Source: Christensenellaceae bacterium
GTDB lineage: Bacteria > Bacillota > Clostridia > Christensenellales > Borkfalkiaceae
NCBI GenBank assembly: GCA_045639245.1
Contig: JAZUCS010000011.1
Location: forward strand, 4,380 to 68,379
Length of the DNA: 64,000 nt
Reading direction: 5' to 3'
Shown: piece by piece, positions 1-64,000 of the stretch
How positions within the stretch are numbered: the stretch's first letter is position 1
Layout: each line of letters starts with the position of its first letter
Notes under the pieces: model-generated
Database searches by the model: none
Seen by the model: only the letters and a program-made list of their open reading frames with translations
Told to the model about the DNA's origin: nothing
Program-made: the position numbers and the translations under genes

Positions 1-1
1 T

Positions 2-811
2 GCTGGTGCGCTTTTCTTGAGTTTTGGTTCGAGTTTTTATAAATATTCCTTCCTTTTAGGTGCATTATCTATAGGTCTTCTCGGCATTATTTGGTTTTGC
101 TTTTATTCTTCTTTAACCGTAAATAATAAGCGTGAAACGGTTCAACCTATTAAGAATGATGAGACTGATAAAACAAGCAAAAGTAGTGCGCCTTTAGGAT
201 TTAGCTTTTTATTCCTCTTTGCGTCACTTTGTCTTTTTGCTATACTCGTAAATTTTGTTAAGGATGGTGTTAGCACTTGGTTTCCAACCATCTTAAAGGA
301 AAGTTTTAATTTTAACGACAGTTTATCTGCATTGTTAACCTTTGTATTGCCAGTATTTGGTATTTTCGGTACAACGGTTTCAATGTGGCTGAACAAAAGA
401 ATTAAAGATTATATAGCAATTATAGGTGTTGTGTTTCTTGCAACGGCAGTGATTATAGGCGCAGTATTATTCTTGTTTACTCAAGCGAATGCAGTGTCGC
501 TAGTGAGTGCGTTGGTAGTAATTTGTTTTGGCTTAATCTCCTGCATAATATATAGCGCAAACAACATTATTACTTCAAGAGCGCCATTGTTTTTAAGAAA
601 TAAAATGAATGCGGGGCTAACTGCAGGGTTGCTTAATGGCTTTTGTTATTTAGGTAGTACGCTTGCTGCTTACCTAATAGGCTTAGTTGCCGATGCAAGT
701 GGATGGATATCCGTTTTCGTTCTATTGCTATCTGTCTGTGTTTTTGTTTTGGTTTACACAGCTATTTATTTATTAATTAATCTTTTTAGGCAAAAAAATT
801 CTAAAACATAA
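2..811 (+). CDS. MFS transporter, C-terminal part (5' end cut by window edge); resembles GlpT/UhpC-type organophosphate:phosphate antiporters
   Basis: The frame is open back to nt 2 (AGALFLSFGSS...), so the TTG at 17 is not the true start. Multiple hydrophobic helices flank a charged central loop (NNKRETVQPIKNDETDKTSK). FVKDGVSTWFPTILKESFNF resembles the GlpT/UhpC segment YGILDWSPTYLKE. Confidence 0.6.
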   Translation, partial: AGALFLSFGSSFYKYSFLLGALSIGLLGIIWFCFYSSLTVNNKRETVQPIKNDETDKTSKSSAPLGFSFLFLFASLCLFAILVNFVKDGVSTWFPTILKESFNFNDSLSALLTFVLPVFGIFGTTVSMWLNKRIKDYIAIIGVVFLATAVIIGAVLFLFTQANAVSLVSALVVICFGLISCIIYSANNIITSRAPLFLRNKMNAGLTAGLLNGFCYLGSTLAAYLIGLVADASGWISVFVLLLSVCVFVLVYTAIYLLINLFRQKNSKT

Positions 812-827
812 TGAGAAAAGGAGAGAT

Positions 828-3128
828 ATGAAGGGCTATTTTTGTGACGAGAAAAAAGAATATGTTATAAGGGATATGTATCCAGTAAGACCACTTTATA
901 ACTACTTGTGGTCAGAGCATACCGTTTCCACGCTTGACCATTTTGGTAACGGCTTTACCACAAGTGTTAGAGACGGTAAGTGGAGAAATATTGAAACGGG
1001 CACACGTAACTTCTATATTAAGGATAGGGTTAGTGGTGAATATTATTCTGCCAACAGAAATTACAAAAGAGAACCTTTTGATGTTTTTGAATGCCATGTT
1101 GGGCTAGGCTATCAGCTTATTGTTAGTCAGTATAAAGGTATAAGAACGGAAATTACATTTGTTATTCCAAACGATTTACGTGCTCTTATGACGGGGATTA
1201 AGGTTAAAAACGTTTCTAGTGAAAAGAAATCTATCGACCTATATACCACTACTGAGCCTGTTATTAATATGACGGCACATTATTCAGAAGGTGAGGCGTT
1301 TTTTTCTAAGGAAGCTAATGGTTTAATTTTCTCTCACGATGCGTTTGAATACGAGCTTCCGTATAAGCACGTTTACCTATCGAGTGCAAAAGAATTTTAC
1401 GGATACGACGTAACCAATTCTAGATTCAAAGGCATTTACGAAGGATATGAAAACCCAGTAGCATTATGTGAGGATAGACTTGCTTCAATAGATATTAACG
1501 CAGATAATAACCACGTTGGTGCATTCCAATTTAGGCTTGACCTTGAGGCTGGAGAAGAGTGGGAAAACGTTCTTCTTTGCGGGCTTGCAGAAACAACAAA
1601 TGAGGCGATAACTCATTGTAATTATTGCACGTTAGAAAACTTTGCTAAAGAACTTAAATTACAAGAAAATATTAATAACGAATATTTAGACGTGTTCGTT
1701 TTAGATTCTCCCGACAAAATACTTAACTCGCAGGTAAATGTTTGGCTTAAACGTCAGCTTGCTTTTGGAAAAACGTGGGGCAGACTTTGGGGCAAAGGGT
1801 TTAGAGACGTTATGCAGGATATAACTTCATTTGCACCCTTTGACGCTGAGCTTGCCAAGAAGAGAATACTCTATGCCTTAAAACACGTTTACGAAAACGG
1901 CAACCCTATAAGAATGTTCGAGCCTACTTATCTCTATCCCTATAATGACGGCGCAATTTGGGTTCCTTCGGCAATTCTTGCCTACCTTAACGAAACGGGC
2001 GACTTATCTATTTTGGACGAGCAGGTTCAATATTTACCTGGTTCAAGCCTCGATAATTCCGTTTATGACGACGGCTCCTTCTCTTATCCTAAGTATAAGG
2101 GTACGGAGTACACCGATTCAGTGTTTGAACACGTTAAGCGTTGTATGGATTATATTATTGGCTCAAGAGGTGAAAAAGGCTTGGTGTTGTTCCGTGGAGG
2201 AGATTGGAACGACAGTATTAATAGTGCGGGAAAACTCGGCAAGGGTGAAAGCGTTTGGCTTTCTATTGCAACCTATAAAGCACTTAAGGAATTTGAGGAG
2301 ATATTAACCCTTTATAAAAAGGAAGAACTTGTTCCATATTACGCAGAAAAGAGAGAAGAACTTAAAGGTTACATTCTTGAAAACGGAAAAGACGGTGACC
2401 ATTTCTTATACGGTTATAATGATTACGGCTTAAAAATTGGCTCTGATGAGAATGATGAAGCAAAGATTTTCTTGAATCCTCAAACCTGGGCAGTTCTTGC
2501 AGGACTTGTGGAAAAAGAAGAACTTGAAAAGATTATGGACGTTGTCGAAGAGAGGCTTGTATGTGATTTTGGTTACGTTCAGTGTGCGCCCTCTTACGTC
2601 AACCCCAATCCCAATATAGGCAGGGTAACGTATATGAAGCCGGGGCTTGTTGAAAACGGTTCTGTATATAATCACGGTGTTGCGTTTAAGCTCGTTGCCG
2701 ATTGTATACTTGGCAGAGGTGATACGGCGTATAATACTTATCTAAAAATTAGGTACGATAATCCTAAAAATGCGGATTCGGGTGTCGAGCCTTATGCTGT
2801 AACTAATATGTATATAGGTCCAGAAAATCCATATCGCAAAGGGTATGCTAGAAACAACTGGATAACGGGAACTGCCGGTTGGCTTTATAGGGGATTAACC
2901 GAGTACTTCTGTGGGATTGTTCCCACCTTTACAGGCTTAAAAATATTGCCGAACTTCCCAAAAGCGTGGAATAAGGTTAATATTAAAAGAAAGTATAGAA
3001 ATTCCGTATACGACGTTCATTTTGAAAGAGGGGAAGAAAACCTCGTTATCGTAGACGGTGAAAAAATAATAGGAGAGATATTGCCTTTCGGAAAGAGTGA
3101 ATATTCCGTTAAGGTAATCTACAAATAA
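828..3128 (+). CDS. GH94-like glycoside phosphorylase (cellobiose/chitobiose phosphorylase type)
   Basis: 766 aa with no signal peptide and a GGAG-type RBS. The N-terminus GYFCDEKKEYVIRDMYPVRPLYNYLW follows the G.F.D..REYVI....P.PW.NYL pattern of cellobiose/chitobiose phosphorylases. GGDWNDSIN matches the catalytic DWND motif. TGTAGWLYRGLTEYFCGI matches the conserved C-terminal barrel segment. Confidence 0.7.
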   Translation: MKGYFCDEKKEYVIRDMYPVRPLYNYLWSEHTVSTLDHFGNGFTTSVRDGKWRNIETGTRNFYIKDRVSGEYYSANRNYKREPFDVFECHVGLGYQLIVSQYKGIRTEITFVIPNDLRALMTGIKVKNVSSEKKSIDLYTTTEPVINMTAHYSEGEAFFSKEANGLIFSHDAFEYELPYKHVYLSSAKEFYGYDVTNSRFKGIYEGYENPVALCEDRLASIDINADNNHVGAFQFRLDLEAGEEWENVLLCGLAETTNEAITHCNYCTLENFAKELKLQENINNEYLDVFVLDSPDKILNSQVNVWLKRQLAFGKTWGRLWGKGFRDVMQDITSFAPFDAELAKKRILYALKHVYENGNPIRMFEPTYLYPYNDGAIWVPSAILAYLNETGDLSILDEQVQYLPGSSLDNSVYDDGSFSYPKYKGTEYTDSVFEHVKRCMDYIIGSRGEKGLVLFRGGDWNDSINSAGKLGKGESVWLSIATYKALKEFEEILTLYKKEELVPYYAEKREELKGYILENGKDGDHFLYGYNDYGLKIGSDENDEAKIFLNPQTWAVLAGLVEKEELEKIMDVVEERLVCDFGYVQCAPSYVNPNPNIGRVTYMKPGLVENGSVYNHGVAFKLVADCILGRGDTAYNTYLKIRYDNPKNADSGVEPYAVTNMYIGPENPYRKGYARNNWITGTAGWLYRGLTEYFCGIVPTFTGLKILPNFPKAWNKVNIKRKYRNSVYDVHFERGEENLVIVDGEKIIGEILPFGKSEYSVKVIYK

Positions 3129-3130
3129 TT

Positions 3131-3904
3131 ATGTGGAACGGTAAGAAAAAAGCAGTAACCTTTAGTATGGACGACTTTGTGCCACAGGATGTAAGGTTTA
3201 TTGAAATGCTCGATAAATATGGGCTAAAAGGTACTTTTAACGCAAATTCAGGTGCGATAGGCGTGGATGCTGAAAGAGTTGCTTTTATGCCTGGTGCAGT
3301 GGGTGACCCCATTATTGTAAATGGGAAAGAGTGTCATAAGGAAACTGTTGAAAAACCACACGTTAGAGTTAATGAAATTAACGATATTTATAAAAATCAC
3401 GAAATTGCAGCGCATACGCTAACACATAAGGTGTTAACTCGTTTAGACGATAGCACGGTAGTTTTGCAGGTTGAGGAAGATAGGCTAATTTTAGAAAGTC
3501 TGACCGGTAGAAAAATCGTTGGCTTAGCTTATCCTGGTGGTGGAAAAGGTCCTATTTTTGACGATAGAGTTGCAGAAATTCTAAGGACTAAAACAGGTAT
3601 AAAATACGCAAGAACGAACGGTCAATCATTTAATTTTGAGCTTCCTAAGGACTTGTATCAGTTAGAGATGACTATGCACTTTGCCGATTTTAATAAACTT
3701 ATGGAACTTGGTAAACAGTTCTTGGAAACGGAATTCGACCATCCTGTATGTTTTTCTATATGGGGACATACCTATGAAATGGACGATGCGTATACTCCTT
3801 GGGAAGAAGTGGAAGAGTTTTGTAAATTTATCTCGGGCAGAGAAGACGTGTTCTATGGAACAAACGAAGAAGTGTATTTAGACCCTGACCTTGGTTTGAA
3901 GTAG
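3131..3904 (+). CDS. Polysaccharide deacetylase, NodB/CE4-type
   Basis: 257 aa, no signal peptide. NodB-like motifs are present: TFSMDD (Asp pair), HTLTH (His ligands) and AYPGGG. Starts 3 nt after the upstream stop. Confidence 0.8.
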   Translation: MWNGKKKAVTFSMDDFVPQDVRFIEMLDKYGLKGTFNANSGAIGVDAERVAFMPGAVGDPIIVNGKECHKETVEKPHVRVNEINDIYKNHEIAAHTLTHKVLTRLDDSTVVLQVEEDRLILESLTGRKIVGLAYPGGGKGPIFDDRVAEILRTKTGIKYARTNGQSFNFELPKDLYQLEMTMHFADFNKLMELGKQFLETEFDHPVCFSIWGHTYEMDDAYTPWEEVEEFCKFISGREDVFYGTNEEVYLDPDLGLK

Positions 3905-3911
3905 GTGAAAT

Positions 3912-4679
3912 ATGTGGAACGGAAAAAATAAAGCTATAACATTTAGTTTTGACGATGCAGTTGCCGAGGATAAGAGGCTTATAGAGATTTTAGATAAATA
4001 CGGCTTAAAAGCCACTTTTAATATAAATTCTGGTTTTTTAGGTGTTTACGGAGAAGGTAAATATCTCAAAAGAGGAGCGTCTGAAACGGAAGAAACAGTT
4101 GAGGTTAACGGTGAACTTTATCATTACGAAGTAAAGCCAAAAATTCGTATTAAGCCCTGCGAGGTAAAGGAAGTTTATAAAAATCACGAGGTTGCTTGCC
4201 ACACCATTAAACACTGGCCATTGACTCTTTTAGACGACGATACTATCGCCCTTCAAACTGAGGCTGATAGACAAATTATTGAAAAGCTTGTAGGAAAACC
4301 CGTTGTCGGTATGGCTTATCCCTGTGGTGGGGTAAATTGCGATGATAGGGTAGCAAAAGTTATTAAAGAAAGGACAGGAGTTAAATATGCTAGAAGTTTT
4401 GTTAAGACCTATTCTTTTGAATTTCCTAAAGACTTGTATCAGTTAGAAAGTACTGTTAGATTTACTGAAACTGATAGGATGTTTGAATTAGCAAAAGAGT
4501 TTCTAGAAAAATCGTTTGATTACCCCGCCGTTTTTTCCATTTGGGGGCACGGCTATGAGATGCAAGATGATACGCATAATTTTGAATGTTTTGAAAAATT
4601 CTGCGCCTTTATTGCACACAAAAACGATATTTTTTACGGAACAAATCGTGAAGTATATTTATATAACGAAAAACAATAG
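3912..4679 (+). CDS. Polysaccharide deacetylase, NodB/CE4-type (tandem paralogue)
   Basis: 255 aa. Shares the MWNGK.KA.TFS.DD start, HT..H, AYP.GG, PKDLYQLE and FSIWGH.YEM segments with the upstream gene. Confidence 0.8.
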   Translation: MWNGKNKAITFSFDDAVAEDKRLIEILDKYGLKATFNINSGFLGVYGEGKYLKRGASETEETVEVNGELYHYEVKPKIRIKPCEVKEVYKNHEVACHTIKHWPLTLLDDDTIALQTEADRQIIEKLVGKPVVGMAYPCGGVNCDDRVAKVIKERTGVKYARSFVKTYSFEFPKDLYQLESTVRFTETDRMFELAKEFLEKSFDYPAVFSIWGHGYEMQDDTHNFECFEKFCAFIAHKNDIFYGTNREVYLYNEKQ

Positions 4680-4698
4680 GAGTAAAAGGAGATAAATT

Positions 4699-5781
4699 AT
4701 GAAAATTATATTTGGTTCAGACGTTTCAGTGCACGCTGGAAGTGAAAACGAAAAACTCTTTGCAGAAAGAAGAACGAAAGAGATTTTTAACGACGTATTA
4801 GACGTTGTTAAAGAGGCAGATGCTACCGTTGTTAATTTAGAGTGTGCAGTTACCGAGAGTGAAAACAGAATTGCAAAATGTGGTGGCAATATTAAAATGC
4901 CATACGGCACTTGTGAAGTGTTAAAAGAAGCCGGCATTGATTACGTTGGTATTTCTAATAATCACGTGTACGATTTTGGCAGAGAAGGTCTTTTAGACAC
5001 CATTAGAGAGTTGGAGAAGAACGGCATTAAGTACACGGGTATTGGAAAGGACGTTGAAGATGCTAGGAAGGATATGATTATAGAAAAAGACGGCAAAAAG
5101 GTTGCTATCATTGCCGTTTGCGAACACGAGTATTCTTATGCGTTAGAGGATAGAGAGGGGTGCCGTGAGTATGACCCATACGACACCAACGACGATATCG
5201 TTGAGGCGAAGAAGAATGCCGATTACGTTGTGGTTATGTATCACGGTGCAAAGGAGCATAGTCGTTTTCCTTCTCCCAGAATTATTAAAGCTTGCCGTTC
5301 AATGGTAAAGCACGGCGCAGACCTCGTTATGTGCCAACACACTCACTGTATTGGTTGCTATGAAGAGTTTATGGGTGGACATATTCTATACGGTCAGGGT
5401 AACTTTATCTTTTTAGAGCCACACAACACTTCGGATTTGTGGAACACTATGCTCTTAGTTAGGGCAGATTTCGGCGACAAATTGACTGTTGATTTTATTC
5501 CCGTAGCAACTTGCAATAATTATACTGGTGTTGAGCTTGCTAAAGGCGAAGAAAAGGAAAGAATATTAAATGAACTTTTCGAAAGAAGTAAAAAGCTTCA
5601 CGACGGTACTTGGAAAGAAGAGTGGGATAAGTTCTGCTGGTCAATGGGTTGGTATAGGTTTATTCCTGAAGAGCTTAAGGAAAGAACTGCCCACTACATG
5701 GATTGTGAAGCGCACCTTGACGTAATGAAGCATATATACAAAACGGCTCATCACACTAATGAAAGAGAAAATAGAGAGTAG
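4699..5781 (+). CDS. CapA/PGA_cap-family metallophosphoesterase-fold protein, cytoplasmic (copy 1)
   Basis: 360 aa. Family-typical pattern: FGSD.S, VVNLECA.TES, LK.AGI.YVGISNNHVYDFG, MYHGAKEH, CQHTHC. No N-terminal membrane anchor or signal peptide. Confidence 0.72.
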   Translation: MKIIFGSDVSVHAGSENEKLFAERRTKEIFNDVLDVVKEADATVVNLECAVTESENRIAKCGGNIKMPYGTCEVLKEAGIDYVGISNNHVYDFGREGLLDTIRELEKNGIKYTGIGKDVEDARKDMIIEKDGKKVAIIAVCEHEYSYALEDREGCREYDPYDTNDDIVEAKKNADYVVVMYHGAKEHSRFPSPRIIKACRSMVKHGADLVMCQHTHCIGCYEEFMGGHILYGQGNFIFLEPHNTSDLWNTMLLVRADFGDKLTVDFIPVATCNNYTGVELAKGEEKERILNELFERSKKLHDGTWKEEWDKFCWSMGWYRFIPEELKERTAHYMDCEAHLDVMKHIYKTAHHTNERENRE

Positions 5782-5830
5782 TCTATAATAAGACGAAAAG
5801 ACATAATAAAAAGAGGAACAGGAGAGAATT

Positions 5831-6883
5831 ATGTTTGACGTAAATGGATGCAAATGTCACGATTTAGTAACTGATAAAATCGTGCCTGAACTTAGTTTTG
5901 ATAAATCTAAGAACTTGGCTGAGCAAAGGAAAATATTAAGAAATAAGTTTGTCGAGCTTTCGGGTATAGATAAAATTAAAGAAAACGATTGCCCATTAGA
6001 ATACGAAATTATTGAAGAAGTTCAAGAGGACGGCTATAAACGTATAAAAATTCATTATCTTAGTGAAAAGGATATGGTTGTACCGTGTTATCTTCTCGTT
6101 CCTAACGGATTAAATGGTAAAGCACCCCTTTGTATCGTTTTGCAGGGTAAGACGAAAGGTTATAAGTATTCTGTAGGCTTAGGTGATGAATACGATTTAG
6201 AGGACGATTTTGAAAAGCCTGATTACTCTAAGGTGGACTATGCTATCCAAGCTGTTAAACAGGGCTATTGCGCCTTAGCTGTTGAGCAGAGGGCAATGGG
6301 CGAACTTTTCCCTTACGACACTAAGAGAAACTGGATGGGTAGAAACCGCTCGGGGTTTACCACGTTTTACGCTTTTACTTTAGGCAGAACCACTGTTGGT
6401 GAAAGGGTGTGGGATATGAGCAAGGCGATTGACGTTATGGAAAATTTCCCAATGGTCGATACCGATAAAGTTATTATTACTGGCAACCACGTTGGTGGCG
6501 TTACTGCTTATTATGCTGCAGTTTATGATGAAAGAATTAAAATCTCTGTTCCGTCCTCTGGATTTTGTTCCTATAGGTATAGTGTTTTGGATATTAGTAC
6601 TACATATTGTCAGACCATTCCAAGAGCATATTTGCATTTTGATATGCAAGATTTGGCACAGTTAATCGTTCCTAGAAATTTAGTGGTAATTAGTGACAAG
6701 AACGACGAAGAGTTTCCTTTTGATAAAGCTAAGGAAAGCTTTGATAAGGTGAAAGAAATTTATTCTTGTTATGGCGCCAGTGAAAATTGTGCTCAGGTTG
6801 TTAAGGAAACAGAGGACGCTTCTTGGGATAAGGAAGTTTCTTGGAAAGCAATTAATAATTGCGCTAAAAAACTTGGATGGTAA
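5831..6883 (+). CDS. Alpha/beta-hydrolase-fold protein, esterase-like but lacking the canonical Ser and His (possible pseudoenzyme)
   Basis: 350 aa paralogue of 6894..7937. At the nucleophile elbow it reads GNHVGG (His codon CAC at 6488-6490) where the paralogue has GNSGGG. At the C-terminal His position it reads EDASW where the paralogue has KGHYW. Confidence 0.65.
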   Translation: MFDVNGCKCHDLVTDKIVPELSFDKSKNLAEQRKILRNKFVELSGIDKIKENDCPLEYEIIEEVQEDGYKRIKIHYLSEKDMVVPCYLLVPNGLNGKAPLCIVLQGKTKGYKYSVGLGDEYDLEDDFEKPDYSKVDYAIQAVKQGYCALAVEQRAMGELFPYDTKRNWMGRNRSGFTTFYAFTLGRTTVGERVWDMSKAIDVMENFPMVDTDKVIITGNHVGGVTAYYAAVYDERIKISVPSSGFCSYRYSVLDISTTYCQTIPRAYLHFDMQDLAQLIVPRNLVVISDKNDEEFPFDKAKESFDKVKEIYSCYGASENCAQVVKETEDASWDKEVSWKAINNCAKKLGW

Positions 6884-6893
6884 GGAGAGAATT

Positions 6894-7937
6894 ATGAAAT
6901 TAATAGTAAATCCCGATTTGTGCCACGATAATCTTGCAAAAAATGCAAAAAGGCTTTGTGCGTTTGACGAAAACGTGGACGTTTCTGTTCAAGGAAAAAA
7001 AGCTAGAGAGAGGTTGATGGAAATAACAGGCATTAAAGAAATTGAAAAAAATGCCTGTCCTCTTACCATTAATATAATAAGCGATGAAATGAAAGAGGAA
7101 TTTCGTCAAATTCAATTAACTTATGAAAGTGAAAATGGATGCGACGTGCCTTGTTACGTTTTAATTCCAAACACTAATAAAGATAAATATCCTGTTGCGA
7201 TAACTATGCAAGGTCATTCATCTGGTTTTCATAACTCGATAGGTGAGATTCGCCCTGGTGATGAGGATTATCACCCAAGAGGTGCTTTTGGTGTGCAAGC
7301 AGTAAGAAACGGTTTTATTTCTATTTGTATTGAAAATAGAGGTATGGGGTGCAGGTCGCCAAAGCTTGCAAAACGTCGTCGATATACTAAAGGGTGCGAA
7401 TATCCTGCAAAATCAGCATTAATGCTTGGCAGAACGCTAATCGGTGAAAGAATGTGGGACATCAGTAAAGCTATAGATATGATTTCAACTTTTGAAATAT
7501 TTAAGCAGTGTGATACCGATAAAATACTAATTACCGGTAACAGTGGTGGTGGCACGATATCCTACTACACTGCAGTTTATGATAGTAGAATAAAATTGAC
7601 GGCACCGAGCTGTGCTTTCTGTACCTACGATATGAGTATATTAAAGGTTGGACATTGTTCTTGCAATTATATTCCCTCAATGAGAACGTCCTTTGAAATG
7701 CAAGATTTGGCAACTGCAATAGCACCGAGAAATATAATAGTTATCGCTGGTGTTAACGATGATATATTTTTAATTGACGGAGTAAAAGAAGGGTTTGAAA
7801 CGATAGAAAAAATCTACAAAAAAGCAGGAGTGCCTGAGAGGTGTAGATTCGTTCAAACACCTAAAGGTCACTATTGGTGCGAAGATATAGTTTGGCCTGC
7901 AATAAAGGAAGAAACTGTTAAACTCGGATGGTTTTAA
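6894..7937 (+). CDS. Alpha/beta-hydrolase esterase (acetyl-esterase/dienelactone-hydrolase-like)
   Basis: Start moved to the ATG at 6894, which follows AAGGAGAGA. The listed 6771 start overlaps the upstream gene. Nucleophile elbow GNSGGG (Ser codon 7542-7544), acidic GVNDD and C-terminal KGHYW give a plausible Ser-Asp-His triad. No signal peptide. Confidence 0.7.
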   Translation: MKLIVNPDLCHDNLAKNAKRLCAFDENVDVSVQGKKARERLMEITGIKEIEKNACPLTINIISDEMKEEFRQIQLTYESENGCDVPCYVLIPNTNKDKYPVAITMQGHSSGFHNSIGEIRPGDEDYHPRGAFGVQAVRNGFISICIENRGMGCRSPKLAKRRRYTKGCEYPAKSALMLGRTLIGERMWDISKAIDMISTFEIFKQCDTDKILITGNSGGGTISYYTAVYDSRIKLTAPSCAFCTYDMSILKVGHCSCNYIPSMRTSFEMQDLATAIAPRNIIVIAGVNDDIFLIDGVKEGFETIEKIYKKAGVPERCRFVQTPKGHYWCEDIVWPAIKEETVKLGWF

Positions 7938-7976
7938 TAGGAAATAAAATTTCAGATTGAAGTAGAGGAGGAAATT

Positions 7977-9098
7977 ATGAAAATTTTATTTGGTTCGGAT
8001 ATTTCTGTAAAATTAGGAACGAGATGTATTGAATATTTTGCCGAGCAAAACGCTGAAAAGATATTTGCAGACGTGCTTCCACTATTTAAGGAAGTAGACG
8101 AAACCGTGGTGAATTTAGAGTGTGCTATTACTGAGTCTGAGAACAAAATAAAGAAGGGTGGTCCCAATATAAAAGCACCTTTTGGCACTGCTGAAACGCT
8201 TAAAAAGGCAGGGATTAACTACGTTGGTATATCTAATAATCACGTTTATGATTTTGGTAGACCGGGTTTAATTGACACAGTTCGTGAGCTTGAAAAAAAT
8301 AATATAGCGTATACTGGGATTGGTAAAAACGATGTTGATGCAAGAAAGGATTTAATAATAGAAAGAGATGGCAAAAAGATTGCTATTATTGCAGTCTGTG
8401 AGCACGAATATTCCTATGCGTTAAAGGATAGAGAAGGTTGCCGTGAGTATGACCCATACGACACTAACGACGATATTGTCGAAGCAAAGAAAAATGCAGA
8501 CTTCGTTGTTGTTATGTATCACGGTGGAAAAGAACATTGCCGTTATCCATCGCCAAGACTTCTTAAAGCTTGCCGTTCAATGGTTAAGCACGGTGCAGAC
8601 TTGGTTCTTTGCCAGCATACTCACTGTATTGGCTGTTATGAAGAATATATGGGTGCACACATTCTTTACGGGCAAGGTAATTTTGTCTTTGTTGAGGGTG
8701 GTGACCCCGATGAGCTTTGGGATTATTGTTTACTTGTTAAGGCAGAATTTACCGATAAAGTCTCAGTTGAATTCATTCCTGTAAAGGTCAATGGTGACGA
8801 GGGAATTATGCTCTGCCAAGGCGAAGATAAGGAAAGGATTTTATCCGAATTGTTTGAAAGAAGCAAGAGCTTAGAGGATGGCACTTGGCAGGATAAATGG
8901 GAGGAATTCTGTTATTCTAACGTATGTAGTTGGTATAAATTTTTACCTGAAAATTTAGAAAATAGAGTTGCTGTTATGCGTGAATGTGAGGCGCATAACG
9001 ACGTACATAAAGTATTATATAAAACTCACCATTATTATAATGAAAGATACGATGAAAACGGAAATTTAATTCCAAGAGAGGAGCAAGAGAAAGAGTAA
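7977..9098 (+). CDS. CapA/PGA_cap-family metallophosphoesterase-fold protein, cytoplasmic (copy 2)
   Basis: 373 aa, about two-thirds or more identical by eye to 4699..5781. Long shared runs include AIIAVCEHEYSYAL.DREGCREYDPYDTNDDIVEAKKNAD and ACRSMVKHGADLV.CQHTHCIGCYEE. Strong RBS GGAGGA. Confidence 0.72.
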   Translation: MKILFGSDISVKLGTRCIEYFAEQNAEKIFADVLPLFKEVDETVVNLECAITESENKIKKGGPNIKAPFGTAETLKKAGINYVGISNNHVYDFGRPGLIDTVRELEKNNIAYTGIGKNDVDARKDLIIERDGKKIAIIAVCEHEYSYALKDREGCREYDPYDTNDDIVEAKKNADFVVVMYHGGKEHCRYPSPRLLKACRSMVKHGADLVLCQHTHCIGCYEEYMGAHILYGQGNFVFVEGGDPDELWDYCLLVKAEFTDKVSVEFIPVKVNGDEGIMLCQGEDKERILSELFERSKSLEDGTWQDKWEEFCYSNVCSWYKFLPENLENRVAVMRECEAHNDVHKVLYKTHHYYNERYDENGNLIPREEQEKE

Positions 9099-10162
9099 TG
9101 GACGTTTCAAGACTGGATAAAAATCTAGCACAAGAAAGTGGTTGTCTAGAAGACGGATACAAGGCGTACACTCTGCCTTGTGAGCCGATTGATTTATATG
9201 GTGTAGAGTTCAATAAGGAATTAGGCTTTTTTCAAAGAATGCCTTACGATATTGCTAAGCAGGTTAGCTATTGCGTGGAGGTTTTAAGCTCTACTACGGC
9301 AGGTGGAAGAGCGAGGTTTAAGACAGATGCCAAATCTATGGTGATTTCTGTTAAATATAGATATCTAGCACATATGAACAATATGCCCAGAATCGGTTCT
9401 AGTGGTTTTACCCTAATGGAAATTGTCGACGGAAAGTATTGGCGTGCAGGTAAGGTTTTTCCAACAATCAAAGATGAAAAGGGTTTCACGGGCAAGATGG
9501 GCTTAGAAGGGGAAGGCTTGAGAGAATATATACTTTTCTTCCCATTATATAATGACTATATCGAAGAAATTACGCTTGGTTTTAATGAAGGCTCTATAGT
9601 AGAAGGTGGAAGCAAGTATAAATTTGATTTACCTATTCTCTATTACGGCTCATCGATAACGCAAGGGGCAGCAGCATCGAGAAGTGATAACTGTTATCAA
9701 GCGTATATTTCCGAGTGGAATAACGTGGACTATCTTAACCTAGGTTTTTCGGGAAGTGCAAAGGCAGAAGATGTTATGCTTGACTATTTAAAAACTGTAA
9801 AATCAAAAGTTTACGTTTTAGATTACGACCATAATGCGCCAAACCCTGAGCATTTGAGAAAAACGCACTATAAAGCGTATAAAACTTATAGAGACGCAAA
9901 TCCTGATACGCCAATAATAATGATGAGCAAGCCTGACTTTTCAAGGTGGTGCACGACGGAGAGGATTAGAATAATTAAAAACACCTATGAAAGGGCATTA
10001 AAAGAGGGGGATAAAAACGTATACTTTATTGACGGGAGAAGGTTTTTCGGCAAGGTGGACAGGGAACACTGCACTGCTGACGGATGCCACCCCAACGATT
10101 TAGGATTTTACCGTATGGCTAAAGTGTTAAACAAGGTTATTGCACCATTGTTACAAGAATAG
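9098..10162 (+). CDS. SGNH/GDSL-type esterase with N-terminal GxDLY-type domain
   Basis: 354 aa. Contains PIDLYG in the N-terminal domain, block I YYGSSITQG and block V DGCHPND. The ATG overlaps the upstream stop (TAATG). Confidence 0.75.
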   Translation: MDVSRLDKNLAQESGCLEDGYKAYTLPCEPIDLYGVEFNKELGFFQRMPYDIAKQVSYCVEVLSSTTAGGRARFKTDAKSMVISVKYRYLAHMNNMPRIGSSGFTLMEIVDGKYWRAGKVFPTIKDEKGFTGKMGLEGEGLREYILFFPLYNDYIEEITLGFNEGSIVEGGSKYKFDLPILYYGSSITQGAAASRSDNCYQAYISEWNNVDYLNLGFSGSAKAEDVMLDYLKTVKSKVYVLDYDHNAPNPEHLRKTHYKAYKTYRDANPDTPIIMMSKPDFSRWCTTERIRIIKNTYERALKEGDKNVYFIDGRRFFGKVDREHCTADGCHPNDLGFYRMAKVLNKVIAPLLQE

Positions 10163-10176
10163 AATGAGGAGAAAAT

Positions 10177-11478
10177 ATGATTAACGTTAGAGATTTTTTA
10201 GATGCAAATGAAAAACTTGCAACCAAAGCTTTTCAAAAGGCAATAGATTTAGGCTCGGAAAGGGGTGGTGAATGTGTTTACGTTCCTTTTGGCGAATACA
10301 AGCTTTCAACGGTAGTGTTGAAGAGTAATACGAACCTTGTGTTCGAAGACGGGGTAAAGATAATTTCAGCTGATTCATTCAGCGATTTTCTTCCCGATGA
10401 AGAGCCTACTTTTAAGAGATATCAAGACCATTCGCATAGTAGCTACACCTGTTCAATGTTTTTTGCAGATAACGCAGAAAATATAAGCGTAAAAGGTGGG
10501 GCAACTATTGATATGCTCGGAATGTGGGATGAGGAAAATAAACGTAGTCCTTTCGGTGACGGATATCATAGAGGAGTTAAGCCGTTTGCTTTGAGAAACG
10601 TAAATAATTTAAGAATTGAGGGTTTAACTATTGTTAGGGCGACCGACCTTTCCGTTCTTTTAGGCGCTTGTAAGGACGTGTTTATTTCTAAAATGTATAT
10701 ACATTCGCACGTTGACGGAATTTCTCCCGACGGATGTGAGGACGTAGTAATTTCCGATTGTATAATTAAAACGGGTGACGATGCGCTCGTATTTAAGACT
10801 TCAATGTTTGATGGGCAGAAGCACGCCTGCCAGAGAATTTCCGTTAACAACTGCGTTGTAAGTAGTAGAGCAAACGCCATTAAGTTTGGAACGGAGAGCG
10901 TAGGGGACTTTAAGTACGTAAATATCAGCAACTGTGTAGTGCTTAACACCGAGCATTCTGGTATTGCAATCGAGAGTGCAGACGGTGGAAATATTTACGG
11001 TATAAATATTTCAAACATCACTATGTGCAACGTTGCAAATCCAATTTTTATTTATACCTGTGAGAGACTTCGTGCTCCCGAGGGTGCAACTCAAGGCGAA
11101 ATTAGAGATATTAACATTTCTAATATCTATGCCGACGTGCACGATGAAAAGTTTAAGAGTATCGACAGTTGGTATCCAGACATTAAGGAAGGCAGTGATT
11201 ATGGCAGGAATAAATCCTATCCCTCTATGATATACAGTACTAGTGCTGAGAAGAAAATTAAGAATGTCTCTTTAAACAATATAAATATAAAGGTGCTTGG
11301 TGGAGGCAAGCTTACCGACGAAGTGGTGTTTGCTGCGCCCACTAGATATCCAGAGTGCAGTAACTTCAAGTTGCCTTGTTACGGAATGTACGTTAAGAAT
11401 GCTGAAAACCTAAAAATAAACGGCTTAACCATAGAGACCGTTTATCCCGACGAAAGACCTAACGTTATAGAAGAATAA
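10177..11478 (+). CDS. GH28-like right-handed beta-helix glycosidase (polygalacturonase-related), cytoplasmic
   Basis: 433 aa, no signal peptide. Shows HVDGISPDG, KTGDDALVFKT and ANAIKFGTES in the order expected for GH28 NTDG / GDD / RIK-type coils. The GHG motif is not canonical. Confidence 0.6.
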   Translation: MINVRDFLDANEKLATKAFQKAIDLGSERGGECVYVPFGEYKLSTVVLKSNTNLVFEDGVKIISADSFSDFLPDEEPTFKRYQDHSHSSYTCSMFFADNAENISVKGGATIDMLGMWDEENKRSPFGDGYHRGVKPFALRNVNNLRIEGLTIVRATDLSVLLGACKDVFISKMYIHSHVDGISPDGCEDVVISDCIIKTGDDALVFKTSMFDGQKHACQRISVNNCVVSSRANAIKFGTESVGDFKYVNISNCVVLNTEHSGIAIESADGGNIYGINISNITMCNVANPIFIYTCERLRAPEGATQGEIRDINISNIYADVHDEKFKSIDSWYPDIKEGSDYGRNKSYPSMIYSTSAEKKIKNVSLNNINIKVLGGGKLTDEVVFAAPTRYPECSNFKLPCYGMYVKNAENLKINGLTIETVYPDERPNVIEE

Positions 11479-11524
11479 AGGTTACTAAGTAGGGAATAAA
11501 TTGATAAGGGAAAAATTTTAATAA

Positions 11525-12376
11525 ATGGCAAAATTATTTAATCAAAAGAGGGTAAACATATATAATCCTACAAACACTTTTAAGGGATTGAATTGTATAG
11601 ACGCAGGATATTTTGAATACACGCCAGGGGACAAAGTGGAAAAGACTTCAAAGATAACCAAATTATACTACACGATGGTGGTGGTTGTTGAGGGTGATGG
11701 CGTACTCACGTTTAACGATAAAATGGTAAACGTAAAAAATGGCAATGTTTTGTTTGTTCCACCCTGTACGGGATATAGCAACAATACCGGCAGAGAAAAC
11801 GTATATAGGTATTTTTGGCTGAGTTTCGAAGGTGAGGATATTGAAAATTACCTAAGTGCAAAAAGCTTTTACGTCGAGGGGGAGCCTATAGCTTCTCCTA
11901 GCGTGGATAAGGTCTATCTTGCGTTAACCAAGTTCTTACTAGAGAATAACCAAGAAACTGTTACGGAAGAAAAGTTTAATCATCTATTCTTTGAAACGCT
12001 TGAATATTTAACTATGCGCTGGACGGAGAAAAAGAATGAGGATGATTACATTGATAAGATTATATTATTGATAAACGATAATTATGAAAATTCATCTTTT
12101 AACATAAAGTCAATATCAGAAAGCATGCACCTATCACATTCTTGGCTTTGTGCGCTTTTTAAGAAAAAAATGAAAGTGACGATGCAACAGTGGTTAATAA
12201 ACGTAAGGCTAGATAAAGCGAGAGAGCTCGTGGTGGATTCCGATATATCCGTTAGTACGATAGCTTTTTTGTGTGGCTTTAACGATGCGCTTTATTTTTC
12301 CACTTCCTTTAAGAGGGCGTTTGGAAGTTCACCAACTTGTTACAGATTAACACATAAAAGTACACCAAAAGTTTAA
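11525..12376 (+). CDS. AraC/XylS-family transcriptional regulator
   Basis: 283 aa. Cupin-like N-terminal half and a C-terminal double HTH (ISESMHLSHSWLCALFKK ... IAFLCGFNDALYFSTSFKRAFGSSP). Confidence 0.85.
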   Translation: MAKLFNQKRVNIYNPTNTFKGLNCIDAGYFEYTPGDKVEKTSKITKLYYTMVVVVEGDGVLTFNDKMVNVKNGNVLFVPPCTGYSNNTGRENVYRYFWLSFEGEDIENYLSAKSFYVEGEPIASPSVDKVYLALTKFLLENNQETVTEEKFNHLFFETLEYLTMRWTEKKNEDDYIDKIILLINDNYENSSFNIKSISESMHLSHSWLCALFKKKMKVTMQQWLINVRLDKARELVVDSDISVSTIAFLCGFNDALYFSTSFKRAFGSSPTCYRLTHKSTPKV

Positions 12377-12532
12377 TAAAATGGTGTAAAACGTGCCGTT
12401 TAGCACAAACAGTGCTGTAATTTTGGTAATTGTTTTACATAGATTGGGCAAGTTAACTATAAAAATTAATAGCAAAAAGTAAAAAAACACATATATTGAA
12501 TAAATAAATACATGTACAAAATTGCGTTTTTT

Positions 12533-12541
12533 TGATATAAT
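12533..12541 (+). promoter_or_regulatory. Candidate extended -10 promoter element (TGaTATAAT) upstream of the SBP gene
   Basis: TG at 12533-12534 and TATAAT at 12536-12541 lie in the 210-nt AT-rich gap after araC. The RBS AAAGGAGAA precedes the ATG at 12587. No clear -35 was found. Confidence 0.4.
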
Positions 12542-12586
12542 GCAAAAAAATGTTTTATTATAACAAAATTTGTTAAAGGAGAAAAC

Positions 12587-14533
12587 ATGAAAAAATTTAT
12601 CTCATTTTTGATGTGCGCATTTTTATGCGTAGGTGCATGTAGTTCTCTTATCGCCTGCGGTGGCGAGACGATGGACTACGGTAACAAGGTTGTTATCCAA
12701 TATGCAATCGGTGACGGTGGCTTTGGTAGAGCGCATGCTGACGACCTTGCTGCAAGATTTATGGAAAAGTATGGCGACAAAAAATACGGCGACAAAGAAG
12801 GCGTTGTAGTAGAAGTTGTTGTACAGGGTACTACCAGTATCGCAAGTGCTGAAACCAACGGTATTCACGTTACCAACGTTTCTACAGAAGGCGTTCAGTT
12901 AGCTTCTTCCGTTCGTGAAGGACATCTTGCTAACGTTAACGACGTTGTTACTGGCGATTTAGAGCAGATTGACGGCCAAATGGTATCTATCGAAGATAAG
13001 ATTCCTGAGTATGCTCGTGGTATGTATCAAGGTGACCCTGTTAACGGTGTAAGAAATTATTACGCTGTTCCTGGTTATTCTTATTCGCCAGGTCTTACTC
13101 TTGACCACAACTCTTTCGACAAATACGGTTACTTCTTAGCTAATGAAGATGGTGATAACGTAGAGTTTACGTCTCCACTTACTAAGAAGACCTATTACTT
13201 CACCGTGCCTACCGATAGTGGTAATGATGAGGCTACCAATAAGACTCCTGGTCCCGATATGGTATCTGGCACGCAGGACGACGGAATGCCCGCAAACATG
13301 CTTGAGTTTGTTGCGCTTTGCGAAAAGATTAAGTCAGACGACAGATCTCCTTTCATTGCTGCAGGTAAATTCCCTTCATATCAGAAGATGTTTGCTCAAG
13401 CTTTCTTCATTAACCTTTTAGGTAAACAGCAGTTAGAAACTTGGCTTAACTTTGACGGTGGCGATTTTGAAATCGTTACTGGTTACACCAACGAACCCTT
13501 GTTCCCTGGTTTAGACCCCAAGGTTGCTAAAATCTATAAGCCTATTACCAAGAAAGTTAAATTAACTGAAGAAAACGGTTTCTATTCTACTTGGTCTGCT
13601 GCAGAATACTATACGGTTGCATTTACTCAGCTTGCTTGCTTACAGCAGTGGTTCCACGACGGTACTACTACCGATACTTACACCCAAAACGATGCAATAC
13701 TTGATTTCTTAGTAAATGCATACGATACACAGCTTCCTTCTGCAAAACAACCTTTAATGCTTGTTGAAATGAACTTCTGGCAGGCAGAAGCTAAAAAGGC
13801 TGAAATTTACAACCTTTACGATGATTTATATAATCAAGACGGTCACGAGCCTAGAAGACTTACTTGGATGAGCCTTCCACGCTCATTCGACGGATATTTC
13901 ACCGAAGATGAAGTTGAAGAGGGATTGGCTCGTCAGGTACTTTACACTACCAACGCTAACGGTTTAGGTATTGCTAAATACGTTGAAGAAGACCCTGCTC
14001 TTTTCGAAGCTTGTAAAGACCTTTTGAGATTCTATTGTACCGACAATCAGATGAATAGATGGACCAAACAGATTGGTATCACTAAGACTTTAGATTACAA
14101 AATTTCTGATGAAACTCTTCTTGAGTTAAAAGAAGAATCTTGGTATGCTTGGAAGCTTTCTGAACTTGGAAACACCAATATGGATAACGTATATCAATAT
14201 GCAGAAAACGATACCTTTAAGAACAACTATCTTGACTACAGATGTGGCTACCACGGTTGTCCTTTATCAGTAACGCTTGACGGTTCAGAGCGTGGTTCAA
14301 TCACAGCATACTTCTTAAATCTTAAGAACAGCCCTGAGAATAATACTACTGCTAAGAGATGGTTTGAAGCTGGCATGATTTATCCCGAACAGTGGGTAGG
14401 TAAATACTATGGTAAATTTAGTAAGGAAGAAGGTTGGAAGGATTTAACTGATGCGCAGAAAGCTGCAAAATTTCCTTATTCTCTTGACGAGAACGAGCAG
14501 CCTATCGTATTCAACAAGGATATTCCTGCTTAA
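12587..14533 (+). CDS. Extracellular solute-binding lipoprotein of a carbohydrate ABC importer (unusually large)
   Basis: 648 aa. Signal peptide with lipobox (SLIACGG). Immediately upstream of two CUT1-type permease genes. Confidence 0.8.
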   Translation: MKKFISFLMCAFLCVGACSSLIACGGETMDYGNKVVIQYAIGDGGFGRAHADDLAARFMEKYGDKKYGDKEGVVVEVVVQGTTSIASAETNGIHVTNVSTEGVQLASSVREGHLANVNDVVTGDLEQIDGQMVSIEDKIPEYARGMYQGDPVNGVRNYYAVPGYSYSPGLTLDHNSFDKYGYFLANEDGDNVEFTSPLTKKTYYFTVPTDSGNDEATNKTPGPDMVSGTQDDGMPANMLEFVALCEKIKSDDRSPFIAAGKFPSYQKMFAQAFFINLLGKQQLETWLNFDGGDFEIVTGYTNEPLFPGLDPKVAKIYKPITKKVKLTEENGFYSTWSAAEYYTVAFTQLACLQQWFHDGTTTDTYTQNDAILDFLVNAYDTQLPSAKQPLMLVEMNFWQAEAKKAEIYNLYDDLYNQDGHEPRRLTWMSLPRSFDGYFTEDEVEEGLARQVLYTTNANGLGIAKYVEEDPALFEACKDLLRFYCTDNQMNRWTKQIGITKTLDYKISDETLLELKEESWYAWKLSELGNTNMDNVYQYAENDTFKNNYLDYRCGYHGCPLSVTLDGSERGSITAYFLNLKNSPENNTTAKRWFEAGMIYPEQWVGKYYGKFSKEEGWKDLTDAQKAAKFPYSLDENEQPIVFNKDIPA

Positions 14534-14553
14534 TAAATAAAAAGTAGCTTAGA

Positions 14554-14590
14554 AGACTGTTATATATAATGTTTTATATTATAACAGTCT
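14554..14590 (+). terminator. Stem-loop (11-bp arms AGACTGTTATA / TATAACAGTCT) after the SBP gene; partial terminator or mRNA stabiliser
   Basis: Perfect 11-bp inverted repeat, 14554-14564 with 14580-14590, starting 21 nt after the SBP stop. Confidence 0.5.
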
Positions 14591-14644
14591 ATAAGCATAT
14601 AAAAATTATTTTACTAGAAGCATTTTTACTAATTTTTGGACTAT

Positions 14645-14686
14645 AGTATGTATTCCGTAGTTGTAAGAATTACGGAATAACATACT
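14645..14686 (+). terminator. Second long stem-loop in the SBP-permease spacer
   Basis: AGTATGTATTCCGTA (14645-14659) pairs with TACGGAATAACATACT (14671-14686), about 15 bp with one bulged nucleotide. Followed by an A/T-rich stretch. Confidence 0.5.
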
Positions 14687-14718
14687 GTAATAAACTATTT
14701 TTAATGGTGGTTAAAATT

Positions 14719-15729
14719 ATGGATGAACAGATTTTACAAAACGAAGAACAATTCGTTGAAGAATCGGAAAATCTCATAAATGAAAGCCCAGAGGAGGGAA
14801 CACCTAAAAAACCTCCGATGAAGCGTGAAACTAAGAGAATAATCTTCTATACTCTTATGATGATTTTCCCAATGGCACAATTCTTATTGTTCTACGTTTA
14901 CATTAACTTCAGTGAGATTATGTTGGCATTCCAGCTTTATGCAATCGACCCAAATGATGCTGAGAATTATATTATCACGTTTTCTACAGTAAACTTTGAA
15001 TTCGTGTTTAACTTCTTGTTCCAAGTGAAAAATATTCCACTTGTGACAAACTCAGTTATCTATTACGTTTTGCATACTGCAGTTGGTACTACGCTTGCGC
15101 TTGCATTCTCATACTATATTTACAAAAAATACTTCTTATCGGAGCTCTTCCGTGTAATTTTGTTCTTGCCACAGGTAATTTCTGGCTTGGTTCTTTCCTT
15201 GCTGTTCAATTACATTGTTACAGACGTTTATAAGGAGTTGACGGGTGCCCCGTACGGTTTAATGTCGCCCAACTCAGATATGGTGTTTGGAACCTTGATT
15301 ATTTATAACTTGTGGCTTGGCTTTGGTACGAATATCTTACTGTATTCTGGCGCGATGAGCGGTATTAACGATTCAATTGTTGAATCTGCTCATCTTGATG
15401 GTGTAACGGTTCTTTCTGAGTTCTTTTACATTACCTTCCCGATGATATTTTCGACTTTCTCGACCTTTATTATCACGGGTGTATCAGGTATATTTACTCA
15501 GCAACTACACTTGTTCGCTTTCTTTGGACTCGAAGCTCCCCAGGCAGTTAGAACACTCGGTTACTACATATACATTTCAACGCTTAGGTCTGGCGTAGTT
15601 AAGCCTGACGACAAATTCTTTAGCTTTGGTGAACTTTCGGCTTTAGGTTTAACTATTACTCTTGTTGTATTGCCGATTACCTTTGGTGTAAGGTCCTTGC
15701 TTGAAAAGCTCGGTCCTACTACTGAATAG
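14719..15729 (+). CDS. ABC sugar transporter permease (MalF/LplB-like)
   Basis: Six or more hydrophobic helices after an acidic N-terminal tail. The ATG at 14719 is preferred (GGTGG 8 nt upstream); 14704 is an alternative start. Confidence 0.85.
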   Translation: MDEQILQNEEQFVEESENLINESPEEGTPKKPPMKRETKRIIFYTLMMIFPMAQFLLFYVYINFSEIMLAFQLYAIDPNDAENYIITFSTVNFEFVFNFLFQVKNIPLVTNSVIYYVLHTAVGTTLALAFSYYIYKKYFLSELFRVILFLPQVISGLVLSLLFNYIVTDVYKELTGAPYGLMSPNSDMVFGTLIIYNLWLGFGTNILLYSGAMSGINDSIVESAHLDGVTVLSEFFYITFPMIFSTFSTFIITGVSGIFTQQLHLFAFFGLEAPQAVRTLGYYIYISTLRSGVVKPDDKFFSFGELSALGLTITLVVLPITFGVRSLLEKLGPTTE

Positions 15730-15743
15730 AGGAGGGGATAAAA

Positions 15744-16778
15744 ATGTCTGAAAACGTTCAAAATGTTGAAGCTGTAGAAGTTGAAAATACTTCTCCAGTA
15801 AAGAAACAGATTAAAAAAGATAAAAAGAAAATTGTATTAAACCCATACTCTATAATCGTAGGAATTGCGCTTATAATCTACACGATATCATTTGTCGTAC
15901 CCTTGCTTTGGGGCTTTATGACTTCGCTAAAGTCATTCACGCAGTTTAAGGTAGATAAAGTTGGCTTGCCAAATATGCAGTTCTGGGCTAGTGACCCTTA
16001 TTATAAAAACAACATATTCGGCAACTATTTGACTGCGTTCAAGTATATGGTTGATATCCCATTCAAGTCTCAGTACATTGTTGGTTTGTTTAATAAGGAA
16101 CTTATCAAGGCGTCTGTTGAAGTTGGCATATTAGAATGTACTATTAATACTTTCTTATATGCGTTAGGTTCTTCTATTACTTTCCTTATCGTAACTATAT
16201 TTGTTGGTTATCTTTGCGCTAAATATAAGTACAAATTCTCTAACTTTGTTTACGGTATAGTTATCTTCTGTATGGTTATGCCACTTACAAACACTCAGCC
16301 TGCAATGATTGAGTTGTTGCGTAAGTTAAGAATCTTTAACACCCACCCCTCAATGTGGTTAACTGGTGCATCGTTTAGGTCAATGTACTTCCTTATTTTC
16401 TACGGATTCTTTAAGGATTTACCTGACACCTATAACGAAGCAGCTGAAATTGACGGTGCTTCACAGTTTGCAACTATGCTTAGAATTTGTATTCCTCTTT
16501 CTGCTAAGATGATTACAACTATTCTTCTTATTCAGTTCGTTGCATCGTGGAACAACTACTCCGTTCCTATGATTTACTTGCCAACTAAGCCCACTTTAGC
16601 ATCCTTTATTTACACCCTTGCTGGTAACAATACTGGTTATGCAACTTCTGGTGCATTTAACTGGGTACCAATTAAGGTTGCTTGCTTAATGTGTTTGGCA
16701 TTACCTATCTTAATTTTATTCGTGTTCTTAAAAGACAAATTAATGGGTAACATATCCATTGGTGGTATTAAAGAATAA
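15744..16778 (+). CDS. ABC sugar transporter permease (MalG/LplC-like)
   Basis: 344 aa. EAA-type loop EAAEIDGASQFATMLRICIPL, multiple TM helices, RBS GAGGAGG. Confidence 0.85.
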   Translation: MSENVQNVEAVEVENTSPVKKQIKKDKKKIVLNPYSIIVGIALIIYTISFVVPLLWGFMTSLKSFTQFKVDKVGLPNMQFWASDPYYKNNIFGNYLTAFKYMVDIPFKSQYIVGLFNKELIKASVEVGILECTINTFLYALGSSITFLIVTIFVGYLCAKYKYKFSNFVYGIVIFCMVMPLTNTQPAMIELLRKLRIFNTHPSMWLTGASFRSMYFLIFYGFFKDLPDTYNEAAEIDGASQFATMLRICIPLSAKMITTILLIQFVASWNNYSVPMIYLPTKPTLASFIYTLAGNNTGYATSGAFNWVPIKVACLMCLALPILILFVFLKDKLMGNISIGGIKE

Positions 16779-16932
16779 TAGAATTATTTGCAAATTTACT
16801 TACAACTTTTCTTGCTAGTTTTCGTATTTTTTTCGTAAAATTAGCAAGATTAGTGGCAAAATTTATGTAAAAACTAAAGCGATATATATACATTAATATA
16901 TACGTTTAAAAAAAATATAAAGGAGAAAAAAG

Positions 16933-19900
16933 ATGAAGTTGAGAAAAACCCTTTTGCTTGTTCTATCGCTCGTTTTAATGGTGTGCCTTTCGGCAATTAC
17001 CGTGTTCACGGCGACAGCTAACGACAAAGTCGTTTTCAACGCATCGGATGTTAAATCGGAAATCGAGATTAAGGAAAGCTATTCCATTAATCAAGAGATT
17101 ATGTTTCCTTCCTCAATCACTGTTGAATATAAGGGCAGTGAATATCAGGCAGGCAACGGTTTGATTTATTATCCGAATGGTGCATGCTACACGCTTTCTG
17201 CCCACGCGCTTAACCAGGCTGGTAACTACTATCTTGAATATTTCTTTGAAGCTGACGGTGGTGTTAACGTAACTGCTGTCATCAACTTTAAGGTTGTTAA
17301 CAGTCGTTACAGCTTTGCTAAAGAAGGTGGAAAGGTTACTGAGTATGCAACAGGTATTGGTTCAGGTATAACCTCAGAAAACCACGAAGATGATATTTAT
17401 ACGCAGACAATCGGTGGTTTAAAGGTTGATATTAACGAAGGTAATACCTTTAATATCAACGTACCAATTGACCTTAGAAATATTGACAACTCTATCCACA
17501 ATTCTAGTAACGTTGCTCAATACTCTGTAGTTGGTGGTCACTATTCTTATCCTGAACTTCCAGAGTTCTTCCAATTAGGTGTAGATATGTACTCCTACGG
17601 CAACCTTGATGAAAAAGGAGAGTTTGTAGAAGATGCTACTTCTCTTGTTACGGGATTCTTTGCTGGAACCAGTTCTGCTACCTTTACTCTTAAAGAGGGC
17701 TTTGTAGACCCCGGCTTAAAGTTCCAGGTTTATGGTTACAACAAAGGTAAAGCTTTAGTTGGTAAATTCCAGAATATTGAAGGCGGTTATGATTTTGATT
17801 TTAATTGCCTAAATAATAAGGGGAGTGCTGTTGATTTTTCACTTAGCTATGCGTCAGGTTTAATAGCTGAGAATGAAGATGGAAGCTATAAAAAAGGTGA
17901 AGATGGAAAAGATTTAAAGCCTAACGCAGATATTAAAATTAACTACGTTAGAATAGTTTTTGAATACAAGGATGGCCGTAATATCACCGAACAGGATAGA
18001 GCTACTATTGCAGATGCTATCCAAACTAAAAAGACTGTATTTAACAGCTATGCAGGTATGTCTATTATGAGATTTACCGACGCATACGACCCTTCTATTT
18101 ACGTTGAGGTTATGATTGATACTTCTGGTGCTTCTTACTGGCAGAGAGCACGTACTAACCACCAAGAAGATAGAGGTTTCCGTGGCCCCTATGGTGATGA
18201 TTTAACTGAATCAACTGTTAAGAGAACTATATCCTTTGTTGACGAAAATAAATATTTGGCATACAGGGGTGAATACGGTAAAGTTTGTCAAAGCTATAGT
18301 CAGACCAAATCTCGTTTTGGTGAAAGAGTTTCCTTCAATATTGAAAATAACAGAGTATATAGTGAACCTATTAGTAATAAGGGTGTACCTGTTAATACTG
18401 CTCCCGAGAAAGACCTTCTCTGCGACTTCAATAACGACGCTGTTTACGAAGGCAACCACTTCCAGGGCTTTACTACGGGTGAAGTTTACGTTTCGTTCTA
18501 TTTTGAAACTTATACACAAACTTCTTCTCAAATCATTATCCACAGTATAGGTGGATATGACCTTGAAGATTTACTCGCTTGGGATGAAGGAGAGTATGTA
18601 GACGAATCTGCTCCTACCTTTGAAACTGATTATGAAAGCACCGATGGTTTCGGTTCTTACGCTTCAGTAGGCGACACTGTTAAAATTCCCGAAGTTAAAT
18701 CTTGGGACGTTAATGCTGTTGGCGATATGGCTGTAAACGTATATCGTAACTATAAGTCAGCTGATAAGGTTAAAGTAAACGTTAAGAACAACTCTTTCGT
18801 TGTTAATGCAGTTGACGTTTATACGATTGAATATTCTCAAAAGGACGCTTACGGTAACGTTGGTTACTACACTATCGACGTTGTTGGTGTGAACGACGGT
18901 AAAGGGGAAAGTATTATTCTAGATACCGAAAAATTTACCTCGGTTAAAGCTGGTTCAACCGTTCAGCTTCCTGAATATACCGTAACATCTTTAAATAATC
19001 TTGATGCATTCAAGCTTAAGATTACTGCTAAGCACGAAAAAGAAACTATCGAAGTTGATACCGATACTATGAGCTTTGTTCCCATGTATGCTGGTACCTA
19101 TACTTTAGTTTACGAATGTGCTGATAACCTTGGTACTTACACTTTAGAATACACATTTGAATCTACTTCTAACGATTCAGAAGTTGTTTATAGAGAAGTT
19201 CCAAATCTTCCCAGATACTTTATAAAAGGTCAAAAATATTCCATCGACCAAGCATTCGGATATAAGTTTAATTCTGGCGCTCCAGTTGCTGAAGACGCTG
19301 ACATGTATGCTGTATTCGATAAGGGTGATAGAGTAAAAATTGCTGACCCATTATATACTGAAATTACCGGCAATAACGAAGTTTACTTCGTATATAAAAT
19401 AGGCGAGGAAGAGTTCATTACTCAAACTGTTCCTATTGTTGACGTAACCTACTATGATGGTGGCGTTGCTTCCGGTATTGATATGTACAAATACTTTGTT
19501 GGTAACTACACCTACAACGATTTGAAGGCTGATGGTAGTGGTAAGCGTGAAGCTAATATCGTTTACAATCCTATCGCGGGTGAAAATGAAATGAACTTAA
19601 GCTTCATTAGCCACATTAACTACACCAACTTCTACTTCAGATATCGTGTATTAAGCGAAAATTCTAACTTCAATAGATTTGCAGTTAAAATCGTAGGCGT
19701 TCAAAATCCAAAACAACAAGTATTTATTGAACTTATTAGAACTAAGGTTGCTGGTGCAACTGAAGGTGAACTTGTTGACCTCGTGTCACTCTATATGAAC
19801 GGCGAGTTCCATTCTACTCTCGACGGTTACGTATGGGGTAGTTCAAGCTATAACACTATCTCTTACACTAAGAATACCAACACTATCAATATTGCTACTA

Positions 19901-20667
19901 CATCGTTCATTCTTCCTCTTGAATTTGATGGTGCGCTCGTTGACCTTGACGTTTCTATTAGTGATTTCTTCGATGCTGTGGATGAAAACAACAATCCTAT
20001 GACTCCTGGAATTCATATTGCTAACGTTGGTAACCAAAAGTTAAGTGGTACTACTTACAAAGATAATACTGCTCCTTCTTGCTATATCGTTACCTCTCAA
20101 GGTGACTACAAGATTGGTGATGAGGTTACATTTAATCTTCCCATCTACAGCGATATTTTATCTCAACCTGACCCATCTACCTTTAGCTTCTATATCGTTG
20201 ATTCCGATGGTAATAACCCCGTTTCTAAAGAGGGCGTTAAACTCAACGGTAAGGATAACGCAGGCTTAGGCGTTCAGTACAGTTTAGCATTTGATAAGCT
20301 TACTACCTATCACGTTAACTATACTGGTTTAGACTATGCTGGAAACAAGGTTTCAACCGTTTACGTTATTAACGTTGTTGACGTTGAACCCCCTGTAATT
20401 AAGCTTACCAGCGTTGAAGAGGGCAAAACCTACAAGGTTGATAAGTGGGGCACGTTTGAATTCACTTATGAAGTTAGCGATACAGTTTCTCAAGCTGCAA
20501 ACATCACTGTAAGCGTTGTTCTTTACGACGTTAAGATGGGTACTTGGAGAAACAACGTTGGTACTTCCTTCAAATGCTACTATGCTGGTTCATTCATGGT
20601 TCAAGTTCTAGCACAGGACGAAGCAGGTAACTTTACTTCCGTATGCTTCTACTTGGATGCTGAATAA
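16933..20667 (+). CDS. Large secreted protein with Ig-like repeats, function unknown
   Basis: 1244 aa. N-terminal signal peptide (LLLVLSLVLMVCLSAITVFTATA), no lipobox and no LPXTG. The C-terminal DVEPPVIKLT segment is typical of bacterial Ig-like (DUF5011/HYR-type) modules. No recognisable catalytic motif. Confidence 0.55.
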   Translation: MKLRKTLLLVLSLVLMVCLSAITVFTATANDKVVFNASDVKSEIEIKESYSINQEIMFPSSITVEYKGSEYQAGNGLIYYPNGACYTLSAHALNQAGNYYLEYFFEADGGVNVTAVINFKVVNSRYSFAKEGGKVTEYATGIGSGITSENHEDDIYTQTIGGLKVDINEGNTFNINVPIDLRNIDNSIHNSSNVAQYSVVGGHYSYPELPEFFQLGVDMYSYGNLDEKGEFVEDATSLVTGFFAGTSSATFTLKEGFVDPGLKFQVYGYNKGKALVGKFQNIEGGYDFDFNCLNNKGSAVDFSLSYASGLIAENEDGSYKKGEDGKDLKPNADIKINYVRIVFEYKDGRNITEQDRATIADAIQTKKTVFNSYAGMSIMRFTDAYDPSIYVEVMIDTSGASYWQRARTNHQEDRGFRGPYGDDLTESTVKRTISFVDENKYLAYRGEYGKVCQSYSQTKSRFGERVSFNIENNRVYSEPISNKGVPVNTAPEKDLLCDFNNDAVYEGNHFQGFTTGEVYVSFYFETYTQTSSQIIIHSIGGYDLEDLLAWDEGEYVDESAPTFETDYESTDGFGSYASVGDTVKIPEVKSWDVNAVGDMAVNVYRNYKSADKVKVNVKNNSFVVNAVDVYTIEYSQKDAYGNVGYYTIDVVGVNDGKGESIILDTEKFTSVKAGSTVQLPEYTVTSLNNLDAFKLKITAKHEKETIEVDTDTMSFVPMYAGTYTLVYECADNLGTYTLEYTFESTSNDSEVVYREVPNLPRYFIKGQKYSIDQAFGYKFNSGAPVAEDADMYAVFDKGDRVKIADPLYTEITGNNEVYFVYKIGEEEFITQTVPIVDVTYYDGGVASGIDMYKYFVGNYTYNDLKADGSGKREANIVYNPIAGENEMNLSFISHINYTNFYFRYRVLSENSNFNRFAVKIVGVQNPKQQVFIELIRTKVAGATEGELVDLVSLYMNGEFHSTLDGYVWGSSSYNTISYTKNTNTINIATTSFILPLEFDGALVDLDVSISDFFDAVDENNNPMTPGIHIANVGNQKLSGTTYKDNTAPSCYIVTSQGDYKIGDEVTFNLPIYSDILSQPDPSTFSFYIVDSDGNNPVSKEGVKLNGKDNAGLGVQYSLAFDKLTTYHVNYTGLDYAGNKVSTVYVINVVDVEPPVIKLTSVEEGKTYKVDKWGTFEFTYEVSDTVSQAANITVSVVLYDVKMGTWRNNVGTSFKCYYAGSFMVQVLAQDEAGNFTSVCFYLDAE

Positions 20668-20678
20668 GGAGGCGTATT

Positions 20679-22781
20679 ATGAAGAAACATTTAAAATCAA
20701 TTATTTGTATAATGATGGCTCTTTGCGTATCCCTTGGCGTTTTCGCTACGGGATGCGGCAAAGAAGAACTTTCTGACCCCAATGCTGATAGATTATTGAG
20801 ATACAGAACTTATCAGGGTACGCACGATTACACTTCTCCCGATTTTGAATCGGAAGATTACCTCGTTAAAGACGGCAAATCTGATTACGTTCTTGTAACT
20901 CCTATAGATGCAGACACCTATGAAAGAACTGCTAAAGACGAATTCTTAAATCTCTTTTTGAAGGCTACTGGCGTTTCTCTTTCAACCACTACTGATGATA
21001 ATCTTCCTGAGGGAACTAAGTTCATTTCTATTGGCGAAACTGCTCAGTGGGAAGGATTAAACGTTACTGATGAAGAACTTCAAAAGCTCACTGCTGACGG
21101 CTGTAGAATTGTTACTAAGGATAAAAACATTTATATCTACGGTGGCGATACTGGTTATTGGCAGAGAAGACAGGGTGTTATCTATTCTGTATACACCTTT
21201 ATGGAGATTTATTTCAACTTTGACTACTACTACAGAAACTGTATCTCTCTTGATACCGGTATAACCGAGCTCAAGCTTAAAGATTTCAACGTGTGGGATA
21301 TTCCTGATATTGATGGACGTCCTACCCACGGTTCTGACGAAAACCAAAATCTCAGCTACCTTAGATGGTACGAGGCTGCAGCTGGATTAACTATTGGCGA
21401 TATTTCTAACAGATTGTATCGTTCAAGAAGTGAGGACGCTGCTGTTGGTATGTCTTCTTTCACCACCTTTGGTGATTACAGTTCTTCAAGCGCGTTTATG
21501 CACAATACTTCTGAGCTCGTTAACCCCAAGTCTGAGGGTGTTGACGCTAAGCACTGGTTCTCTGACGCAGGCGACCAGCTTTGCTACACTGCTCACGGTG
21601 ATGAAGTAGCGTATAACAAACTCGTTGAATACATCTGTGAAAAGTTCGCTATGTCAATGAAATACTTTAACGTTAACGACTATCCAACTAGATGCTATCT
21701 CGGTCTTATGCAGGAGGATAACCTAGCGTTCTGTAACTGTGCTTCCTGTCTTGCATTTAACGATGCTAACAACGGCGCCGTTTCTGCAGGTATGGTTAGA
21801 TTGTGTAACGACGTTATCACTATGATTCGTGAATGGCAAGAAGACCCCAATAACGAATTAAATAAACCAGAATATTACAGAGAAAACCTTAAAATTGTAT
21901 TCTTTGTATATAACACTTCTGAAACTCCACCAGCTGAATGGAGTGAAGAGCAACAAAAATACGTTGCTACCAGTCCTGAGTGTGACCCCAACGAGTACGT
22001 TGTTGGTTGGCTTTGCCCACACTGGAGCTACAAGAATGATATCTATAACCCAACTAACGACCGTAAGAGACAAATGATGGATGCTTGGGGCGACCTTCTT
22101 GATGAAACCTTCTACTGGTTCTATTCTGCTAACTATCAGTATGACGCTTACTTCGTAGAAGCTACTAACATTCTTAATAGTAACGCATTCCAGTGGATGG
22201 CATCTATGGATAGCCAGCACTCATTTGATAACATCTCTGCAGGTGGTTCTGACCCCACGGCGTTCAGACAAGTTGAACTTTATCTCTGGCACAAACTTTC
22301 TTGGAATTCCAACTTAAACGCTCTTGAACTCAAGAATAAGTTCTTCAACGCTATGTACGACTGCGTTGCAGATGAAATGCTTGAAGTTCATCAAATGTAC
22401 GTTGACCACGCTAACCTTCTAGCGCTTCACAACGACTGGGGTGGAGGCTACAATAGACCTAAATTCTGGGTTTACAACGGCTTCTTAAAACCTGTTGCTG
22501 ATAAGTTTGAAGCAATGCTTGCTAAAGTTGACGCTACTTATGGCGAAACTGACCCAGCTTACGCTGAACTTATTAAATCAAGAGTTTGCGTAGAGTACAT
22601 TGCTCCTCTTTATAAGATTCTCTCACTTTACGGTACTTCTGCAACTAAGGCTCCCTTTACGGAGGCAGTTAGACAGCAATATAAGGCAACCTTGAGAAAT
22701 CTTGCTTCCAAATACTACCCTGAGGTTACCCTCAACAACGGCGAAGAAAACGTAATTGCTTTCGTTGACGGTATTGCATAA
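20679..22781 (+). CDS. Lipoprotein, possibly DUF4838-like (glycosidase-related fold), function unknown
   Basis: 700 aa. Lipobox VFATGCG. The segment KDKNIYIYGGDTGYWQRRQGVIYSVYTFMEIYFNFDYYY resembles the N-terminal signature I associate with DUF4838 proteins. Cys cluster FCNCASCLAF. Confidence 0.45.
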   Translation: MKKHLKSIICIMMALCVSLGVFATGCGKEELSDPNADRLLRYRTYQGTHDYTSPDFESEDYLVKDGKSDYVLVTPIDADTYERTAKDEFLNLFLKATGVSLSTTTDDNLPEGTKFISIGETAQWEGLNVTDEELQKLTADGCRIVTKDKNIYIYGGDTGYWQRRQGVIYSVYTFMEIYFNFDYYYRNCISLDTGITELKLKDFNVWDIPDIDGRPTHGSDENQNLSYLRWYEAAAGLTIGDISNRLYRSRSEDAAVGMSSFTTFGDYSSSSAFMHNTSELVNPKSEGVDAKHWFSDAGDQLCYTAHGDEVAYNKLVEYICEKFAMSMKYFNVNDYPTRCYLGLMQEDNLAFCNCASCLAFNDANNGAVSAGMVRLCNDVITMIREWQEDPNNELNKPEYYRENLKIVFFVYNTSETPPAEWSEEQQKYVATSPECDPNEYVVGWLCPHWSYKNDIYNPTNDRKRQMMDAWGDLLDETFYWFYSANYQYDAYFVEATNILNSNAFQWMASMDSQHSFDNISAGGSDPTAFRQVELYLWHKLSWNSNLNALELKNKFFNAMYDCVADEMLEVHQMYVDHANLLALHNDWGGGYNRPKFWVYNGFLKPVADKFEAMLAKVDATYGETDPAYAELIKSRVCVEYIAPLYKILSLYGTSATKAPFTEAVRQQYKATLRNLASKYYPEVTLNNGEENVIAFVDGIA

Positions 22782-22791
22782 GATTTATATA

Positions 22792-23520
22792 ATGAAAAAA
22801 GTTTTAACCCTATTATTAACATTAACAGTATTACTTCTTTCTTTCGGTTTCGCCTCTTGTGGCGAAACCGAAATGGAGGAGACTGCTGAACCATACGTAA
22901 TTGCAACTGTATTCCCACAAGAAGGGCGTAATGACTATACTGGCATTGTTCGTCAAGTTGGTACTATTGGTGGAAAGCCTTTAATTAAGGTGGAAACACC
23001 TAATCTTGACGGCTGGTACGTCACCTTTTCTAGTGATAATGAAAAAATGCTTACCGTTGATGAAGACGGATATTGTGATATAATCCGTGGAGGCACGGTT
23101 TACGTTACCGTTACTTATACCAATGGTGTGGATAAAGTTACGGATATAGTTTCTTGGTATAATCACCATTGGAATAGAGATATTGAATTATATTTCCGTG
23201 GTGAGGGCATGGACCCGCCAGGTGACTATATGAGGTCTAGTTGGGAGTTCTCTTTAGGTACGCCAGTTGCTTTAGAGCCTTTACTTGTTTTTCCCACTGG
23301 TGAATTTAGAGACGTTATAATTCGTTCAGTTGACATAGTGGATGAGTCTGTACTTACCTATGAAAACGGTGTGTTAACTCCTGTAAGTGCAGGAACTACC
23401 GATATTGAAATCGATTGTTCTTGGAGAGGTTACACTAGCTCTTCTTGGACAGGAAGTAGCTCCCATGGTGGAACAGGTAGTGCTGACTTGCATCGTAAAA
23501 TTACTGTTACTGTTTCCTAA
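22792..23520 (+). CDS. Small lipoprotein with Big_2-like Ig domains
   Basis: Start moved to 22792 (MKKVLTLLLTLTVLLLSFGFASCGE, lipobox), because the listed 22756 start overlaps the upstream gene. Contains VTVTYTNG and TPVSAGTTDIEI, which are Big_2-like strands. Confidence 0.55.
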   Translation: MKKVLTLLLTLTVLLLSFGFASCGETEMEETAEPYVIATVFPQEGRNDYTGIVRQVGTIGGKPLIKVETPNLDGWYVTFSSDNEKMLTVDEDGYCDIIRGGTVYVTVTYTNGVDKVTDIVSWYNHHWNRDIELYFRGEGMDPPGDYMRSSWEFSLGTPVALEPLLVFPTGEFRDVIIRSVDIVDESVLTYENGVLTPVSAGTTDIEIDCSWRGYTSSSWTGSSSHGGTGSADLHRKITVTVS

Positions 23521-23557
23521 TTATTTATAAAAGGTTAAAATTTATAGGAGAAAATTT

Positions 23558-25786
23558 ATGAAAAAGCATATAACTTTAATTTTAGCTATTATTGCTACGT
23601 TATGTTTAAGTATGTTTTTTGTTGCTTGTGGGGAACCTGAGAATAACAATCCAACCCCCGAAGCTCCCTCTGTTACCGTTGACATTAATAAAAGCAACGT
23701 TAATATGATTCTTGGTACAACTGAGAACCTTACGGCTATGTACACGACTAAAGATGGATATACTCTTTCTTGGTCGTCTAGCGACAGCTCGATTGTTACC
23801 GTTAACGGTGGTAAGCTTGAGGCAATGAAACAGGGTAACGTTACCGTTACTGCAACTTATTCTAACGGTACTGAAACGGTTAGCGATACTTGTAACGTTG
23901 CAGTTACTTTAGGTAACTTTGCTCCCGTTTTCTGTATTGAAAACAACACTTTAGATTCTTGGAACGTAACCAAGGGCGAATCTATTGAAATCGTTCCTTA
24001 CGTTTATTTCAACGGTATGAAATTCTATGACGTAACAGTTACTCTTGAATCTTCTAATAACGACATTGTTTCTTTTGAAAACAACACAATTACTGCTCTT
24101 GCTAAGGGTAGTGCTAACATTCAGTTAGCAGCTTCTTGGAGAGGTATTGAGTTTAACGGCAAAAACGCTATGGGTATTGACCTTAAATATAACGTTTTTG
24201 GCAACTACGAAATGAGCTCTAACGGTGAAACCCTTAAGGATATTCATATCTACACTAGAGAGTCATGGGGTGGAAAAACTTACGCTACCACTGCTGCTTT
24301 TGACCCTGTTGTTAGAGAAAATAACGAGGTTTCTACTAACCCTGTAGAAATTGTTATTGCAAACGAAACAATTATTAAGTATAGTAACGAAGGTTATCTC
24401 TACACTACTGGTGAAGGTTTTGGTGAAACAACTATAACCCTTAACTGGACTTCTTCTGATGGTGACCCTTATACCAAAATTATCAATGCAAAGGTTGAGA
24501 GACCCGTTGATTATTTTGCTGAAACTATTGAATATTTCTCTGCTATCGACGGTGTTGCTCTTTATGACGCTGATAAAGATGGTGCGCACTTAGAAACTAC
24601 TCTTGCTGATGTTCTTTACGGTGCAGGTACCGATGCTGTTATGGTTGACGGTTATCAAAACTACTATAACTATGCAAACAAGAGTGATATCGTTGCTGAC
24701 GCACTCACCGTTACTGACAACGTAGTTAACGGTGTATTCTCTCACGCTTCTGGTTTCCAGGACGTTGAACTTACCTTGGGTACCAATACTGAAGTTTGGG
24801 TTGTAAATATCAAATCAGCTTCTAAAGTATTTGCTCAGGATAATATTGATGAATTCGTTCCTACCTTTACTACCACTGTAAACGAAGGTAAGGGTTATAC
24901 CTTATATTTAGACGGTGGCGTTATCGACAAATATCTCTATTATACCACTAATAGCCGTCGTCAAGGTTACTACACCTTGTGTGAAGATATAACTGGTATT
25001 GAAACTAATGGTAAAAACACTGGTGCAATGTTTGCAGGTAACTTTGATGGAAGAGGTCACGTAATTTCTGATATTACTTTTACTGGTTATGATGATGCTA
25101 AAACTGAAACACCTGATAAGAGTTATTCCTATTGGGGTGGTTTGTTCGGAACGTTAAAGACTATTGCAGATGCAGGTATCACCAATCAGGGCGCAATTAT
25201 TCAAAACGTAGCGTTTACTGACGTTACCTTTGCTGCACCAAACTGTTCGCTTCTTGGTTATCAGAGTAACGGTACTTCTAGTGGTTTGCCTACTATTAGA
25301 AACGTGTTCGCTCAGTTTAACGAGCAGGCTGAATATCAGAATTGGTGCTCTGCATTATTCTATATGTCTCAGTATCTCAAGATGGAAAACGTAATTGTTG
25401 ATTATCCAGTTGGTGATAACTATGTTCTTCCTACGGAGTTTTCTTATCCTACCCCTACGGAAAAGGACCCTACAGCTACTACATCTAATAACTATGGCTC
25501 TTTAATTGCTAGAATGGACTATACTAAATACACTAAGAGACAAATTTTATCCAATGTTTACGTTGTTTCTAAAGTTCCTCTAGGCTTCACTAATAATGGT
25601 ACTGATGAAGAGTTATGGAAACAGGATGCTTCTAACGTTACTGCTGAAGGTTTCTTACAAGTTCCCGGCACATATCGTTACAACACCTATGCTGATATGA
25701 AAGCTGCTAATAACGATTATGCTGGTTTCACAACTGATTACTGGACTATCGTTGACGGACTTCCCGTATTTAATGCGCTCGCATAA
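23558..25786 (+). CDS. Lipoprotein with Big_2-like domains and a GLUG-motif-like beta-helical C-terminal half
   Basis: 742 aa. Lipobox FFVACGE. N-terminal Big_2-like repeats (GNVTVTATYSNG, ALAKGSANIQL). The C-terminal FAGNFDGRGHVISDITF ... GGLFGTL ... IQNVAFTDV follows the F.G.FDG.G..I..L ... GLFG ... I.N pattern. Confidence 0.5.
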   Translation: MKKHITLILAIIATLCLSMFFVACGEPENNNPTPEAPSVTVDINKSNVNMILGTTENLTAMYTTKDGYTLSWSSSDSSIVTVNGGKLEAMKQGNVTVTATYSNGTETVSDTCNVAVTLGNFAPVFCIENNTLDSWNVTKGESIEIVPYVYFNGMKFYDVTVTLESSNNDIVSFENNTITALAKGSANIQLAASWRGIEFNGKNAMGIDLKYNVFGNYEMSSNGETLKDIHIYTRESWGGKTYATTAAFDPVVRENNEVSTNPVEIVIANETIIKYSNEGYLYTTGEGFGETTITLNWTSSDGDPYTKIINAKVERPVDYFAETIEYFSAIDGVALYDADKDGAHLETTLADVLYGAGTDAVMVDGYQNYYNYANKSDIVADALTVTDNVVNGVFSHASGFQDVELTLGTNTEVWVVNIKSASKVFAQDNIDEFVPTFTTTVNEGKGYTLYLDGGVIDKYLYYTTNSRRQGYYTLCEDITGIETNGKNTGAMFAGNFDGRGHVISDITFTGYDDAKTETPDKSYSYWGGLFGTLKTIADAGITNQGAIIQNVAFTDVTFAAPNCSLLGYQSNGTSSGLPTIRNVFAQFNEQAEYQNWCSALFYMSQYLKMENVIVDYPVGDNYVLPTEFSYPTPTEKDPTATTSNNYGSLIARMDYTKYTKRQILSNVYVVSKVPLGFTNNGTDEELWKQDASNVTAEGFLQVPGTYRYNTYADMKAANNDYAGFTTDYWTIVDGLPVFNALA

Positions 25787-25816
25787 TTTCCATAATGGTT
25801 AATTAAAAAATATTTT

Positions 25817-25848
25817 CCTCACGGAGATTATCTCCGTGAGGTTTATAC
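25817..25848 (+). terminator. Rho-independent terminator after the 742-aa lipoprotein gene
   Basis: CCTCACGGAGA (25817-25827) pairs with TCTCCGTGAGG (25831-25841), followed by TTTAT. Confidence 0.6.
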
Positions 25849-25905
25849 TAAACAAGACTTTTATTTAAGTAGATTTTTTTTGAGAATGTAAAAAGGAGAA
25901 TTATT

Positions 25906-26379
25906 ATGGTTTACTGTACGGCTGGTGAAACTGTACTTTCAGTATGGTGGGACCCAAGAAGTGAATTTAAGAAAGGATATAAATATAAAATTACCATTGA
26001 TGGTAAAAACGTTGTTTATACCACTCACGTTTATTATGACTTTAAGTCATTATTAGAGGGCACTACTCACGATTTCATTATTCAGCTAGTTGATGAAAAC
26101 AAAAACGTTGTAGGCAAAACAGAAACTGCTACCTATAAAACACTTCCTTACAAGGAAAAGGTTGACTTAACGCTTCCTCCTTATAACGCCATAGGTGATG
26201 GTGTTACCGATAACACTGCTATTTTACAAAAGGCTATTGATGATTGTAGGGCAGACCAATATTTGTTCCTTCCTTTCGGCATTTATATTTCCGATAGACT
26301 CGTTATGAGTGGCGATAAGAAAATAGTGTTCGGTGCAGGCGCAGTTATTTGCACCAAAGAGAGGGCTAAAACTTTATGA
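25906..26379 (+). CDS. Truncated paralogue of the N-terminus of the downstream GH28 enzyme (FN3-like domain plus first beta-helix coils)
   Basis: 157 aa that aligns with residues 1-150 of 26376..27914 (W-W, Y.FK.L, PPYNA.GDGVT.NT.A.QKAIDDC) and then stops. Has a strong RBS AAAGGAGAA. Its TGA overlaps the downstream ATG (ATGA). Confidence 0.5.
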   Translation: MVYCTAGETVLSVWWDPRSEFKKGYKYKITIDGKNVVYTTHVYYDFKSLLEGTTHDFIIQLVDENKNVVGKTETATYKTLPYKEKVDLTLPPYNAIGDGVTDNTAILQKAIDDCRADQYLFLPFGIYISDRLVMSGDKKIVFGAGAVICTKERAKTL

Positions 26380-27914
26380 TTAATTCTGTTTTATTTGATA
26401 ACCAAATTAAAATTTGGTGGAATTACACAAGGCTTGAAGATGGATACTCTTATCGCGTTATAAAAGATGGTGAAGAGTTTAATACTATTCAAACTCACTA
26501 TGCTTTTAAGGACTTAGAGGCTGAAAAGACTTATTCTTTTGAGGTTTATCTTGTTGGTGATGACGGAAACGTTATAAAAGAGGTTGGCAAAGCCGAATTT
26601 ACCACCTTAAAGTCTAAAAACACTATCGACGTAACTAAACCCCCGTATAATGCTGTTGGTGACGGGGTAACCTTAAATACCAAGGCTATTCAAAAGGCTA
26701 TCGACGATTGCACTGAAAACGATAAGGTTTATTTCCCCGACGGAACTTACCTTACCGGTGGACTTATGCTTCACTCAGACGTTGAACTTCGTTTAAGCGA
26801 AGGTGCAGTTATTCAAGGTACCGATAATCCTGAAGATTATCTTCCCAAAATCGTTACTCGTTTTGAGGGGTGGAAGGAAGTTGGCTATCGTTCGTTATTA
26901 AACGCAGGCGAAATTGACCCCGACAATAAGGGCTATGTTTGCAAAAATATAGTAATTTACGGTGGTAAAATTGTTGGTGGTGGCGAAAAGCTCCGTGTAA
27001 ATGAGATTAAAGCTGAAATTCCTAATGTTTTGAAAGAACACGGTATGGAGGGTGTTGTTAACCCCGGTGGATATTACACGAGGCACGTTCCTGGTAGAAG
27101 AAGGGGCAGACTTATGCAGTTTGGTAACACTCAAAATATTCTCTTAGCAGACTGTTTTATGGGTAATGGACCCGCATGGAATATACACCCTGTTTATTGT
27201 GATAACGTAACTGTATGTAACTGTACAGTGTTCTCACACGCAATTTCCAATGGTGATGGTATTAACCCCGACTCTACTACTAATGTGCTTATATTTGGTA
27301 TTCACTTTGACACGGGTGACGATTTTGTTGCTATAAAGTCGGGTAGAAACAGAGAAGGTTATGAGGTTGGAAGACCAAGTAAAAATATTACCATTTTCGA
27401 TTGTACTTCTACCGACGGTCATGGTATTGCACTCGGTAGTGAAATGTCTGGTGGTATTGATGGGGTTACGGCTTGGAACTGCGAATTCTTAAAGAGTAGC
27501 GTTGGTATTTCTCTTAAAACTAACCGTGCACGTGGTGGTTACATTAAAAACGCAAGTTTCTATAACTTTAAGATTCGTAGGCTTTCCCTTGCAGACTACA
27601 AGGGCACTAACGACGATGGTGATGTAGCTCCTTATCCTCCTGTTGTTGAAAATATTCACTTAGAAGATATTACTATTGCAGGTATTTGTCGTTCAACTGC
27701 TGACGCTGATTCAGGAAACAGATATTCTGCAGGTGATGCTGTTAGATTCCGTGGGGGGCAAGAGTATAGACCTAAAAATATCACTCTTAAAAATATTACT
27801 CTTCTCAACAGGGCAATTCTTCCATTCCAAAACTTTATTGCAAAGGATATAGATAATCTTTCTATTGAAAACATAATTTGTCTTGGTGAAGACGGGGATA
27901 TTAGTCCATTCTAA
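26376..27914 (+). CDS. GH28 exo-polygalacturonase-type glycosidase with N-terminal FN3-like domain, cytoplasmic
   Basis: 512 aa, no signal peptide. Canonical GH28 blocks in order: NGDGINPDS, TGDDFVAIKSG, DGHGIALGSEMSGG, ISLKTNRARGG. Confidence 0.8.
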   Translation: MINSVLFDNQIKIWWNYTRLEDGYSYRVIKDGEEFNTIQTHYAFKDLEAEKTYSFEVYLVGDDGNVIKEVGKAEFTTLKSKNTIDVTKPPYNAVGDGVTLNTKAIQKAIDDCTENDKVYFPDGTYLTGGLMLHSDVELRLSEGAVIQGTDNPEDYLPKIVTRFEGWKEVGYRSLLNAGEIDPDNKGYVCKNIVIYGGKIVGGGEKLRVNEIKAEIPNVLKEHGMEGVVNPGGYYTRHVPGRRRGRLMQFGNTQNILLADCFMGNGPAWNIHPVYCDNVTVCNCTVFSHAISNGDGINPDSTTNVLIFGIHFDTGDDFVAIKSGRNREGYEVGRPSKNITIFDCTSTDGHGIALGSEMSGGIDGVTAWNCEFLKSSVGISLKTNRARGGYIKNASFYNFKIRRLSLADYKGTNDDGDVAPYPPVVENIHLEDITIAGICRSTADADSGNRYSAGDAVRFRGGQEYRPKNITLKNITLLNRAILPFQNFIAKDIDNLSIENIICLGEDGDISPF

Positions 27915-27923
27915 AAAATACTA

Positions 27924-27955
27924 AAAAAGCGTTTCGAAATCGAAACGCTTTTTTT
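27924..27955. terminator. Bidirectional rho-independent terminator between convergent GH28 and trpB
   Basis: GCGTTTCG (27929-27936), loop AAAT, CGAAACGC (27941-27948). An A-run lies on the left and T7 on the right. Confidence 0.75.
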
Positions 27956-27970
27956 ATTCATTTCTTAATA

Positions 27971-29188
27971 TTATCTAATGCCGTATTTTTCTATAATGTA
28001 GTCCATATCCTTGTCGCCACGACCAGATAAACATACCAAAATTGAGCCTTTGCCCATTTTTTTTGCAAGCTTAATTGCATAAGCGACTGCGTGTGAACTT
28101 TCTATTGCAGGTATAATACCTTCTAAACGAGAAAGGGTGTAGAAAGCATCAATCGTATCATCGTCTCCAATAACATCATAGGTAACTCTTCCAATGTCGT
28201 GGAGGAAAGCGTGTTCAGGACCACTTGAGGGGTAATCTAAACCACTTGCAACCGAATATACGGGGGCAGGTTCACCATCCTTATCCTTAAGCATTATGCT
28301 GTTAAATCCGTGCATTACACCTTCTGTACCGTACTTTAAGCTTGCAGCGTGGTCGCCAAGTTTTTCGCCTCTGCCAAGAGGTTCAACACCGTATATATCA
28401 ACGGGGTCGTTTAGGAAGCCCGAGAACATACCCATTGCATTAGAGCCACCACCAACACAAGCTACAACTGCATCTGGAAGCTCGCCTGTCATTTCAACAA
28501 ACTGTTCTCTCGCTTCAATACCAACTACGCTTTGGAAATCTCTAACCATCATGGGGAATGGGTGGGGACCAACTACCGAGCCTATGCAATAAATAGCGTC
28601 TTTATATTCGTTGCAATATGCTGCAAATGCAGCGTCTACTGCCTCTTTTAAGGTCGCTAGGCCGTGGGTGACTTCCTTTACATTTGCACCCAAAATTTTC
28701 ATTCTGGCAACGTTGGGGGCTTGCTTCTTAATATCAACAGAGCCCATATAAATATCGCACTCTAGCCCAAAATATGCAGCTGCAGTTGCGAGAGCAACAC
28801 CGTGTTGACCTGCGCCAGTTTCTGCAATAACCTTCTTTTTGCCCATATATTTTGCGAGAAGTGCTTCACCCATGCAATGGTTAAGTTTGTGTGCACCCGT
28901 ATGGTTTAAGTCCTCTCTCTTAACATAGATTTGTACGTTGCCGATTTTGTTTGATAATCTCTCTAAATAGGAAATAGGGGTTGGTCTACCTTGGAATTCC
29001 TTTCTGATTTTTCTAAGTTCGCTTATAAACTTAGAAGATTTACAAATGGTGTTGTAGGCAACGTTAATTTCTTCCATAGCCTTTTTAAGCTCGTCAGAAA
29101 TAAACGCTCCACCATATCTGCCGTAAAACCCGTCTTTATCGGGGAAATTCTTAAAATAAGTATCAAAATCTATTCCGTTAAACTTCAT
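27971..29188 (-). CDS. trpB: Tryptophan synthase beta chain (stand-alone)
   Basis: 405 aa. Contains [26 protein letters not shown] (PLP-lysine region), [10 protein letters not shown] and [19 protein letters not shown]. No trpA in the window. Confidence 0.9.
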
Positions 29189-29285
29189 AATAATTCTCCT
29201 TAAAATTTGTTTTTTGTTTTGTGGTTAGCTTTTAACTGTTATACGCCATCGTTTAGATAAAATAAACATGAATTTACCCTTCCTA

Positions 29286-29550
29286 ATAAAAAAATCCTCG
29301 GCAGAAAATCTGCCAAGGACGAATATTTTTTATCCGCGGTGCCACCTTGATTTATACCTTTTGGTATACGCTTTTAAGATACTGTCATATCCTTGACTTT
29401 TAACGGAAGCCTCCCGTCGCACCATACTAAGATTAAATCTTTTCCTTTGCGCCCTCAACGGTCCATTTGCTTGACAGTTACTAACCCGACTCTCAGCATC
29501 GCGGGCTCTCTGTGTAGTCTTTTCAAACTTTATCTCCGTTTCAACGGTTT
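29286..29550 (-). promoter_or_regulatory. T-box leader (tRNA-sensing riboswitch) with Trp UGG specifier, controlling trpB
   Basis: Minus-strand reading gives AGAGAG, then GGGUUAGUAAC (distal loop), then GCAAAUGGAC (specifier UGG at 29463-29465 followed by A). Further on is the conserved T-box AAAUCAAGGUGGCACCGCGG (29334-29353). The terminator CCUUGGCAG/CUGCCGAGG plus U7 lies at 29288-29319. Confidence 0.8.
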
Positions 29551-29600
29551 TTTAAAATATAACATTATTTATATTATTTGTCAATTATTTTAGCCTTTTT

Positions 29601-30974
29601 TTAGTTTTTAGCTTCTAAAATTTTTCTAGCAACGAAAACTCCACTAGCAGAAGCGTGTGAAAGGGAGTGGGTTACGCCACTTCCGTCACCGATAACGTAA
29701 AGACCTTTAAGGCGAGTTTCGAGGTTTTCGTCAATTTCAACTTCCATATTATAAAACTTAACTTCAACTCCGTATAGAAGTGTGTCGTCGTTAGCTGTAC
29801 CTGGTGCAACCTTGTCTAGAGCGTAAATCATTTCAATGATTCCGTCAAGAATACGTTTAGGCAATACTAAACTTAGGTCGCCTGGGGTTGCTGAGAGGGT
29901 GGGAACAGTTGTGCACTCTATAATACGTTTTTCCGTGCTTCTTCTTCCACGAATTAAATCGCCAAATCTTTGAACTATTACGCCACCTCCAAGCATGTTT
30001 GAAAGCCTAGCAATGCTCTCTGCATACCCATTGCTATCTTTAAATGGTTCAGAAAAGTGCTTGGAAACTAGTAGGGCAAAGTTTGTGTTTTTAGTTTTCA
30101 TTTTAGGGTCTTCGTAACTATGCCCGTTAACCGTTACTATTCCGTTTGTGTTTTCGTTAACGACTATGCCGTTGGGGTTCATGCAGAATGTGCGAACAGC
30201 GTCCTCAAACTTTTCTGTACGGTAAACGATTTTGCTTTCATATAGCTCGTCGGTAAGCTCCGAGAAAATTTCTGCAGGAATTTCCACCCTTACACCGATA
30301 TCCACACGGTTAGATTTAGTGGGGATTTGAAGTTTTTTGCAGAGTTTTTCCATCCAGCTACTGCCACTTCTTCCAACTGAAACAATACATTTGTCGCACT
30401 TAAATTCGTTAACTGCAGTGGTCACATTGTATCCTTGTTCAGCCTTGGAAATATCAGTTACTGGCATATTAAAGTAAAAATCAACCCTTTCTTTTAAGAA
30501 ATCGAAAATATTTTCAAGCACAACGTAATTGATGTCCGTTCCAAGATGACGAACTTGTGCATCTAAAAGGTTAAGTTTGTTTTGTAAACAAACTTTCTTT
30601 AATCTAGTGCCTGCGGTGGAATACATTTTGGTACCTTTTCCACCGTATTGCATATTGAGTTCGTCAACGTAGTTCATAAGAGAAAGAGCTTCTTTTTTGC
30701 CAATGTGCTCGTGTAGAGTGCCACCAAAATCGTTGGTTATATTATATTTACCGTCTGAAAATGCTCCTGCACCACCAAAGCCTGACATTATAGAACAGGT
30801 TTTGCATTTAATACAAGCTTTAACTTCTTCACCATCAATAGGGCACGACCTATTTGATAATGAGTGCCCTGCTTCAATTACAGCGACCTTTAAATCAGGC
30901 GAGGATTTTATAAGTTCGTATGATGCGAATATGCCACCAGGTCCTGCGCCAACAATAATTACGTCGTATTTCAT
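29601..30974 (-). CDS. FAD-dependent oxidoreductase (COG2509-type)
   Basis: Start moved to the ATG at 30974 (AAGGAGAAAATT upstream), giving MKYDVIIVGAGPGGIFAS (Rossmann GxGxxG). The C-terminal LYVIGDGSG is typical of this flavoprotein family. Confidence 0.75.
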   Translation of the reverse strand: MKYDVIIVGAGPGGIFASYELIKSSPDLKVAVIEAGHSLSNRSCPIDGEEVKACIKCKTCSIMSGFGGAGAFSDGKYNITNDFGGTLHEHIGKKEALSLMNYVDELNMQYGGKGTKMYSTAGTRLKKVCLQNKLNLLDAQVRHLGTDINYVVLENIFDFLKERVDFYFNMPVTDISKAEQGYNVTTAVNEFKCDKCIVSVGRSGSSWMEKLCKKLQIPTKSNRVDIGVRVEIPAEIFSELTDELYESKIVYRTEKFEDAVRTFCMNPNGIVVNENTNGIVTVNGHSYEDPKMKTKNTNFALLVSKHFSEPFKDSNGYAESIARLSNMLGGGVIVQRFGDLIRGRRSTEKRIIECTTVPTLSATPGDLSLVLPKRILDGIIEMIYALDKVAPGTANDDTLLYGVEVKFYNMEVEIDENLETRLKGLYVIGDGSGVTHSLSHASASGVFVARKILEAKN

Positions 30975-31132
30975 AATTTTCTCCTTGCAATAGAGTGTCT
31001 TCAAACTTAATTATTATAGCATAGTTATCTCTTTTTTGCAATATTTTTATTTTTTTTAAAATAACTATTTTATCTTTTACGATTTTATGTTATACTATAC
31101 AAGTAATATTATGTAGTAGGAGAATCTGTTTC

Positions 31133-31330
31133 GTGAAAGTTTCCCTTAATCCTGATAAGGAAATCGTTAACACGGTTAGAGAAGGCTTGAAAGCTAAGGG
31201 TGGTTATTGCCCTTGTAAGGTCGGTAAGAGCGAGGATATCAAATGTCAATGTAAGGAATTTAGAGAACAAATTGCCGACCCCAATTTTGAAGGCTTCTGT
31301 CACTGTAAACTGTTTTATAAAGAAAAATAA
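31133..31330 (+). CDS. Small ferredoxin-thioredoxin-reductase catalytic-subunit-like protein (three CxC motifs)
   Basis: 65 aa, GTG start 10 nt after AGGAGA. CPC-x10-CQC-x15-CHC mirrors the CPC...C.C...CHC cluster and disulfide motif of FTR catalytic subunits, but the protein is much shorter. Confidence 0.55.
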   Translation: MKVSLNPDKEIVNTVREGLKAKGGYCPCKVGKSEDIKCQCKEFREQIADPNFEGFCHCKLFYKEK

Positions 31331-31357
31331 AAAATCCCAACTGTGAAATTACAGTTG
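31331..31357 (-). terminator. Hairpin plus U-run that reads as an intrinsic terminator on the minus strand (weakly bidirectional)
   Basis: CAACTGT (31338-31344) pairs with ACAGTTG (31351-31357). The minus strand continues GGGATTTTTTATTTTT, whereas the plus strand continues AGATTT only. Confidence 0.45.
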
Positions 31358-31442
31358 AGATTTAGCAGGGGAGCTTGACTCGGGCGAAGCCCTGCGTAAT
31401 GAAATGGAGCAGTCAGCAACCGGGTGAGGTTGCGTGATTGAA

Positions 31443-31479
31443 ACGAAAAAATAGCACCAAGTAAAAATACTTGATGCTA
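31443..31479 (-). terminator. Rho-independent terminator downstream of tRNA-Trp
   Basis: Minus strand reads AGCATCAAGTA-TTTT-TACTTGGTGCT (11 bp, one mismatch) followed by ATTTTTT. Confidence 0.6.
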
Positions 31480-31481
31480 CG

Positions 31482-31557
31482 TGGCAGGGGAGACGCGACT
31501 CGAACACGCAACCGGCGGTTTTGGAGACCGCTGCTCTACCAATTGAGCCACTCCCCT
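31482..31557 (-). tRNA. trnW: tRNA-Trp (anticodon CCA), 3' CCA encoded
   Basis: Minus strand reads AGGGGAGTGGCTCAATTGGTAGAGCAGCGGTCTCCAAAACCGCCGGTTGCGTGTTCGAGTCGCGTCTCCCCTGCCA. It has a 7-bp acceptor stem, D-loop AATTGGTA, anticodon loop CUCCAAA and T-loop GTTCGAGTC. Length 76 nt. Confidence 0.92.
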
Positions 31558-31614
31558 AAAAGCATATTGATTATATAACAAAACAAAACTTTAGTCAAAT
31601 AAAATGAGGCAAAA

Positions 31615-32418
31615 ATGAAAAAGAATTTTAAATTAGGTGTGATAGGTGCTGGGTTTATGGCAAACGCCATTATTAAGGGCGTGTTGAATTCGGGGGTGAT
31701 GCTTCCCGAAGATATATTTGTTAGTGATATTAATGCCGATTCTCTTGAAAAATTAAAAAACGCCGGCATAAACGTAACGTTAGATAATTCAGAGGTGTTT
31801 GCTAATTCCGAATATGTGTTGCTTGCCGTTAAACCCCAGACCTTTGTTTCTATGGAAAAAATTAATGCAGATAAAGTTAGTAAGGTAATTTCTATTATGG
31901 CAGGCGTAAACAAGGGCAAAATAAAGCAGACCTTTGTAAATGCTAAAGTGGTTAGGTGTATGCCGAACACGCCTGTATCGGTCGGTTTCGGGGCTGTAGG
32001 GATAGATTCGAGCGATTTTGTAGAGGAAAATGATGTTGAGTTTATTAAAAGTTTATTTTGTTCCGTTGCAAAGGTGGTTTTTGTTGATGAAAATAAGCTT
32101 TCAGCTGTTACTGGTGTTAGTGGAAGCTCACCTGCTTACTTTTATCTTTTTGCTAAATCTTTAATTGAGGCAGGGGTTAAGGAAGGTTTGTCTGCTTCAG
32201 ATGCTGAAACATTGGTTTTAGCGACCATGAAGGGTGCTTCAGTTATGATGGAGAATAGGGGCGAAAAAACTCTTGATGATTTAATTACTGCTGTATGTAG
32301 CAAGGGTGGCACGACCATAGAAGCAATGAAAGTTTTCGAAGAAGGAAATCTCTTAAACATCAGTCAAAAAGCCGTTAATGCCTGTGTTAATAGGGCAAAC
32401 GAATTGGAAAAACTATGA
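31615..32418 (+). CDS. proC: Pyrroline-5-carboxylate reductase
   Basis: 267 aa. GVIGAGFMANAI (NADP Rossmann), VRCMPNTP and SSPAYFYLF are typical ProC segments. Confidence 0.88.
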   Translation: MKKNFKLGVIGAGFMANAIIKGVLNSGVMLPEDIFVSDINADSLEKLKNAGINVTLDNSEVFANSEYVLLAVKPQTFVSMEKINADKVSKVISIMAGVNKGKIKQTFVNAKVVRCMPNTPVSVGFGAVGIDSSDFVEENDVEFIKSLFCSVAKVVFVDENKLSAVTGVSGSSPAYFYLFAKSLIEAGVKEGLSASDAETLVLATMKGASVMMENRGEKTLDDLITAVCSKGGTTIEAMKVFEEGNLLNISQKAVNACVNRANELEKL

Positions 32419-32852
32419 AAAAATTAGTTGACGTGTATACAGACGGTGCGTGTAGTGGTAACCCAGGAAAAGGTGGCTATTGCGCCATATTAATCTATGG
32501 AGAGGCTGAGAAAGTGATTTCAGGCTTTGAAAACGACACTACAAATAATCGAATGGAGCTTTTAGCAGTAATTAAAGGTCTCGAGGCGTTAAAAGAGCCG
32601 TGCAGAGTTAATTTGTACAGCGATTCAAGATACGTTATCGATGCGTTTAACGAGGGCTGGATTGAGGCTTGGCAAGATAATGGATGGAAAACTTCTGGTA
32701 AAAAGGAAGTGAAAAACGTTGATTTGTGGCAAAGTTTGTTATTGCTTACTGCTCGCCACGAGGTAAATTTTATAAAGGTTAAGGGACACGCTGATAATCC
32801 CTACAACAACAGGTGTGATAAAATTGCCGTAGAACAGTATAAAAACAACTAA
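32415..32852 (+). CDS. rnhA: Ribonuclease HI
   Basis: 145 aa. Contains YTDGACSGNPG (Asp), NNRMEL (Glu), YSDSRYV (Asp) and VKGHADNPYNNRCDKIA (His/Asp). Overlaps the proC stop (ATGA). Confidence 0.9.
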   Translation: MKKLVDVYTDGACSGNPGKGGYCAILIYGEAEKVISGFENDTTNNRMELLAVIKGLEALKEPCRVNLYSDSRYVIDAFNEGWIEAWQDNGWKTSGKKEVKNVDLWQSLLLLTARHEVNFIKVKGHADNPYNNRCDKIAVEQYKNN

Positions 32853-32894
32853 ATAGGTGCTTAGTTCCTTGTTTTACATAATATACATATTATT

Positions 32895-33800
32895 ATGAAA
32901 AACTTTGTAGTTAGTTTGTTTAATTGTTTTTTTGCTATTCTTTTGCCTTTTTTTATAAATTTTTTTGCGCTATATTTTTTTATAGTTTCGTTAGATTTTT
33001 TGCCCTTTGACTTTGTTAGGGATAATAGAGAGTTAGTTTGCTTTTCTCTACTTGTCTTATTTTTAATACTAAACCTTAGCTATTTACTTTTTTACAGAAT
33101 TAGGTTTCGCTTGGTTTATAAATTTATATTCCTAGCATCCATTCTTCTTCTTTTAGTAGTGGTGGCGTATTGCTTATTAGTTTCAACTAAGTTTTTAGAA
33201 AAATTTAAGTCTATTGAAGATTTTAGGGCTTATGTTTCTTCGTTTGGGAGTGCATCTGTAATTATATTTATAATTTTACAAATTTTGCAGGTTGTTATTC
33301 TTCCGATACCTTCGCTGATAACTACTGGTTCTGGGATATTGTTGTTTGGTGTGTTTAAAGGTGCTCTTTTTAGTGTTGTAGGGATAGTTTTCGGTTCAAT
33401 TTTTGCCTTTTTTATAGGTAGAATTTTTGGCTATAAGGCTGTTAAATGGTTAGTTGGGGAAGAAGCTTTGAATAAAGCGTTAAAGTCAATCGCCGGTGCT
33501 GACAAGGTTTTAATTGCGTTTATGCTGTTATTTCCGTTTTTCCCCGACGATTTATTGTGTTTTGTTTCAGGAATAACAACAGTTAGTCCATTGTTTTTTA
33601 TTTTTACGGTTTTGGTAACGAGAACAATTGCAGTGTTTTTTTCTTCCTTGTCAATTAGCAATAATTTAATTCCGTTTAATACGTGGTGGGGGATTTTGCT
33701 GTGGGTAATATTCTTTATTTTTACAGCTCTATTAACTTTTTATTTATCTTCTCACGGTAGAAAAATTGAAGAAAAACTTTTAAAACACAAAACAAAATAA
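32895..33800 (+). CDS. TVP38/TMEM64 (SNARE-associated, DedA-related) membrane protein with extra N-terminal helices
   Basis: 301 aa, polytopic. VILPIPSLITTGSGILLFG and FFPDDLLCFVSGIT resemble the family core. Confidence 0.65.
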   Translation: MKNFVVSLFNCFFAILLPFFINFFALYFFIVSLDFLPFDFVRDNRELVCFSLLVLFLILNLSYLLFYRIRFRLVYKFIFLASILLLLVVVAYCLLVSTKFLEKFKSIEDFRAYVSSFGSASVIIFIILQILQVVILPIPSLITTGSGILLFGVFKGALFSVVGIVFGSIFAFFIGRIFGYKAVKWLVGEEALNKALKSIAGADKVLIAFMLLFPFFPDDLLCFVSGITTVSPLFFIFTVLVTRTIAVFFSSLSISNNLIPFNTWWGILLWVIFFIFTALLTFYLSSHGRKIEEKLLKHKTK

Positions 33801-33851
33801 AATTAGAAAAAATCAGGCGAATTAACACTTGATTATGTCACGCATAAAATT

Positions 33852-35072
33852 ATGAAAACAGTTATAGTAATTGGTGGAGGCGCATCGGGAATGATGGCTG
33901 CGCTCTGCTCTGCAAAGTTAAATAACAAGGTAATACTTTTAGAGAAAAACGAAAAGCTTGGAAAGAAAATTTACATTACAGGAAAGGGTAGGTGTAATCT
34001 CACTAACGACACTCTTCCCGAGAATTTTTTTAAGAACGTAGTTACTAACCCTAAGTTTTTATTCTCCAGCATTTATTCTTTTACGCCCAGCGACACGATG
34101 AATTTTTTTAACGATATCGGTTTAAGCTTAACGGTTGAAAGGGGAAATAGGGTTTTTCCGTCCAGTAACAAGGCTAGTGACGTTACAAAATATCTTGAAA
34201 AAGAATTAGTAAAACACGGTGTTGATATTAGGCTTAACACCACCGTCTTAAACGTAAAGGTTGCTGACGGCGTCGTTACAGGTGTTGAGACTGATAAAGG
34301 CGAGCTTTTCTGTGATTCTTTAATTGTTGCAACGGGAGGCGTTTCCTATCCTTCTACTGGAAGCACGGGAGATGGATACGAATTTGCAAAAAAGACGGGT
34401 CATCAAATTGTTTCTCCAAAGCCCTCACTTGTTGGCATTGAACTTTTCGGCAGTGATTTTCTTGCTTTGCAAGGTTTATCGCTGAAAAACGTTTCACTTT
34501 CAGTTAAGGTTGATAATAAACAGATATTTAATGATTTTGGTGAAATGCTTTTTACTCATTACGGGATGTCTGGTCCTATCGTATTATCCTCCTCTTGTTT
34601 TTTAAACAAGGTGAGCCTTAACGATTGTTTTATTGAAATAGATTTAAAACCTGCGCTTAGCGATGAGGTTTTGGGCGCTAGACTTATAAGAGAATTTACT
34701 GAAAATCGCAATAAAAACGTTGGGGTAGCCGTTAGGTCGTTGGTTCCGTTGTCGCTTGTTGAGTTGATTCTTGTTAGGGCTAATATTTCTAAATCTAAAA
34801 AGTGTGCAGAAGTGACTAAGGAAGAGCGAAACAATTTAATTAAAACCTTAAAAAAACTATCCTTTAAGGTTAAAAAGTTGCGCCCGATAGAAGAAGCTGT
34901 GGTAACGTCTGGGGGAGTTTCTGTAAAGAACGTTAATCCGGCAACTATGGAAAGTAAGATTGTAAAAGGGTTATATTTTTGTGGCGAGGTAATTGACGTT
35001 GATGCTTTTACTGGTGGCTTTAACCTCCAAATTGCTTTTTCTACGGGTTTTCTTGCTGGAAATAATGCTTGA
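33852..35072 (+). CDS. HI0933/BaiN-family NAD(P)/FAD-dependent oxidoreductase
   Basis: 406 aa. Contains VIGGGASGMMAA, GKKIYITGKGRCNLTN and the C-terminal GEVIDVDAFTGGFNLQIAFSTG. Confidence 0.85.
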   Translation: MKTVIVIGGGASGMMAALCSAKLNNKVILLEKNEKLGKKIYITGKGRCNLTNDTLPENFFKNVVTNPKFLFSSIYSFTPSDTMNFFNDIGLSLTVERGNRVFPSSNKASDVTKYLEKELVKHGVDIRLNTTVLNVKVADGVVTGVETDKGELFCDSLIVATGGVSYPSTGSTGDGYEFAKKTGHQIVSPKPSLVGIELFGSDFLALQGLSLKNVSLSVKVDNKQIFNDFGEMLFTHYGMSGPIVLSSSCFLNKVSLNDCFIEIDLKPALSDEVLGARLIREFTENRNKNVGVAVRSLVPLSLVELILVRANISKSKKCAEVTKEERNNLIKTLKKLSFKVKKLRPIEEAVVTSGGVSVKNVNPATMESKIVKGLYFCGEVIDVDAFTGGFNLQIAFSTGFLAGNNA

Positions 35073-35117
35073 AAAAGGTTGCAAAATTTGTTATAATATA
35101 CTAAAGAGGTGTTTTCT

Positions 35118-35780
35118 ATGGGTAAAATAATTACTATTGCTCTTGACGGGCCTTCGGGAAGTGGCAAGAGTACTATTGCAAAAAGATTGTCAAACAAGTT
35201 GAATATTTTGTATCTTGATACTGGTGCAATGTATCGCGCTACTGCGCTTAAAGCGTTAAAGCTTGGCATTGATACGTTTGATACAAATGGGGTTGAAACG
35301 TTTATTCACGATATCGACCTTGATATAAAGTATATTGACGGTGCTCAACACACTTATCTTGACGGTGAGGACGTTTCTGATAAAATTAGAGAGCCACAGG
35401 TGTCTATGGCTGCGTCAAACATATCTAGTTTAAAGCCTGTTAGACTTAAAATGGTTGATATGCAGAGAAAGATTGCTGCAGGCATTTCTTGCGTGCTTGA
35501 CGGCAGAGATATCGGCTCTTACGTTTTGCCAAATGCAGAGTTTAAGTTCTATATTACTGCTAGTGTTTCCGTTCGTGCTGACAGGAGATTCAAAGAGCTT
35601 AAGCTTAAAGGTCACGAGGTTGATTATGAGGCGTTAAAGCAGGAAATTGAACAACGTGATTATAATGATAAAAACAGGGATTTTGCACCACTAAAAAAGG
35701 CTGATGACGCTGTTGAAATTGATACGTCGTTTATGACTATTGAGCAAGTAATAAATAAGGTTTTAAGCTATATCAAATAA
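35118..35780 (+). CDS. cmk: Cytidylate kinase
   Basis: ATG at 35118 follows AAAGAGGTG. IALDGPSGSGKST (P-loop) and LDTGAMYR are canonical Cmk segments. Confidence 0.92.
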   Translation: MGKIITIALDGPSGSGKSTIAKRLSNKLNILYLDTGAMYRATALKALKLGIDTFDTNGVETFIHDIDLDIKYIDGAQHTYLDGEDVSDKIREPQVSMAASNISSLKPVRLKMVDMQRKIAAGISCVLDGRDIGSYVLPNAEFKFYITASVSVRADRRFKELKLKGHEVDYEALKQEIEQRDYNDKNRDFAPLKKADDAVEIDTSFMTIEQVINKVLSYIK

Positions 35781-36403
35781 TGAAATTAAATGCTTTTAAA
35801 AGAGGTTTTTTAAAATTTGTTTCAGCAATTTTTTATCCTGTAAAAATATATGGAAAAGAAAATTTACCAGAGGGTGGAGCTGTAGTCGTTTGTAACCATT
35901 TTAGTATTATTGACTGCATTTATCTCGTTAAGCTTAACGTTAAGGAAGACTATTCAATAATTGCAAAAAAGGAAATTCTTAAAAGTAAGCTTGGTGGCAA
36001 AATTCTTTTAAGCTATGGCGCTGTTCCGATTGATAGGGATAATCCTGACCTTAAAACGCTTTTGTCAATAATAAAAAAATTAAAAAGTGGCGAAAAGATT
36101 TTGGTTTTCCCAGAAGGAACAAGAAACAAAACGGGAACGAACGTATTGCAACCTATTAAGGGTGGCTCGGTAGTTTTTGCTGTTCGCGCAAAAAAACCTA
36201 TAGTTCCTGTTATGATATATAGAAAGGCAGGTCTTTTTTCCAGAAATAAAATGATTGTTGGTAAGCCGTTTGAATTAACTGAGTTTTATGATAAAAAATG
36301 CTGTGAAGAAGACTATGAACTAATGGCTAAAGTAGTTTACGATAAAATGGTAAAAGAACAAGAAAAGCTTATTGAATTTGTTGAAAAAAAGAAGAAAAAA
36401 TGA
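35780..36403 (+). CDS. plsC: 1-acyl-sn-glycerol-3-phosphate acyltransferase
   Basis: 207 aa. Has the NHFSIIDC (HxxxxD) and FPEGTR acyltransferase motifs. Confidence 0.85.
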   Translation: MKLNAFKRGFLKFVSAIFYPVKIYGKENLPEGGAVVVCNHFSIIDCIYLVKLNVKEDYSIIAKKEILKSKLGGKILLSYGAVPIDRDNPDLKTLLSIIKKLKSGEKILVFPEGTRNKTGTNVLQPIKGGSVVFAVRAKKPIVPVMIYRKAGLFSRNKMIVGKPFELTEFYDKKCCEEDYELMAKVVYDKMVKEQEKLIEFVEKKKKK

Positions 36404-38535
36404 AAGTATTAATAGGAAAAAATAGTGGGTTTTGTTTTGGGGTTAAAAGAGCAGTTGAGGAAGCTTTTAACTTAAAAGACGGTAGAAATTTTGTTCTTGG
36501 TGAAATAATTCACAACGTAAGCGTTGTCTCTAAGCTTGAAAAGCGTGGAATTGTTACCATTGATTCGATAGACGATGAAAGGCTAAAAGCGGGAGACACT
36601 CTTCTCGTTAGAACGCATGGAGAGGGGAAAGCCGTCTTTGACAGGGCAAAAGAATTAGGACTTAACGTTATTGATTGCACTTGTCCGTTTGTTAAAGATA
36701 TTCAGAATAAAGTTCTGGACCATTATAGGCGTGGATATAAAATAGTTGTTGTCGGCAATGAAAGTCACCCTGAAATTAAAGGGATAAACGGTTGGTGTGA
36801 TAATTCTGCTATAATCGTTGAAAGAGTGGAGGATTTACCCAATTTGTCAGGGGAAAAGGTGTGTGTAGTTGTTCAAACAACCTTTTCTGAGGAAAAATTT
36901 GATAATATTATAAAAAATTTTACTTCAATAGAGGTAAAATCAGTTGATATTTTCAAAACAATTTGCTATACTACAAGTAATCGTCAAAAAGAAGCTGATT
37001 ATATTTCAAAAAATTGCGAAGCGGTTATCGTGCTCGGTGGGGCGAATAGTAATAATACCGAGAATTTGTTTAAAATTTGCAAGGCTAATTGTTTAAACGT
37101 TTTCAGAATAACCGACCCTGCAGATTTTGATTATGATAAAATAAAAAAATTTATTAAGGTAGGAATTGTTCTTGGTGCTTCAACGCCTATGGAACAGTTT
37201 CAGGAGGTCATCTCGAACATGGAGAAAGTTACAGAAGAAATCATCGCAACCGAAGTTGTTACTTCACAGCAAACCGAAGCAGAAGTAAAAGAAACTGCTC
37301 CTGCTAAATCTGAATTTGAAGCGGCTGTTGATAAGATTAAGCCCAGCAGAGATTTTAAAGTTGGTCAAATTATAACTGCAAAAATCTCATCCGTTAAGGA
37401 AGACGGTCTTACCTTGTCTATCAAGGATGCTAAAAAAGATGATTTTGACTTAAAGTCTGACGAAATTCTTGGCGATTACGACTTAGCTAAGTATAACGTT
37501 GGCGACGATATCAGAGTTATGGTTGTTGGTAAAAACCCCGTTAGATTCTCTGAAAAGGCAATGGAAAAAGTATTAAAAGAAGAAGCTGAGATTGAAGAAA
37601 TCAAAAACGGCAAAATCTTTGAGGCTGAAATTACCGAAGTAAATAAGGGTGGTCTTATTGGTAAATATGGTAGCTATCAAGTATTTGTTCCTTCTTCACA
37701 GGTTAGAATTGGTTTTGTTAAGGACTTAGCTAAATACGTTGGCAAAACCTTAAGACTTAAGGCTGAAAAGGTTGAATCTAGAGGGGCTCGCCGTCAAATC
37801 GTTGGTTCTCAAAGAGTTATCCTTGAGGCTGAAAAAGCAGAAAGGGATGCTATTAGAGCAGAAAAGGAAGCTGAATTCTTTGACAATATTCAAGAGGGTG
37901 ACGTAGTATTAGGTACTCCTGTTAGATTTGCTGCATTTGGTGCTTTCATTGAGGTTAACGGTTTTGATTGCCTTGCGCACATTTCCGACCTTTCTTGGAC
38001 CGGTTGCAACAACTGTGCTGACGTTCTTGAGATTGGCAAGGAATATGAGTTCAAAATTCTTAAGATTGACTCAGAAAATAAGAAAGTTTCTGTTGGTTAT
38101 AAGCAGTTACAGCCCAAGCCTTGGGATGGTGTTGCTGAAAAATACAACGTTGGCGACGTTATTAAAGGTAAAGTAGTTAGAGTTGTAAGCTTCGGTGCGT
38201 TTGTTGAGGTTGAAAAAGGAATTGACGGATTAGTTCACGTTTCACAAATTTCTAACAAATGGCTTGAAAACCCTGTTTCTGCAGTAGAAGTTGGGCAAGA
38301 GGTGGAAGTTAAGATTATTGGTATTGACCTTGAAAAGGAAAAAATGAATCTTTCTATCAAAGCTTTGCTTCCTGTTGAAGAAGTTGCAGAACCTGCTGAA
38401 GATGATAAGAAGGCTAAAGGCAAAAAACGTGCTCCTAAGAGCGAAGAAACTTCTGAAGAAGAACTTCGTGAGTGGCATGATGAAGTTGACAGCAGTGTTT
38501 CTATTGCTGACATGATTAAAAGCGCAGATAAATAA
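36400..38535 (+). CDS. ispH: Bifunctional 4-hydroxy-3-methylbut-2-enyl diphosphate reductase / ribosomal protein S1-domain fusion
   Basis: 711 aa. The N-terminal ~280 aa are IspH/LytB-like (GFCFGVKRAV, CTCPFV, ICYTTSNRQ). After an acidic linker come four S1 repeats (G..V.G.V......GAF.E). This fusion is common in Clostridia. Confidence 0.9.
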   Translation: MKVLIGKNSGFCFGVKRAVEEAFNLKDGRNFVLGEIIHNVSVVSKLEKRGIVTIDSIDDERLKAGDTLLVRTHGEGKAVFDRAKELGLNVIDCTCPFVKDIQNKVLDHYRRGYKIVVVGNESHPEIKGINGWCDNSAIIVERVEDLPNLSGEKVCVVVQTTFSEEKFDNIIKNFTSIEVKSVDIFKTICYTTSNRQKEADYISKNCEAVIVLGGANSNNTENLFKICKANCLNVFRITDPADFDYDKIKKFIKVGIVLGASTPMEQFQEVISNMEKVTEEIIATEVVTSQQTEAEVKETAPAKSEFEAAVDKIKPSRDFKVGQIITAKISSVKEDGLTLSIKDAKKDDFDLKSDEILGDYDLAKYNVGDDIRVMVVGKNPVRFSEKAMEKVLKEEAEIEEIKNGKIFEAEITEVNKGGLIGKYGSYQVFVPSSQVRIGFVKDLAKYVGKTLRLKAEKVESRGARRQIVGSQRVILEAEKAERDAIRAEKEAEFFDNIQEGDVVLGTPVRFAAFGAFIEVNGFDCLAHISDLSWTGCNNCADVLEIGKEYEFKILKIDSENKKVSVGYKQLQPKPWDGVAEKYNVGDVIKGKVVRVVSFGAFVEVEKGIDGLVHVSQISNKWLENPVSAVEVGQEVEVKIIGIDLEKEKMNLSIKALLPVEEVAEPAEDDKKAKGKKRAPKSEETSEEELREWHDEVDSSVSIADMIKSADK

Positions 38536-38555
38536 TTAAATATTTATAAACATAA

Positions 38556-38589
38556 AACCTTATTCAAAATACTGAATAAGGTTTTTTTG
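38556..38589 (+). terminator. Rho-independent terminator after ispH-S1
   Basis: AACCTTATTCA (38556-38566) pairs with TGAATAAGGTT (38573-38583), followed by TTTTTGT. Confidence 0.75.
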
Positions 38590-38624
38590 TTCTATTTTTT
38601 ATTTGCTTTAATATAGTATTATCA

Positions 38625-39476
38625 ATGGAACTCAATTTTCTCCCTGCAAAGGTTTTGTATGCGCTTAAAAATTACAATATAAATTGCATATACGAAATTC
38701 GTTTAAGAGAAGGATATCCTATCAAGATAAATTATCTTGGGGATAAAAAACTATTGCTAGATGATGGTGGCAATGTGTTGGTCTGTAAAAAAGTTGATAT
38801 TGATTATATAATTGACAGCATTACTGAATGTTCGCTTTATGCTTTTAGTGAAAGGATTAAAGATGGTTATTTAACTGCAAAAAATGGCGTTAGAGTGGGA
38901 CTTGCGGGAGAATGCGTGTGTGAAGACGGTGTGGTTTTAACGATTAAAAATATTAAATCGTTAAATATAAGAATTCCTCACACTGTTTTTGGTGCTTCGG
39001 ATTGCATTTATGAAAAATTGTTTAAGGACAAGATGTATAACACCTTAATTGTGGCGCCTCCTTTTTCAGGGAAAACTACTATATTAAAGGACCTTGTAAG
39101 AAGAATAAATGCTGAGACAAGCCTTGACGTTTTGATAATTGATGAGAGGGGTGAGTTTTCTTGCGTTGTGGGGGAAAATATTGACGTAATTAGCTATGCT
39201 GAAAAACAAGCTTCCTTTCTTAGGGGTGTCAGAACACTTTCTCCAGACGTTGTAATAATGGACGAGCTGGGTGGTGTTTCAGATTTTTCTTGCGTAGAAT
39301 ACGCTTTAAGTTGTGGTGTAAAACTTATTGCTACCGTGCATGGAGACAACGTAAAAGATTTAGCCTTAAAACCATATTACAAGCAAGGGCTTTTTGATAG
39401 GTACGTTTTCTTGAATGGTGGCATTAAGAAGGGTGTGGTTAATAAAATTTTGGATGCAGAATTCAATGAGGTATAA
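38625..39476 (+). CDS. spoIIIAA: Stage III sporulation protein AA (ATPase)
   Basis: 283 aa. Walker A APPFSGKTT and Walker B VVIMDE. First gene of an eight-gene operon with spoIIIA order and sizes. Confidence 0.85.
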   Translation: MELNFLPAKVLYALKNYNINCIYEIRLREGYPIKINYLGDKKLLLDDGGNVLVCKKVDIDYIIDSITECSLYAFSERIKDGYLTAKNGVRVGLAGECVCEDGVVLTIKNIKSLNIRIPHTVFGASDCIYEKLFKDKMYNTLIVAPPFSGKTTILKDLVRRINAETSLDVLIIDERGEFSCVVGENIDVISYAEKQASFLRGVRTLSPDVVIMDELGGVSDFSCVEYALSCGVKLIATVHGDNVKDLALKPYYKQGLFDRYVFLNGGIKKGVVNKILDAEFNEV

Positions 39477-39939
39477 TATTATAATCGGTATTGTTTTGCT
39501 TGTGTTATCCCTTTTAATTGGGTGGGAATTTGCAAAAAAATACACAAAAAGGCGAATATTTTTTAATGATTTTAACTCTTTTAATCAGATTATATCTGCA
39601 GAAATTTCCTTTTCTAAGTCAACAATTCCAGAAGTGATAAGGACAAACTCTTATCAAGGGAGCGATTTTTATTTTGGGTTAAGGAACAGATATATTGATA
39701 AATTAGAAGAGCTTAAAGATATTCCATTTTTGACAGAAAGAGAAAATAATTTTTACAAGGAATACGTTCTCAATATAGGAAAGGGTGGTTCAAAGACTTG
39801 TGGGGAGTACGTTAATGGAATAAAGCAAAAAATTGCTGAAAATTTAAGTATTGCGACAAAAGAGGAAGAGAAAAACAAGCCCCTTTGTATTAAAATTGCC
39901 TTTTTAATAGGTCTTGTTGCGTTAATTTCGCTCCTGTAG
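39466..39939 (+). CDS. spoIIIAB: Stage III sporulation protein AB
   Basis: 157 aa from the ATG at 39466 (MRYNIIIGIVLLV). Has an N-terminal TM helix. Position and size fit SpoIIIAB. Confidence 0.75.
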   Translation: MRYNIIIGIVLLVLSLLIGWEFAKKYTKRRIFFNDFNSFNQIISAEISFSKSTIPEVIRTNSYQGSDFYFGLRNRYIDKLEELKDIPFLTERENNFYKEYVLNIGKGGSKTCGEYVNGIKQKIAENLSIATKEEEKNKPLCIKIAFLIGLVALISLL

Positions 39940-39946
39940 GGTAGTT

Positions 39947-40144
39947 ATGAATATTGATATAATTTTTAAAATAGCTGCAATTGGCGTGCTTATTGCTGTA
40001 ATATGTCAAATATTAAAGAAGAATGATAGGGATGATATAGCAACTATGGTTTCGCTTGTAGGGCTTATTATCGTTTTATCATTTGTTGTTAATATGATTG
40101 GCGACCTTTTTCAAAACGTAAAGGATATTTTTAATCTGTATTGA
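39947..40144 (+). CDS. spoIIIAC: Stage III sporulation protein AC
   Basis: 65 aa two-helix membrane protein in the expected operon position. Confidence 0.8.
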   Translation: MNIDIIFKIAAIGVLIAVICQILKKNDRDDIATMVSLVGLIIVLSFVVNMIGDLFQNVKDIFNLY

Positions 40145-40145
40145 T

Positions 40146-40526
40146 ATGGTAAAATTAGTCTTTCTTGCCATTATTTTCTCGGTGATTTTATTTGCCTTGA
40201 AAAACGTTAACAGTGATTTGTTTGTTCCTGCGTTAGTCGCTTGTGGGGTAATTTTTGCTTTTTATCTTCTATCCTACGTTAAGGAAGCTTTTTCGTTTAT
40301 AAATCAAGTTATAGAAATGACAGGGGTTGATTCAGAACTTTATAAAATAATATTTAAGATTGTTGGTATTTCATATCTCATAGAGTTTGGGGCGGGTACT
40401 GTAGAAGACGTTGGTTATAAAAGTATTGCAGACAAGCTTACTTTAATTGGAAAGCTAGCAATTTTTATATCATCACTTCCTGTGTTTTACGCTGTTATTA
40501 ATTTACTTGTTGGGCTCGCTAAATGA
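40146..40526 (+). CDS. spoIIIAD: Stage III sporulation protein AD
   Basis: 126 aa membrane protein. The YLIEFGAG segment and its operon position fit SpoIIIAD. Confidence 0.8.
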   Translation: MVKLVFLAIIFSVILFALKNVNSDLFVPALVACGVIFAFYLLSYVKEAFSFINQVIEMTGVDSELYKIIFKIVGISYLIEFGAGTVEDVGYKSIADKLTLIGKLAIFISSLPVFYAVINLLVGLAK

Positions 40527-41677
40527 AAAAAGTAATGATTTTAAGTTTAATTTTCCTTTTAGTTTTTGGGGTAGTGGTGGACGTTCCACGAGAAGTCTGT
40601 GCCGATACTATTGAGGAAACTATTGAAAAAGAACTGCAAGGACTTGACCTAACTATTTTAGAGAATTTTTATAATTCTATAGATGGTGGGGAGAGGGTTG
40701 AATTTTATACCTTAATTAACGGATTTATTAACGGTTCATATTCAATAAATTATGATAATGTTTTGACGCTAGTAAAAGATTCCCTCATATTAAATTTTAA
40801 AAACGTTTTAATTAGCTTGTTATCTATAGTTATCATTGTGATTATATTTAGTTTGTGTGAACAAATGAGGGGCAGGATAATGAGCGAAGGAGTTAAAAAT
40901 TTAATAAGAATCACGTGTGTTTTATCGATTGTTTTAATATTTTCAAAAGAAATCATATCGCTTTTTAAGAGTGTTAAAATCGTTATAGAAAATATATCGA
41001 AACTAAACGAGATTATGTCACCCATAATGCTTGGTTTAATAGTATCGTCAGGTGGAAATGTTACTGCATCAATTTATTCTCCCACAGTTGTTTTCTTGTC
41101 AAATGGTTTTATAAGTATAGTGCTTTATTTGTTGTTGCCGTTAATTTCAATAATAATGGTTTTTGGGGTAATGTCGTCCTTTTCAGAAAAAATAAAGCTT
41201 GGTAAATTTTCCGATTTCTTCACTTCGGTATTTAAGTGGGTGTTGGGAATTTCCGTTACCATTTCCGGACTTTTTATTACTGTCCACGGACTTAATGCAT
41301 CAGTTATTGACGGTGTTTCGATTAAAGCGGCAAAATATGCTATATCAAATTCTGTGCCGTTAATTGGTGGGTTTTTAAAAGATGGGTTTGATATTGTCAC
41401 TTCAGGTACGATTATTATAAAAAATGTGATAGGTGTAACGGGAATTATCGCATTGTTTTATCTTTTGTTAGCGCCTGTTGTTCACTTGATTGCTTATTCT
41501 CTTGCGTTTAAGCTTGTTTCTGCCGTGACTGAACCTTTTTCCGACGGTAAAATTTCATCGCTTTGTACTGTTTCGGCAAAATCTATCACCTACTTGATTA
41601 TTTGTGTTTTAGTCGTTGCTCTAATGTTTTTTGTTAACTTGATTATTTTAATGATTTCTTCAAGTGCGTTTATATAA
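40523..41677 (+). CDS. spoIIIAE: Stage III sporulation protein AE
   Basis: 384 aa polytopic membrane protein with a signal peptide. Size and position fit SpoIIIAE. Confidence 0.8.
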   Translation: MKKVMILSLIFLLVFGVVVDVPREVCADTIEETIEKELQGLDLTILENFYNSIDGGERVEFYTLINGFINGSYSINYDNVLTLVKDSLILNFKNVLISLLSIVIIVIIFSLCEQMRGRIMSEGVKNLIRITCVLSIVLIFSKEIISLFKSVKIVIENISKLNEIMSPIMLGLIVSSGGNVTASIYSPTVVFLSNGFISIVLYLLLPLISIIMVFGVMSSFSEKIKLGKFSDFFTSVFKWVLGISVTISGLFITVHGLNASVIDGVSIKAAKYAISNSVPLIGGFLKDGFDIVTSGTIIIKNVIGVTGIIALFYLLLAPVVHLIAYSLAFKLVSAVTEPFSDGKISSLCTVSAKSITYLIICVLVVALMFFVNLIILMISSSAFI

Positions 41678-41685
41678 GAGGTGTT

Positions 41686-42171
41686 ATGTGGGAATGGATT
41701 GTGAGCGTTGGGGCAGTGGTTATCGCCTCTACTTTAATAACTTTAATTGTACCGGATAATAGATTAACGGGCATAATAAGTGTTGTTCTTGCAGTAACGG
41801 TGATTTCAGTTATTGTTAAGCCTCTAAAAAGTTTTGATTTTAATACAGATTTTTCTTTTAATTATAATGAGAATGGGGTTGAAATTGATTATTCTTATGC
41901 TGAACACGTAAATTTTTTAAGATGCGAAAATCTTAAAAAAAATTGCATAGATGCTCTTAATAAAAAAGGTTATGACTGTTTAAGGGTTGATATTTCTTAT
42001 GATGAAAGGGATTTTCGTCAATTAATTATAAAAAACGTCAAACTGTTTTTTAGCAAAGAAGTTATCAATTCAAGCTTTGAGCATATAGATAATATTGACG
42101 AGGTTAGAAAGCTTGTCTCAAGTCTTATTGGAGTGGACGAAGGAGTGATAGATGTCATCATCGAAAGCTGA
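41686..42171 (+). CDS. spoIIIAF: Stage III sporulation protein AF
   Basis: 161 aa with two N-terminal TM helices and a soluble domain, in the expected operon position. Confidence 0.72.
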   Translation: MWEWIVSVGAVVIASTLITLIVPDNRLTGIISVVLAVTVISVIVKPLKSFDFNTDFSFNYNENGVEIDYSYAEHVNFLRCENLKKNCIDALNKKGYDCLRVDISYDERDFRQLIIKNVKLFFSKEVINSSFEHIDNIDEVRKLVSSLIGVDEGVIDVIIES

Positions 42172-42649
42172 GAAATTTAATATAAATTCCATTATTGAAA
42201 AAGTTAAAAAAAGCAAGATATTAAAATATGTTTTAATAGCTGTTTTGCTTATTTTATTAGTTTTGATGCTTAGCTTTAATTTAGCTGAAAAAGAGACGGT
42301 GGTAACTGAGGATTACGTTACTTCGTTAGAGAGGAGATTGGAGAATGCTCTCGCGAAAGTTGAGGGCGCAGGCAAGGTTAGTGTTGTGATAACGGTTGAC
42401 TCAGGAATGGAAACGGTGCTTGCAATGAAGACGGTCAAAACGGAAACGGCAAGTGGAGTTGAGATTGAAGAAACGCCTATTTTAGTCAATGGTAAAACGG
42501 TGACTTTGATGGAGAAATATCCAAAGGTCACAGGGGTGTTGATTGTGCTTGAGGGTACGAACTTTGCTGTTATATCAAGGATTCAAGAAGCGACTACTTC
42601 GCTTTTGGATATAAACCTTAGTCAAATAGAAATTTTGACAATGAAATAA
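42152..42649 (+). CDS. spoIIIAG: Stage III sporulation protein AG
   Basis: 165 aa. One TM helix followed by GAGKVSVVITVDSG ... YPKVTGVLIVLEG, typical of the SpoIIIAG ring-building motif. Confidence 0.78.
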   Translation: MSSSKAEKFNINSIIEKVKKSKILKYVLIAVLLILLVLMLSFNLAEKETVVTEDYVTSLERRLENALAKVEGAGKVSVVITVDSGMETVLAMKTVKTETASGVEIEETPILVNGKTVTLMEKYPKVTGVLIVLEGTNFAVISRIQEATTSLLDINLSQIEILTMK

Positions 42650-42662
42650 AAGGAGAGAATTT

Positions 42663-43139
42663 ATGACAAAAAAAAGAAAAATTATCGTTTTATCCTGCAT
42701 GATTGCATTGCTTGCCGTTACTGCAATATTCAATTTTGTGCTAACGACAGAAAGTATTGATTCAACTGAAGCATCTGCAAGTAGCGCAAGTTATTTTTCG
42801 CAATATCGCCTAGAGCGTATTACGACCAGAAATGAAGAGCTTTTACAAATTGACGATGTTATTGCTAACGCGTCAACTGATAGCGGCGAATACGCTAAAG
42901 CACTTTCATTAAAAACGGATATAGCAGTAAATACTGAAAGAGAACTACTATTAGAAAGCCTAATTAAAGCGTATGGTTTTGAAGACGTAGTTGTCGTTAT
43001 AGGTTTAGAATCGGACAGTGTAAATGTTATAGCAAAGTCGCAAGAACTTACTACAGATGATGCTGTGTTAATTTACACCGTTATCTCTGAAGAGATAAGT
43101 GTTTCACCTGAAAACGTAAAAATTATACCTATTTCTTAA
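42663..43139 (+). CDS. spoIIIAH: Stage III sporulation protein AH
   Basis: 158 aa. One TM helix, then YFSQYRLERITTRNEEL, typical of the SpoIIIAH/YscJ-like fold. Confidence 0.78.
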   Translation: MTKKRKIIVLSCMIALLAVTAIFNFVLTTESIDSTEASASSASYFSQYRLERITTRNEELLQIDDVIANASTDSGEYAKALSLKTDIAVNTERELLLESLIKAYGFEDVVVVIGLESDSVNVIAKSQELTTDDAVLIYTVISEEISVSPENVKIIPIS

Positions 43140-43203
43140 AAAATGCTATGCAAAATAAATATTTTGTGGTACAATATATAAAAATATTGATCAGAGGATA
43201 TTT

Positions 43204-43662
43204 ATGAAACGTTTTAAGAGTTACCCTGTAAAAAAACATGAAGATAAAATCGTATATGGTGACGGTATTGTAGACGGTATTGTTTTGCTTGCAATTTCTG
43301 AAGTTCCGTTCGTTGAGCTTTGTGCCGACGTGTCCTATGTGAAAAATACAAGTAAGGCAATTAAGGTTGCTTTCTCAAACGAAGGTGTAAACGTAGAGGT
43401 TAAAGTTAAAATACACTATTCTCAAAGCGTAACGGATATGGCGTTTAAGATTCAGGAGGCAATAAGGCACAATATTGAGGCGATGACTGATTATCGCGTT
43501 CAATGTGTTAACGTTATTGTAAACGACGTATTGTTTGGGGAAACTATTGAAAAGGTTGCACCAACTGAAGCCCAAGAAACGGAAGAAGGTAAGGAAACTT
43601 CGGAAGAGGTTAAACCAGTGCAGGATAAAACAGCAGAAGAACAGGCTGACAAAACGGAGTAA
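43204..43662 (+). CDS. Asp23/Gls24-family envelope stress protein
   Basis: 152 aa. The IVYGDGIVDGIVLLAISEV start is typical of Asp23, and the C-terminal tail is acidic. A candidate extended -10 (TGgTACAAT, 43167-43175) lies upstream. Confidence 0.82.
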   Translation: MKRFKSYPVKKHEDKIVYGDGIVDGIVLLAISEVPFVELCADVSYVKNTSKAIKVAFSNEGVNVEVKVKIHYSQSVTDMAFKIQEAIRHNIEAMTDYRVQCVNVIVNDVLFGETIEKVAPTEAQETEEGKETSEEVKPVQDKTAEEQADKTE

Positions 43663-43669
43663 TTTACGA

Positions 43670-44065
43670 ATGAGAAGACAAGCGAGAGAGGCAGTTTTTA
43701 AGTATATATATTCAAAGCTCTTCAATTCAAACGATGAAGGGCTTTTTGATGTTTTAGTTAAGGAACTTAGCGATGACGACAAGAGTTTTGCTAAGGCTTT
43801 GTTAACCGCAGTGGAGAAAGATCAAGAAAAAAACCTTGAGGTTATATCAAACCTCGCATACGGTTATAAACTTGAAAGACTAATTAACGTTGATAAATGC
43901 GTGCTTTTGATTGGGCTTGCAGAACTTGATAATTTTCCCGAGACAGACGTGCCTGTTGTTGTAGACGAGGCAGTTGGGATTTCTGCAAAATTTTCAACGG
44001 AGAGAAGCACTGATTTTGTAAACGGAATACTATCAGAGTATGTTAGGAGTAGAGAAAATGGCTAA
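43670..44065 (+). CDS. nusB: Transcription antitermination factor NusB
   Basis: 131 aa from the ATG at 43670 (MRRQAREAVFKYIY). The listed upstream extension is an alternative-frame reading of the Asp23 tail. Confidence 0.88.
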   Translation: MRRQAREAVFKYIYSKLFNSNDEGLFDVLVKELSDDDKSFAKALLTAVEKDQEKNLEVISNLAYGYKLERLINVDKCVLLIGLAELDNFPETDVPVVVDEAVGISAKFSTERSTDFVNGILSEYVRSRENG

Positions 44066-44915
44066 AATTATTGACGGTAAATTGATTTCTCAAAGGCTAA
44101 AAGATGGCGTTAAAGAGAGTGTTGCTGATTTTTATTCAAATTATAACCGTGAGGTATGTCTTGCGGTTATTTTAGTGGGTGAAAATCCGGCATCTCAAGT
44201 TTATGTTAAGAACAAGATAAAGGCGTGTGAATATACGGGAATAAAGTCTCTTTCGTATAAGCTTGACGAAACAACTTCAGAAGAAGAGGTGATTAACCTT
44301 GTTAAAAAATTAGGTTTAGATGCTTCAGTTGACGGAATTTTAGTTCAGCTTCCATTACCTAAACACATTAACGAGGATAGAGTGTTGTCAGAAATTCCAC
44401 CGATAAAAGACGTTGACGGCTTTACTTCAATTAACATTGGAAATCTATTGCTTGGAAAACCTTGTACCGTTTCTTGTACGCCACAAGGTATTATCACTAT
44501 GTTAAAGAGTGAAAATATTGAACTTGCAGGCAAAAGAGCCGTTGTTATAGGTAGAAGTAATATTGTTGGCAAACCCGTTTCACTTTTGTTGCTTAAGGAA
44601 AATTGCACGGTAACCGTTTGTCATAGTAGAACGGAAAACATTGCCGAAGTTTGCCGTGAGGCAGATATTGTTGTTGCCGCCCTAGGGAAGCCTTATTTTG
44701 TTACCGAAGATATGGTTAAAGATGGGGCTGTCGTTATAGACGTTGGTATTAATAGAACGGAAGACGGCTTAAAGGGTGATGTTGATTTTGATGCAGTAAG
44801 CAAAAAGGCTTCATATATTACGCCGGTGCCCGGTGGCGTTGGACCAATGACTATTGCAACGCTTATGGAAAACACCTATAAATGTGCGCTAAGGAGACAG
44901 AAGGGTGAACTTTAG
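44058..44915 (+). CDS. folD: Bifunctional methylenetetrahydrofolate dehydrogenase/cyclohydrolase
   Basis: 285 aa from the ATG at 44058 (AGGAGTAGAGAAA upstream). Contains ILVGENPASQVYV, GILVQLPLP, VIGRSNIVGKP and PVPGGVGPMT. Confidence 0.92.
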   Translation: MAKIIDGKLISQRLKDGVKESVADFYSNYNREVCLAVILVGENPASQVYVKNKIKACEYTGIKSLSYKLDETTSEEEVINLVKKLGLDASVDGILVQLPLPKHINEDRVLSEIPPIKDVDGFTSINIGNLLLGKPCTVSCTPQGIITMLKSENIELAGKRAVVIGRSNIVGKPVSLLLLKENCTVTVCHSRTENIAEVCREADIVVAALGKPYFVTEDMVKDGAVVIDVGINRTEDGLKGDVDFDAVSKKASYITPVPGGVGPMTIATLMENTYKCALRRQKGEL

Positions 44916-45777
44916 TAAAAAGTATAGCCAGTACAAAGACTATTTTGAAAAAAAATTAAACGAATTTTTAGACTCCTATCTAAGTGAAGATTGCGACTTG
45001 TATTCTGCGATTAAGTATGCCATTGTTGACGGAGGCAAGAGGGTTAGGCCCGTGTTATTATTTGCAACTGCTGAAATGCTAGGCGTGGATATTGATAAAG
45101 TTAAAAATCTTGCTTTAAGCATTGAAATGATTCACTCCTACTCTTTAGTCCATGATGACCTTCCTTGTATGGATAACGACGATTATAGGAGGGGTAAATT
45201 TTCAACGCATAAAAAGTTTGGTGAAAATATAGGCGTTTTAGCAGGGGACGGTTTGCTTAACCTTGCTTTTGAAGTTGCTCTATTAAAAGATGATTTTTGC
45301 AGTGAAGATAAGGATGCGTTAAGGTTGCTTTCCGAATATGCTGGTGCAAAAGGAATGATTAAGGGGCAAGCAAAAGACCTGTTGTGCGAAAAAAACGGTC
45401 TTGCGGGAAGAGAGGAGCTCTTTTATATTTATCAAAATAAAACTGCAAAGCTTATTGCTGCCCCCATTTTAATGGCTTCAATTATTTCCGGAGGCAAGCA
45501 TTATAACGAGTTAAAAGAATTTGCTTTCAATCTCGGTTATTTGTTTCAAATCATAGACGATATTATGGACTGTGAAAGCAGTTTTGAAACTATGGGTAAG
45601 TCCCCAAATAAGGATAAAGATTCTGATAAACTTACTTCTATTAAGATTTTTGGGCTTGACGGCGCTAAATTACTTGCTGATAAATATTACGTGGAGTCTA
45701 TAGATATTTTAAATAGAATCGAGGGGAGCGAATTTTTGAAAGAATTCACTGATTATATGCTAAAAAGACGCTCTTAA
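44905..45777 (+). CDS. ispA: Polyprenyl (farnesyl/geranylgeranyl) diphosphate synthase
   Basis: 290 aa, GTG start. First DDxxD region LVHDDLPCMDNDDYRRG and second IIDDIMD. Confidence 0.85.
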   Translation: MNFSKKYSQYKDYFEKKLNEFLDSYLSEDCDLYSAIKYAIVDGGKRVRPVLLFATAEMLGVDIDKVKNLALSIEMIHSYSLVHDDLPCMDNDDYRRGKFSTHKKFGENIGVLAGDGLLNLAFEVALLKDDFCSEDKDALRLLSEYAGAKGMIKGQAKDLLCEKNGLAGREELFYIYQNKTAKLIAAPILMASIISGGKHYNELKEFAFNLGYLFQIIDDIMDCESSFETMGKSPNKDKDSDKLTSIKIFGLDGAKLLADKYYVESIDILNRIEGSEFLKEFTDYMLKRRS

Positions 45778-45805
45778 ATATTTATTCATTATGTTTGAAT
45801 AAGTA

Positions 45806-45834
45806 TTGATATTATTCGTATTCTATGCTATTAT
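45806..45834 (+). promoter_or_regulatory. Candidate sigma-A promoter for nadK-argR-recN (TTGATA-17-TATTAT)
   Basis: TTGATA at 45806-45811, a 17-nt spacer, then TATTAT at 45829-45834. Lies 18 nt upstream of the nadK ATG region. Confidence 0.4.
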
Positions 45835-45851
45835 GGTTGTGGTGAGGGACT

Positions 45852-46673
45852 ATGAAAGTACTAATTCACGTTAATCCTGATAAGGATATAGGTGGTGTAA
45901 GCTTAAAAACGCTTATTAAAAGTCTAAAAAAACATAATATTGAATATTTGGTCGCAGGTATTGAAGATTCTGTGGAAAATGACGATTATTCTGCACTTTT
46001 TGTTATCGGTGGAGACGGGACTATTCTAAGAAGGACGGAATATGCAAACAGTAATTCTGTGCCAATAATTGGCATTAACGGTGGAAAGCTTGGCTATCTT
46101 AGTGAGTTTGAGCGTTCCGAGATTGAGGAAGCTGTTGATTTATTTGTTACAGGCAGGCTAAAAAAAGATTGCAGGGCAACCTTCTCCGTTATGCTTGACG
46201 GTAAAGAATATTTGGCGTTAAACGACGTCGTTGTTCAAAGATTGTATGCAGATAACAAAGGTATGATTATTGGTGTGCAATTCTTTATTGATGGGAACAA
46301 GATTGATACCGTTGTTGGAGACGGTGTTATCGTTGCAACGCCAACTGGTTCGACAGCTTATTCCTTATCTGCTGGTGGGGCTATTTTAACGCCAGGTATA
46401 AATGCTTTTTCAATTACGCCAATTGCCGCTCACTCTCTTGGACAGAGACCTGTTGTTTTTTCATCAGATTCAGAATGCGTGCTAAAGGTGGAGGATAATT
46501 TTAGCGCAGGGCTTTTTGTTGACGGTAAAATGATTAGGACTTTGAGTGGTGGAGAAGAAGTTTTTATTAAGAAAGCCGAGAACGATACGGTTTTTTTAAG
46601 AAGAGAAAAATCGAATTTTTACAAGAAACTTTCGGAAAAATTATTTAATAGGAATATGGGGAAAAATGACTAA
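45852..46673 (+). CDS. nadK: NAD kinase
   Basis: 273 aa. Contains the GGDGTILR motif, NDVVV and ATPTGSTAYSLSAGG. Confidence 0.9.
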   Translation: MKVLIHVNPDKDIGGVSLKTLIKSLKKHNIEYLVAGIEDSVENDDYSALFVIGGDGTILRRTEYANSNSVPIIGINGGKLGYLSEFERSEIEEAVDLFVTGRLKKDCRATFSVMLDGKEYLALNDVVVQRLYADNKGMIIGVQFFIDGNKIDTVVGDGVIVATPTGSTAYSLSAGGAILTPGINAFSITPIAAHSLGQRPVVFSSDSECVLKVEDNFSAGLFVDGKMIRTLSGGEEVFIKKAENDTVFLRREKSNFYKKLSEKLFNRNMGKND

Positions 46674-47109
46674 GAAAGATAGGCTGAATTATATTAAAAG
46701 GGTAATATTTGAAGAGGAAATTTCCACTCAAGAAGAGCTTACCGACGTTTTGAATAAAGCAGGTTTTGACGTTTCTCAAGCGACCGTTTCTCGCGACATT
46801 AACGAGCTTAACCTTGTAAAAGTTGAGGGTGTTAATAAAAAGTTTAGGTATCATTTACCAGAAATTGCTGGTGAAACTCCTCAAAAAATTATTGATTTAT
46901 TTAAGAACGTTACAACTTCTATTGATTGTGCAAATAATCTTATCGTTGTTAAAACGCTAGCCGGTAATGCAGGTACTGCAGGAATGGCTATTGACCACAT
47001 GAAAATTCCTAGCGTTCTTGGAACAATTGCAGGTGACGACGTATTATTAATTATAGCAAAAACAAACGGTGACGCAGAAGTTATCGTTAAAAGTTTAAGG
47101 ACCATGTAA
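46666..47109 (+). CDS. argR: Arginine repressor
   Basis: 147 aa. Winged helix with TQEELTDVLNKAGFDVSQATVSRDI, and a C-terminal GTIAGDDVLLI oligomerisation and Arg-binding segment. Confidence 0.88.
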   Translation: MTKKDRLNYIKRVIFEEEISTQEELTDVLNKAGFDVSQATVSRDINELNLVKVEGVNKKFRYHLPEIAGETPQKIIDLFKNVTTSIDCANNLIVVKTLAGNAGTAGMAIDHMKIPSVLGTIAGDDVLLIIAKTNGDAEVIVKSLRTM

Positions 47110-48806
47110 TGCTTAAAAAAATTTCCGTTAAAAATTTCGCGTTAATAGATTGTGCTGAAATTATATTTACCGAGGGCTTTAACGTTTTGTCTGGTGAAAC
47201 TGGTTCGGGTAAGTCTATCGTGCTAGAGGCTCTTAATTTTGTTTTGGGTGCTAAAGCCGATAAAAACCTTATAAGAAGTGGCGAGACTGAATGTTTGGTC
47301 ACTGCCGAGTTTGATTTGTCTTCTGCTTCGTGGGCACAAGAGGTCTATTCTGAACTGGATTATGAGTTTGACGACCTTTTAATTATTTCTAGAAAATTTA
47401 ACGAGGCAGGTAAGAGCACGATAAAAATTAACGGCAACTCTGCAAACGTATCTATTCTAAAGAAGTTTACCCTCCATTTAGTTGATGTTCACGGGCAAAG
47501 TGAACATTTTTCCTTACTTTCGCAATCAAATCAAATGGCGCTGCTCGATAAATTCGGTGGTGAAGAACTCCTTAAGGTCAAGGGTGAAATATCAAAAAGC
47601 TTGGTTGAATATAAGGTCGTTCGAGAGGAGATTGATATACTCGGTGGAGAAGAGAGTCAGCGCCTAATTAGGCTTGACGTCTTATCGTATCAAATTAACG
47701 AGATTGAAAAAGCTGCAATTTACGAGGGTGAGGAAGAAAACCTTTTATCAATTAAAGATAAGTTAAAACATCAAGAAAAGATTGTAAACGCTCTTTCTTC
47801 CATTAAATATTCTTTGTGTAGCGAGGGTGGTGCTTCTGACGTTGTTTCTAGTGCCGTTAAGGAGGCTTCTTTAATTTCTTCCTTTGGGGATGAGTATGCA
47901 AGTCTTTATGATAGGCTATCTTCTGTTTATTCTGAAATTGACGATATAGCCTCAACTTCTGAAAATTTATTAGAGGCTTTTGAATTTTCTGAGTATAATC
48001 TTGAAGAAATCGAAGAAAGACTAGATTTGATTAAGAAAATCAAGAAAAAATACGGAGACAATTTTGCAGAAATTACTGCGTTTTTAGATAATGCATTAAA
48101 AGAAAGAGATAGACTTGAGAACTTTTCTACGCTGTTTGAAAATTTAATTAATAAAGAAAAAACGTTAAAAGTAGATTTGTATTCTAAATATCTTTCCTTA
48201 AGAAAAATTAGAGAGAAAACTTCCGAAAAGCTATCAAAAAACATTGCTTGTGAGTTGAAAGAGCTTGGAATGAAGGGCGCTAAATTTTCGGTGCAGTTTT
48301 CCGAAGTGCCGAATATTGATGATTGCAGGTTTGACGGTATGTCGTTTGATAGCGTACAGTTTTTGTTCTCTGCAAATATTGGCGAACCTCTAAAGCCTTT
48401 GTCAACCGTTATTAGTGGTGGTGAAATGAGTAGGCTTATGCTTGCAGTTAAGGTTCAAACGGCTAAGTGCAATGATATTTCTACCTTTGTTTTTGACGAG
48501 ATAGACGCTGGTATTAGTGGTAACGTGGCAAAAATCGTTGGCGAAAAGCTTGTGAAAATTTCTAAAGACGTTCAAGTGATTTCTATTTCGCATTTACCAC
48601 AAATTGTTTCGTTTGGAGATAATAACTTACTTATTTATAAAACTGTTGAAAACAATAATTCCTTTACAAGGGTTAAAGCATTAACTAAAGACGGAAAGGT
48701 TGAGGAAATTTCTAGGCTTATCGGTGGAGATATGCATTCTAAATCGGCAAGGGAGCATTCGCTTGGAATTATTGAGCAAGCCGATGCATTCAAGGGTGCT
48801 TTATAA
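47109..48806 (+). CDS. recN: DNA repair protein RecN
   Basis: 565 aa. Walker A SGETGSGKS, a long coiled-coil middle, C-terminal signature SGGEMSRLMLA and Walker B VFDEIDAGISG. Confidence 0.92.
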   Translation: MLKKISVKNFALIDCAEIIFTEGFNVLSGETGSGKSIVLEALNFVLGAKADKNLIRSGETECLVTAEFDLSSASWAQEVYSELDYEFDDLLIISRKFNEAGKSTIKINGNSANVSILKKFTLHLVDVHGQSEHFSLLSQSNQMALLDKFGGEELLKVKGEISKSLVEYKVVREEIDILGGEESQRLIRLDVLSYQINEIEKAAIYEGEEENLLSIKDKLKHQEKIVNALSSIKYSLCSEGGASDVVSSAVKEASLISSFGDEYASLYDRLSSVYSEIDDIASTSENLLEAFEFSEYNLEEIEERLDLIKKIKKKYGDNFAEITAFLDNALKERDRLENFSTLFENLINKEKTLKVDLYSKYLSLRKIREKTSEKLSKNIACELKELGMKGAKFSVQFSEVPNIDDCRFDGMSFDSVQFLFSANIGEPLKPLSTVISGGEMSRLMLAVKVQTAKCNDISTFVFDEIDAGISGNVAKIVGEKLVKISKDVQVISISHLPQIVSFGDNNLLIYKTVENNNSFTRVKALTKDGKVEEISRLIGGDMHSKSAREHSLGIIEQADAFKGAL

Positions 48807-48837
48807 ATAGTGTGTAAAAGCTTAATGTAGCAACAGA

Positions 48838-48870
48838 CAAAAAAGTCAAATTTTTATTTGGCTTTTTTTG
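48838..48870 (+). terminator. Rho-independent terminator after recN
   Basis: AAAAGTCAAA (48841-48850) pairs with TTTGGCTTTT (48857-48866) with one G-U pair, followed by a T-run. Confidence 0.6.
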
Positions 48871-48917
48871 TATATTTTTTTTCTTTATTCTCAAAATAAC
48901 TTTTATCGGTGCATAGA

Positions 48918-49895
48918 ATGAGAAAAAAGTTTTTATTAGTTATTGGAATATTTGTAGTGTCGCTATTTACTGGCAATATATATAATGTTAAGGCTGACAA
49001 CATAAAATATTACTTAGGAGGCATGTCTGCAGGTATTGAGCTTGTTACGAGGGGCGCTTCAATTGTCGGTGTTGGCGAGGTTGTTACGAGGGAAGGGGCT
49101 GTTAGTCCGTCAAAAAAGGCAGGGGTTATCCCTGGGGACATTATTCTTAGTATTGATTCGTTTGAAGTAAACGACGCTGTAGACGTGGAATTTGCCCTTA
49201 AAAATGGCAAGGAAAAACACTTGGCTATCTTGAGGGGCGAAGAAATTATTAATTTAATTATTACTCCCGCTTTAGACCTTTCTGGAAATTACAGACTAGG
49301 TGTTTTTATTAAAAATGGGATAAATGGAATAGGTACGATTACTTATTTTTCATCAAATAATAGGTTTGCGTCACTTGGACATCCTGTATTTGTTAACGAG
49401 AAAATAGCTGAAGTAAAAAAAGGCACGCTATATACTTGTAGTATAACTGGTTATACGCAAGGAGAATATGGCAAACCGGGTGAATTAAAAGGCGTTTTCT
49501 TAAAAGAAAAAAAGCTTGGTGTGATTGATAAAAATGCAGACAACGGCATTTTTGGTAATTTGAATAAAGGCTGTGAGTGTTTGGGGCTAATGGAGATTGA
49601 ATTGGGTGAAGGGAGAATAGGTGAAGCTAGTATTTACACGACGATTGATGGTGTAGCTCCAAAAGAATACTCTATATCAATTGTTAAAACGGATACAAGA
49701 GCTGGTAATCTTAAGAATTTTGTTATAAAAATTAACGATAAGCGCCTTATTGAAACGACTGGTGGAATTGTGCAGGGAATGAGTGGTAGTCCAATTGTGC
49801 AAGACGGCAAACTTATTGGTGCAATTACACACGTTTTTACAAACGACCCACTTCGTGGGTTTGGCATATCGATAAGCAATATGATTGTTAGTTAA
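48918..49895 (+). CDS. spoIVB: SpoIVB peptidase (S55) with PDZ domain
   Basis: About 325 aa; the ATG at 48918 is preferred and the GTG at 48909 is possible. Signal anchor, PDZ segment (GVIPGDIILSID) and catalytic region GIVQGMSGSPI. Confidence 0.85.
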   Translation: MRKKFLLVIGIFVVSLFTGNIYNVKADNIKYYLGGMSAGIELVTRGASIVGVGEVVTREGAVSPSKKAGVIPGDIILSIDSFEVNDAVDVEFALKNGKEKHLAILRGEEIINLIITPALDLSGNYRLGVFIKNGINGIGTITYFSSNNRFASLGHPVFVNEKIAEVKKGTLYTCSITGYTQGEYGKPGELKGVFLKEKKLGVIDKNADNGIFGNLNKGCECLGLMEIELGEGRIGEASIYTTIDGVAPKEYSISIVKTDTRAGNLKNFVIKINDKRLIETTGGIVQGMSGSPIVQDGKLIGAITHVFTNDPLRGFGISISNMIVS

Positions 49896-49981
49896 TATCA
49901 AGCGAAATCATACAAGATTATGTCTAACATAATGTATAAAAATATTTATTAATACAGAAAATATTTGCATAAGGAGATATT

Positions 49982-51163
49982 ATGAGAAGAAGATTTTCTG
50001 TATTTTTTATTTTTCTTGCATTGACCTTTTTTATGAGTTCGTTATTTATTGGTGTTAAGCACAAGGTGTTTGCTGATAGCGAAATAGAAAATAGTATTTC
50101 GTTAAGCAGTAAGTCTGCAGTATTACTTGACGCAAACTCAAGAAAGGTGATTATAGCTAGAAATGAAAAAGAAAAAAGACCTATTGCTAGTATGTGTAAG
50201 GTTATGACGCTTTTACTTTGTTTTGAAAGTATGGAAAGGGGCGAGTTTAATGAGTATGATTTAATACAAGTTAGTACTTCAGCTTCTTCAATGGGTGGTT
50301 CACAGGTTTTTCTTGAGGCTAATGCCGAGTATTTAGCTGGGGATTTAATAAAGAGTATTGTAGTTGCATCTGCAAACGATTCTTGCGTTGCTATGGCTGA
50401 AAGAATTTCAGGAAGTGAAACTTTATTTGTTGAAAAAATGAATGATAGAGCTAAGGAGCTTGGTATGAAAAACACTCTTTTTGTAAATTGTACAGGGCTT
50501 CCAAAAGCTGGACAGTATTCAACGGCAGAAGACGTTTCAATTATGTTTGGCGAACTTATTAAGCATAATAAATATTTTGATTATTCTTCTATCTGGATGG
50601 ATAAAATTGAACATCCACAGGGTAGATATACTGAAATATCTAACACAAATAAGCTTATTCGATTTTATGACGGTTGTGACGGTGGAAAAACGGGATACAC
50701 TTCAGAGGCTGGGCACTGTTTAACGGCTTGTGCAAAAAAAGGTGAAATGAGGCTAATTTGTGTTGTAATTTCTTCGCCCGATTCAAAAACTAGGTTTAAG
50801 GAAGTATCTTCAATGTTTAATTATGGTTTTTCAAATTACGTAAATAAGCTAATTGTTGATGATGCAGTTCCTGTTTCAGAAAAATTTTCGGTGTTAAAAG
50901 GGGAAAAGGATAGTGTAGAAGTTATTCCCTCTGCGCCTATTTTCAAGTTTGCTAAGATTAATGAGAAAATCTCTGTAGAAATTGTAATTAATGGTAACGA
51001 CAGAATAGTTGCACCTATTAAAAAAGGCGATATTCTTGGTGAAGTTTGCGTTTATGAAAATGGTGTATTAATTGCAAAAGCAGACCTTTTAGCCTTTGAG
51101 GACGTAGGGCGTAAAACTTTTTCTACTGCAGTTGACGATGTTGTTGGTAATTGGACTTTGTAG
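49982..51163 (+). CDS. D-alanyl-D-alanine carboxypeptidase (S11, DacF/DacB-like)
   Basis: 393 aa with a signal peptide. SMCKVMT (SxxK), SANDS (SxN) and KTGYT (KTG). Confidence 0.85.
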   Translation: MRRRFSVFFIFLALTFFMSSLFIGVKHKVFADSEIENSISLSSKSAVLLDANSRKVIIARNEKEKRPIASMCKVMTLLLCFESMERGEFNEYDLIQVSTSASSMGGSQVFLEANAEYLAGDLIKSIVVASANDSCVAMAERISGSETLFVEKMNDRAKELGMKNTLFVNCTGLPKAGQYSTAEDVSIMFGELIKHNKYFDYSSIWMDKIEHPQGRYTEISNTNKLIRFYDGCDGGKTGYTSEAGHCLTACAKKGEMRLICVVISSPDSKTRFKEVSSMFNYGFSNYVNKLIVDDAVPVSEKFSVLKGEKDSVEVIPSAPIFKFAKINEKISVEIVINGNDRIVAPIKKGDILGEVCVYENGVLIAKADLLAFEDVGRKTFSTAVDDVVGNWTL

Positions 51164-51263
51164 AGGATAAATCAACTAGTGTTTTCTTATATTTTTAATA
51201 AAATGCCTTTTAATAATTGACTAGGTTGATAATATTTGGTAATATTAATTTAAGGTATTTATT

Positions 51264-52568
51264 ATGAACGAGAGAAAAACATTAAAAATTAACAATCAAA
51301 ATCATTTAGAGATTGGTGGAGTAGACACCACTGTTCTTGCACAAAAATATGGCACCCCTTTATACGTTGTGGATAAAACGTACGTTAAGGAAGTGTGCAG
51401 AGCATATTCTAGCACTCTTCTAAAGGAGTATGGAAATGGAATTATATCCTATGCTTCTAAAGCTTTTTGTTGTAAGGATATGATTAGGACGGTAAACGCT
51501 GAAGGTTTAGGTATTGACGTTGTTTCGATGGGAGAGCTTTATACGGCTTTAAGCGTCAATTTCCCTGCAGAAAAGATTATATTTCACGGAAACAATAAGA
51601 CTTTTTCTGAGCTAAATTATGCTATTGAAAACAACGTTGGTTTAATTGTTGTCGATGCATATTCTGAAGCTAACGATATTGATAAAATATGTCTAAGAGT
51701 GGGTAAGAAGCAAAAGGTTTTAATTAGAGTTAATCCCGGTGTTGAAGCGCATACTCACCACTATATTCAAACGGCAAAGCCTGATTCAAAATTTGGTTTT
51801 TCTACTGAGGGTGATGATGCTATCAACGTTATTAAACACGTTTTATCCTTTAAGAATTTACAGCTTGAAGGGCTTCATTGCCATATAGGTTCCCAAATTT
51901 TTGAGGAAAAGTCCTTTATTATTGCCGTTGATAAAATGATTGAATTCTACAAGAGAGTAAAAGCTGAAACTGGTGCAGAGTTTAACGTGCTTGACGTTGG
52001 TGGTGGATTTGGTATCTATTACACGGGTGAAGATAAAAAAATGTCTTTAGAAGATTATAAATCGTTTATTTCAACAATAATTAAAACCTTAAATGATAGG
52101 CTAAATATTGCTAAAATTAAAAAGCCCTATCTTATTCTAGAACCAGGTAGGTCAATTATCGGGGAAGCGGGGATAACCTTATATACTATTGGTAGAATAA
52201 AGGAAATTACCGGCTTAAAAAATTATCTCGCTATTGATGGAGGCATGTTTGACAACCCTAGATTTGCGCTTTATCAAGCTAAATATTCTGTTGTGCCTGC
52301 AGAAAATATGAATGCGATAAAGCAAAAAACTTATACCTTAGCTGGAAAGTGTTGTGAAAGTGGAGACGTTATTGCGGAGGACGTCTTATTGCCAGAAATG
52401 AAAGAAGGGGAGCTTGTTGCCGTCCTTTCTACTGGTGCATATAACTATTCAATGGCAAGCAATTATAATCGCAATGCCGTGCCACCTGTAGTTATGGTTG
52501 AGGAGGGCAAAGATTACCTTGCCGTTAAGCCACAAACCCTTGAAGATATAGTTAGGAACGACGTGTAG
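51264..52568 (+). CDS. lysA: Diaminopimelate decarboxylase
   Basis: 434 aa. YASKAF (PLP Lys), HCHIGSQI, DVGGGFG, EPGRSI and CESGD. Confidence 0.92.
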   Translation: MNERKTLKINNQNHLEIGGVDTTVLAQKYGTPLYVVDKTYVKEVCRAYSSTLLKEYGNGIISYASKAFCCKDMIRTVNAEGLGIDVVSMGELYTALSVNFPAEKIIFHGNNKTFSELNYAIENNVGLIVVDAYSEANDIDKICLRVGKKQKVLIRVNPGVEAHTHHYIQTAKPDSKFGFSTEGDDAINVIKHVLSFKNLQLEGLHCHIGSQIFEEKSFIIAVDKMIEFYKRVKAETGAEFNVLDVGGGFGIYYTGEDKKMSLEDYKSFISTIIKTLNDRLNIAKIKKPYLILEPGRSIIGEAGITLYTIGRIKEITGLKNYLAIDGGMFDNPRFALYQAKYSVVPAENMNAIKQKTYTLAGKCCESGDVIAEDVLLPEMKEGELVAVLSTGAYNYSMASNYNRNAVPPVVMVEEGKDYLAVKPQTLEDIVRNDV

Positions 52569-52581
52569 TTTTTAAGTTTGA

Positions 52582-52611
52582 AAAACGCTTAAGCCTTTTA
52601 AGCGTTTTTTC
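52582..52611 (+). terminator. Rho-independent terminator after lysA
   Basis: AAAACGCTTAA pairs with TTAAGCGTTTT around a GCCT loop, followed by TTC. Confidence 0.75.
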
Positions 52612-52649
52612 TTGATTTTTAGGGTTTTTTATTATATAATAATAAAAGT

Positions 52650-53312
52650 ATGATGGATGAGATTCTTGATTTAATAGCAACTTTTCTTGCTTTATTAATA
52701 GTTTTGCCGGTGCACGAGTATGCGCATGCGCTAGTTGCCGTTAAGTGTGGGGATGATACGCCTAAGTTTAACGGGAGGCTAACGTTAAACCCAATGGCGC
52801 ATTTTGACGCAATTGGTTTAATTATGTTTGTTCTAGCTAAATTCGGCTGGGCAAAGCCAGTGCCTGTAAATCCGAACAATTATAGGAAATATAAACTACA
52901 TTCCTTTTATGTTGCTGGAGCAGGTGTCCTTGCAAACTATATTTTAGCTTTTATTGCTTATCCACTTTTTATTTTATCTTTTTACATTCCTAACTTCGGA
53001 TATTTTACCGACGTGCTCAGAATGTCGCTTTTGTATATTTACTCAATGAGCTTGAATTTTTTTGTATTCAATCTAATTCCACTTTATCCGTTAGATGGGT
53101 TTAGGCTTATTGACAGTTTTTCCAAAAAGACAGGCAAACTTTATCATTTAATAAGGAATTACAGTGTTTATATTTTAACAGGGCTGTTTATTCTTGGGAT
53201 AATTGCAGATGCTACTGGGCTTTGGTTTATTGATATTTTAGGAATAATTATTAGCTATGGCTCAATGTATTTGGGAATGCCTATTACTATGTTCTGGGGG
53301 ATAATATTCTAA
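52650..53312 (+). CDS. Site-2 protease family (M50) membrane metalloprotease
   Basis: 220 aa. HEYAHAL (HExxH) in the first helix and FNLIPLYPLDG (NxxPxxxLDG) later. Polytopic. Confidence 0.82.
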   Translation: MMDEILDLIATFLALLIVLPVHEYAHALVAVKCGDDTPKFNGRLTLNPMAHFDAIGLIMFVLAKFGWAKPVPVNPNNYRKYKLHSFYVAGAGVLANYILAFIAYPLFILSFYIPNFGYFTDVLRMSLLYIYSMSLNFFVFNLIPLYPLDGFRLIDSFSKKTGKLYHLIRNYSVYILTGLFILGIIADATGLWFIDILGIIISYGSMYLGMPITMFWGIIF

Positions 53313-54082
53313 TGGCAGAATTTGAATCAACTGTTGATTATTCAACAAAACTTGATAATTTTGAAGGACCTTTAGATTTATTACTTCACTTAATTAAGGA
53401 AGCTAAAATAGAGATAAAGGACGTTTTTGTTTCCGACGTTACCGAGCAATTCCTTAAATATATGGATGGGCTTGATGTTTTAGACGTTGATAAGGCTAGC
53501 GAATATCTTAATATGGCAGCTACCTTACTTGAAATTAAATCTAAGTCACTGCTTCCTAGAATTGAGGAGTTTGACGATGATTACGAGGACCCTGAGGAAA
53601 TGATTAAACGCCGTCTTGAAGAGTATAAACTCTTTAAGGAGGCGAGCGAAAAGCTTAAACTTCAAGAAAACGTTGAGCGTTTTTATAAGGAACCCGATAA
53701 ATCTGTTGGTGACGTTAGAATAGTTTATAGTGATTTTAATTTAGATGGACTTATCGATGCTTTTTCCAAACTTTTAATGAGGGTTGACGATAAAAAAAGG
53801 CAGGAAAACGTTCTAAAAGAAATACCTAAAGAAGTGTTCACGGTTAAAGATAAAGTAGAACATATCAGATCGGTTTTATTTGAAAAAAAATCTGTAAGCT
53901 TTTTTGAGCTCTTTTCCGGCTATTATTACAGAAACGAGCTTATAACCACCTTTCAAGCTATGTTAGAACTTTTAAAACTTCAATACGTTTCTGTTGAACA
54001 AGGTGGTGTTTTTGACGATATAACTATAACATTGAGGGATGATAGGAATGAAGAACTTGGAGAAATTGACGAATATAATTGA
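53312..54082 (+). CDS. scpA: Segregation and condensation protein A
   Basis: 256 aa. LDNFEGPLDLLLHLIKE start and the typical ScpA kleisin C-terminal winged helix. Confidence 0.9.
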   Translation: MAEFESTVDYSTKLDNFEGPLDLLLHLIKEAKIEIKDVFVSDVTEQFLKYMDGLDVLDVDKASEYLNMAATLLEIKSKSLLPRIEEFDDDYEDPEEMIKRRLEEYKLFKEASEKLKLQENVERFYKEPDKSVGDVRIVYSDFNLDGLIDAFSKLLMRVDDKKRQENVLKEIPKEVFTVKDKVEHIRSVLFEKKSVSFFELFSGYYYRNELITTFQAMLELLKLQYVSVEQGGVFDDITITLRDDRNEELGEIDEYN

Positions 54083-54806
54083 ATCTGTTTTGTTCGTTTC
54101 GGGCACGCAGGTTTCCGTAAAGGATATTGCCGAAAAGCTTGAGGTTTCCGAGGCAGACATTAAAAAAGCCGTTAAGGTTTTATCGGAGAAATACGGAAAA
54201 GATTGTGGCATTCACTTGCTAACCTTTAATAATAAGTTACAGTTTTGTTCTAACCCTGACTATGCAGAAGCTGTGTCTGGAGTTTTAAATCCGATTAAGG
54301 AAAGGGAGCTTTCTAAGAGTATGTTAGAAGCTGCCGCTATTATTGCTTACAAACAACCCGTTACAAGAATTGACCTTGAAGAAATTAGGGGAGTTAACAG
54401 TGAATACGTTATACAAAAACTTCTCGAACTTGGTATTATTGAGCCTGTTGGAAGAAAAGATGCAGTTGGTAGACCTGTGCTTTTTGGAACTACAGATAAT
54501 TTTTTGAAACGCTTTCAAATTTCTTCACTTGATGAGCTTCCTGATTACGAGGACCTTGTTAATAAAATTAGCTTATTAAACGCAAATACTTCTGATAGTG
54601 ATTATCTCTATAAAAAAGATGTGTATATTGAAGAGGTTGCGGTTACTTCTGATTATGGTAGCGTTGCTAATGAAGAAATTGCATGCGAAAAGCAACCCAC
54701 CGTTAAAGAGACTAAGGCTGAGATTAAAGATGATTTTATACTTCCCGACATATCGGAGGAGGAAGTTCCTGATTTCCTAAAAGGGGAAGAGGTTGACAAG
54801 TTTTAA
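54048..54806 (+). CDS. scpB: Segregation and condensation protein B (with long acidic C-terminal extension)
   Basis: The ATG at 54048 lies 9 nt after GAGGG. Contains IIESVLFVSG, AAIIAYKQPVTR..LEEIRGV and GRPVLFGTT. About 60 extra C-terminal residues compared with typical ScpB. Confidence 0.88.
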   Translation: MKNLEKLTNIIESVLFVSGTQVSVKDIAEKLEVSEADIKKAVKVLSEKYGKDCGIHLLTFNNKLQFCSNPDYAEAVSGVLNPIKERELSKSMLEAAAIIAYKQPVTRIDLEEIRGVNSEYVIQKLLELGIIEPVGRKDAVGRPVLFGTTDNFLKRFQISSLDELPDYEDLVNKISLLNANTSDSDYLYKKDVYIEEVAVTSDYGSVANEEIACEKQPTVKETKAEIKDDFILPDISEEEVPDFLKGEEVDKF

Positions 54807-54833
54807 TAAAAAAGAATATTTAATACTTTTATG

Positions 54834-54880
54834 CAGATATTAAAATAGTGTTAAGTGCTATTTTAATATCTGTTTTTTTT
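54834..54880 (+). terminator. Strong rho-independent terminator after scpB (perfect 15-bp stem plus T8)
   Basis: CAGATATTAAAATAG (54834-54848) pairs perfectly with CTATTTTAATATCTG (54858-54872). The loop is 9 nt and T8 occupies 54873-54880. Confidence 0.7.
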
Positions 54881-55381
54881 ATTATTTTTCCGCTTTTTTT
54901 TAGAGTGTACGTTTTTTATGGTAGAGAAGTTAATAGACTGTTTTTTACAATTACTTTGTTTGGTGTCGTTAAGGTGCTTTATGGCAAAATATATGTAAAT
55001 TCCAGTGGAATAGTGGTGGACTACAACAAGAAAAAACGTAAAATTATCAGATTAAATTTGTGTGAAATAAGAAAAAATGGTATTAATAAGTTTTCTGGGT
55101 ATCATCTCTTAGAGATGCGTTCTCTTGTGGAAATTGGTGGGGTAAATGCTGAAAAACTATTTATAATTACCTGTGTTTTAAATGGTGTTAACAATCTTCT
55201 TGGAGATGTTTTTACTAGTAGAAAACACTATGTACAGCTTGATAATAATATAAATGTTTACCTAGATAAAAAAGTTATTAACGTTTATTTAAAACTTAGT
55301 CTAGTAATTAATTTGCTTACTTTAATAGTTAATTTAGTTAAAAATTTTATAAGGAATAAAATATATGATAAAATTTCGTAA
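54848..55381 (+). CDS. DUF2953/YtfI-like sporulation membrane protein (start uncertain)
   Basis: 177 aa. N-terminal TM helix, then alternating beta-like segments (RVYVFYGRE, LFFTITLFGVVKV). Sits directly upstream of the ytfJ homologue as in Bacillus. The GTG start lies inside the scpB terminator stem. Confidence 0.5.
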   Translation: MLSAILISVFFIIFPLFFRVYVFYGREVNRLFFTITLFGVVKVLYGKIYVNSSGIVVDYNKKKRKIIRLNLCEIRKNGINKFSGYHLLEMRSLVEIGGVNAEKLFIITCVLNGVNNLLGDVFTSRKHYVQLDNNINVYLDKKVINVYLKLSLVINLLTLIVNLVKNFIRNKIYDKIS

Positions 55382-55769
55382 AAACAGAATAGGAGAAGTC
55401 GTTAGCAACTCAATAGAAAAGTTGAGTAATATAATAGACGTAAACACTGTGATAGGTACACCTGTAGACGTTGAGGGTGGTCTAGTTATTCCTATTGCTA
55501 AGGTAACATTTTGCGTTATTGCAGGTGGTGGCGAATACGGAAAAGTTAGTATTTTTAAGGGAAGCGAAGAAATGCCTTTTTCGGCCGGAAACGGTTCAGT
55601 CGTGTCGATAAAACCCTGTGGTTTTTTAATTAAAAACAGGGACGAGGATTACAAAGTTTTATCCGTTTCAAACAATAATTTAGATGGTTTATTTGATAAA
55701 ACTACTGATTTTATTAAGGACATGACAAAACCATCTTGTGATACGTTCGAGGAGCAAAATGACCAATAA
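55365..55769 (+). CDS. ytfJ: GerW/YtfJ-family sporulation protein
   Basis: 134 aa. VIGTPVDVEGGLVIPIAKVTFCVIAGGGEYG is the family signature. Confidence 0.8.
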   Translation: MIKFRKNRIGEVVSNSIEKLSNIIDVNTVIGTPVDVEGGLVIPIAKVTFCVIAGGGEYGKVSIFKGSEEMPFSAGNGSVVSIKPCGFLIKNRDEDYKVLSVSNNNLDGLFDKTTDFIKDMTKPSCDTFEEQNDQ

Positions 55770-56826
55770 AAAAAAGCTATTGCTAGTCTCTTTTATTACT
55801 GTTTCACTAATGTTTTCAGTATTGTTGTCGCTAAACAATAACATCGTAAAGGCGTCAGATTTTTCATCAAGTAGTGCTGAAATTGTTATGGAAACCAATT
55901 CAAAAAGGGTTTTGTATTCAAAAAATGCAAATGAGAAAAAGTATATGGCAAGCACGACTAAAATTTTAACGGCAATCGTTGTTATTGAAAATTGCGAAGT
56001 GTCAAATATTGTTACTGTTGGCAGGGATACGATTGGAATTGAGGGGTCGAGCATTTATCTTCAAGAAGGAGAAGAATTGTCTGTTAAAGACCTATTATAT
56101 GGGCTTATGCTGAGGTCTGGAAACGATTGTGCAGAAACCCTAGCAAATTTTGTTGCTGGTTCCAATGAAAAATTTGCGCTTTTAATGAATGAAACGGCAA
56201 AAAGAATTGGTGCTGTTAATTCAAACTTTGTCAACCCTCATGGGCTTCACGATGACAATCATTATACTACGGCTTATGATTTGGCGTTAATTTCATCCTA
56301 TGCGATAAAGAACCCAATTTTTAAGGAAATCGTTTCAACTAAAAAAACGGTTATTCCACACACGAAGGCAGACTACGATAGATTGCTAGTAAACAAAAAT
56401 AAAATGCTTACTAGATTTGAAGGTGCTACAGGCATTAAAACGGGTTACACTAAAAAAGCAGGAAGATGTTTAGTTACCAGTACTGAAAGAAACGGCATGG
56501 AGCTAGTGTGCGTTGTGTTAAATTGCCCTCCAATGTTTGAACGTTCAAGTGAGCTTTTGGGCAGTTGTTATAGCGATTATAAATGTTATAAATTAGTTGA
56601 AAGTGATAATATTATTGCTTTTATAGAAAGTGAAAAAGGTGAAATAGCACTAGGGATAAAAAATGATATTGTTATACCTTTAACTGAAGAAGAGGTTGAA
56701 AATATTGAAGTTGTTTACGATTATCCTAACGAGGTTTTCGATTTTTCTGCTTTTGAGATAGGAAAAATTGAAATTTATGTAAAAAATAACTTGATTTTTA
56801 CCGAAAAAATATATACTATATTATAG
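55759..56826 (+). CDS. D-alanyl-D-alanine carboxypeptidase (S11, DacB-like)
   Basis: The ATG at 55759 follows GAGGAG. Signal peptide, ASTTKILTA (SxxK), RSGND (SxN) and KTGYT. Confidence 0.85.
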   Translation: MTNKKKLLLVSFITVSLMFSVLLSLNNNIVKASDFSSSSAEIVMETNSKRVLYSKNANEKKYMASTTKILTAIVVIENCEVSNIVTVGRDTIGIEGSSIYLQEGEELSVKDLLYGLMLRSGNDCAETLANFVAGSNEKFALLMNETAKRIGAVNSNFVNPHGLHDDNHYTTAYDLALISSYAIKNPIFKEIVSTKKTVIPHTKADYDRLLVNKNKMLTRFEGATGIKTGYTKKAGRCLVTSTERNGMELVCVVLNCPPMFERSSELLGSCYSDYKCYKLVESDNIIAFIESEKGEIALGIKNDIVIPLTEEEVENIEVVYDYPNEVFDFSAFEIGKIEIYVKNNLIFTEKIYTIL

Positions 56827-56850
56827 TAAATATTTTTAGGAAGAAATCAA

Positions 56851-57555
56851 ATGAGAATTAATAAGTTTATTGCAGAAAGTGGAGTTGCTTCAAGGCGTGC
56901 TGCTGACAAATTGATAATGGAAGGAAGCGTTAAAATTAACGGCAAGGTTGCTAAACTTGGTGACGAAGTCAACGTTGGAAGCGACCACGTTACCGTTGAT
57001 GGTAGACCTATAAACGTCGTTAAAACGTATGAGTATTACGTGATGAATAAGCCTAAAGGCTACATTTGTTCAGTTAGCGATGAGAAGGGAAGAAAAACTG
57101 TGCTTGATTTAATGCCTCCGACAAGTAAGCGCGTGTTTCCCGTTGGTAGATTAGATTACGACAGTGAAGGCTTGCTTATTTTAACTAACGATGGAGAACT
57201 TGCCCTAAAGCTTACGCACCCTAGAAACGAAGTGCCAAAAACTTATCTCGTTAAAACGGAAAAGCCTGTTTCTATTGAAGATTTGAACAAGCTTCGTTCA
57301 GGGGTTTATATTGATGGGGTAAAAACAAAAAAGTGTAATATTCACCTTTTAGAGACGAAAAAAGAAGGTTCAAGGCTTCAAATAACCATTACTGAGGGTA
57401 GAAATAGGCAGGTAAGAAAAATGTTTGAAGCAATTGGAAATAACGTTGATTTTCTAAAAAGAATAAAAATTGGAGATTTTAAGCTGACTGGTCTTAACCG
57501 TGGCGAAGTTAGAAAACTTTATCCAGACGAGGTAAATTATTTGTTGAATTTATAA
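56851..57555 (+). CDS. rluB: Pseudouridine synthase, RsuA/RluB family
   Basis: 234 aa. N-terminal S4 domain (RINKFIAESGVASRRAADKLI) and catalytic GRLDYDSEGLLILTNDG. Confidence 0.88.
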   Translation: MRINKFIAESGVASRRAADKLIMEGSVKINGKVAKLGDEVNVGSDHVTVDGRPINVVKTYEYYVMNKPKGYICSVSDEKGRKTVLDLMPPTSKRVFPVGRLDYDSEGLLILTNDGELALKLTHPRNEVPKTYLVKTEKPVSIEDLNKLRSGVYIDGVKTKKCNIHLLETKKEGSRLQITITEGRNRQVRKMFEAIGNNVDFLKRIKIGDFKLTGLNRGEVRKLYPDEVNYLLNL

Positions 57556-57563
57556 CGAATAAT

Positions 57564-57604
57564 AAAAAAGCCTTTGAAACAAAAATTAGTTTCAAAGGCT
57601 TTTG
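57564..57604. terminator. Bidirectional terminator between convergent rluB and the PadR-type gene
   Basis: AAGCCTTTGAAAC (57568-57580) pairs with GTTTCAAAGGCTT (57589-57601). A-run on the left, T-run on the right. Confidence 0.75.
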
Positions 57605-57615
57605 TCGTTTATTGT

Positions 57616-58953
57616 TTACTGTTTTGCAGGTTTGAATTTACCAGTCTTGTATAAAAGCAATTCGATAACAAAATAAAGTATAATATTTATTGAGGCGACA
57701 ATCGGTACGACTAGGTAAGATAAAAGGTTGAATTTTACCGATAAATCAACGCTTATCACAAAATTAAGTGCAAATATTAAAAGTAAAAGGTTAAACACAG
57801 CAATGCATGCATTTAATATTCCGTCAAACGTGATAGTCTTAAATACCGATTTGTTTTTGTCTTTTAAGTAAATTATTGCAAGTGTAAAAAAGGAAATTAC
57901 TGTAAGCGATAATGCTACGATTGTAGGAATTGAAGAGGTGATTGTAATGTTAGCTGCAAATTGCAATAAGAGTATTTCAATAAGTGGAATAGCTAAAAAG
58001 CATAAAATACTAAAGAACCTAAGCTTGTTTAGATATAGGTTTCCAATACTTTTAACGGAAGATTTAGAAGAAACTCTAATTCTATAGCCTTCTACAGCGT
58101 ATTTTCCAACTAAGTCAGAAAAATCGGCCTTTCCAACGTATACAGCCTTTTGTGAATATGAAGTAGTTTTTATCGTTTCGTTAAATTTTGCAACTTTTGG
58201 TGTCTCAACTGGTTTTTGCTCAATTTTTTTATCTACAACTTCACTAGGTGTAGCTTTTCCTAAATCGGTAATCTCAATTTTTTGTTTTTCTTCCTTGACG
58301 GGCAGAACGGGTTTTTCTGCATTTTTAATTAGTCCGTTTAGTATGTTTCTAAAATTAATTTCCTTTTTGTCCTCAGCTTTTTCATCGGAGTCTAGCTGGG
58401 GAGAGGTCGTTTCCATTTTAGCTGTTTGTTCAGCTTTAATATCAGTTTCAGACTCTGATACTACTGAAGGTTTAATATCTTCTATAATTTGAAGAGTGGG
58501 AGCTTGAGATGGCTGATTAATTATCGGTGTTTCTAAAACTGTTTTATCAGTATTGATTTCGCTAGTGCTTTCTTGAGGTTTTTCGTCATTATTATGTGTG
58601 ATATAAACGTGTGGAGTATATTCACAACCCATAAGTTTATCAATGATTACACGAGAATACGACCAGTTAGACAAATTATCTTTAACGAATTCATTGCCAA
58701 GCTCAGTAATTTTGAAAAACTTTCTACGGCCATCGTCACAATCAAAGCGATAAGAGGTTACGTACTTAAGATTTTCCAACCTTTTTAACGAACTGTACAG
58801 TGTAGCCTGATTAATTTGGTACTTTTTTTCGCTTTTTTCTTCAATAAAATCGCTAATTTGCTGAGCAAACTTATCAGAACCGGTTAAACTATATAGAATG
58901 ATTGTATCAATATGACCACGTATAAGGTCACTGCTGATTTTGTTTTCTTCCAA
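57616..58953 (-). CDS. PadR-family winged-helix regulator fused to a long low-complexity linker and a C-terminal multi-pass membrane domain
   Basis: 445 aa, TTG start 7 nt after GGAGA. The N-terminal LIRGHIDTIILYSL ... ATLYSSLKRLENLKYV ... RRKFFKITELG is PadR-like. Residues ~130-260 are rich in E/K/P/T/Q. The last ~130 aa form about four hydrophobic helices. Confidence 0.7.
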   Translation of the reverse strand: MEENKISSDLIRGHIDTIILYSLTGSDKFAQQISDFIEEKSEKKYQINQATLYSSLKRLENLKYVTSYRFDCDDGRRKFFKITELGNEFVKDNLSNWSYSRVIIDKLMGCEYTPHVYITHNNDEKPQESTSEINTDKTVLETPIINQPSQAPTLQIIEDIKPSVVSESETDIKAEQTAKMETTSPQLDSDEKAEDKKEINFRNILNGLIKNAEKPVLPVKEEKQKIEITDLGKATPSEVVDKKIEQKPVETPKVAKFNETIKTTSYSQKAVYVGKADFSDLVGKYAVEGYRIRVSSKSSVKSIGNLYLNKLRFFSILCFLAIPLIEILLLQFAANITITSSIPTIVALSLTVISFFTLAIIYLKDKNKSVFKTITFDGILNACIAVFNLLLLIFALNFVISVDLSVKFNLLSYLVVPIVASINIILYFVIELLLYKTGKFKPAKQ

Positions 58954-58985
58954 TTTTATATCTCCATATAAGTTTATTATTATAA

Positions 58986-59014
58986 ATTATACAACTCTTT
59001 TTAAACCTTGTCAA
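58986..59014 (-). promoter_or_regulatory. Consensus sigma-A promoter (TTGACA-17-TATAAT) for the PadR-type gene
   Basis: Minus strand: TTGACA at 59014-59009, a 17-nt spacer, TATAAT at 58991-58986. Lies about 30 nt upstream of the RBS and TTG start. Confidence 0.6.
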
Positions 59015-59063
59015 GATTAATAAAAAAGATTATTCAGTTTGATATAATTTTATAATAAATCGC

Positions 59064-59092
59064 TTGACAATATCTAATTATTCTTTTATAAT
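59064..59092 (+). promoter_or_regulatory. Consensus sigma-A promoter (TTGACA-17-TATAAT) pointing toward the xer-like gene
   Basis: TTGACA at 59064-59069, an exact 17-nt spacer, TATAAT at 59087-59092. Divergent from the PadR promoter 50 bp away. Confidence 0.55.
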
Positions 59093-59105
59093 TAAAAATA
59101 TGCTT

Positions 59106-59139
59106 AACTATGCGTAAAAGCCGTGTTTTGCGCATAGTT
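59106..59139 (+). other. 14-bp-stem hairpin or palindrome at the 5' end of the predicted xer leader
   Basis: AACTATGCGTAAAA (59106-59119) pairs with TTTTGCGCATAGTT (59126-59139) with one G-U pair and the loop GCCGTG. No U-run follows on either strand. Confidence 0.5.
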
Positions 59140-59264
59140 GAGTATCTGTACCCTATGAAACAAAAATTTAAAAATATAAAAAATTTAGTAAAATTTGCGC
59201 CCCTCTTTTATAAAAAAGCAATTTCTATCTTTACAAAAGGAGAATATTTTATTATAATACTGTT

Positions 59265-60326
59265 ATGAAGAAAAGCTATTATGAAGAAAGAGATTTGTCT
59301 TGTATAAAGAGAACTGAAGAAATTATCGACGCTCTCCCTTATTACGTTCAAGATTTTTTCGTTGGTGTTGAACCAAGGACTTCTTCTCTTACAAGACTTA
59401 ATTATGCTTATGATTTGAGGGTTTTCTATAACTTTTTATCTCAAAAAGTATTTAAAAATAAGGATTTTTGTGATATAGAGCTTGCAGATTTAGCTAAACT
59501 TGATGCAACGGATTTCGAATACTTCTTAAGTTACCTTAGTAGATATGAAATAAACGGAAAATTTGAGCGTTGTACGGAAACGGGTAAAGCTAGAAAACTC
59601 TCTACCCTGCGCGCTTTTTATAAGTATTTTTTTAACAAAAATATGCTTCCTGCCAATACCCCATCAAAGGTTTCTATGCCTAAAATTCACGAAAAAGAAA
59701 TAGTTAGGCTGGAATCCAACGAAAAAGTTGATGAAATTGGCGATATGCTCTATGTTGTTAAAAACGGTGCTGGGCTTACTAAGAAACAAAAAGCATTTCA
59801 CGCATCTACTTCTGTTAGAGATACTGCTATCGTTACCCTATTTTTGGGTACTGGTATTCGTATAAGCGAGCTTGTTGGTTTGAATATTGAAGATTTTGAT
59901 TTTAAAACTAATAGCTTTGTCGTAACGAGAAAAGGTGGAAATCGTGCTGTTTTATATTATAATGACGAGGTTTTAGCTTGTTTAACCGAGTATTATAATC
60001 ATAGAACCTCAGATAAAAAGGTCCCCTCAGGTGAAAATGCATTCTTTTTATCCCTTCAAAATAAGAGAATTAGCACGAGAACAGTGCAAGAATTAGTAAA
60101 AAAATATGCGCAAATTATATCCCCATTAAAGAAGATTACCCCACATAAGTTAAGAAGTACTTTTGGTACGAATTTGTATAGGCAAACTGGAGATATTTAC
60201 GTTGTTGCTGATTGTTTAGGGCATAAAGACGTTAACACTACAAAGCGTCATTACGCCGCTATAACCGAGGATATTAGAAAGAAAGCTGGTCTTTCACTTA
60301 ACATCTCCCCTAACGATGAAAAATAG
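59265..60326 (+). CDS. Tyrosine site-specific recombinase (XerC/XerD-like integrase family)
   Basis: 353 aa. Core-binding N-domain, then the catalytic region: ARKLSTLRAF, TGIRISELVGL (Arg), HKLRSTFGT (H-x-x-R), LGHKDVNTTKRHYA (His and the Tyr nucleophile). Confidence 0.85.
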   Translation: MKKSYYEERDLSCIKRTEEIIDALPYYVQDFFVGVEPRTSSLTRLNYAYDLRVFYNFLSQKVFKNKDFCDIELADLAKLDATDFEYFLSYLSRYEINGKFERCTETGKARKLSTLRAFYKYFFNKNMLPANTPSKVSMPKIHEKEIVRLESNEKVDEIGDMLYVVKNGAGLTKKQKAFHASTSVRDTAIVTLFLGTGIRISELVGLNIEDFDFKTNSFVVTRKGGNRAVLYYNDEVLACLTEYYNHRTSDKKVPSGENAFFLSLQNKRISTRTVQELVKKYAQIISPLKKITPHKLRSTFGTNLYRQTGDIYVVADCLGHKDVNTTKRHYAAITEDIRKKAGLSLNISPNDEK

Positions 60327-60345
60327 AGATTTTCTTTTACAAGAT

Positions 60346-60373
60346 AAAAAGTGCTCAAAAACGGGCACTTTTT
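60346..60373. terminator. Bidirectional terminator between xer and the small minus-strand ORF
   Basis: AAAAAGTGC (60346-60354) pairs with GCACTTTTT (60365-60373). Confidence 0.55.
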
Positions 60374-60382
60374 TATATGTTT

Positions 60383-60520
60383 TTATTCAATAATTTTTGT
60401 AATTTTAATAATCTCGTAATTTTTGTCTGGTTCAATACATTTGCCACAGCTGTCACATATTTTTCTTGGGTCTAAATCACAAGTGTCGTCATCTAAAATT
60501 ATATCTTTTTCTTTATCCAT
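60383..60520 (-). CDS. Small acidic Cys-rich protein (45 aa), divergent from lexA
   Basis: The ATG at 60520 lies 5 nt after AAGGAGAT; the listed 87-aa form has no RBS. Sequence MDKEKDIILDDDTCDLDPRKICDSCGKCIEPDKNYEIIKITKIIE, with Cys spacing C-x8-C-x2-C-x2-C. Confidence 0.4.
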   Translation of the reverse strand: MDKEKDIILDDDTCDLDPRKICDSCGKCIEPDKNYEIIKITKIIE

Positions 60521-60604
60521 AGTATCTCCTTTTTTATATTTTATCATTTCCAAATAAAAAAGTAAACATTTTATCAAATATTTAATAAAAGTATCTGTAA
60601 TATT

Positions 60605-60633
60605 TTGACATTTATCCTTTTTGTTATTAAAAT
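60605..60633 (+). promoter_or_regulatory. Candidate sigma-A promoter (TTGACA-17-TAAAAT) ending 6 nt before the lexA ATG
   Basis: TTGACA at 60605-60610, a 17-nt spacer, TAAAAT at 60628-60633. The ATG is at 60640 and no Shine-Dalgarno lies between. Confidence 0.45.
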
Positions 60634-60639
60634 AAAAAT

Positions 60640-61260
60640 ATGCCAAGATTAACTACTTCAGAGCAAGTTTTAGAAAAAATGGAAAGAGTGTATGATTTTA
60701 TACACGATTACATAAAAAAGCACGACTACTCGCCAACTATAAGGGAGATTTGCGCTGAATGCAATATTCCTTCTACTGGTAGTGCCTTTTATTACGTTCA
60801 TAAACTGATAGAACAAGGTAGGCTTGAACAATCAACTCTCTTTACCCGTGTTTTTACTCCAAAATATTATAGTCGCACTTTTATTAAAGCGCCTATTATT
60901 AATAAAATAAAGGCAGAAAATACTTCTATTTTTGACGAAGTTAATATTGAAGGTGTTTGCCCTCTCCCTTCGGAATTTTATGGTGAAAAGGGTTGTTTTT
61001 CCTTTAAAATTAAAGATGATTATATGGCTAACTGTTCTCTAAAAAAAGGAGACGTTGCTATATGTAAAAAATTTTCCAACTTTTCTAATGGTGAACTCGC
61101 GGTGGTTGTGCTAAATGGTGAAGTGTTTGCAAGAAAGGTGTATAATATAGATTGTAGACTTCTTGCCAGAACCGACTATGATGGAGAGGTTATTGAAATG
61201 TATATTGGTTCAGACAGCGATATTATAGGTAAAGTTATTGGAATAATTAGAAAATTTTAA
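60640..61260 (+). CDS. lexA: LexA-like repressor (wHTH plus S24-like domain) with substituted cleavage-site and catalytic residues
   Basis: 206 aa. The N-terminal YSPTIREICAECNIPSTGSAFYYVHKLIEQGRL matches the LexA wHTH. The C-terminal domain aligns with LexA (PLP, GD, NGE.AVV, GKVIG..R), but reads KAE for the AG site and KDDYM for GDSM. Confidence 0.8.
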   Translation: MPRLTTSEQVLEKMERVYDFIHDYIKKHDYSPTIREICAECNIPSTGSAFYYVHKLIEQGRLEQSTLFTRVFTPKYYSRTFIKAPIINKIKAENTSIFDEVNIEGVCPLPSEFYGEKGCFSFKIKDDYMANCSLKKGDVAICKKFSNFSNGELAVVVLNGEVFARKVYNIDCRLLARTDYDGEVIEMYIGSDSDIIGKVIGIIRKF

Positions 61261-61261
61261 T

Positions 61262-61298
61262 AAAAAAGCTTTTTATCAATATGATAGAAAGCTTTTTT
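61262..61298. terminator. Bidirectional terminator between convergent lexA and the ynbB-like gene
   Basis: AAAAGCTTTTTATCA pairs with TGATAGAAAGCTTTT (one mismatch), flanked by A and T runs. Confidence 0.7.
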
Positions 61299-61303
61299 AT
61301 CAC

Positions 61304-62515
61304 TTACAAATCTAAATTTTTTAAGGCGATTTTGCAATGCTCGTAGGTTATTCCACCTTGGAAGTACGCAATGTAAGGTTCTCTAATTGGGGCGTCTGCA
61401 GAGAGCTCGATTGACGAGCCTTGAACAAAACAACCTGCAGCCATAATAACTTCATCGGTGTATCCAGGCATTTCCCACGGCATAACGGAAACGTTACTGT
61501 CCACCGGTGAATTTTTCTGAATGTTTTGTATAAACTTAATGAGCTTTTCCTTGTCTCCAAATTCTATTTCAGTAACGATATCGGTGGGAATCTGATATGC
61601 TTTAGGAGAAGTTTTATATCCCAATTCTGATAAGACCAAGCAATAAAGCATTGCTCCTTTCATAGCTTGCAAAACAACGTGAGGTGCGAGGAATAGACCT
61701 TGATAAAAATATTGATAACCGTTTGTGTATGAACCAACCTCGCTTCCGATAGACGGTGCAGTTAGTCTATTGAACACTAGGTCAACGTACTTCTTGTCCC
61801 CTGCAACGTATCCTCCGGTTGGCGCAATGCCACCTCCTGGATTTTTGATTAGTGAACCAGCCATTAGGTTTACACCTACGTCAGTTGGTTCTTTTTTTTC
61901 TATAAATTCGCCGTAGCAATTATCTAGCATTATAATTCCGTCAAAACCATTACTTCTAAGGAAGATAACGGCATTTTCAATATCGTCAATAGAAAGGGCG
62001 TTTCTCCAAGAATATCCCCTAGACCTTTGCAAGTAAATCATCTTGGGCATAACATTATTTCCTAGGTGCTCTTTTAATGATTCATAGTCAATTTTATCAT
62101 CTTTTAACGGTATAGAATCAAAAGAAATATTATAATCTTCTAAAGAGCCTGTGCCTTTTCCGTACAAAACGTCAGTGAGAGTGTCATAGGGCGTTCCCGT
62201 TATACTTAGGACTCTGTCTGAAGGTCTTAAAACGCCGTACAAAGCAAGGGAAATTGCGTGTGTGCCCGAGACAATGTTGGGCGAACAAATGGCTGCCTCA
62301 GAGCCAAAAACGTCAGCAAAAACTTGGTTTAAGGTTTCCCTTCCCTCGTCGCCGTATCCGTAACCTGTTGTTCCAACAAAATGTCTAAGCGCAATCTTGT
62401 TTTTCTTAAAGGCGTTTAATACCTTTTCTTGATTGAATAATGCAATATCTTCAAGGATTGAAAATTTATCTTGAAGTTTTCTTTCTGCTTGATTAATAAC
62501 GTTAACGTCTATCAT
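61304..62515 (-). CDS. PLP-dependent methionine gamma-lyase-family protein (YnbB / aluminium-resistance-protein type)
   Basis: 403 aa. The N-terminal FNQEKVLNAFKKNKIALRHFVGTTGYGYGDEGRETL is characteristic of this family, which commonly follows miaA in Firmicutes. Confidence 0.8.
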   Translation of the reverse strand: MIDVNVINQAERKLQDKFSILEDIALFNQEKVLNAFKKNKIALRHFVGTTGYGYGDEGRETLNQVFADVFGSEAAICSPNIVSGTHAISLALYGVLRPSDRVLSITGTPYDTLTDVLYGKGTGSLEDYNISFDSIPLKDDKIDYESLKEHLGNNVMPKMIYLQRSRGYSWRNALSIDDIENAVIFLRSNGFDGIIMLDNCYGEFIEKKEPTDVGVNLMAGSLIKNPGGGIAPTGGYVAGDKKYVDLVFNRLTAPSIGSEVGSYTNGYQYFYQGLFLAPHVVLQAMKGAMLYCLVLSELGYKTSPKAYQIPTDIVTEIEFGDKEKLIKFIQNIQKNSPVDSNVSVMPWEMPGYTDEVIMAAGCFVQGSSIELSADAPIREPYIAYFQGGITYEHCKIALKNLDL

Positions 62516-63411
62516 AATTTCTCCACAATTTGTTCTGCTAAATCTTTAACGGATGAGGGGTTTAGCCACACTAGTCCGTCTAAACGTTTAAAGAAAGTAA
62601 TTTGTCTTTTTGCGTAATGTCTCGTGTTTAATTTTATCAACTCTTTTGCTTCATCTAGGTTAAGCTCGCCATTAAAATAAGCGTAAACTTCCTTGTAGCC
62701 TATTCCCTGCAAACACTGGTTTTCAAGAGAAATCCCCCTATTAATAAGCGACTCTACTTCTTGGATAATGCCTGAATCAAACATTATATCAACTCTTTTG
62801 TTAATTCTACTGTAAAGCTCTTCTCTCGGGTAGTTGATTGCGTATGCGTGATAATCATATTTTGACGTTAAATTATCCACTATATCCGACTTTTTGTTGC
62901 CCGATTCGTATATTTCAAGTGCTCTAATAACCCTTTTAACGTCATTATAATGAAGCTTTTCTGCGCTCTTTTTGTCTACTTCAAACAAAATATCGTAAAC
63001 GTATTTATTGCCGTGAATTTTTGCAAGCTCTTTATATTTTTCTCTTACATCTAAGTTTCCCTCGCCTTTACCGTATGACAAATCATATAAAAGCGAATTA
63101 ATATAAAAGCCCGTCCCTCCACAGACAACTGGCACCTTGTTTTCAGAATGAAGTCTCTTAATAATGGGCTCAGCCATTTCTTTATATTGACTAACGGTGA
63201 AAGTGTCGGTGGGGTTAACAACGTCAATCATATGGTGGATAACGCCATCCATTTCGCTTTTGCTCGGCTTTGCAGTGCCAATATCAAGGTCCTTATATAT
63301 ATAAAGCGAATCAGCTGATATAACCTCGGAATTTAAGAGCTTTGCGCATTCTATTGCAAGGGCAGTTTTGCCTGAAGCAGTAGGGCCACAAATTATAAGT
63401 AATTTATCCAT
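62512..63411 (-). CDS. miaA: tRNA dimethylallyltransferase
   Basis: 299 aa. P-loop ICGPTASGKT, DSLYIYKDLDIGTAKP and VPVVCGGTGFY. Confidence 0.92.
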   Translation of the reverse strand: MDKLLIICGPTASGKTALAIECAKLLNSEVISADSLYIYKDLDIGTAKPSKSEMDGVIHHMIDVVNPTDTFTVSQYKEMAEPIIKRLHSENKVPVVCGGTGFYINSLLYDLSYGKGEGNLDVREKYKELAKIHGNKYVYDILFEVDKKSAEKLHYNDVKRVIRALEIYESGNKKSDIVDNLTSKYDYHAYAINYPREELYSRINKRVDIMFDSGIIQEVESLINRGISLENQCLQGIGYKEVYAYFNGELNLDEAKELIKLNTRHYAKRQITFFKRLDGLVWLNPSSVKDLAEQIVEKL

Positions 63412-63414
63412 TAA

Positions 63415-64000
63415 TTATACTATCCTCTTAAACCACTTATCTATTTCCGTTCTTGAAATTTTAACGGCAATCGGTCTACCATGTGGGCACTTAAGTCCAA
63501 AATTATTTTTAATACCCTCTAAAATAACGTTGGTATCCTCTTTCGAGAGTTTGTCTCCCGATTTAATTGCTGATTTGCACGCTTTTTGAGCAATCTTATC
63601 AAAGAGTAAATCCTTAATATCAAGTTTTTTTAATGAGTTTATATCAATAAGTACTAAATCAAAGAACTTTTGAATATTGATTTCAGATAAAATTAATGGG
63701 ATAGTTGAAATTTTAAAAGAATTTCTCCCAAACTCTTCTATGTCCATGCCAAGATTTCTAAAAAAAGATAATCTTTCTATAATGAAATCACTTTCATTCT
63801 CGTTTACTTCTAAAACGTAAGGTAAAAGCAGAGACTGGATTTCTAGTTTATCGAAGATAAAACCCTCTTTTAGTTTGTCGAATATAATTCTCTCGTGCGC
63901 AGCGTGTTGGTCTAAAAGATAAAGGTCTTCGCCGTCTTCAAAGAGTAAAAAAGTGTTTAACGCTTGACCTACGTAAGTTAAATTTTTATCGAGTTTAATT
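63415..64000 (-). CDS. mutL: DNA mismatch repair protein MutL, C-terminal part (5' end beyond window)
   Basis: I translated the frame upstream of the listed Met at 63747. It stays open to the window edge and reads ...GQALNTFLLFEDGEDLYLLDQHAAHERIIFDKL..., the MutL C-terminal dimerisation and endonuclease motif. It ends ...HGRPIAVKISRTEIDKWFKRIV. Confidence 0.9.
   Translation of the reverse strand, partial: IKLDKNLTYVGQALNTFLLFEDGEDLYLLDQHAAHERIIFDKLKEGFIFDKLEIQSLLLPYVLEVNENESDFIIERLSFFRNLGMDIEEFGRNSFKISTIPLILSEINIQKFFDLVLIDINSLKKLDIKDLLFDKIAQKACKSAIKSGDKLSKEDTNVILEGIKNNFGLKCPHGRPIAVKISRTEIDKWFKRIV

Follow-up and report, generated by a model that had tools for sequence, protein, structure and literature searches.

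Roseburia and Eubacterium rectale were used to define the Gram-positive polysaccharide-utilisation loci (gpPULs) of gut Firmicutes, in which a regulator, CAZyme genes and an ABC importer with its lipoprotein binding protein lie together, and glycan breakdown is divided between the cytoplasm and a cell-wall-anchored surface enzyme of the GH13, GH10 or GH26 type (PMC5320581). The Sus-like PULs of Bacteroidota combine SusC/SusD, surface glycan-binding proteins and a surface endo-enzyme. Here, we analyzed a 64,000-nucleotide stretch of DNA (the window) from an uncultured gut Christensenellaceae bacterium, which carries a locus that can be compared with both. As in gpPULs, the three kinds of gene lie together, a surface/cytoplasm split of breakdown is predicted, and no ATPase gene was found by Pfam among the 20 ORFs of the locus. 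Unlike in gpPULs, the candidate surface enzyme is a DUF4838 lipoprotein, a multi-Ig protein of ~1,100 aa and Big_2 lipoproteins without family assignment are added, and one cassette is reused with differing enzyme sets across the whole order. The many paralogous loci per genome, with a constant uptake/surface core and variable enzymes, are reminiscent of Sus-like PULs, as are the lipoprotein-anchored surface proteins and the multi-Ig proteins (SGBP-B is among the Foldseek matches). However, SusC/SusD are lacking, ABC transport would operate over a single membrane and the components are non-homologous; the likeness to Sus-like PULs would be an analogy of function.

Positions 17–27914 of the window hold 20 co-directional ORFs on the + strand. 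Their junctions measure −4 to 49 bp, except for four longer spacers between the AraC and SBP genes (210 bp), the SBP and first permease genes (170 bp), the second permease gene and that of the 1244-aa protein (154 bp), and the genes of the 742-aa and 157-aa proteins (119 bp). The first ORF is cut by the start of the window, so the locus may reach further left. On the right, the locus has a firm end: its last gene is followed by a strong bidirectional hairpin terminator (27923–27954), and housekeeping genes lie downstream. A second hairpin of 11 pairs, seven of them GC (25817–25841), is a likely terminator after the 742-aa gene. The putative operon structure is read from gene spacing and consensus hairpins; a scan of the locus gave no enrichment of promoter-like sites, and no shared operator was found. 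The original prediction had described this one-strand, 20-ORF layout as a glycan-utilisation locus, and the co-location of a regulator, an ABC importer and CAZymes bears it out. Pfam matched all of its family calls (GH94, two CE4, two PGA_cap, two alpha/beta-hydrolases, SGNH, two GH28 enzymes, AraC and two ABC permeases), and its other calls (a 157-aa partial paralogue of GH28 and five exported proteins) also held. So did its localisation calls, as judged by a hydropathy and lipobox check: lipoboxes are present on the 648-, 700-, 242- and 742-aa proteins, the signal peptide of the 1244-aa protein lacks one, and a hydrophobic N-terminus was found on none of the enzymes taken to be cytoplasmic.

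At the core of the locus is an apparently so far undescribed six-gene uptake/surface-protein cassette (12587–25786, + strand), consisting of an SBP, two permeases, a ~1,100–1,250-aa multi-Ig protein, the DUF4838 lipoprotein and one or two Big_2 lipoproteins. A profile of the 1244-aa protein retrieved 43 loci, nearly all from gut MAGs of Christensenellaceae, Christensenellales or Clostridia, with several copies in single genomes. The order SBP-Perm-Perm-S1244-DUF4838-L742-like was held wherever the contig was long enough (~35 further loci). Enzymes near the distant cassettes differ, with GH2 in 10 and GH3 in seven loci and with GH95, GH29, GH4, GH20C and GFO/IDH/MocA among the other neighbors. 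GH94, CE4, PGA_cap, hydrolase and GH28 genes were seen in the closest relatives only, and vary among them. Related locus L001 has an identical order from the hydrolases to the second GH28 gene and shares the right flank (PALP 96%, FAD 94%). L002, which occupies the same chromosomal site, between spoIIA/sigF/spoVAC genes and PALP, is reduced to PGA_cap, AraC and the cassette, and lacks GH94, CE4, hydrolases and GH28; L003, L004 and L005 hold other subsets of the genes. The enzyme combination at our locus is rare, and the cluster has a mosaic make-up and does not represent a single fixed pathway. What had been proposed as one locus resolves, by synteny, into a conserved transporter/surface-protein cassette and variable cytoplasmic modules, with GH94 paired with its own MFS transporter.

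The original prediction saw no recognizable extracellular catalyst; the 700-aa lipoprotein (20679–22781, + strand) is a candidate for one. It matches PF16126/DUF4838 (42.8 bits against a threshold of 26.6), and its AlphaFold (AF2) model (pLDDT 92.7, pTM 0.90) has a hydrolase-like fold, with Foldseek matches to GH115 (6e-11), GH84, GH138, GH67 and GH20 hydrolases. In CAZy families GH163 and GH185, PF16126 forms the catalytic domain; their members include BT1035 of B. thetaiotaomicron, a surface-located endo-beta-N-acetylglucosaminidase acting on complex N-glycans (GH163), and Sp_0475 of S. pneumoniae, a 6-sulfo-GlcNAcase (GH185) (PMC10570127). Like these families, the 700-aa protein has the PF16126 domain and a conserved Asp ending a barrel strand. 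It shares with Sp_0475 a TIM-barrel fold with GH115 as the closest solved structure (as reported for Sp_0475 and by Foldseek here), and, like the endo-acting BT1035, it is a predicted surface protein; its Pfam score is nevertheless modest, and the comparison with BT1035 and Sp_0475 covers domain and fold. Across 117 sequences, D347 and C302/C352/C354/C357 are invariant. D347 lies just past a barrel strand within an E-D-N triplet, and this position and invariance suggest a catalytic role. The four cysteines (C...CxCxxC) set apart the subfamily at the locus (~120 clusters). The structural neighbors are as compatible with uronidase-type as with hexosaminidase activity.

Uptake would depend on a 648-aa SBP lipoprotein (12587–14533, + strand) and on ABC permeases 1 (14704–15729, + strand) and 2 (15744–16778, + strand), which both match BPD_transp_1 and are conserved in the cassette. 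The SBP is an enlarged, divergent family-1 sugar-binding protein: a single-sequence Pfam search gave no match, whereas a family profile of 32 sequences matched sugar SBPs in the PDB (9h0n at 5e-18), and the lipobox Cys24 is invariant. An AraC-family regulator with a cupin sensor domain (11525–12376, + strand; HTH_18, HTH_AraC and AraC_binding) is encoded directly upstream of the SBP gene, as in L001–L005.

Turning to the cytoplasmic enzymes, GH28 enzyme a (433 aa; 10177–11478, + strand; Pfam GH28 5.1e-15) has the BT4146-type rhamnogalacturonidase as its best NCBIfam model (2.7e-75; score 254 against an equivalog cut-off of 500). The FN3-GH28 enzyme b (512 aa; 26376–27914, + strand; Pfam GH28 4.6e-20), with the motifs NGDGINPD, TGDD and GHG, is closest to the BT4155-type alpha-D-galacturonidase (4.2e-49; 168 against 800) and PglA, again under cut-off. 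Just upstream, a 157-aa protein (25906–26379, + strand) comprises an FN3-like domain and the first beta-helix turns, and is 36% identical to residues 1–146 of enzyme b. This partial paralogue had been called a truncated copy, but its orthologues in L001, L003 and L004 (58–75% identical) mark it as a conserved gene, not debris. Next to GH28a, an SGNH esterase with a GxDLY N-terminal domain (9098–10162, + strand; Lipase_GDSL_3 7.6e-33, GxDLY 5.6e-20; motifs GSS and DGCHP) has an uncharacterized protein, 4lhs, as its nearest PDB entry, and is an accessory enzyme of most close relatives (L001, L003, L004, L005 and L044). Two Abhydrolase_7 proteins complete the set. Hydrolase 1 (5831–6883, + strand; Abhydrolase_7/GCE_fung) is without a nucleophile serine, its elbow reading GNHVGG here and GNGAGG in the L003 orthologue. 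Hydrolase 2 (6894–7937, + strand; Abhydrolase_7/GCE_fung, with a partial glucuronoyl-esterase-like match) has an intact elbow (GNSGGG) and an 88% identical L001 orthologue; a start at 6771 was rejected in favor of 6894 (347 aa), as called in that orthologue.

Could the substrate be specifically pectic? Under such a scheme, oligogalacturonide or rhamnogalacturonan fragments carrying acetyl groups or methyl esters are taken up, the SGNH esterase and alpha/beta-hydrolases de-esterify them, exo-acting GH28 enzymes trim them, and the DUF4838 lipoprotein is a surface alpha-uronidase-type enzyme. The FN3-GH28 architecture, the partial glucuronoyl-esterase-like match in the hydrolases, and the proximity of both GH28 enzymes to models from the B. 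thetaiotaomicron rhamnogalacturonan-I PUL speak for it, as do GH138 (a rhamnogalacturonan-II enzyme) and the alpha-glucuronidases GH115 and GH67 among the structural neighbors of DUF4838. Nevertheless, the GH28 scores are far under the equivalog cut-offs, and, unlike in that PUL, the GH28 enzymes are predicted to be cytoplasmic. Pfam found no PL, CE8, CE12 or GH105/GH88 among the locus proteins, in agreement with the earlier view that this is not a standard pectin locus. Moreover, pectin breakdown has no place for GH94, CE4 or PGA_cap, the cassette occurs in L002 and L005 without any GH28, and the characterized DUF4838 enzymes are hexosaminidases. We regard a strictly pectic substrate as possible but doubtful.

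A probably separate block makes up the left end of the locus. Its first gene encodes the C-terminal portion of an MFS transporter (17–811, + strand; MFS_1 6e-15; eight TM-like segments), followed by a predicted cytoplasmic GH94 glycoside phosphorylase (766 aa; 828–3128, + strand; Glyco_hydro_94 2.6e-78; Pfam scores of 264 and 97 bits; supersandwich domain 1.4e-27). We compared the latter with cellobiose, chitobiose, cellobionic acid, laminaribiose and cellodextrin phosphorylases. Like known GH94 enzymes, it has both GH94 domains and a conserved DWND motif, and its best PDB matches were cellobiose phosphorylase (3.6e-74), chitobiose phosphorylase (2.8e-70) and the putative beta-glycan phosphorylase 4zle (2.8e-70). 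Full-length alignment to the structurally characterized cellobiose and chitobiose phosphorylases (E ~1e-70) scored 250 bits, in contrast to 904 bits for the closest uncharacterized representative. The protein belongs to a small uncharacterized subfamily, in which GDWND, including D462, is invariant; the closest 50%-cluster representatives are 40–53% identical. Genes of this subfamily lie near MFS, DUF4838, GH109-like, PIG-L or CE4 genes. Two tandem NodB-type CE4 deacetylases come next: a (257 aa, predicted cytoplasmic; 3131–3904, + strand; Polysacc_deac_1 3.8e-12; TFSMDD, HTLTH and WGH) and its paralogue b (255 aa; 3912–4679, + strand; 3.3e-15; TFSFDD, HTIKH and WGH). CE4 enzymes may take off N-acetyl or O-acetyl groups.

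It is unlikely, in our estimate, that all 20 genes serve one pathway for the import and purely intracellular dismantling of heavily N- and O-acetylated uronic-acid/hexosamine oligosaccharides, as in the model of the original prediction. Such a pathway implies no outside enzyme, the bacterium scavenging fragments freed by other organisms. The genes are indeed co-directional and tightly spaced, the deacetylases, esterases, GH28 and GH94 enzymes are all predicted to be cytoplasmic, and characterized DUF4838 relatives act on N-acetylhexosamine linkages. N-deacetylase-type genes also adjoin GH94 relatives: a tandem CE4 pair (30–35% identical) lies ~8 kb from one in L053, and a PIG-L deacetylase gene is next to another in L049. 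By contrast, an MFS transporter 42% identical to ours is paired with the closest GH94 relatives in L049, L050, L070, L081 and L090, the exported GH-fold lipoprotein is strictly conserved, L002 retains the cassette at the corresponding site although GH94, CE4, hydrolases and GH28 are absent there, and both GH28 best models are pectic galacturonidases, not hexosaminuronidases. The MFS-GH94-CE4-CE4 block is most likely a separate add-on, as judged from relatives that are >45% diverged. A substrate of N/O-acetylated uronic acid and hexosamine is plausible; this reading may merge two modules with separate transporters.

Between the CE4 and SGNH genes lie two PGA_cap (CapA-like metallophosphoesterase-fold) proteins, 1 (4699–5781, + strand; 7.4e-54) and 2 (7977–9098, + strand; 7.8e-54). 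For protein 1, which has homologues in L001–L004, NCBIfam gave just a weak match to MslH epimerase. L002 retains PGA_cap proteins in spite of its reduced gene set; the scheme proposed below assigns them no place.

The remaining cassette members are surface proteins. The 1244-aa secreted all-beta protein (16933–20667, + strand) combines several Ig-like domains with two conserved modules of unknown fold. It had no Pfam or PDB match, and a word-indexed search of 5.8 billion proteins turned up only seven relatives; 41 homologues were found in cassette loci. Members of its family match Ig-like families only, and the family profile matches an adhesin Ig region. Its AF2 model, all-beta, has poor confidence (pLDDT 61, pTM 0.37), and Foldseek returned strings of Ig/beta-sandwich domains (S-layer proteins and Bacteroides SGBP-B) at low TM. 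It is a candidate surface glycan-binding or scaffold protein, the binding role being a guess. The 742-aa lipoprotein (23558–25786, + strand), a candidate glycan-binding protein, has Big_2 Ig-like domains and a C-terminal module with a conserved motif (FxGxFDGxGHxI...GLFG). Its homologues come after the DUF4838 gene in ~30 loci, and all 29 family members searched have Big_2, with Peptidase_M26_N in two and Pectate_lyase_5 in one. The 242-aa lipoprotein (22792–23520, + strand; lipobox FASC), with orthologues in L001, L002 and L004, is paralogous to the Ig-like region at the N-terminus of the 742-aa protein (25% identity over 215 aa, E 2e-14). The 1244-aa protein or the 742-aa C-terminal module may hide a catalytic domain. 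That the exported proteins form a cell-envelope/adhesion module of S-layer-like or adhesin proteins and an enzyme remodeling the cell's own wall glycans, beside a sugar transporter and not for nutrient harvesting, is highly improbable: the S-layer matches, Ig-like and adhesin-like domains and faster divergence of exported than cytoplasmic proteins (58–59% versus 84–91% identity between close relatives) would suit it, but the S-layer match comes from a low-confidence model, the trio is linked to SBP and permeases in constant order in ~35 loci, AraC adjoins in close relatives, and several paralogous copies per genome with varied GH neighbors fit substrate-specific uptake loci.

From the gene content, families, localisation signals, DUF4838 model fold and conservation or variability of parts observed here, we infer all activities, the substrate and what the multi-Ig, Big_2 and PGA_cap proteins do. 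A polymer would be retained on the cell surface by the multi-Ig and Big_2 proteins, the DUF4838 enzyme would cut it, and the binding protein and permeases would take up the fragments, with the AraC regulator controlling expression. In the cytoplasm, the SGNH esterase and the one alpha/beta-hydrolase that is intact would strip acyl groups, perhaps together with the CE4 pair, and the two GH28 enzymes would take off alpha-linked uronic acid. The MFS-GH94-CE4-CE4 block would import and phosphorolyze a beta-linked disaccharide, possibly containing hexosamine. The esterase/hydrolase and GH28 set points to esterified, galacturonic-acid-type oligosaccharides, from pectic or microbial acidic glycans; the substrate would probably be esterified uronic-acid oligosaccharides, with a beta-disaccharide handled by a separate module. 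On balance, we lean towards a mosaic Gram-positive polysaccharide-utilisation locus, which this gut Christensenellaceae bacterium would have built round a lineage-wide cassette.

The one-strand glycan locus of the original prediction is real, and its most interesting aspect was not seen by that prediction: a cassette of exported proteins and an ABC importer (12587–25786) recurs throughout a little-studied order of gut bacteria. All 20 open reading frames (ORFs) between positions 17 and 27914 lie on the + strand, with junctions of −4 to 49 bp and four spacers of 119–210 bp, and the GC skew is positive across the whole locus. Pfam searches returned every family that had been called from the sequence. 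The first ORF (17–811), left unnamed at that time, encodes the C-terminal portion of an MFS transporter whose gene is cut at the window start. It is followed by a GH94 phosphorylase (828–3128), a tandem pair of CE4 deacetylases (3131–3904 and 3912–4679), a PGA_cap protein (4699–5781), two Abhydrolase_7 proteins with a partial glucuronoyl-esterase-like match (hydrolase 1, 5831–6883; hydrolase 2, 6894–7937), a second PGA_cap protein (7977–9098), an SGNH esterase with a GxDLY domain (9098–10162), a GH28 enzyme (GH28a, 10177–11478) and an AraC regulator (11525–12376). The cassette comprises a 648-aa lipoprotein (SBP), two BPD_transp_1 permeases (14704–15729 and 15744–16778), a 1244-aa protein, a 700-aa DUF4838 protein, and lipoproteins of 242 and 742 aa. 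A 157-aa ORF (25906–26379), 36% identical to residues 1–146 of its neighbor, and an FN3-GH28 enzyme (GH28b, 26376–27914) complete the locus. A hydropathy and lipobox check agreed with the predicted localizations: lipoprotein signals were found on the 648-, 700-, 242- and 742-aa proteins and a signal peptide with no lipobox on the 1244-aa protein, and a hydrophobic N-terminus is absent from the enzymes called cytoplasmic.

The right end of the locus is sharply set by a strong bidirectional hairpin after GH28b (27923–27954), beyond which lie housekeeping genes encoding a PLP enzyme, an FAD protein, P5C reductase, RNase H, cytidylate kinase, LytB-S1 and SpoIIIAA. In the LytB-S1 protein (711-aa ORF, 36400–38535), a LytB (IspH) domain is fused to S1 RNA-binding domains. 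The spoIIIAA gene lies at 38625–39476, approximately 11 kb downstream of the locus. In relatives (loci on other genomes or metagenome contigs, numbered L001, L002 and onwards), the locus sits directly downstream of spoIIAA, spoIIAB, sigF and spoVAC (L002, 1–2933; L005, 454–927); together with spoIIIAA in the window, these genes indicate that the host carries sporulation genes.

Next, we examined the exported proteins. It had been claimed that the locus contains no recognizable extracellular catalyst, and this claim fails because the 700-aa lipoprotein (20679–22781) carries a DUF4838 domain and is modeled with a glycoside hydrolase-like fold. Its match to PF16126 (DUF4838) scored 42.8 bits against a gathering threshold of 26.6 and spanned profile positions 19–318 of 325; precomputed PF16126 annotation was likewise found on approximately 118 of 120 relatives among those listed. 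DUF4838 is the catalytic domain in two CAZy families, GH163, founded by the surface endo-β-N-acetylglucosaminidase BT1035, and GH185, founded by the 6-sulfo-GlcNAcase Sp_0475 (PMC10570127). An AlphaFold2 model built from a 117-sequence alignment (pLDDT 92.7, pTM 0.90) matched GH115, GH84, GH138, GH67 and GH20 in Foldseek with a probability of 1.00, and all matches were glycoside hydrolases of the same architecture, namely GH115 α-glucuronidase (E 6e-11), GH84 O-GlcNAcase, the rhamnogalacturonan-II enzyme of GH138, GH67 α-glucuronidase and GH20 hexosaminidases. The predicted model is therefore that of a TIM-barrel hydrolase related to GH20/GH84/GH115; GH115 was also reported as the top structural neighbor of Sp_0475. 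D347, within an E-D-N triplet just past a predicted barrel strand (340–342), is invariant in the 117 sequences, as is Y411, and H275 and N276 are nearly invariant. The catalytic residues of Sp_0475 are D309, Q174, H227 and Y436; the conserved residues here are at most candidate equivalents. Near D347, four cysteines (C302, C352, C354 and C357; pattern C...CxCxxC) are invariant in all 117 DUF4838 lipoproteins, and their conservation suggests a structural metal site. We take this pattern to resemble the structural zinc site of GH42 β-galactosidases.

On its own, the 648-aa lipoprotein had no Pfam match. When the PDB was searched with a profile of its family (32 members), the matches were to family-1 sugar-binding proteins, first 9h0n (E 5e-18) and then chitin-oligosaccharide and xylo-oligosaccharide binding proteins; hence this lipoprotein is the binding protein of the ABC importer. 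The lipobox cysteine is invariant or nearly invariant in the SBP, DUF4838 and 742-like families.

The 1244-aa protein had no match in Pfam or the PDB. Its relatives match Ig-like families only, and the family profile matched, at its C-terminus, the Ig region of an adhesin in the PDB. The AlphaFold model of the 1244-aa protein, built from seven sequences, is all-beta and of low confidence (pLDDT 61), and in Foldseek it matched strings of Ig/β-sandwich domains (S-layer proteins, Bacteroides SGBP-B) at low TM-score; given the poor model, these matches indicate a string of β-sandwich domains and nothing more. Two central modules are conserved in the family, with the motifs TDxYDPS and FxGFTTGEV. 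A word-indexed protein search found only seven relatives, and a second such search with a 41-sequence profile returned the same seven members plus unrelated Ig-domain proteins. The 742-aa lipoprotein has Big_2 Ig-like domains, and its C-terminal module bears the motif FxGxFDGxGHxI...GLFG; its N-terminal part has a paralogue in the 242-aa lipoprotein. Against the PDB, the profiles of both the 1244- and 742-aa families gave Ig-like domain matches only. A few 742-aa relatives match Peptidase_M26_N or a pectate-lyase-like adhesive domain. We rejected a relationship of the C-terminal module to GH28 or pectate lyases (hhalign probability 0.6%), and also the sharing of domains between the 1244- and 742-aa families, which have the signal peptide alone in common. 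The 742-like component has a modular build that can be expanded: relatives of far greater size (1,646–2,132 aa) fill its position in L003 (15872–20812), L018 (15629–22027) and L039 (5315–10474), and two tandem copies of the gene were observed in several loci.

We looked for the same gene set on the contigs of the seven relatives of the 1244-aa protein. In L001 (GCA_052829045.1), the gene order from the hydrolases to GH28b and the right flank are the same as in the window (the sequence examined ends inside the first hydrolase gene); L002 to L005 carry subsets. At the same chromosomal site in L002, a Christensenellaceae metagenome-assembled genome (MAG), we found only an AP_endonuc_2 protein, one PGA_cap protein, AraC and the cassette, flanked by the spoIIA/sigF/spoVAC genes on one side and by the PLP enzyme on the other; GH94, CE4, the hydrolases, SGNH and GH28 are all absent there. 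In L003, the cassette has one 1646-aa protein instead of the 242- and 742-aa pair, and occurs with two PGA_cap proteins, two hydrolases, SGNH, the 157-aa gene and GH28. In L004, it is joined by PGA_cap, SGNH and both GH28a and GH28b, together with the 157-aa gene, and in L005 only SGNH, AraC and the cassette are visible before the contig ends. The chromosomal site bounded by spoVA and the PLP enzyme gene behaves as a variable glycan island.

A profile scan for the 1244-aa protein, with one genome per species, recovered 43 loci, nearly all in Christensenellaceae, Christensenellales or unclassified Clostridia MAGs, from gut samples of human, sheep, deer and buffalo. Single genomes contain several copies (five in HGM11445, three in MAG897). 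Wherever the contig was long enough, the order SBP, permease, permease, 1244-like, DUF4838, 742-like was constant, and the cassette proteins of these further loci are 22–32% identical to those of the window. Outside L001–L008, none of the window's cytoplasmic enzymes was found, the one exception being an SGNH esterase (L044). Among 84 same-strand neighbors at distant loci, Pfam recognized GH2 in 10 and GH3 in 7, further GH95, GH29, GH4 and a GH20-type C-terminal domain, and, among families other than glycoside hydrolases, GFO/IDH/MocA oxidoreductases, ADP-ribosylglycohydrolases and one PfkB kinase; in L046 and L027, GH2 and GH3 genes follow the cassette. Collectively, the constant order and the differing neighbors identify the exported trio plus ABC importer as a reusable core, and the cytoplasmic enzymes as the locus-specific, variable part.

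Between the window and L001, flanking housekeeping proteins are 94–96% and cytoplasmic enzymes 84–91% identical, whereas identity drops to 59% for the SBP, 58% for the 1244-aa protein, 59% for the 742-aa and 65% for the 242-aa lipoprotein, and 66% for GH28b; the DUF4838 enzyme is intermediate (80%). L004 shows the same pattern, and over L001 and L004 the SBP, 1244-, 742- and 242-aa proteins span 52–65%. These identities indicate that the predicted surface-exposed binding components diverge, or undergo (allelic) exchange, much faster than the rest. Such fast divergence fits either a ligand specificity that shifts or pressure acting on proteins at the surface.

We then considered the variable part, beginning at the left. 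The GH94 protein exceeded the Pfam thresholds for both the supersandwich domain (PF06165, 97 bits) and the (α/α)6 catalytic domain (PF17167, 264 bits). It contains a GDWND motif in which D462 is invariant in a nine-sequence subfamily alignment. In GH94, the catalytic Asp lies in the W-N-D motif, at the position known from cellobiose and chitobiose phosphorylase structures, and D462 is the presumed catalytic Asp here. Cellobiose phosphorylase, chitobiose phosphorylase and the putative β-glycan phosphorylase 4zle matched near-equally (E ~1e-70 to 1e-74). The subfamily is small, the nearest 50%-identity cluster representatives being 40–53% identical; scanning genomes with this GH94 sequence alone gave no relatives, and look-ups of the exact GH94 and 1244-aa sequences gave no match. 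On metagenome contigs, the closest relatives (51–54% identical) occur together with a different DUF4838 protein and an MFS transporter that shares 42% identity with the window fragment. In one of them, L049 (1031–16982), the order is DUF4838 (649 aa), GFO/IDH/MocA, MFS, GH63-like, GH109-like, trehalase-like, GH94 and PIG-L, with a SASA-type acetylesterase a few ORFs past the PIG-L de-N-acetylase; this cluster is unusual too, and differs from the window locus. In L053, a tandem CE4 pair 30–35% identical to that of the window lies approximately 8 kb from GH94. Because MFS and deacetylase genes lie near GH94 relatives, we interpret MFS-GH94-CE4-CE4 as a separate module that brings its own transporter and probably handles a β-linked disaccharide in need of deacetylation. 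This reading lends some support to the hexosamine part of the original substrate proposal, for the left module only. The NodB motifs of the CE4 family are Asp-Asp, His-x-x-x-His and a catalytic His, and both CE4 proteins contain their counterparts (TFS(M/F)DD, HT(L/I)(T/K)H and WGH); the pair are thus predicted CE4 deacetylases, a sequence assignment that does not separate N- from O-deacetylation. A CE4 protein had no PDB match at E ≤ 0.01.

In the middle of the locus and at its GH28b end, both GH28 proteins exceeded the Pfam GH28 threshold. Their best NCBIfam models, built on enzymes of the B. thetaiotaomicron rhamnogalacturonan-I locus, were the BT4146-type rhamnogalacturonidase for GH28a (433 aa; 254 bits) and the BT4155-type α-galacturonidase for GH28b (512 aa; 168 bits), each far below the equivalog cut-off. 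Using the GH28 motif set NxD, DD, G/S-H-G and RIK-type, we found NGDGINPD, TGDD and GHG in GH28b; GH28a has DGISPD and TGDD, with ANA where the H-G motif is expected. In the SGNH esterase, both the GSS and the DxxH motif are intact; among the cytoplasmic enzymes, it is the one that most close relatives have. The elbow of hydrolase 2, GNSGGG, is intact in the window, L001 and L003. That of hydrolase 1 reads GNHVGG in the window and GNGAGG in the L003 orthologue (L003, 1586–2647), hence hydrolase 1 is a paralogue without the nucleophile serine and may be inactive or non-canonical. The nucleophile motif of CE15 glucuronoyl esterases is GCSRxG; we rejected this assignment since the elbows read GNSGGG and GNHVGG and the GCE_fung match covers profile positions 79–147 only. 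For the PGA_cap proteins, the sole named relative in NCBIfam was MslH, a lasso-peptide epimerase that matched only weakly, and one PGA_cap is kept even in the reduced locus L002. Overall, the middle enzymes suggest cytoplasmic de-esterification and exo-removal of α-linked uronic acid from imported oligosaccharides, which could be of pectic or microbial origin.

The 157-aa ORF had been described as a truncated GH28 copy, and could be taken for debris. However, the protein, an FN3-like domain plus the first β-helix turns, is exactly 157 aa in L001, L003 and L004 (58–75% identity), and in every case its stop codon overlaps with the beginning of the full-length GH28 gene. The constant length in three genomes and the 36% identity to its neighbor led us to reject a recent pseudogene fragment; it is a maintained small protein.

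Regarding transcription, strong hairpins follow the 742-aa gene (25817–25841) and GH28b, and a weak one follows AraC (12401–12417). The likely units, by prediction, are MFS/GH94 through AraC, SBP through the 742-aa gene, and the 157-aa gene with GH28b. The spacer between SBP and the first permease (14534–14703) also holds hairpins, with two clear inverted repeats, AGACTGTTATA...TATAACAGTCT and ATTCCGTA...TACGGAAT. These repeats may form an internal attenuator that keeps SBP expression above that of the permeases. Promoter-like sites were not enriched relative to shuffled sequence. A shared AraC operator in the intergenic regions was rejected, the recurring motifs being ribosome-binding sites only.

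Lastly, we compared the locus with known classes. It co-locates glycan-degrading CAZymes (GH94, two GH28, CE4, DUF4838), a carbohydrate transporter (SBP and two permeases) and a regulator (AraC), and so fits the definition of a Gram-positive polysaccharide utilization locus (gpPUL) by gene content, co-regulation by a cognate glycan being predicted at most. As originally proposed, it is not a standard pectin locus: none of the 20 proteins matches PL, CE8/CE12 or GH105/GH88 families in Pfam. Nor is it a Bacteroidota Sus-like PUL, since a SusC (TonB-dependent)/SusD pair is absent by Pfam and transport is by ABC and MFS systems; the likeness lies in a core for surface functions and uptake that stays constant while the enzymes vary, and in the many paralogous loci. 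In a non-exhaustive literature search, we found no description of the cassette, or of DUF4838 in Christensenellaceae.

A broader reading is compatible with these observations, and we give it somewhat less than an even chance. The cassette would be an undescribed, Christensenellales-wide counterpart of Sus, a constant core that captures, cleaves and imports glycans at the surface, with many duplicates in each genome, linked to varied cytoplasmic enzyme sets. The DUF4838 lipoproteins would then be surface glycoside hydrolases that have radiated widely and are unexplored, with new specificities that are possibly uronidase-type or endo-acting, and maybe with a Cys4 metal site, and the 1,000–1,250-aa and Big_2 proteins would be new surface glycan-binding families. 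The practical value of the window locus itself is a concrete list of candidate enzymes to try on esterified acidic glycans. To our knowledge, only two DUF4838 enzymes have been characterized so far; if the broader reading is true, the approximately 120 DUF4838 lipoprotein clusters would provide a screening set for new glycosidase activities, and the two unassigned families of large surface proteins would be candidates for glycan binding. Christensenellaceae are among the gut bacteria most often tied to host leanness and health; they are mostly uncultured, and their carbohydrate acquisition is poorly known. If the same reading is true, a duplicated cassette with its own surface enzyme family would serve as a genomic marker for the glycan niches of Christensenellaceae.

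Follow-up and report, generated by a model that had tools for sequence, protein, structure and literature searches.

PgsA/CapA of the Bacillus poly-gamma-glutamate synthetase complex, a protein of the Pfam family PGA_cap (PF09587), is membrane-anchored and encoded together with pgsB and pgsC. The same PGA_cap/calcineurin-like fold occurs in MslH (PDB 8gq9, 8itg), a soluble lasso-peptide C-terminal Trp epimerase that is not a phosphoesterase but a mono-metal enzyme: with a pair of His/Asp dyads and a single Ca(II), it removes the proton next to the free, metal-bound C-terminal carboxylate of the residue that it epimerises (PMC10406935). Its discoverers proposed that in poly-gamma-glutamate synthesis the epimerisation is carried out by CapA (PMC8179263). 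The fold is further shared with binuclear metallophosphoesterases such as YmdB, 5'-nucleotidases and purple acid phosphatase, and in Brevifollis gellanilyticus a CapA-like domain is naturally fused to a PahZ1-like polyaspartate alpha/beta-hydrolase (ABH) (PMC13017698).

We analysed a 64,000-nucleotide stretch of DNA from a Christensenellaceae bacterium, one of the gut Clostridia (assembly GCA_045639245.1; the window), in which two CapA-like genes belong to a co-directional series ordered MFS, GH94, CE4, CE4, CapA, ABH, ABH, CapA, SGNH, GH28 and AraC. The spacing is operon-like, with successive genes between 828 and 12376 separated by -1 to 49 nt and the MFS gene lying 16 nt upstream of GH94. 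The features of the locus are:

17..811, + strand, MFS transporter, 3' part, truncated by the window edge (Pfam MFS_1)
828..3128, + strand, GH94 glycoside phosphorylase, cytoplasmic (Pfam Glyco_hydro_94 2.6e-78, GH94_b-supersand)
3131..3904, + strand, CE4 deacetylase copy a, cytoplasmic (Pfam Polysacc_deac_1 3.8e-12)
3912..4679, + strand, CE4 deacetylase copy b, cytoplasmic (Pfam Polysacc_deac_1 3.3e-15)
4699..5781, + strand, CapA-like paralogue 1, soluble PGA_cap/MslH-fold protein of 360 aa (PGA_cap 7.4e-54)
5831..6883, + strand, ABH1, paralogue of the partner esterase (Abhydrolase_7 3.3e-14)
6894..7937, + strand, ABH2, Abhydrolase_7 / CE15-CE19-like serine esterase (Pfam; GNSGGG and His327 intact)
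7977..9098, + strand, CapA-like paralogue 2, 373 aa (PGA_cap 7.8e-54)
9098..10162, + strand, SGNH/GDSL esterase with GxDLY N-terminal domain, cytoplasmic (Lipase_GDSL_3 7.6e-33, GxDLY 5.6e-20)
10177..11478, + strand, GH28, cytoplasmic (Pfam Glyco_hydro_28; closest model rhamnogalacturonidase BT4146)
11525..12376, + strand, AraC-family regulator (Pfam assignment via the orthologue in locus L083)
12587..16778, + strand, ABC importer (lipobox signal peptide on the binding protein; BPD_transp_1 in orthologues)
16933..27914, + strand, secreted/lipoprotein block and GH28-like ORFs (Pfam, signal peptides, synteny in loci L083, L084 and L086)

The first-pass annotation had placed the CapA-like genes on either side of two ABH genes within a glycan locus, and both statements hold, with GH94, two CE4, SGNH and GH28 genes around them. 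The GH94 protein, in which we found no signal peptide, was about equally distant (about 1e-70 to 1e-74) from the best-scoring cellobiose phosphorylases and from chitobiose, putative b-glycan (4zle) and cyclic-glucan GH94 structures; the two CE4 copies share 52% identity, and the GH28 matched the NCBIfam model RhamgalacuronBT4146 at 2.7e-75, under the model cut-off. The importer consists of a lipoprotein solute-binding protein (12587-14533) and two permeases (14704-15729, 15744-16778). Downstream lie a 1244-aa protein, for which a Pfam scan returned zero matches, a DUF4838 protein, a 254-aa protein and a Big_2 protein, followed by GH28-like ORFs of 157 aa and 512 aa, both devoid of a signal peptide; the ORF at 26376-27914 matched the NCBIfam alpha-D-galacturonidase BT4155-like model (4.2e-49). 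Signal peptides occur on the binding protein and on the large proteins encoded downstream, while the CapA pair and the enzymes from GH94 to GH28 are cytoplasmic, and the downstream block is presumably the extracellular depolymerising part of the locus. The MFS transporter, whose full-length orthologue in L083 has 420 aa, had been called sugar-phosphate-type, a label that is uncertain: in NCBIfam the orthologue scored about the same against PgtP/UhpC/GlpT as against D-galactonate (anionic sugar-acid) transporter models, all far below cut-off, and it is distant kin of the organophosphate:Pi antiporters as well as of anionic sugar-acid symporters.

The same locus is present in GCA_052829045.1 (L083), and variants occur in further genomes, ordered GH94-CE4-CapA-CapA-ABH-ABH-SGNH-AraC-ABC (L084/L085) or CapA-AraC-ABC-large protein-DUF4838 (L086). 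The order CapA-ABH-ABH-CapA, to which attention had been drawn, is indeed seen here but is the arrangement of one lineage, a related lineage having CapA-CapA-ABH-ABH. An identical DNA patch between the two CapA-like genes had likewise been taken to point to a duplication in the recent past or to gene conversion. The 25-nt string exists (5161-5185 and 8439-8463, the second copy having been put at about 8432), and synonymous divergence is slightly lower mid-gene (0.38-0.42) than in most flanking windows (0.50-0.56). However, the copies are only 69% identical in DNA, 109 of 238 amino-acid-identical degenerate codons (46%) differ synonymously, and 865 of 5000 shuffles that permuted synonymous-difference status among codons reached an identical-codon run as long as the longest one observed (8 codons, 26 nt). 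The patch is thus no longer than expected by chance and does not speak for a recent duplication or for gene conversion. The patch moreover encodes the invariant CREYDPYDT and is nearly as conserved among orthologues, and L083 contains a separate orthologue of each copy (94% identity for paralogue 1, 84% for paralogue 2). A recent origin or ongoing conversion is therefore very unlikely. In the tree, the paralogues diverged before the window and L083 organisms did, the CapA pair of the CapA-CapA-ABH-ABH lineage is monophyletic (100% bootstrap), and the ABH duplication is older and common to both lineages. The two CapA-like copies thus appear to stem from an old, lineage-specific duplication after which both kept all conserved residues.

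Both CapA-like proteins are soluble, reside in the cytoplasm and fall into the PGA_cap (CapA/PgsA/MslH) branch within the calcineurin-like fold. The two scored ~183 bits against PF09587 (cut-off 27), share 69% protein identity over 358 residues, and showed no hydrophobic segment or N-terminal anchor in Kyte-Doolittle analysis (maximum 19-residue means 0.98 and 0.92), in agreement with their earlier description as anchor-less CapA-like paralogues of 360 and 373 aa. The three His-rich motifs named there, GISNNHVYDFG (84-94), MYHG[AG]KEH (180-187) and CQHTHC (212-217), occur in both copies; paralogue 2 has the same conserved residues as paralogue 1 plus a 13-residue acidic C-terminal tail. The family name and match might suggest that the pair makes or turns over poly-gamma-glutamate in the ordinary way, pgsB/pgsC lying elsewhere in the genome. 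Yet, unlike PgsA/CapA, the pair is cytoplasmic and anchor-less, sits in a consistently catabolic context and has no such partner: tblastn with B. subtilis queries found no PgsB/PgsC-like sequence in the window or in 90 related loci, in keeping with the first-pass annotation, no Mur-ligase or CapC Pfam match occurred among 30 window proteins scanned, and neither family was among the 25 commonest listed for 117 neighbours. We regard this role as largely refuted and scarcely credible.

Structure comparison confirmed the family assignment and pointed to MslH. Using the AlphaFold model of paralogue 1 (pLDDT 92.6), we found MslH as the best PDB match (TM 0.70, E 2e-19), and it was the sole PDB match by sequence, the next-best structures being nucleotidases and phosphatases at TM 0.4-0.5. 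The MslH catalytic residues D11, H88, D91 and H295 align with D8, H89, D92 and H216, and its Ca ligands E44, N87 and H259 with E48, N88 and H182; thus both dyads and three of the four ligands match residues that are invariant in 79 subfamily members, barring one gapped sequence. The likeness has limits: identity is 17-18%, the fourth ligand H261 is left without an aligned counterpart, a large insertion of the 440-aa MslH (~residues 140-230) is missing, and the NCBIfam MslH model gave 64 bits against a cut-off of 700. A C-terminal helical domain with a C-E-x-H-x-D motif is specific to the CapA-like subfamily, and MslH belongs to a RiPP cluster and requires a precursor peptide and MslB1, whereas our pair has a carbohydrate-catabolism context. 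With binuclear metallophosphoesterases the pair shares a GNH-type motif (N88-H89) and HxH (H214-x-H216), but the histidine of their DxH motif is replaced by Ser, Cys or Val in the subfamily (S10 in D8-x-S10), and E48 occupies the position of their bridging Asp. We infer the metal-site geometry from these alignments. As the conserved residues are common to the whole PGA_cap family, they do not tell a hydrolase from an epimerase or eliminase.

Further indications came from the ABH partners, which matched the Pfam families Abhydrolase_7, GCE_fung (the CE15-like match) and AXE1 and share 37% identity. Against 32 homologues, ABH1 carries Ser218 -> His, His327 -> Ala and His255 -> Thr, and the serine is missing from its L083 and L084 orthologues as well; ABH1 is hence predicted to be catalytically dead, and ABH2 (start by homology at ATG 6894) to be intact. 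The ABH2 model (pLDDT 90.5) lay nearest to BF1801 and BVU_4111, uncharacterised Bacteroides esterases, and then to the BT1017 methylesterase (6goc) and many CE15 glucuronoyl esterases (E about 1e-13 to 1e-14). As modelled, the partner esterase thus resembles CE15/CE19 uronoyl esterases. The motifs differ, CE15 having G-C-S-R-x-G, the window ABHs GNSGGG, and the second esterase cluster, which partners CapA in other species (c3), GHSRLGK.

Surveying 76 species-level loci, we found the pair to be part of a large soluble subfamily of gut Clostridia with a CE15/CE19-like esterase as its characteristic partner. An Abhydrolase_7 or GCE_fung-type esterase was directly adjacent to CapA on the same strand in 14/76 loci, where 14 of 18 such ORFs touched the CapA gene; an AraC cluster was the commonest neighbour (33/76 loci), and the top Pfam families of the 117 co-directional neighbours were GCE_fung (14), Abhydrolase_7 (7), AXE1 (5), GH4 (3) and PHP (3), with KduI at 2. 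Uronate-pathway neighbours comprised GH28, GH4, GH88, KduI and KduD, as in the operons CapA-KduI-gluconate 5-dehydrogenase/KduD-like-GH88 (L060), GH28-CapA (L014), GH94-GH4-ABH-CapA-GH20C (L017) and GH4-ABH-Metallophos-rhamnosidase-like-CapA-MFS (L061). With the locus kept in related genomes and esterase and uronate neighbours recurring across species, it is no accident that the CapA-like genes lie within a glycan locus.

The neighbourhoods are nonetheless highly variable, and many CapA genes are solitary; none of seven marker groups (two esterase groups, GH4, GH94, KduI, GH88, GH28) lay within 10 kb in ~48/76 loci. In three genomes there is just a LysR / EamA-CapA-ABH cassette in CAZyme-free surroundings among housekeeping genes, which would fit a small non-glycan substrate equally well and counts against a uronate substrate. 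So do the phosphatase-type neighbours of some loci (HAD, His_Phos_1, PHP, Metallophos) and, in the closest relative, a third CapA paralogue that adjoins nagA-nagB and hence amino-sugar rather than uronate metabolism. Such cassettes and variability, Beta-lactamase-family neighbours in two loci, and the action of the family's characterised and proposed activities on amino-acid residues (PMC10406935, PMC8179263) would suit CapA and ABH acting on a small non-carbohydrate carboxylate, for example a gamma-glutamyl peptide or one that contains D/L-amino acids, a muropeptide fragment or an organic acid in esterified form, the glycan setting being secondary. Given the tightly packed CAZyme operon, conserved across genomes, the recurrent uronate-pathway genes and a partner esterase structurally closest to carbohydrate esterases, we consider this improbable.

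Two hydrolytic chemistries also merit attention. As metal-dependent hydrolases, the pair might remove an ester or amide substituent (on a uronic acid or amino sugar) from an imported oligosaccharide, in effect a new carbohydrate-esterase/amidase type beside CE4, SGNH and ABH and close to what the first-pass annotation had envisaged. The operon is rich in de-acylating enzymes (two CE4, one SGNH, one active ABH), the fold is overwhelmingly hydrolytic and supplies the next-best structures, the nagA product is a deacetylase, and the PahZ1 fusion, comparable by description to our adjacent genes and likewise concerned with a polycarboxylate (proposed for the window), joins CapA to a polyamide hydrolase where our partner is a CE15-like esterase (PMC13017698). 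In hydrolytic metallophosphoesterases, however, it is the DxH histidine, replaced here, that makes the first metal site complete. To our knowledge, no member of the PGA_cap family is a known hydrolase. MslH, moreover, uses the same residues for proton transfer (PMC10406935), and we find this chemistry possible but rather unlikely. Phosphoesterase action on a sugar phosphate or phosphodiester-linked glycan decoration would tie the pair to the MFS and to GH94. The GH94 family yields sugar 1-phosphate, and the fold, the PgtP/UhpC/GlpT similarity, the phosphatase-type neighbours and a weak NCBIfam match to a 2',3'-cyclic-nucleotide phosphodiesterase/nucleotidase model (E 7e-4) are compatible with this. 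But the binuclear signature is incomplete in both D8-x-S10 and E48, MslH as the closest structure is a one-Ca(II) non-phosphoesterase (PMC10406935), the MFS resembles sugar-acid transporters just as closely, and across species the main partner is a carboxyl-esterase rather than a kinase or a phosphorylase, making phosphoesterase activity quite improbable.

The evidence points more towards sugar carboxylates than towards phosphorylated or amide-linked decorations, because the partner esterase is CE15/CE19-like and MslH works on a metal-bound carboxylate (PMC10406935). We tentatively suggest that the pair assist in the breakdown of uronic-acid glycans as accessory enzymes whose probable target is the sugar carboxylate that the partner esterase sets free. 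The AraC-associated operon would then serve intracellular processing of esterified uronic-acid-containing (pectic or rhamnogalacturonan-like) oligosaccharides entering via the adjacent ABC importer. The partner esterase would release the sugar carboxylate, which may bind a single metal held by E48, N88, H182 and possibly E186 or H214, while the dyads H89/D92 and H216/D8 could perform MslH-type acid/base chemistry at the carbon next to it (uronate C5), resulting in epimerisation or beta-elimination. Overall, as the wider subfamily is found repeatedly beside esterases that free sugar-acid groups, these CapA-like proteins are probably sugar-acid-processing enzymes rather than capsule makers.

We found that the two CapA-like proteins of the window are soluble members of the PGA_cap/MslH fold, encoded in a conserved catabolic operon with no poly-gamma-glutamate (PGA) machinery nearby, and that proteins of this kind pair recurrently with uronoyl-esterase-like and uronate-pathway genes. 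CapA1 and CapA2, which share 69% protein identity, matched the PGA_cap profile (PF09587) at 183.4 and 183.3 bits, respectively, against a cut-off of 27 (E ~7e-54), over profile positions 2-253 and 11-253 of 255, and so bear out the family assignment made in the first-pass annotation, whose three quoted motifs were likewise found in both copies. Its claim that neither protein has an N-terminal anchor also held, as the highest 19-residue hydropathy was only 0.98 in CapA1 and 0.92 in CapA2, with no hydrophobic segment in either, and the N-termini (MKIIFGSD...) lead directly into the first beta-strand of the fold. Consistent with the stated lack of a pgsB/pgsC-like partner, tblastn with B. subtilis PgsB and PgsC gave no match in the window and chance-level matches only in 90 loci around CapA-like relatives in other genomes, which is a weak negative, and neither family figured in the list of the 25 most frequent families of 117 neighbours. 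The window proteins therefore lack the anchor and, across the window and these loci, the pgsBC partners that define PgsA/CapA, the PGA synthetase subunit, and "capsule biosynthesis protein CapA" is a misnomer for their genes, whether they encode hydrolases or not.

Both genes lie in a run of genes that extends from an MFS transporter to an AraC regulator.

Genes of the MFS-to-AraC run (window positions, strand, Pfam/NCBIfam assignment)
17-811, +, MFS transporter, truncated at the window edge
828-3128, +, GH94 phosphorylase
3131-3904 and 3912-4679, +, pair of CE4 deacetylases (52% identity)
4699-5781, +, CapA1, PGA_cap protein of 360 aa
5831-6883 and 6894-7937, +, alpha/beta-hydrolases ABH1 and ABH2 (Abhydrolase_7, GCE_fung, AXE1), 37% identical
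7977-9098, +, CapA2, PGA_cap protein of 373 aa
9098-10162, +, SGNH esterase carrying a GxDLY domain
10177-11478, +, GH28 (closest model: rhamnogalacturonidase BT4146)
11525-12376, +, AraC regulator

The intergenic distances of -1 to 49 nt fit a single transcription unit; a promoter and terminator scan of positions 1-17000 gave counts at chance level (51 versus 49 expected; 13 versus 10). The mechanically called ABH2 ORF starts at 6771 and overlaps ABH1, and the 347-aa orthologue in L083 (GCA_052829045.1, the closest relative found) places the start at ATG 6894, 10 nt past the ABH1 stop. Downstream of AraC, a solute-binding lipoprotein and a pair of ABC permeases are followed by a series of secreted proteins or lipoproteins (one of 1244 aa without Pfam match, one with DUF4838, one of 254 aa and one with Big_2), and finally by two more GH28-like ORFs without signal peptides. 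As all enzymes from GH94 through GH28 lack a signal peptide, which the solute-binding protein and the large proteins encoded after it carry, the layout is that of a Gram-positive polysaccharide-utilisation locus, with depolymerisation outside, import, and trimming in the cytoplasm. The GH94 protein is about equally distant from the top matches among the cellobiose, chitobiose, putative b-glycan (4zle) and cyclic-glucan structures of its family, which favours no single specificity.

Several further features of the locus were observed. The cytoplasmic CE4 tandem pair (3131-4679) is represented by one copy in L084 and L085, loci of a second lineage, so copy number differs between lineages. The solute-binding lipoprotein (12587-14533) is unusually long at 648 aa and had no Pfam or NCBIfam match, with only a faint SBP_bac_8 match in its orthologue. 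The 1244-aa secreted protein (16933-20667) and the DUF4838 lipoprotein (20679-22781), whose synteny with the ABC importer holds in L083, L084 and L086, are candidates for the extracellular depolymerase of the locus. At 25906-27914, an ORF of 157 aa shares 4 nt with a GH28 of 512 aa similar to the alpha-D-galacturonidase BT4155; the two have similar N-terminal segments and both match the N-terminal part of the Pect-lyase_RHGA_epim profile, so that truncation of a duplicate or a frameshift within one gene might explain the pair.

The CapA1/CapA2 duplication is old. A 25-mer that had been taken as a sign of recent duplication or gene conversion is indeed present twice (5161-5185 and 8439-8463), but the synonymous-site profile and run-length shuffling reject both events: DNA identity between the copies is 69%, synonymous differences occur in 109 of 238 (46%) amino-acid-identical degenerate codons, and the longest run of identical codons, 8 codons that contain this patch, was equalled in 865 of the 5000 shuffles made. 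The patch codes for the invariant segment CREYDPYDT, and its conservation in orthologues from other genomes is almost as high. L083 carries the entire locus in identical gene order, with an orthologue of each CapA copy (94% and 84% amino-acid identity), and in a neighbour-joining tree A1, A2 and a third paralogue from the L083 genome grouped at 94% bootstrap. In L084 and L085, where the order is GH94-CE4-CapA-CapA-ABH-ABH-SGNH-AraC-ABC, the CapA copies are monophyletic (100% bootstrap), indicating that this lineage either duplicated CapA independently or underwent concerted evolution. The ABH1 orthologues of both lineages, by comparison, cluster at 99% and the ABH2 orthologues at 96%, and the ABH duplication is older than that of CapA. 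Taken together, the two trees indicate that CapA-ABH-ABH-CapA arose in one lineage as CapA was copied repeatedly around an ABH pair of greater age, and the order carries no signature of recent events.

The AlphaFold model of CapA1 (pLDDT 92.6, pTM 0.92) had as its by far best Foldseek match in the PDB MslH, a lasso-peptide C-terminal Trp epimerase (E 1.8e-19, query-normalised TM 0.70), which is also the sole PDB sequence match of the CapA-like proteins and, to our knowledge, the only PGA_cap member with a demonstrated reaction. The next match reached E 1.4e-10 and TM 0.45, and the runners-up were 5'-nucleotidases and YmdB-like phosphatases at TM 0.4-0.5. MslH is a Ca(II)-dependent epimerase in which the C-terminal carboxylate of the substrate peptide binds a single metal held by E44, N87, H259 and H261, and the alpha-proton is exchanged through two dyads, H88/D91 and H295/D11 (PMC10406935); its discoverers put CapA itself forward as the epimerase in PGA synthesis (PMC8179263). 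The only known or proposed chemistry of the family is removal of a proton beside a free carboxylate. In the HMMER alignment, the dyads correspond to H89/D92 and H216/D8 (CapA1 numbering), residues matched in sequence and invariant in 78-79 of 79 subfamily members, and the ligands E44, N87 and H259 to E48, N88 and H182. The fourth ligand, H261, aligns with Ala/Gly184 and has no counterpart, and the invariant E186 or H214 might take its place. All MslH-equivalent positions except 184 are invariant in the 79 members, as are E142-H143-E144, R152, K185, E186, Q213, H214, E222 and N235; a motif in the C-terminal helical domain, C336-E337-x-H339-x-D341, occurs in 77-78 of 79, in a region where MslH did not align in sequence searches. 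Because these conserved residues are family-wide, they cannot separate the candidate functions. Four cysteines (Cys49, Cys141, Cys217 and Cys336) adjoin active-site motifs and are 92-99% conserved (the first three ~92%); a four-cysteine metal or Fe-S site was considered and rejected, as single cysteines were lost independently in different species with no all-or-none pattern.

The structural relatives of the intact partner esterase hint at uronic acids. For the AlphaFold model of ABH2 (pLDDT 90.5), the nearest structures were a pair of uncharacterised esterases from Bacteroides, BF1801 (3nuz) and BVU_4111 (3g8y), followed by the BT1017 methylesterase (6goc) and many CE15 glucuronoyl esterases (E ~1e-14), and then by CE7 acetyl esterases. 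Entry names and ligands indicate that the characterised structural relatives of ABH2 cleave esters of the uronic-acid carboxyl group. ABH2 keeps Ser218 and His327 and does not contain the CE15 motif GCSRxG. Both residues are absent from ABH1, in which Ser218 is replaced by His (GNHVGG), His327 by Ala and His255 by Thr, and the nucleophilic Ser is also missing from its orthologues (GNHVGG in L083, GNGAGG in L084). ABH1 evolves faster, with 43% identity between lineages compared to 62% for ABH2, and is, as read from these substitutions, a conserved dead esterase that may act as a binding or scaffolding partner.

Relatives of the CapA-like proteins are abundant. A word-indexed search returned 4016 homologues at E ≤1e-10, the best 120 of which are 338-378 aa long with PGA_cap as sole domain, and an exhaustive HMMER scan of 50%-identity representatives showed how very large PGA_cap is, with 21,200 clusters matching at E ≤1e-3 and 998 at E ≤1e-30. 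As lengths of 355-400 aa predominate among the best 150 HMMER matches, with shorter fragments making up most of the remainder, and as the alignments mostly start within the first ~30 residues, soluble CapA-like proteins are common, and anchor-less homologues are not in themselves rare. Upon sampling one genome per species, we obtained 80 loci, all from metagenome-assembled genomes of gut or rumen Clostridia (Christensenellaceae, Oscillospiraceae, Lachnospiraceae and others), and called and clustered their ORFs, with tallies on 76. Neighbourhoods vary widely, with three recurring features: an AraC regulator (33/76 loci), uronate-pathway genes, and esterases of two related clusters, c2 (Abhydrolase_7, like the window ABHs) and c3 (GCE_fung at 9e-23, motif GHSRLGK). 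A same-strand esterase directly adjoins the CapA gene in 14 of the 76 loci, and 14 of the 18 c2/c3 esterase ORFs in this set touch a CapA gene. Among 117 co-directional neighbours within two genes, the Pfam tally was headed by GCE_fung (14), followed by Abhydrolase_7 (7), AXE1 (5), GH4 (3) and PHP (3), with KduI present in 2.

Gene orders at individual loci around CapA-like relatives
L060: CapA-KduI-gluconate 5-dehydrogenase/KduD-like-GH88
L014: GH88 ... PGM-GH28-CapA
L017: GH94-GH4-ABH-CapA-GH20C
L061: GH4-ABH-Metallophos-rhamnosidase-like-CapA-MFS
L011: CE15-like-CapA, then a heparinase II/III-like protein

Three further loci (L088, L089 and L090, at ~6700-10400 each) from three genomes hold a bare cassette, an EamA transporter-CapA-Abhydrolase_7 run with a divergent LysR regulator, surrounded by housekeeping genes with no CAZymes nearby. 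Together with the adjacency counts, these cassettes indicate that CapA and the esterase form a two-gene module, either free-standing or within glycan loci. The third CapA-like paralogue of the L083 genome (L001, 8062-12327) lies in the order AraC-nagA-nagB-CapA-GFO/IDH/MocA oxidoreductase, with UxaC ~8 kb upstream.

We suggest that the partner esterase would release a sugar carboxylate, which would bind the metal of the CapA-like protein, where the His/Asp dyads would take a proton from the adjacent carbon, C5 of the uronate; by analogy with MslH, C5 epimerisation or beta-elimination would result. We hold this composite scheme to be plausible, somewhat short of probable; a catabolic, non-PGA role in general stands on much firmer ground than the particular chemistry. 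The amino-sugar context of the L001 paralogue is unexplained by the uronate hypothesis, and this nagAB-associated copy, like the EamA cassettes, would suit a CapA-ABH module acting on a small non-glycan carboxylate, which we consider unlikely. That the CapA-like proteins are new ester or amide hydrolases seems rather doubtful to us.

A phosphoesterase function would agree with the fold, the MFS transporter and the phosphatase neighbours, but the binuclear metallophosphoesterase signature (D-x-H ... G-D ... G-N-H ... H ... G-H ... G-H-x-H) is incomplete: N88-H89, H182 and H214-x-H216 are present, whereas the DxH position reads D8-x-S10 (subfamily members have Ser, Cys or Val for the His) and the second motif has E48. 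As in MslH, the first metal site is incomplete. We accordingly rate phosphoesterase activity as quite improbable, and ordinary PGA metabolism, for which the anchor is missing and no partners turned up in the window or the 90 loci, as barely conceivable.

Compared to MslH, with which they share the fold and catalytic residues, the window proteins score far below its NCBIfam equivalog cut-off (63.8 and 58.9 bits versus 700), and their neighbours are CAZymes, with no lasso-peptide genes in the window, whereas MslH belongs to a RiPP context. A natural fusion of an alpha/beta-hydrolase and a CapA-like domain is known in a polyaspartate hydrolase (PMC13017698) and parallels the ABH/CapA gene pairing described here. 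No paper linking PGA_cap or CapA to glycan catabolism emerged from literature searches on glycan, pectin and CE15 contexts, in which "CapA" also matched unrelated words. The branch is uncharacterised, widespread and soluble, with a distinctive partner and context. There is a modest chance that the subfamily is an unrecognised CAZyme class, namely an MslH-type mono-metal, two-dyad uronate C5-epimerase or beta-eliminating lyase of calcineurin fold with an obligate CE15/CE19-like partner in gut Clostridia. If the proteins are hydrolases instead, they would found a new carbohydrate-esterase or amidase family. The association of a large soluble branch in gut Clostridia with uronoyl-type esterases and uronic-acid glycan catabolism offers a concrete, testable entry to function, and the CapA-esterase pairing is a clean lead for those seeking new enzymes in abundant gut bacteria. 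Should the proposed chemistry be true, the enzymes acting at uronate C5 by epimerisation or elimination would gain a new fold, and an unannotated step of pectin or gum breakdown would be filled in bacteria that abound in gut and rumen, Christensenellaceae and Oscillospiraceae among them.

Follow-up and report, generated by a model that had tools for sequence, protein, structure and literature searches.

The gene lexA* occupies the chromosomal place of lexA in a small clade of gut Clostridia, uncultured and Christensenellales-like, and the scissile Ala-Gly bond, the serine nucleophile and the lysine general base of LexA are all replaced in its product. The bacterial SOS response, which drives mutagenesis, prophage induction and antibiotic tolerance, is switched on through self-cleavage of LexA. 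The ancestral lexA of this clade has probably been turned into a pseudo-protease, most likely a RecA-independent regulator with altered targets. The window (the whole stretch of DNA that was analysed, 64 kb) carries the following features at this locus:

59265-60326, plus strand: xer-like tyrosine recombinase (Phage_integrase family), the conserved upstream neighbour
60383-60520, minus strand: small, divergent and conserved ORF rich in Cys, with 45 aa counted from its ATG (60520; MDKEKD...CDSCGKC...)
60538-60566, minus strand: divergent promoter of the small ORF, TTTACT-N17-TAAAAT, TG-extended, accounting for a repeated motif
60605-60633, plus strand: lexA* promoter, TTGACA-N17-TAAAAT, sigma-70-type (11/12 match), ending 6 nt before the ATG
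60640-61260, plus strand: lexA-derived gene (lexA*), 206 aa plus stop, ORF intact; LexA-type winged HTH at about residues 8-64 and S24-fold C-terminal domain at about residues 85-203, catalytic residues absent
60913-60921, plus strand: former cleavage site Ala92-Glu93-Asn94 (GCA GAA AAT) in place of Ala-Gly (E. coli A84-G85), from alignments
61015-61026, plus strand: former nucleophile motif Asp126-Asp127-Tyr128-Met129 in place of Gly-x-Ser-Met, from alignments; Tyr128 is TAT at 61021-61023
61132-61137, plus strand: former general-base site, Arg165 (AGA, 61132-61134) and Lys166, at the E. coli K156 column, from alignments
61304-62515, minus strand: ynbB-like gene of the Met_gamma_lyase family, convergent to lexA*; anchor of the synteny comparison

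Locus, fold and catalytic positions

The order xer-like gene, small ORF, lexA*, ynbB, miaA, mutL, mutS, miaB is common to the members of the clade. Retrieval anchored on YnbB yielded 67 loci, the nearest of which belong to MAGs labelled Christensenellaceae or Clostridia. A LexA homologue lies directly beside ynbB in 36 of the 67, and all 36 are canonical (defined as having A-G, G-x-S-M and V-K-R) except those of the window clade and of an unrelated Bacillota MAG (L059). In about 30 related MAGs of Christensenellales-like type, this chromosomal slot is filled by a canonical LexA. The conserved slot and gene order identify lexA* as the positional orthologue of lexA, and not as a phage repressor or a stray paralogue. 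The initial annotation had taken the protein for the LexA of the organism by position and by sequence, and had named a xer-like gene and ynbB-miaA-mutL as its neighbours; both statements hold. In one related MAG (L005/L078) lexA is situated away from ynbB, on another contig, so relocation of lexA does occur in the related group. The small divergent ORF has no family match in Pfam or PHROG, and a small gene is called at the matching position in four other clade loci (L001, L069, L070, L071).

The lexA* product matches Pfam Peptidase_S24 (PF00717) with 42.8 bits (cut-off 23.3) over residues 85-200 and the whole length of the profile (1-116/116), and LexA_DNA_bind (PF01726) with 28.3 bits (cut-off 23.7) over residues 15-63. 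The top NCBIfam model is the lexA equivalog TIGR00498, which aligns end to end yet scores 75.9 bits against a cut-off of 110.95. The members of the clade score 76-91 bits with this model, all of them below the cut-off, and the closest canonical sister (L003) scores 197.8. The top matches in a PDB sequence search are all LexA proteins, namely those of T. maritima (3k2z, 2e-12), M. tuberculosis, P. aeruginosa and E. coli. The AF2 model, computed from an 81-sequence alignment, has a mean pLDDT of 89.7, with helices 8-28, 34-40 and 46-58 plus a wing in the N-terminal domain. When the model was searched with Foldseek, full-length LexA structures ranked first, and the C-terminal domain gave a TM of 0.7-0.8 to LexA. 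In the alignment, the C-terminal strand IIGKVIGIIRKF is kept as in canonical LexA. By the profile, PDB and structural matches taken together, the lexA* product is a LexA-fold protein.

A search of 5.8 billion proteins returned four close homologues only, 54-73% identical to the lexA* product. When 1.84 billion cluster representatives were searched exhaustively with a profile, one cluster scored 379 bits; the next match scored 122 bits, and from there onward ordinary LexAs follow. A sixth member (L002, genome JAZONF01) has a deletion in its cleavage loop and for that reason came to light only by way of the neighbouring ynbB. The clade as treated here thus has six members, five from the databases and L002, and its loci besides that of the window are L001, L002, L069, L070 and L071. 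Scans with clade motifs and alignment patterns found no further members in species-representative genomes or JGI metagenomes. The clade is small and, judging from the names of the MAGs, of herbivore-gut origin. In the five database members 69 columns are invariant, including the cysteines C38-x-x-C41 (helix 2 of the HTH), C119, C142 and C172. The CxxC pair and C119 are also present in the canonical sister L003, and C172 is absent from L002.

The catalytic positions were assigned by HMMER alignment to 3k2z and by MAFFT alignment with the LexA proteins of E. coli and B. subtilis and about 30-35 syntenic relatives. Ala-Gly, Ser and Lys are absent in all six members of the clade. The cleavage loop of the lexA* product has a one-residue insertion relative to canonical LexA, so Ala-Gly is not restored in any register of the alignment. 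The site reads (A/V/T)-E-N in five of the six members, in which the loop is kept as K-I-x-x-E-N-T-x-I-F-D-E; L002 retains the Asn alone, and five loop residues preceding it are deleted. The Ser column holds Tyr in three members and Leu in three, compared with Ser in 19 of 19 close canonical relatives, and the Gly of the GxSM motif is changed to Asp throughout the clade (6/6). The K156 column holds Arg in six of six members versus Lys in 19 of 19 close canonical relatives. The residue after it is Lys in four members and Arg in two; canonical LexAs have Arg. By HMMER alignment, the T. maritima LexA (3k2z) has Ala-Lys where others have Lys-Arg at the general base, so a Lys at this following position may not be meaningless in every LexA. 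It does not rescue catalysis in the lexA* product, since both the Ser and the scissile bond are gone.

The initial annotation had placed the replacement of Ala-Gly at Ala92-Glu93 (codons at 60913-60918) and had read the nucleophile motif as DDYM with Tyr128; the HMMER and MAFFT alignments bear out both readings, coordinates included, and neither Ser nor Ala-Gly comes back into register in these rigorous alignments. It had also described the Lys region as retained, which is incorrect: Arg165 fills the K156 column, and the adjacent Lys166 is not conserved. Its prediction that RecA-stimulated self-cleavage would not take place is strengthened, as all three determinants are replaced, the defects extend through a clade that appears to be under purifying selection, and sister genomes have, at the very same position, a canonical LexA together with a Cheo-like operator.

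Promoter, operator and upstream motif

The lexA* promoter runs to within 6 nt of the ATG and no Shine-Dalgarno sequence is found there, which together predict a leaderless mRNA. The arrangement TTGAC(A/T)-N17-TAnnnT-N6/7-ATG without a Shine-Dalgarno sequence occurs in 24 of 36 lexA genes, among them those of every Christensenellales-like relative and of all six clade members; in the lexA genes of more distant Clostridia a leader and a Shine-Dalgarno sequence are present. The conservation of the promoter argues that lexA* is probably still expressed.

The canonical relatives have a palindrome, C(A/G)AAC-N4-GTTTG, joined to the -35 element TTGACA (GTTTGACA); it is the sole such box per locus. 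This Cheo-like box is absent upstream of lexA in all six clade loci, and the promoter is retained. The loss of the box with the promoter kept means that the protein's own operator has been erased. No box of the GAAC-N4-GTTC type is found upstream of lexA*, in agreement with the initial annotation. CRAAC-N4-GTTYG is likewise absent from the whole 64-kb window, where 0.28 occurrences are expected by chance, so that this absence alone is not informative. The gene recN (47109-48806) is the only SOS gene in the window, and the box was not found for it; recA, uvrA and uvrB were not found within the 64 kb. A new operator was sought by aligning the six intergenic regions of the clade, and only the two promoters are conserved in them. 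The intergenic region of L070 measures only about 66 nt.

A motif A(T/C)ATTTTATCA, which recurs upstream of lexA*, had been put forward in the place of the Cheo box. Its first copy, ATATTTTATCA (60536-60546), reads TGATAAAAT on the minus strand and is the TG-extended -10 element of the divergent promoter; relatives whose LexA is canonical have kept this element as well. Copy two (60566-60576) lies partly over the -35 region of the same promoter, and it is not preserved in the remaining clade members. With one mismatch or fewer, the motif has 12 matches in the window against 8.1 expected, and is not enriched. The repeat is therefore promoter sequence in AT-rich DNA, and was rejected as an operator.

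Evolution of the clade and alternative explanations

YnbB of the clade is 77-80% identical to that of the closest canonical sister L003, whereas LexA is 34-41% identical. In canonical pairs LexA tracks YnbB approximately 1:1 (e.g., 70-74% for YnbB with 60-69% for LexA relative to L003), and, going by the neighbouring gene, LexA of the clade should be about 75% identical to that of L003. The C-terminal domain was hit hardest, with 31-39% identity between clade and canonical proteins against 71-76% for canonical pairs; the corresponding values for the N-terminal domain are 35-38% and 51-62%. Twenty-two positions, the catalytic ones included, are fixed differently between the clade and its canonical relatives. 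K44P, A47G and Y50F (E. coli positions 38, 41 and 44) are fixed changes in or next to the recognition helix, and together with the low identity of the N-terminal domain they suggest a changed operator. With both the recognition helix and the wing changed, the protein probably recognises different DNA. All six ORFs of the clade are intact (201-208 aa), and dN/dS ranges from 0.11 to 0.31 over all 15 clade pairs, values that are rough because dS is near saturation. The pattern points to a burst of substitution followed by renewed constraint, not to decay.

In the explanation that we favour, the product keeps the two-domain LexA fold and is under purifying selection, and its gene would be transcribed from the conserved, apparently leaderless promoter that the canonical orthologues also have. 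To judge from its sequence and predicted structure, it would still dimerise through the C-terminal domain and bind DNA through the winged HTH, and RecA*-stimulated self-cleavage could no longer inactivate it. Autoregulation through the Cheo box would have been lost in the clade. The protein would most likely be a transcription factor that acts independently of RecA and has a new set of targets, and the classical LexA-gated SOS switch would have been lost or rewired in this lineage. A protein permanently bound as the repressor of the old SOS regulon is less likely, because a non-inducible state is costly and the only old operator that was inspected is lost.

It is unlikely that a second, canonical and cleavable LexA encoded elsewhere runs the SOS response and that the copy at the ancestral locus was thereby freed for a specialised role. 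Lineages with two LexA proteins exist, the window makes 64 kb of the genome visible, and the different contigs of lexA and ynbB in the related MAG L005/L078 would fit such an arrangement. However, no second S24/LexA ORF is present in the window or in loci L001, L002, L069, L070 and L071, and the window lacks a Cheo-like box. Weakly against it also speaks a pattern-based search of species-representative genomes with the closest canonical LexA, in which JAZONF01, the genome of L002, contributed no canonical lexA to the best 80 of 178 relatives. Quite improbable is a decaying relic, in which SOS was lost in the lineage and lexA* is becoming a functionless pseudogene. The large burst of substitution, strongest in the catalytic domain, the lost operator, the score below the LexA equivalog cut-off and the partial loss of the cleavage loop in L002 are what such decay could leave behind, but the ORFs are intact in all six species-level lineages at the low dN/dS given above, the strong -35 and -10 elements and the exact leaderless spacing are conserved, and the invariant positions of the five database members are accompanied by a confidently predicted fold. 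A pseudogene reading of lexA* was rejected on dN/dS and the conservation of the promoter.

About as improbable, and marginally more so than decay, is inactivation upon damage by another route, either through a different protease or through a redox or ligand switch acting on the cysteines that are invariant in the clade. An oxidation-modulated LexA-like repressor is described from Neisseria, and the five cysteines of the five database members and the strongly conserved former cleavage loop of five of the six would suit this explanation; the CxxC pair and C119, however, are shared with the canonical sister L003, and L002 lacks both the conserved loop and C172. The invariant cysteines are retained here as a possible lead to a signal for the lexA* product, and as a lead only. 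The probability that lexA* encodes a CI-type S24 repressor of a phage or mobile element is negligible. Its upstream neighbour does belong to the Phage_integrase family, and there are weak PHROG matches to UmuD-like and repressor families, but the matches to LexA are far stronger than those to phage families, and the housekeeping synteny is kept in dozens of genomes, where this slot holds a canonical LexA. This synteny effectively refutes the identity as a phage repressor, and there is no prophage context.

Relation to known LexA proteins and significance

LexA of Synechocystis PCC 6803 (sll1626) comes nearest as a precedent: Gly-Gly takes the place of Ala-Gly in it and Asp that of Ser, its own promoter carries no SOS box, DNA damage does not induce it, it regulates other, non-SOS genes, and it is considered unable to self-cleave (PMC1524924, PMC3091678, PMC4759255, PMC7567884). 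Both proteins have LexA architecture, with Ala-Gly and Ser replaced and no SOS box of their own. The substitutions differ, being AG to AE(N) and S to Y or L in the lexA* clade versus GG and Asp in Synechocystis, and lexA* has Arg for the Lys in addition, against a loss of only two of the three residues described in the Synechocystis papers. The origin is independent, as the nearest sequences to lexA* outside the clade are canonical LexAs of Clostridia/Christensenellales, and its host, unlike Synechocystis, is an anaerobe of animal guts that forms spores. The likeness of the two proteins is functional and convergent and not that of a shared family.

Canonical B. subtilis-type LexA/DinR (MEROPS S24) shares with lexA* the fold, the length, the domain order and, in related Clostridia, the chromosomal slot, and the promoter architecture of lexA* is that of the canonical orthologues of the same order. 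It differs from lexA* in having the scissile bond, the Ser-Lys dyad and its own Cheo box, and lexA* falls below the equivalog threshold. The Ind- point mutants of E. coli LexA (G85D, S119A, K156A; PDB 1jhf, 1jhh and 1jhe, structures listed by the PDB and Foldseek searches) were made in the laboratory; they are structurally intact, non-cleaving repressors and are altered at the same three functional positions as lexA*. The changes in lexA*, in contrast, arose naturally, have become fixed and occur together in a single protein whose operator is lost and whose DNA-binding domain has diverged, and these last two features make it unlikely that the lexA* product is simply a permanent repressor of the old regulon.

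Among the top-scoring profile matches, at least eight more LexA-like cluster representatives, from uncultured Bacillota (P0033, P0046, P0053, P0062, P0066, P0068, P0077 and P0084), are without Ala-Gly and show Arg at the Lys column; no frequency of LexA inactivation follows from this number, since the profile built from the dead clade favours such sequences. The same two changes are found in L059, encoded beside ynbB, and P0030 lacks Ala-Gly and has Thr in the Lys column. Several degenerate LexA-like proteins of Bacillota have Gly changed to Asp before the Ser position, and most keep the Ser. Each degenerate representative is closest to a different canonical LexA, and not to the others or to the window clade, which suggests repeated, partly convergent inactivation in what look like independent events. 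A bolder generalisation is possible though doubtful: that in Bacillota the sole LexA has repeatedly been turned into a regulator independent of RecA along a single convergent path, in which Ala-Gly is lost, the Gly ahead of the nucleophile becomes Asp and the Lys becomes Arg, and that in the present clade the conversion is complete, with no cleavable LexA or LexA-gated SOS response genome-wide, a new regulon and another signal, possibly redox sensed through the invariant cysteines, including the CxxC of the HTH.

The lexA* clade is a new, well-delimited bacterial example of a phenomenon known from one cyanobacterium. Inactivation of LexA has occurred outside the cyanobacteria, and in Bacillota probably several times. 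Proteins like the lexA* product are easily labelled 'LexA repressor' in annotation though unable to work as one. As the organisms of the clade are uncultured, the immediate use of the finding is comparative and biochemical, with synthesised protein. The clade and its relatives form a matched natural comparison, in which close gut Clostridia have, at the identical place, either a canonical LexA with its operator or a dead, fast-evolved LexA without it, and the comparison of these sister genomes shows how the SOS switch gets dismantled or repurposed.

Neighbourhood and promoter of lexA

Two conserved features lie beside the xer-like gene or lexA in the window, and a third is the lexA promoter itself:

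57616-58953, (-): PadR-like protein of 445 aa, conserved, adjoining the xer-like gene
60383-60520, (-): small Cys-rich ORF of 45 aa (MDKEKDIILDDDTCDLDPRKICDSCGKCIEP...), conserved and divergent from lexA
60605-60642: lexA promoter region; the comparison of promoter-to-ATG layouts also takes in lexA loci L001-L043 and L069-L071

At 24 of 36 loci, lexA has the layout TTGAC(A/T)-N17-TAnnnT followed, after exactly 6-7 nt, by the ATG, with no Shine-Dalgarno sequence. The lexA mRNA of Christensenellales-like genomes appears to be leaderless, whereas a normal leader and Shine-Dalgarno sequence are present at lexA of more distant Clostridia. Upstream of the divergent small ORF lie an extended -10 promoter of its own and a good Shine-Dalgarno sequence; a small ORF occupies the same position both in loci of the clade with catalytically dead LexA and in canonical relatives. 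Searches of Pfam and PHROG with the 45-aa product gave no match.

In the 445-aa protein, a long linker of low complexity joins an N-terminal PadR-type HTH (Pfam match on the orthologue at locus L001) to a hydrophobic, multi-pass C-terminal region; the protein is an unusual predicted membrane-anchored PadR-like regulator. Linkage of lexA to ynbB is not universal in the group, since one related MAG has a canonical lexA and ynbB on separate contigs (loci L005, CAJOMP010000020.1, and L078, CAJOMP010000001.1).

Gene content of the remaining window

Positions 1-28000 hold a large plant-polysaccharide degradation cluster. Its genes include GH94, two GH28, two polysaccharide deacetylases, an SGNH esterase and two PGA_cap-like proteins, together with ABC permeases and an AraC regulator. 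Pfam gave no match for several of the large proteins here, including 12587-14533 (648 aa) and 16933-20667 (1244 aa). Further features are:

5831-6883 and 6771-7937: two tandem overlapping Abhydrolase_7/glucuronyl-esterase-like ORFs of this cluster
27971-29188, (-): PALP-family enzyme gene
29312-29553, (-): T-box leader (105 bits) upstream of the PALP-family gene
31482-31557, (-): tRNA-Trp gene, near the T-box leader
38625-49895: sporulation and housekeeping block

The block runs spoIIIA operon, asp23-like, folD, ispA, NAD kinase, recN (47109-48806) and spoIVB. The source organism is probably a spore-former, because this block is present in an order typical of Firmicutes.

Other catalytically degenerate LexA-like proteins

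At least eight cluster representatives from the profile search (P0033, P0046, P0053, P0062, P0066, P0068, P0077, P0084) and the protein of one further locus also lack Ala-Gly and have Arg for the catalytic Lys:

L059, 7238-7837, (-): degenerate LexA-like gene

D-x-S-M is frequent among these proteins, which come from uncultured Bacillota, and the nearest canonical LexA differs for each. Judged from these sequences, inactivation of LexA may be recurrent and convergent in uncultured Bacillota.
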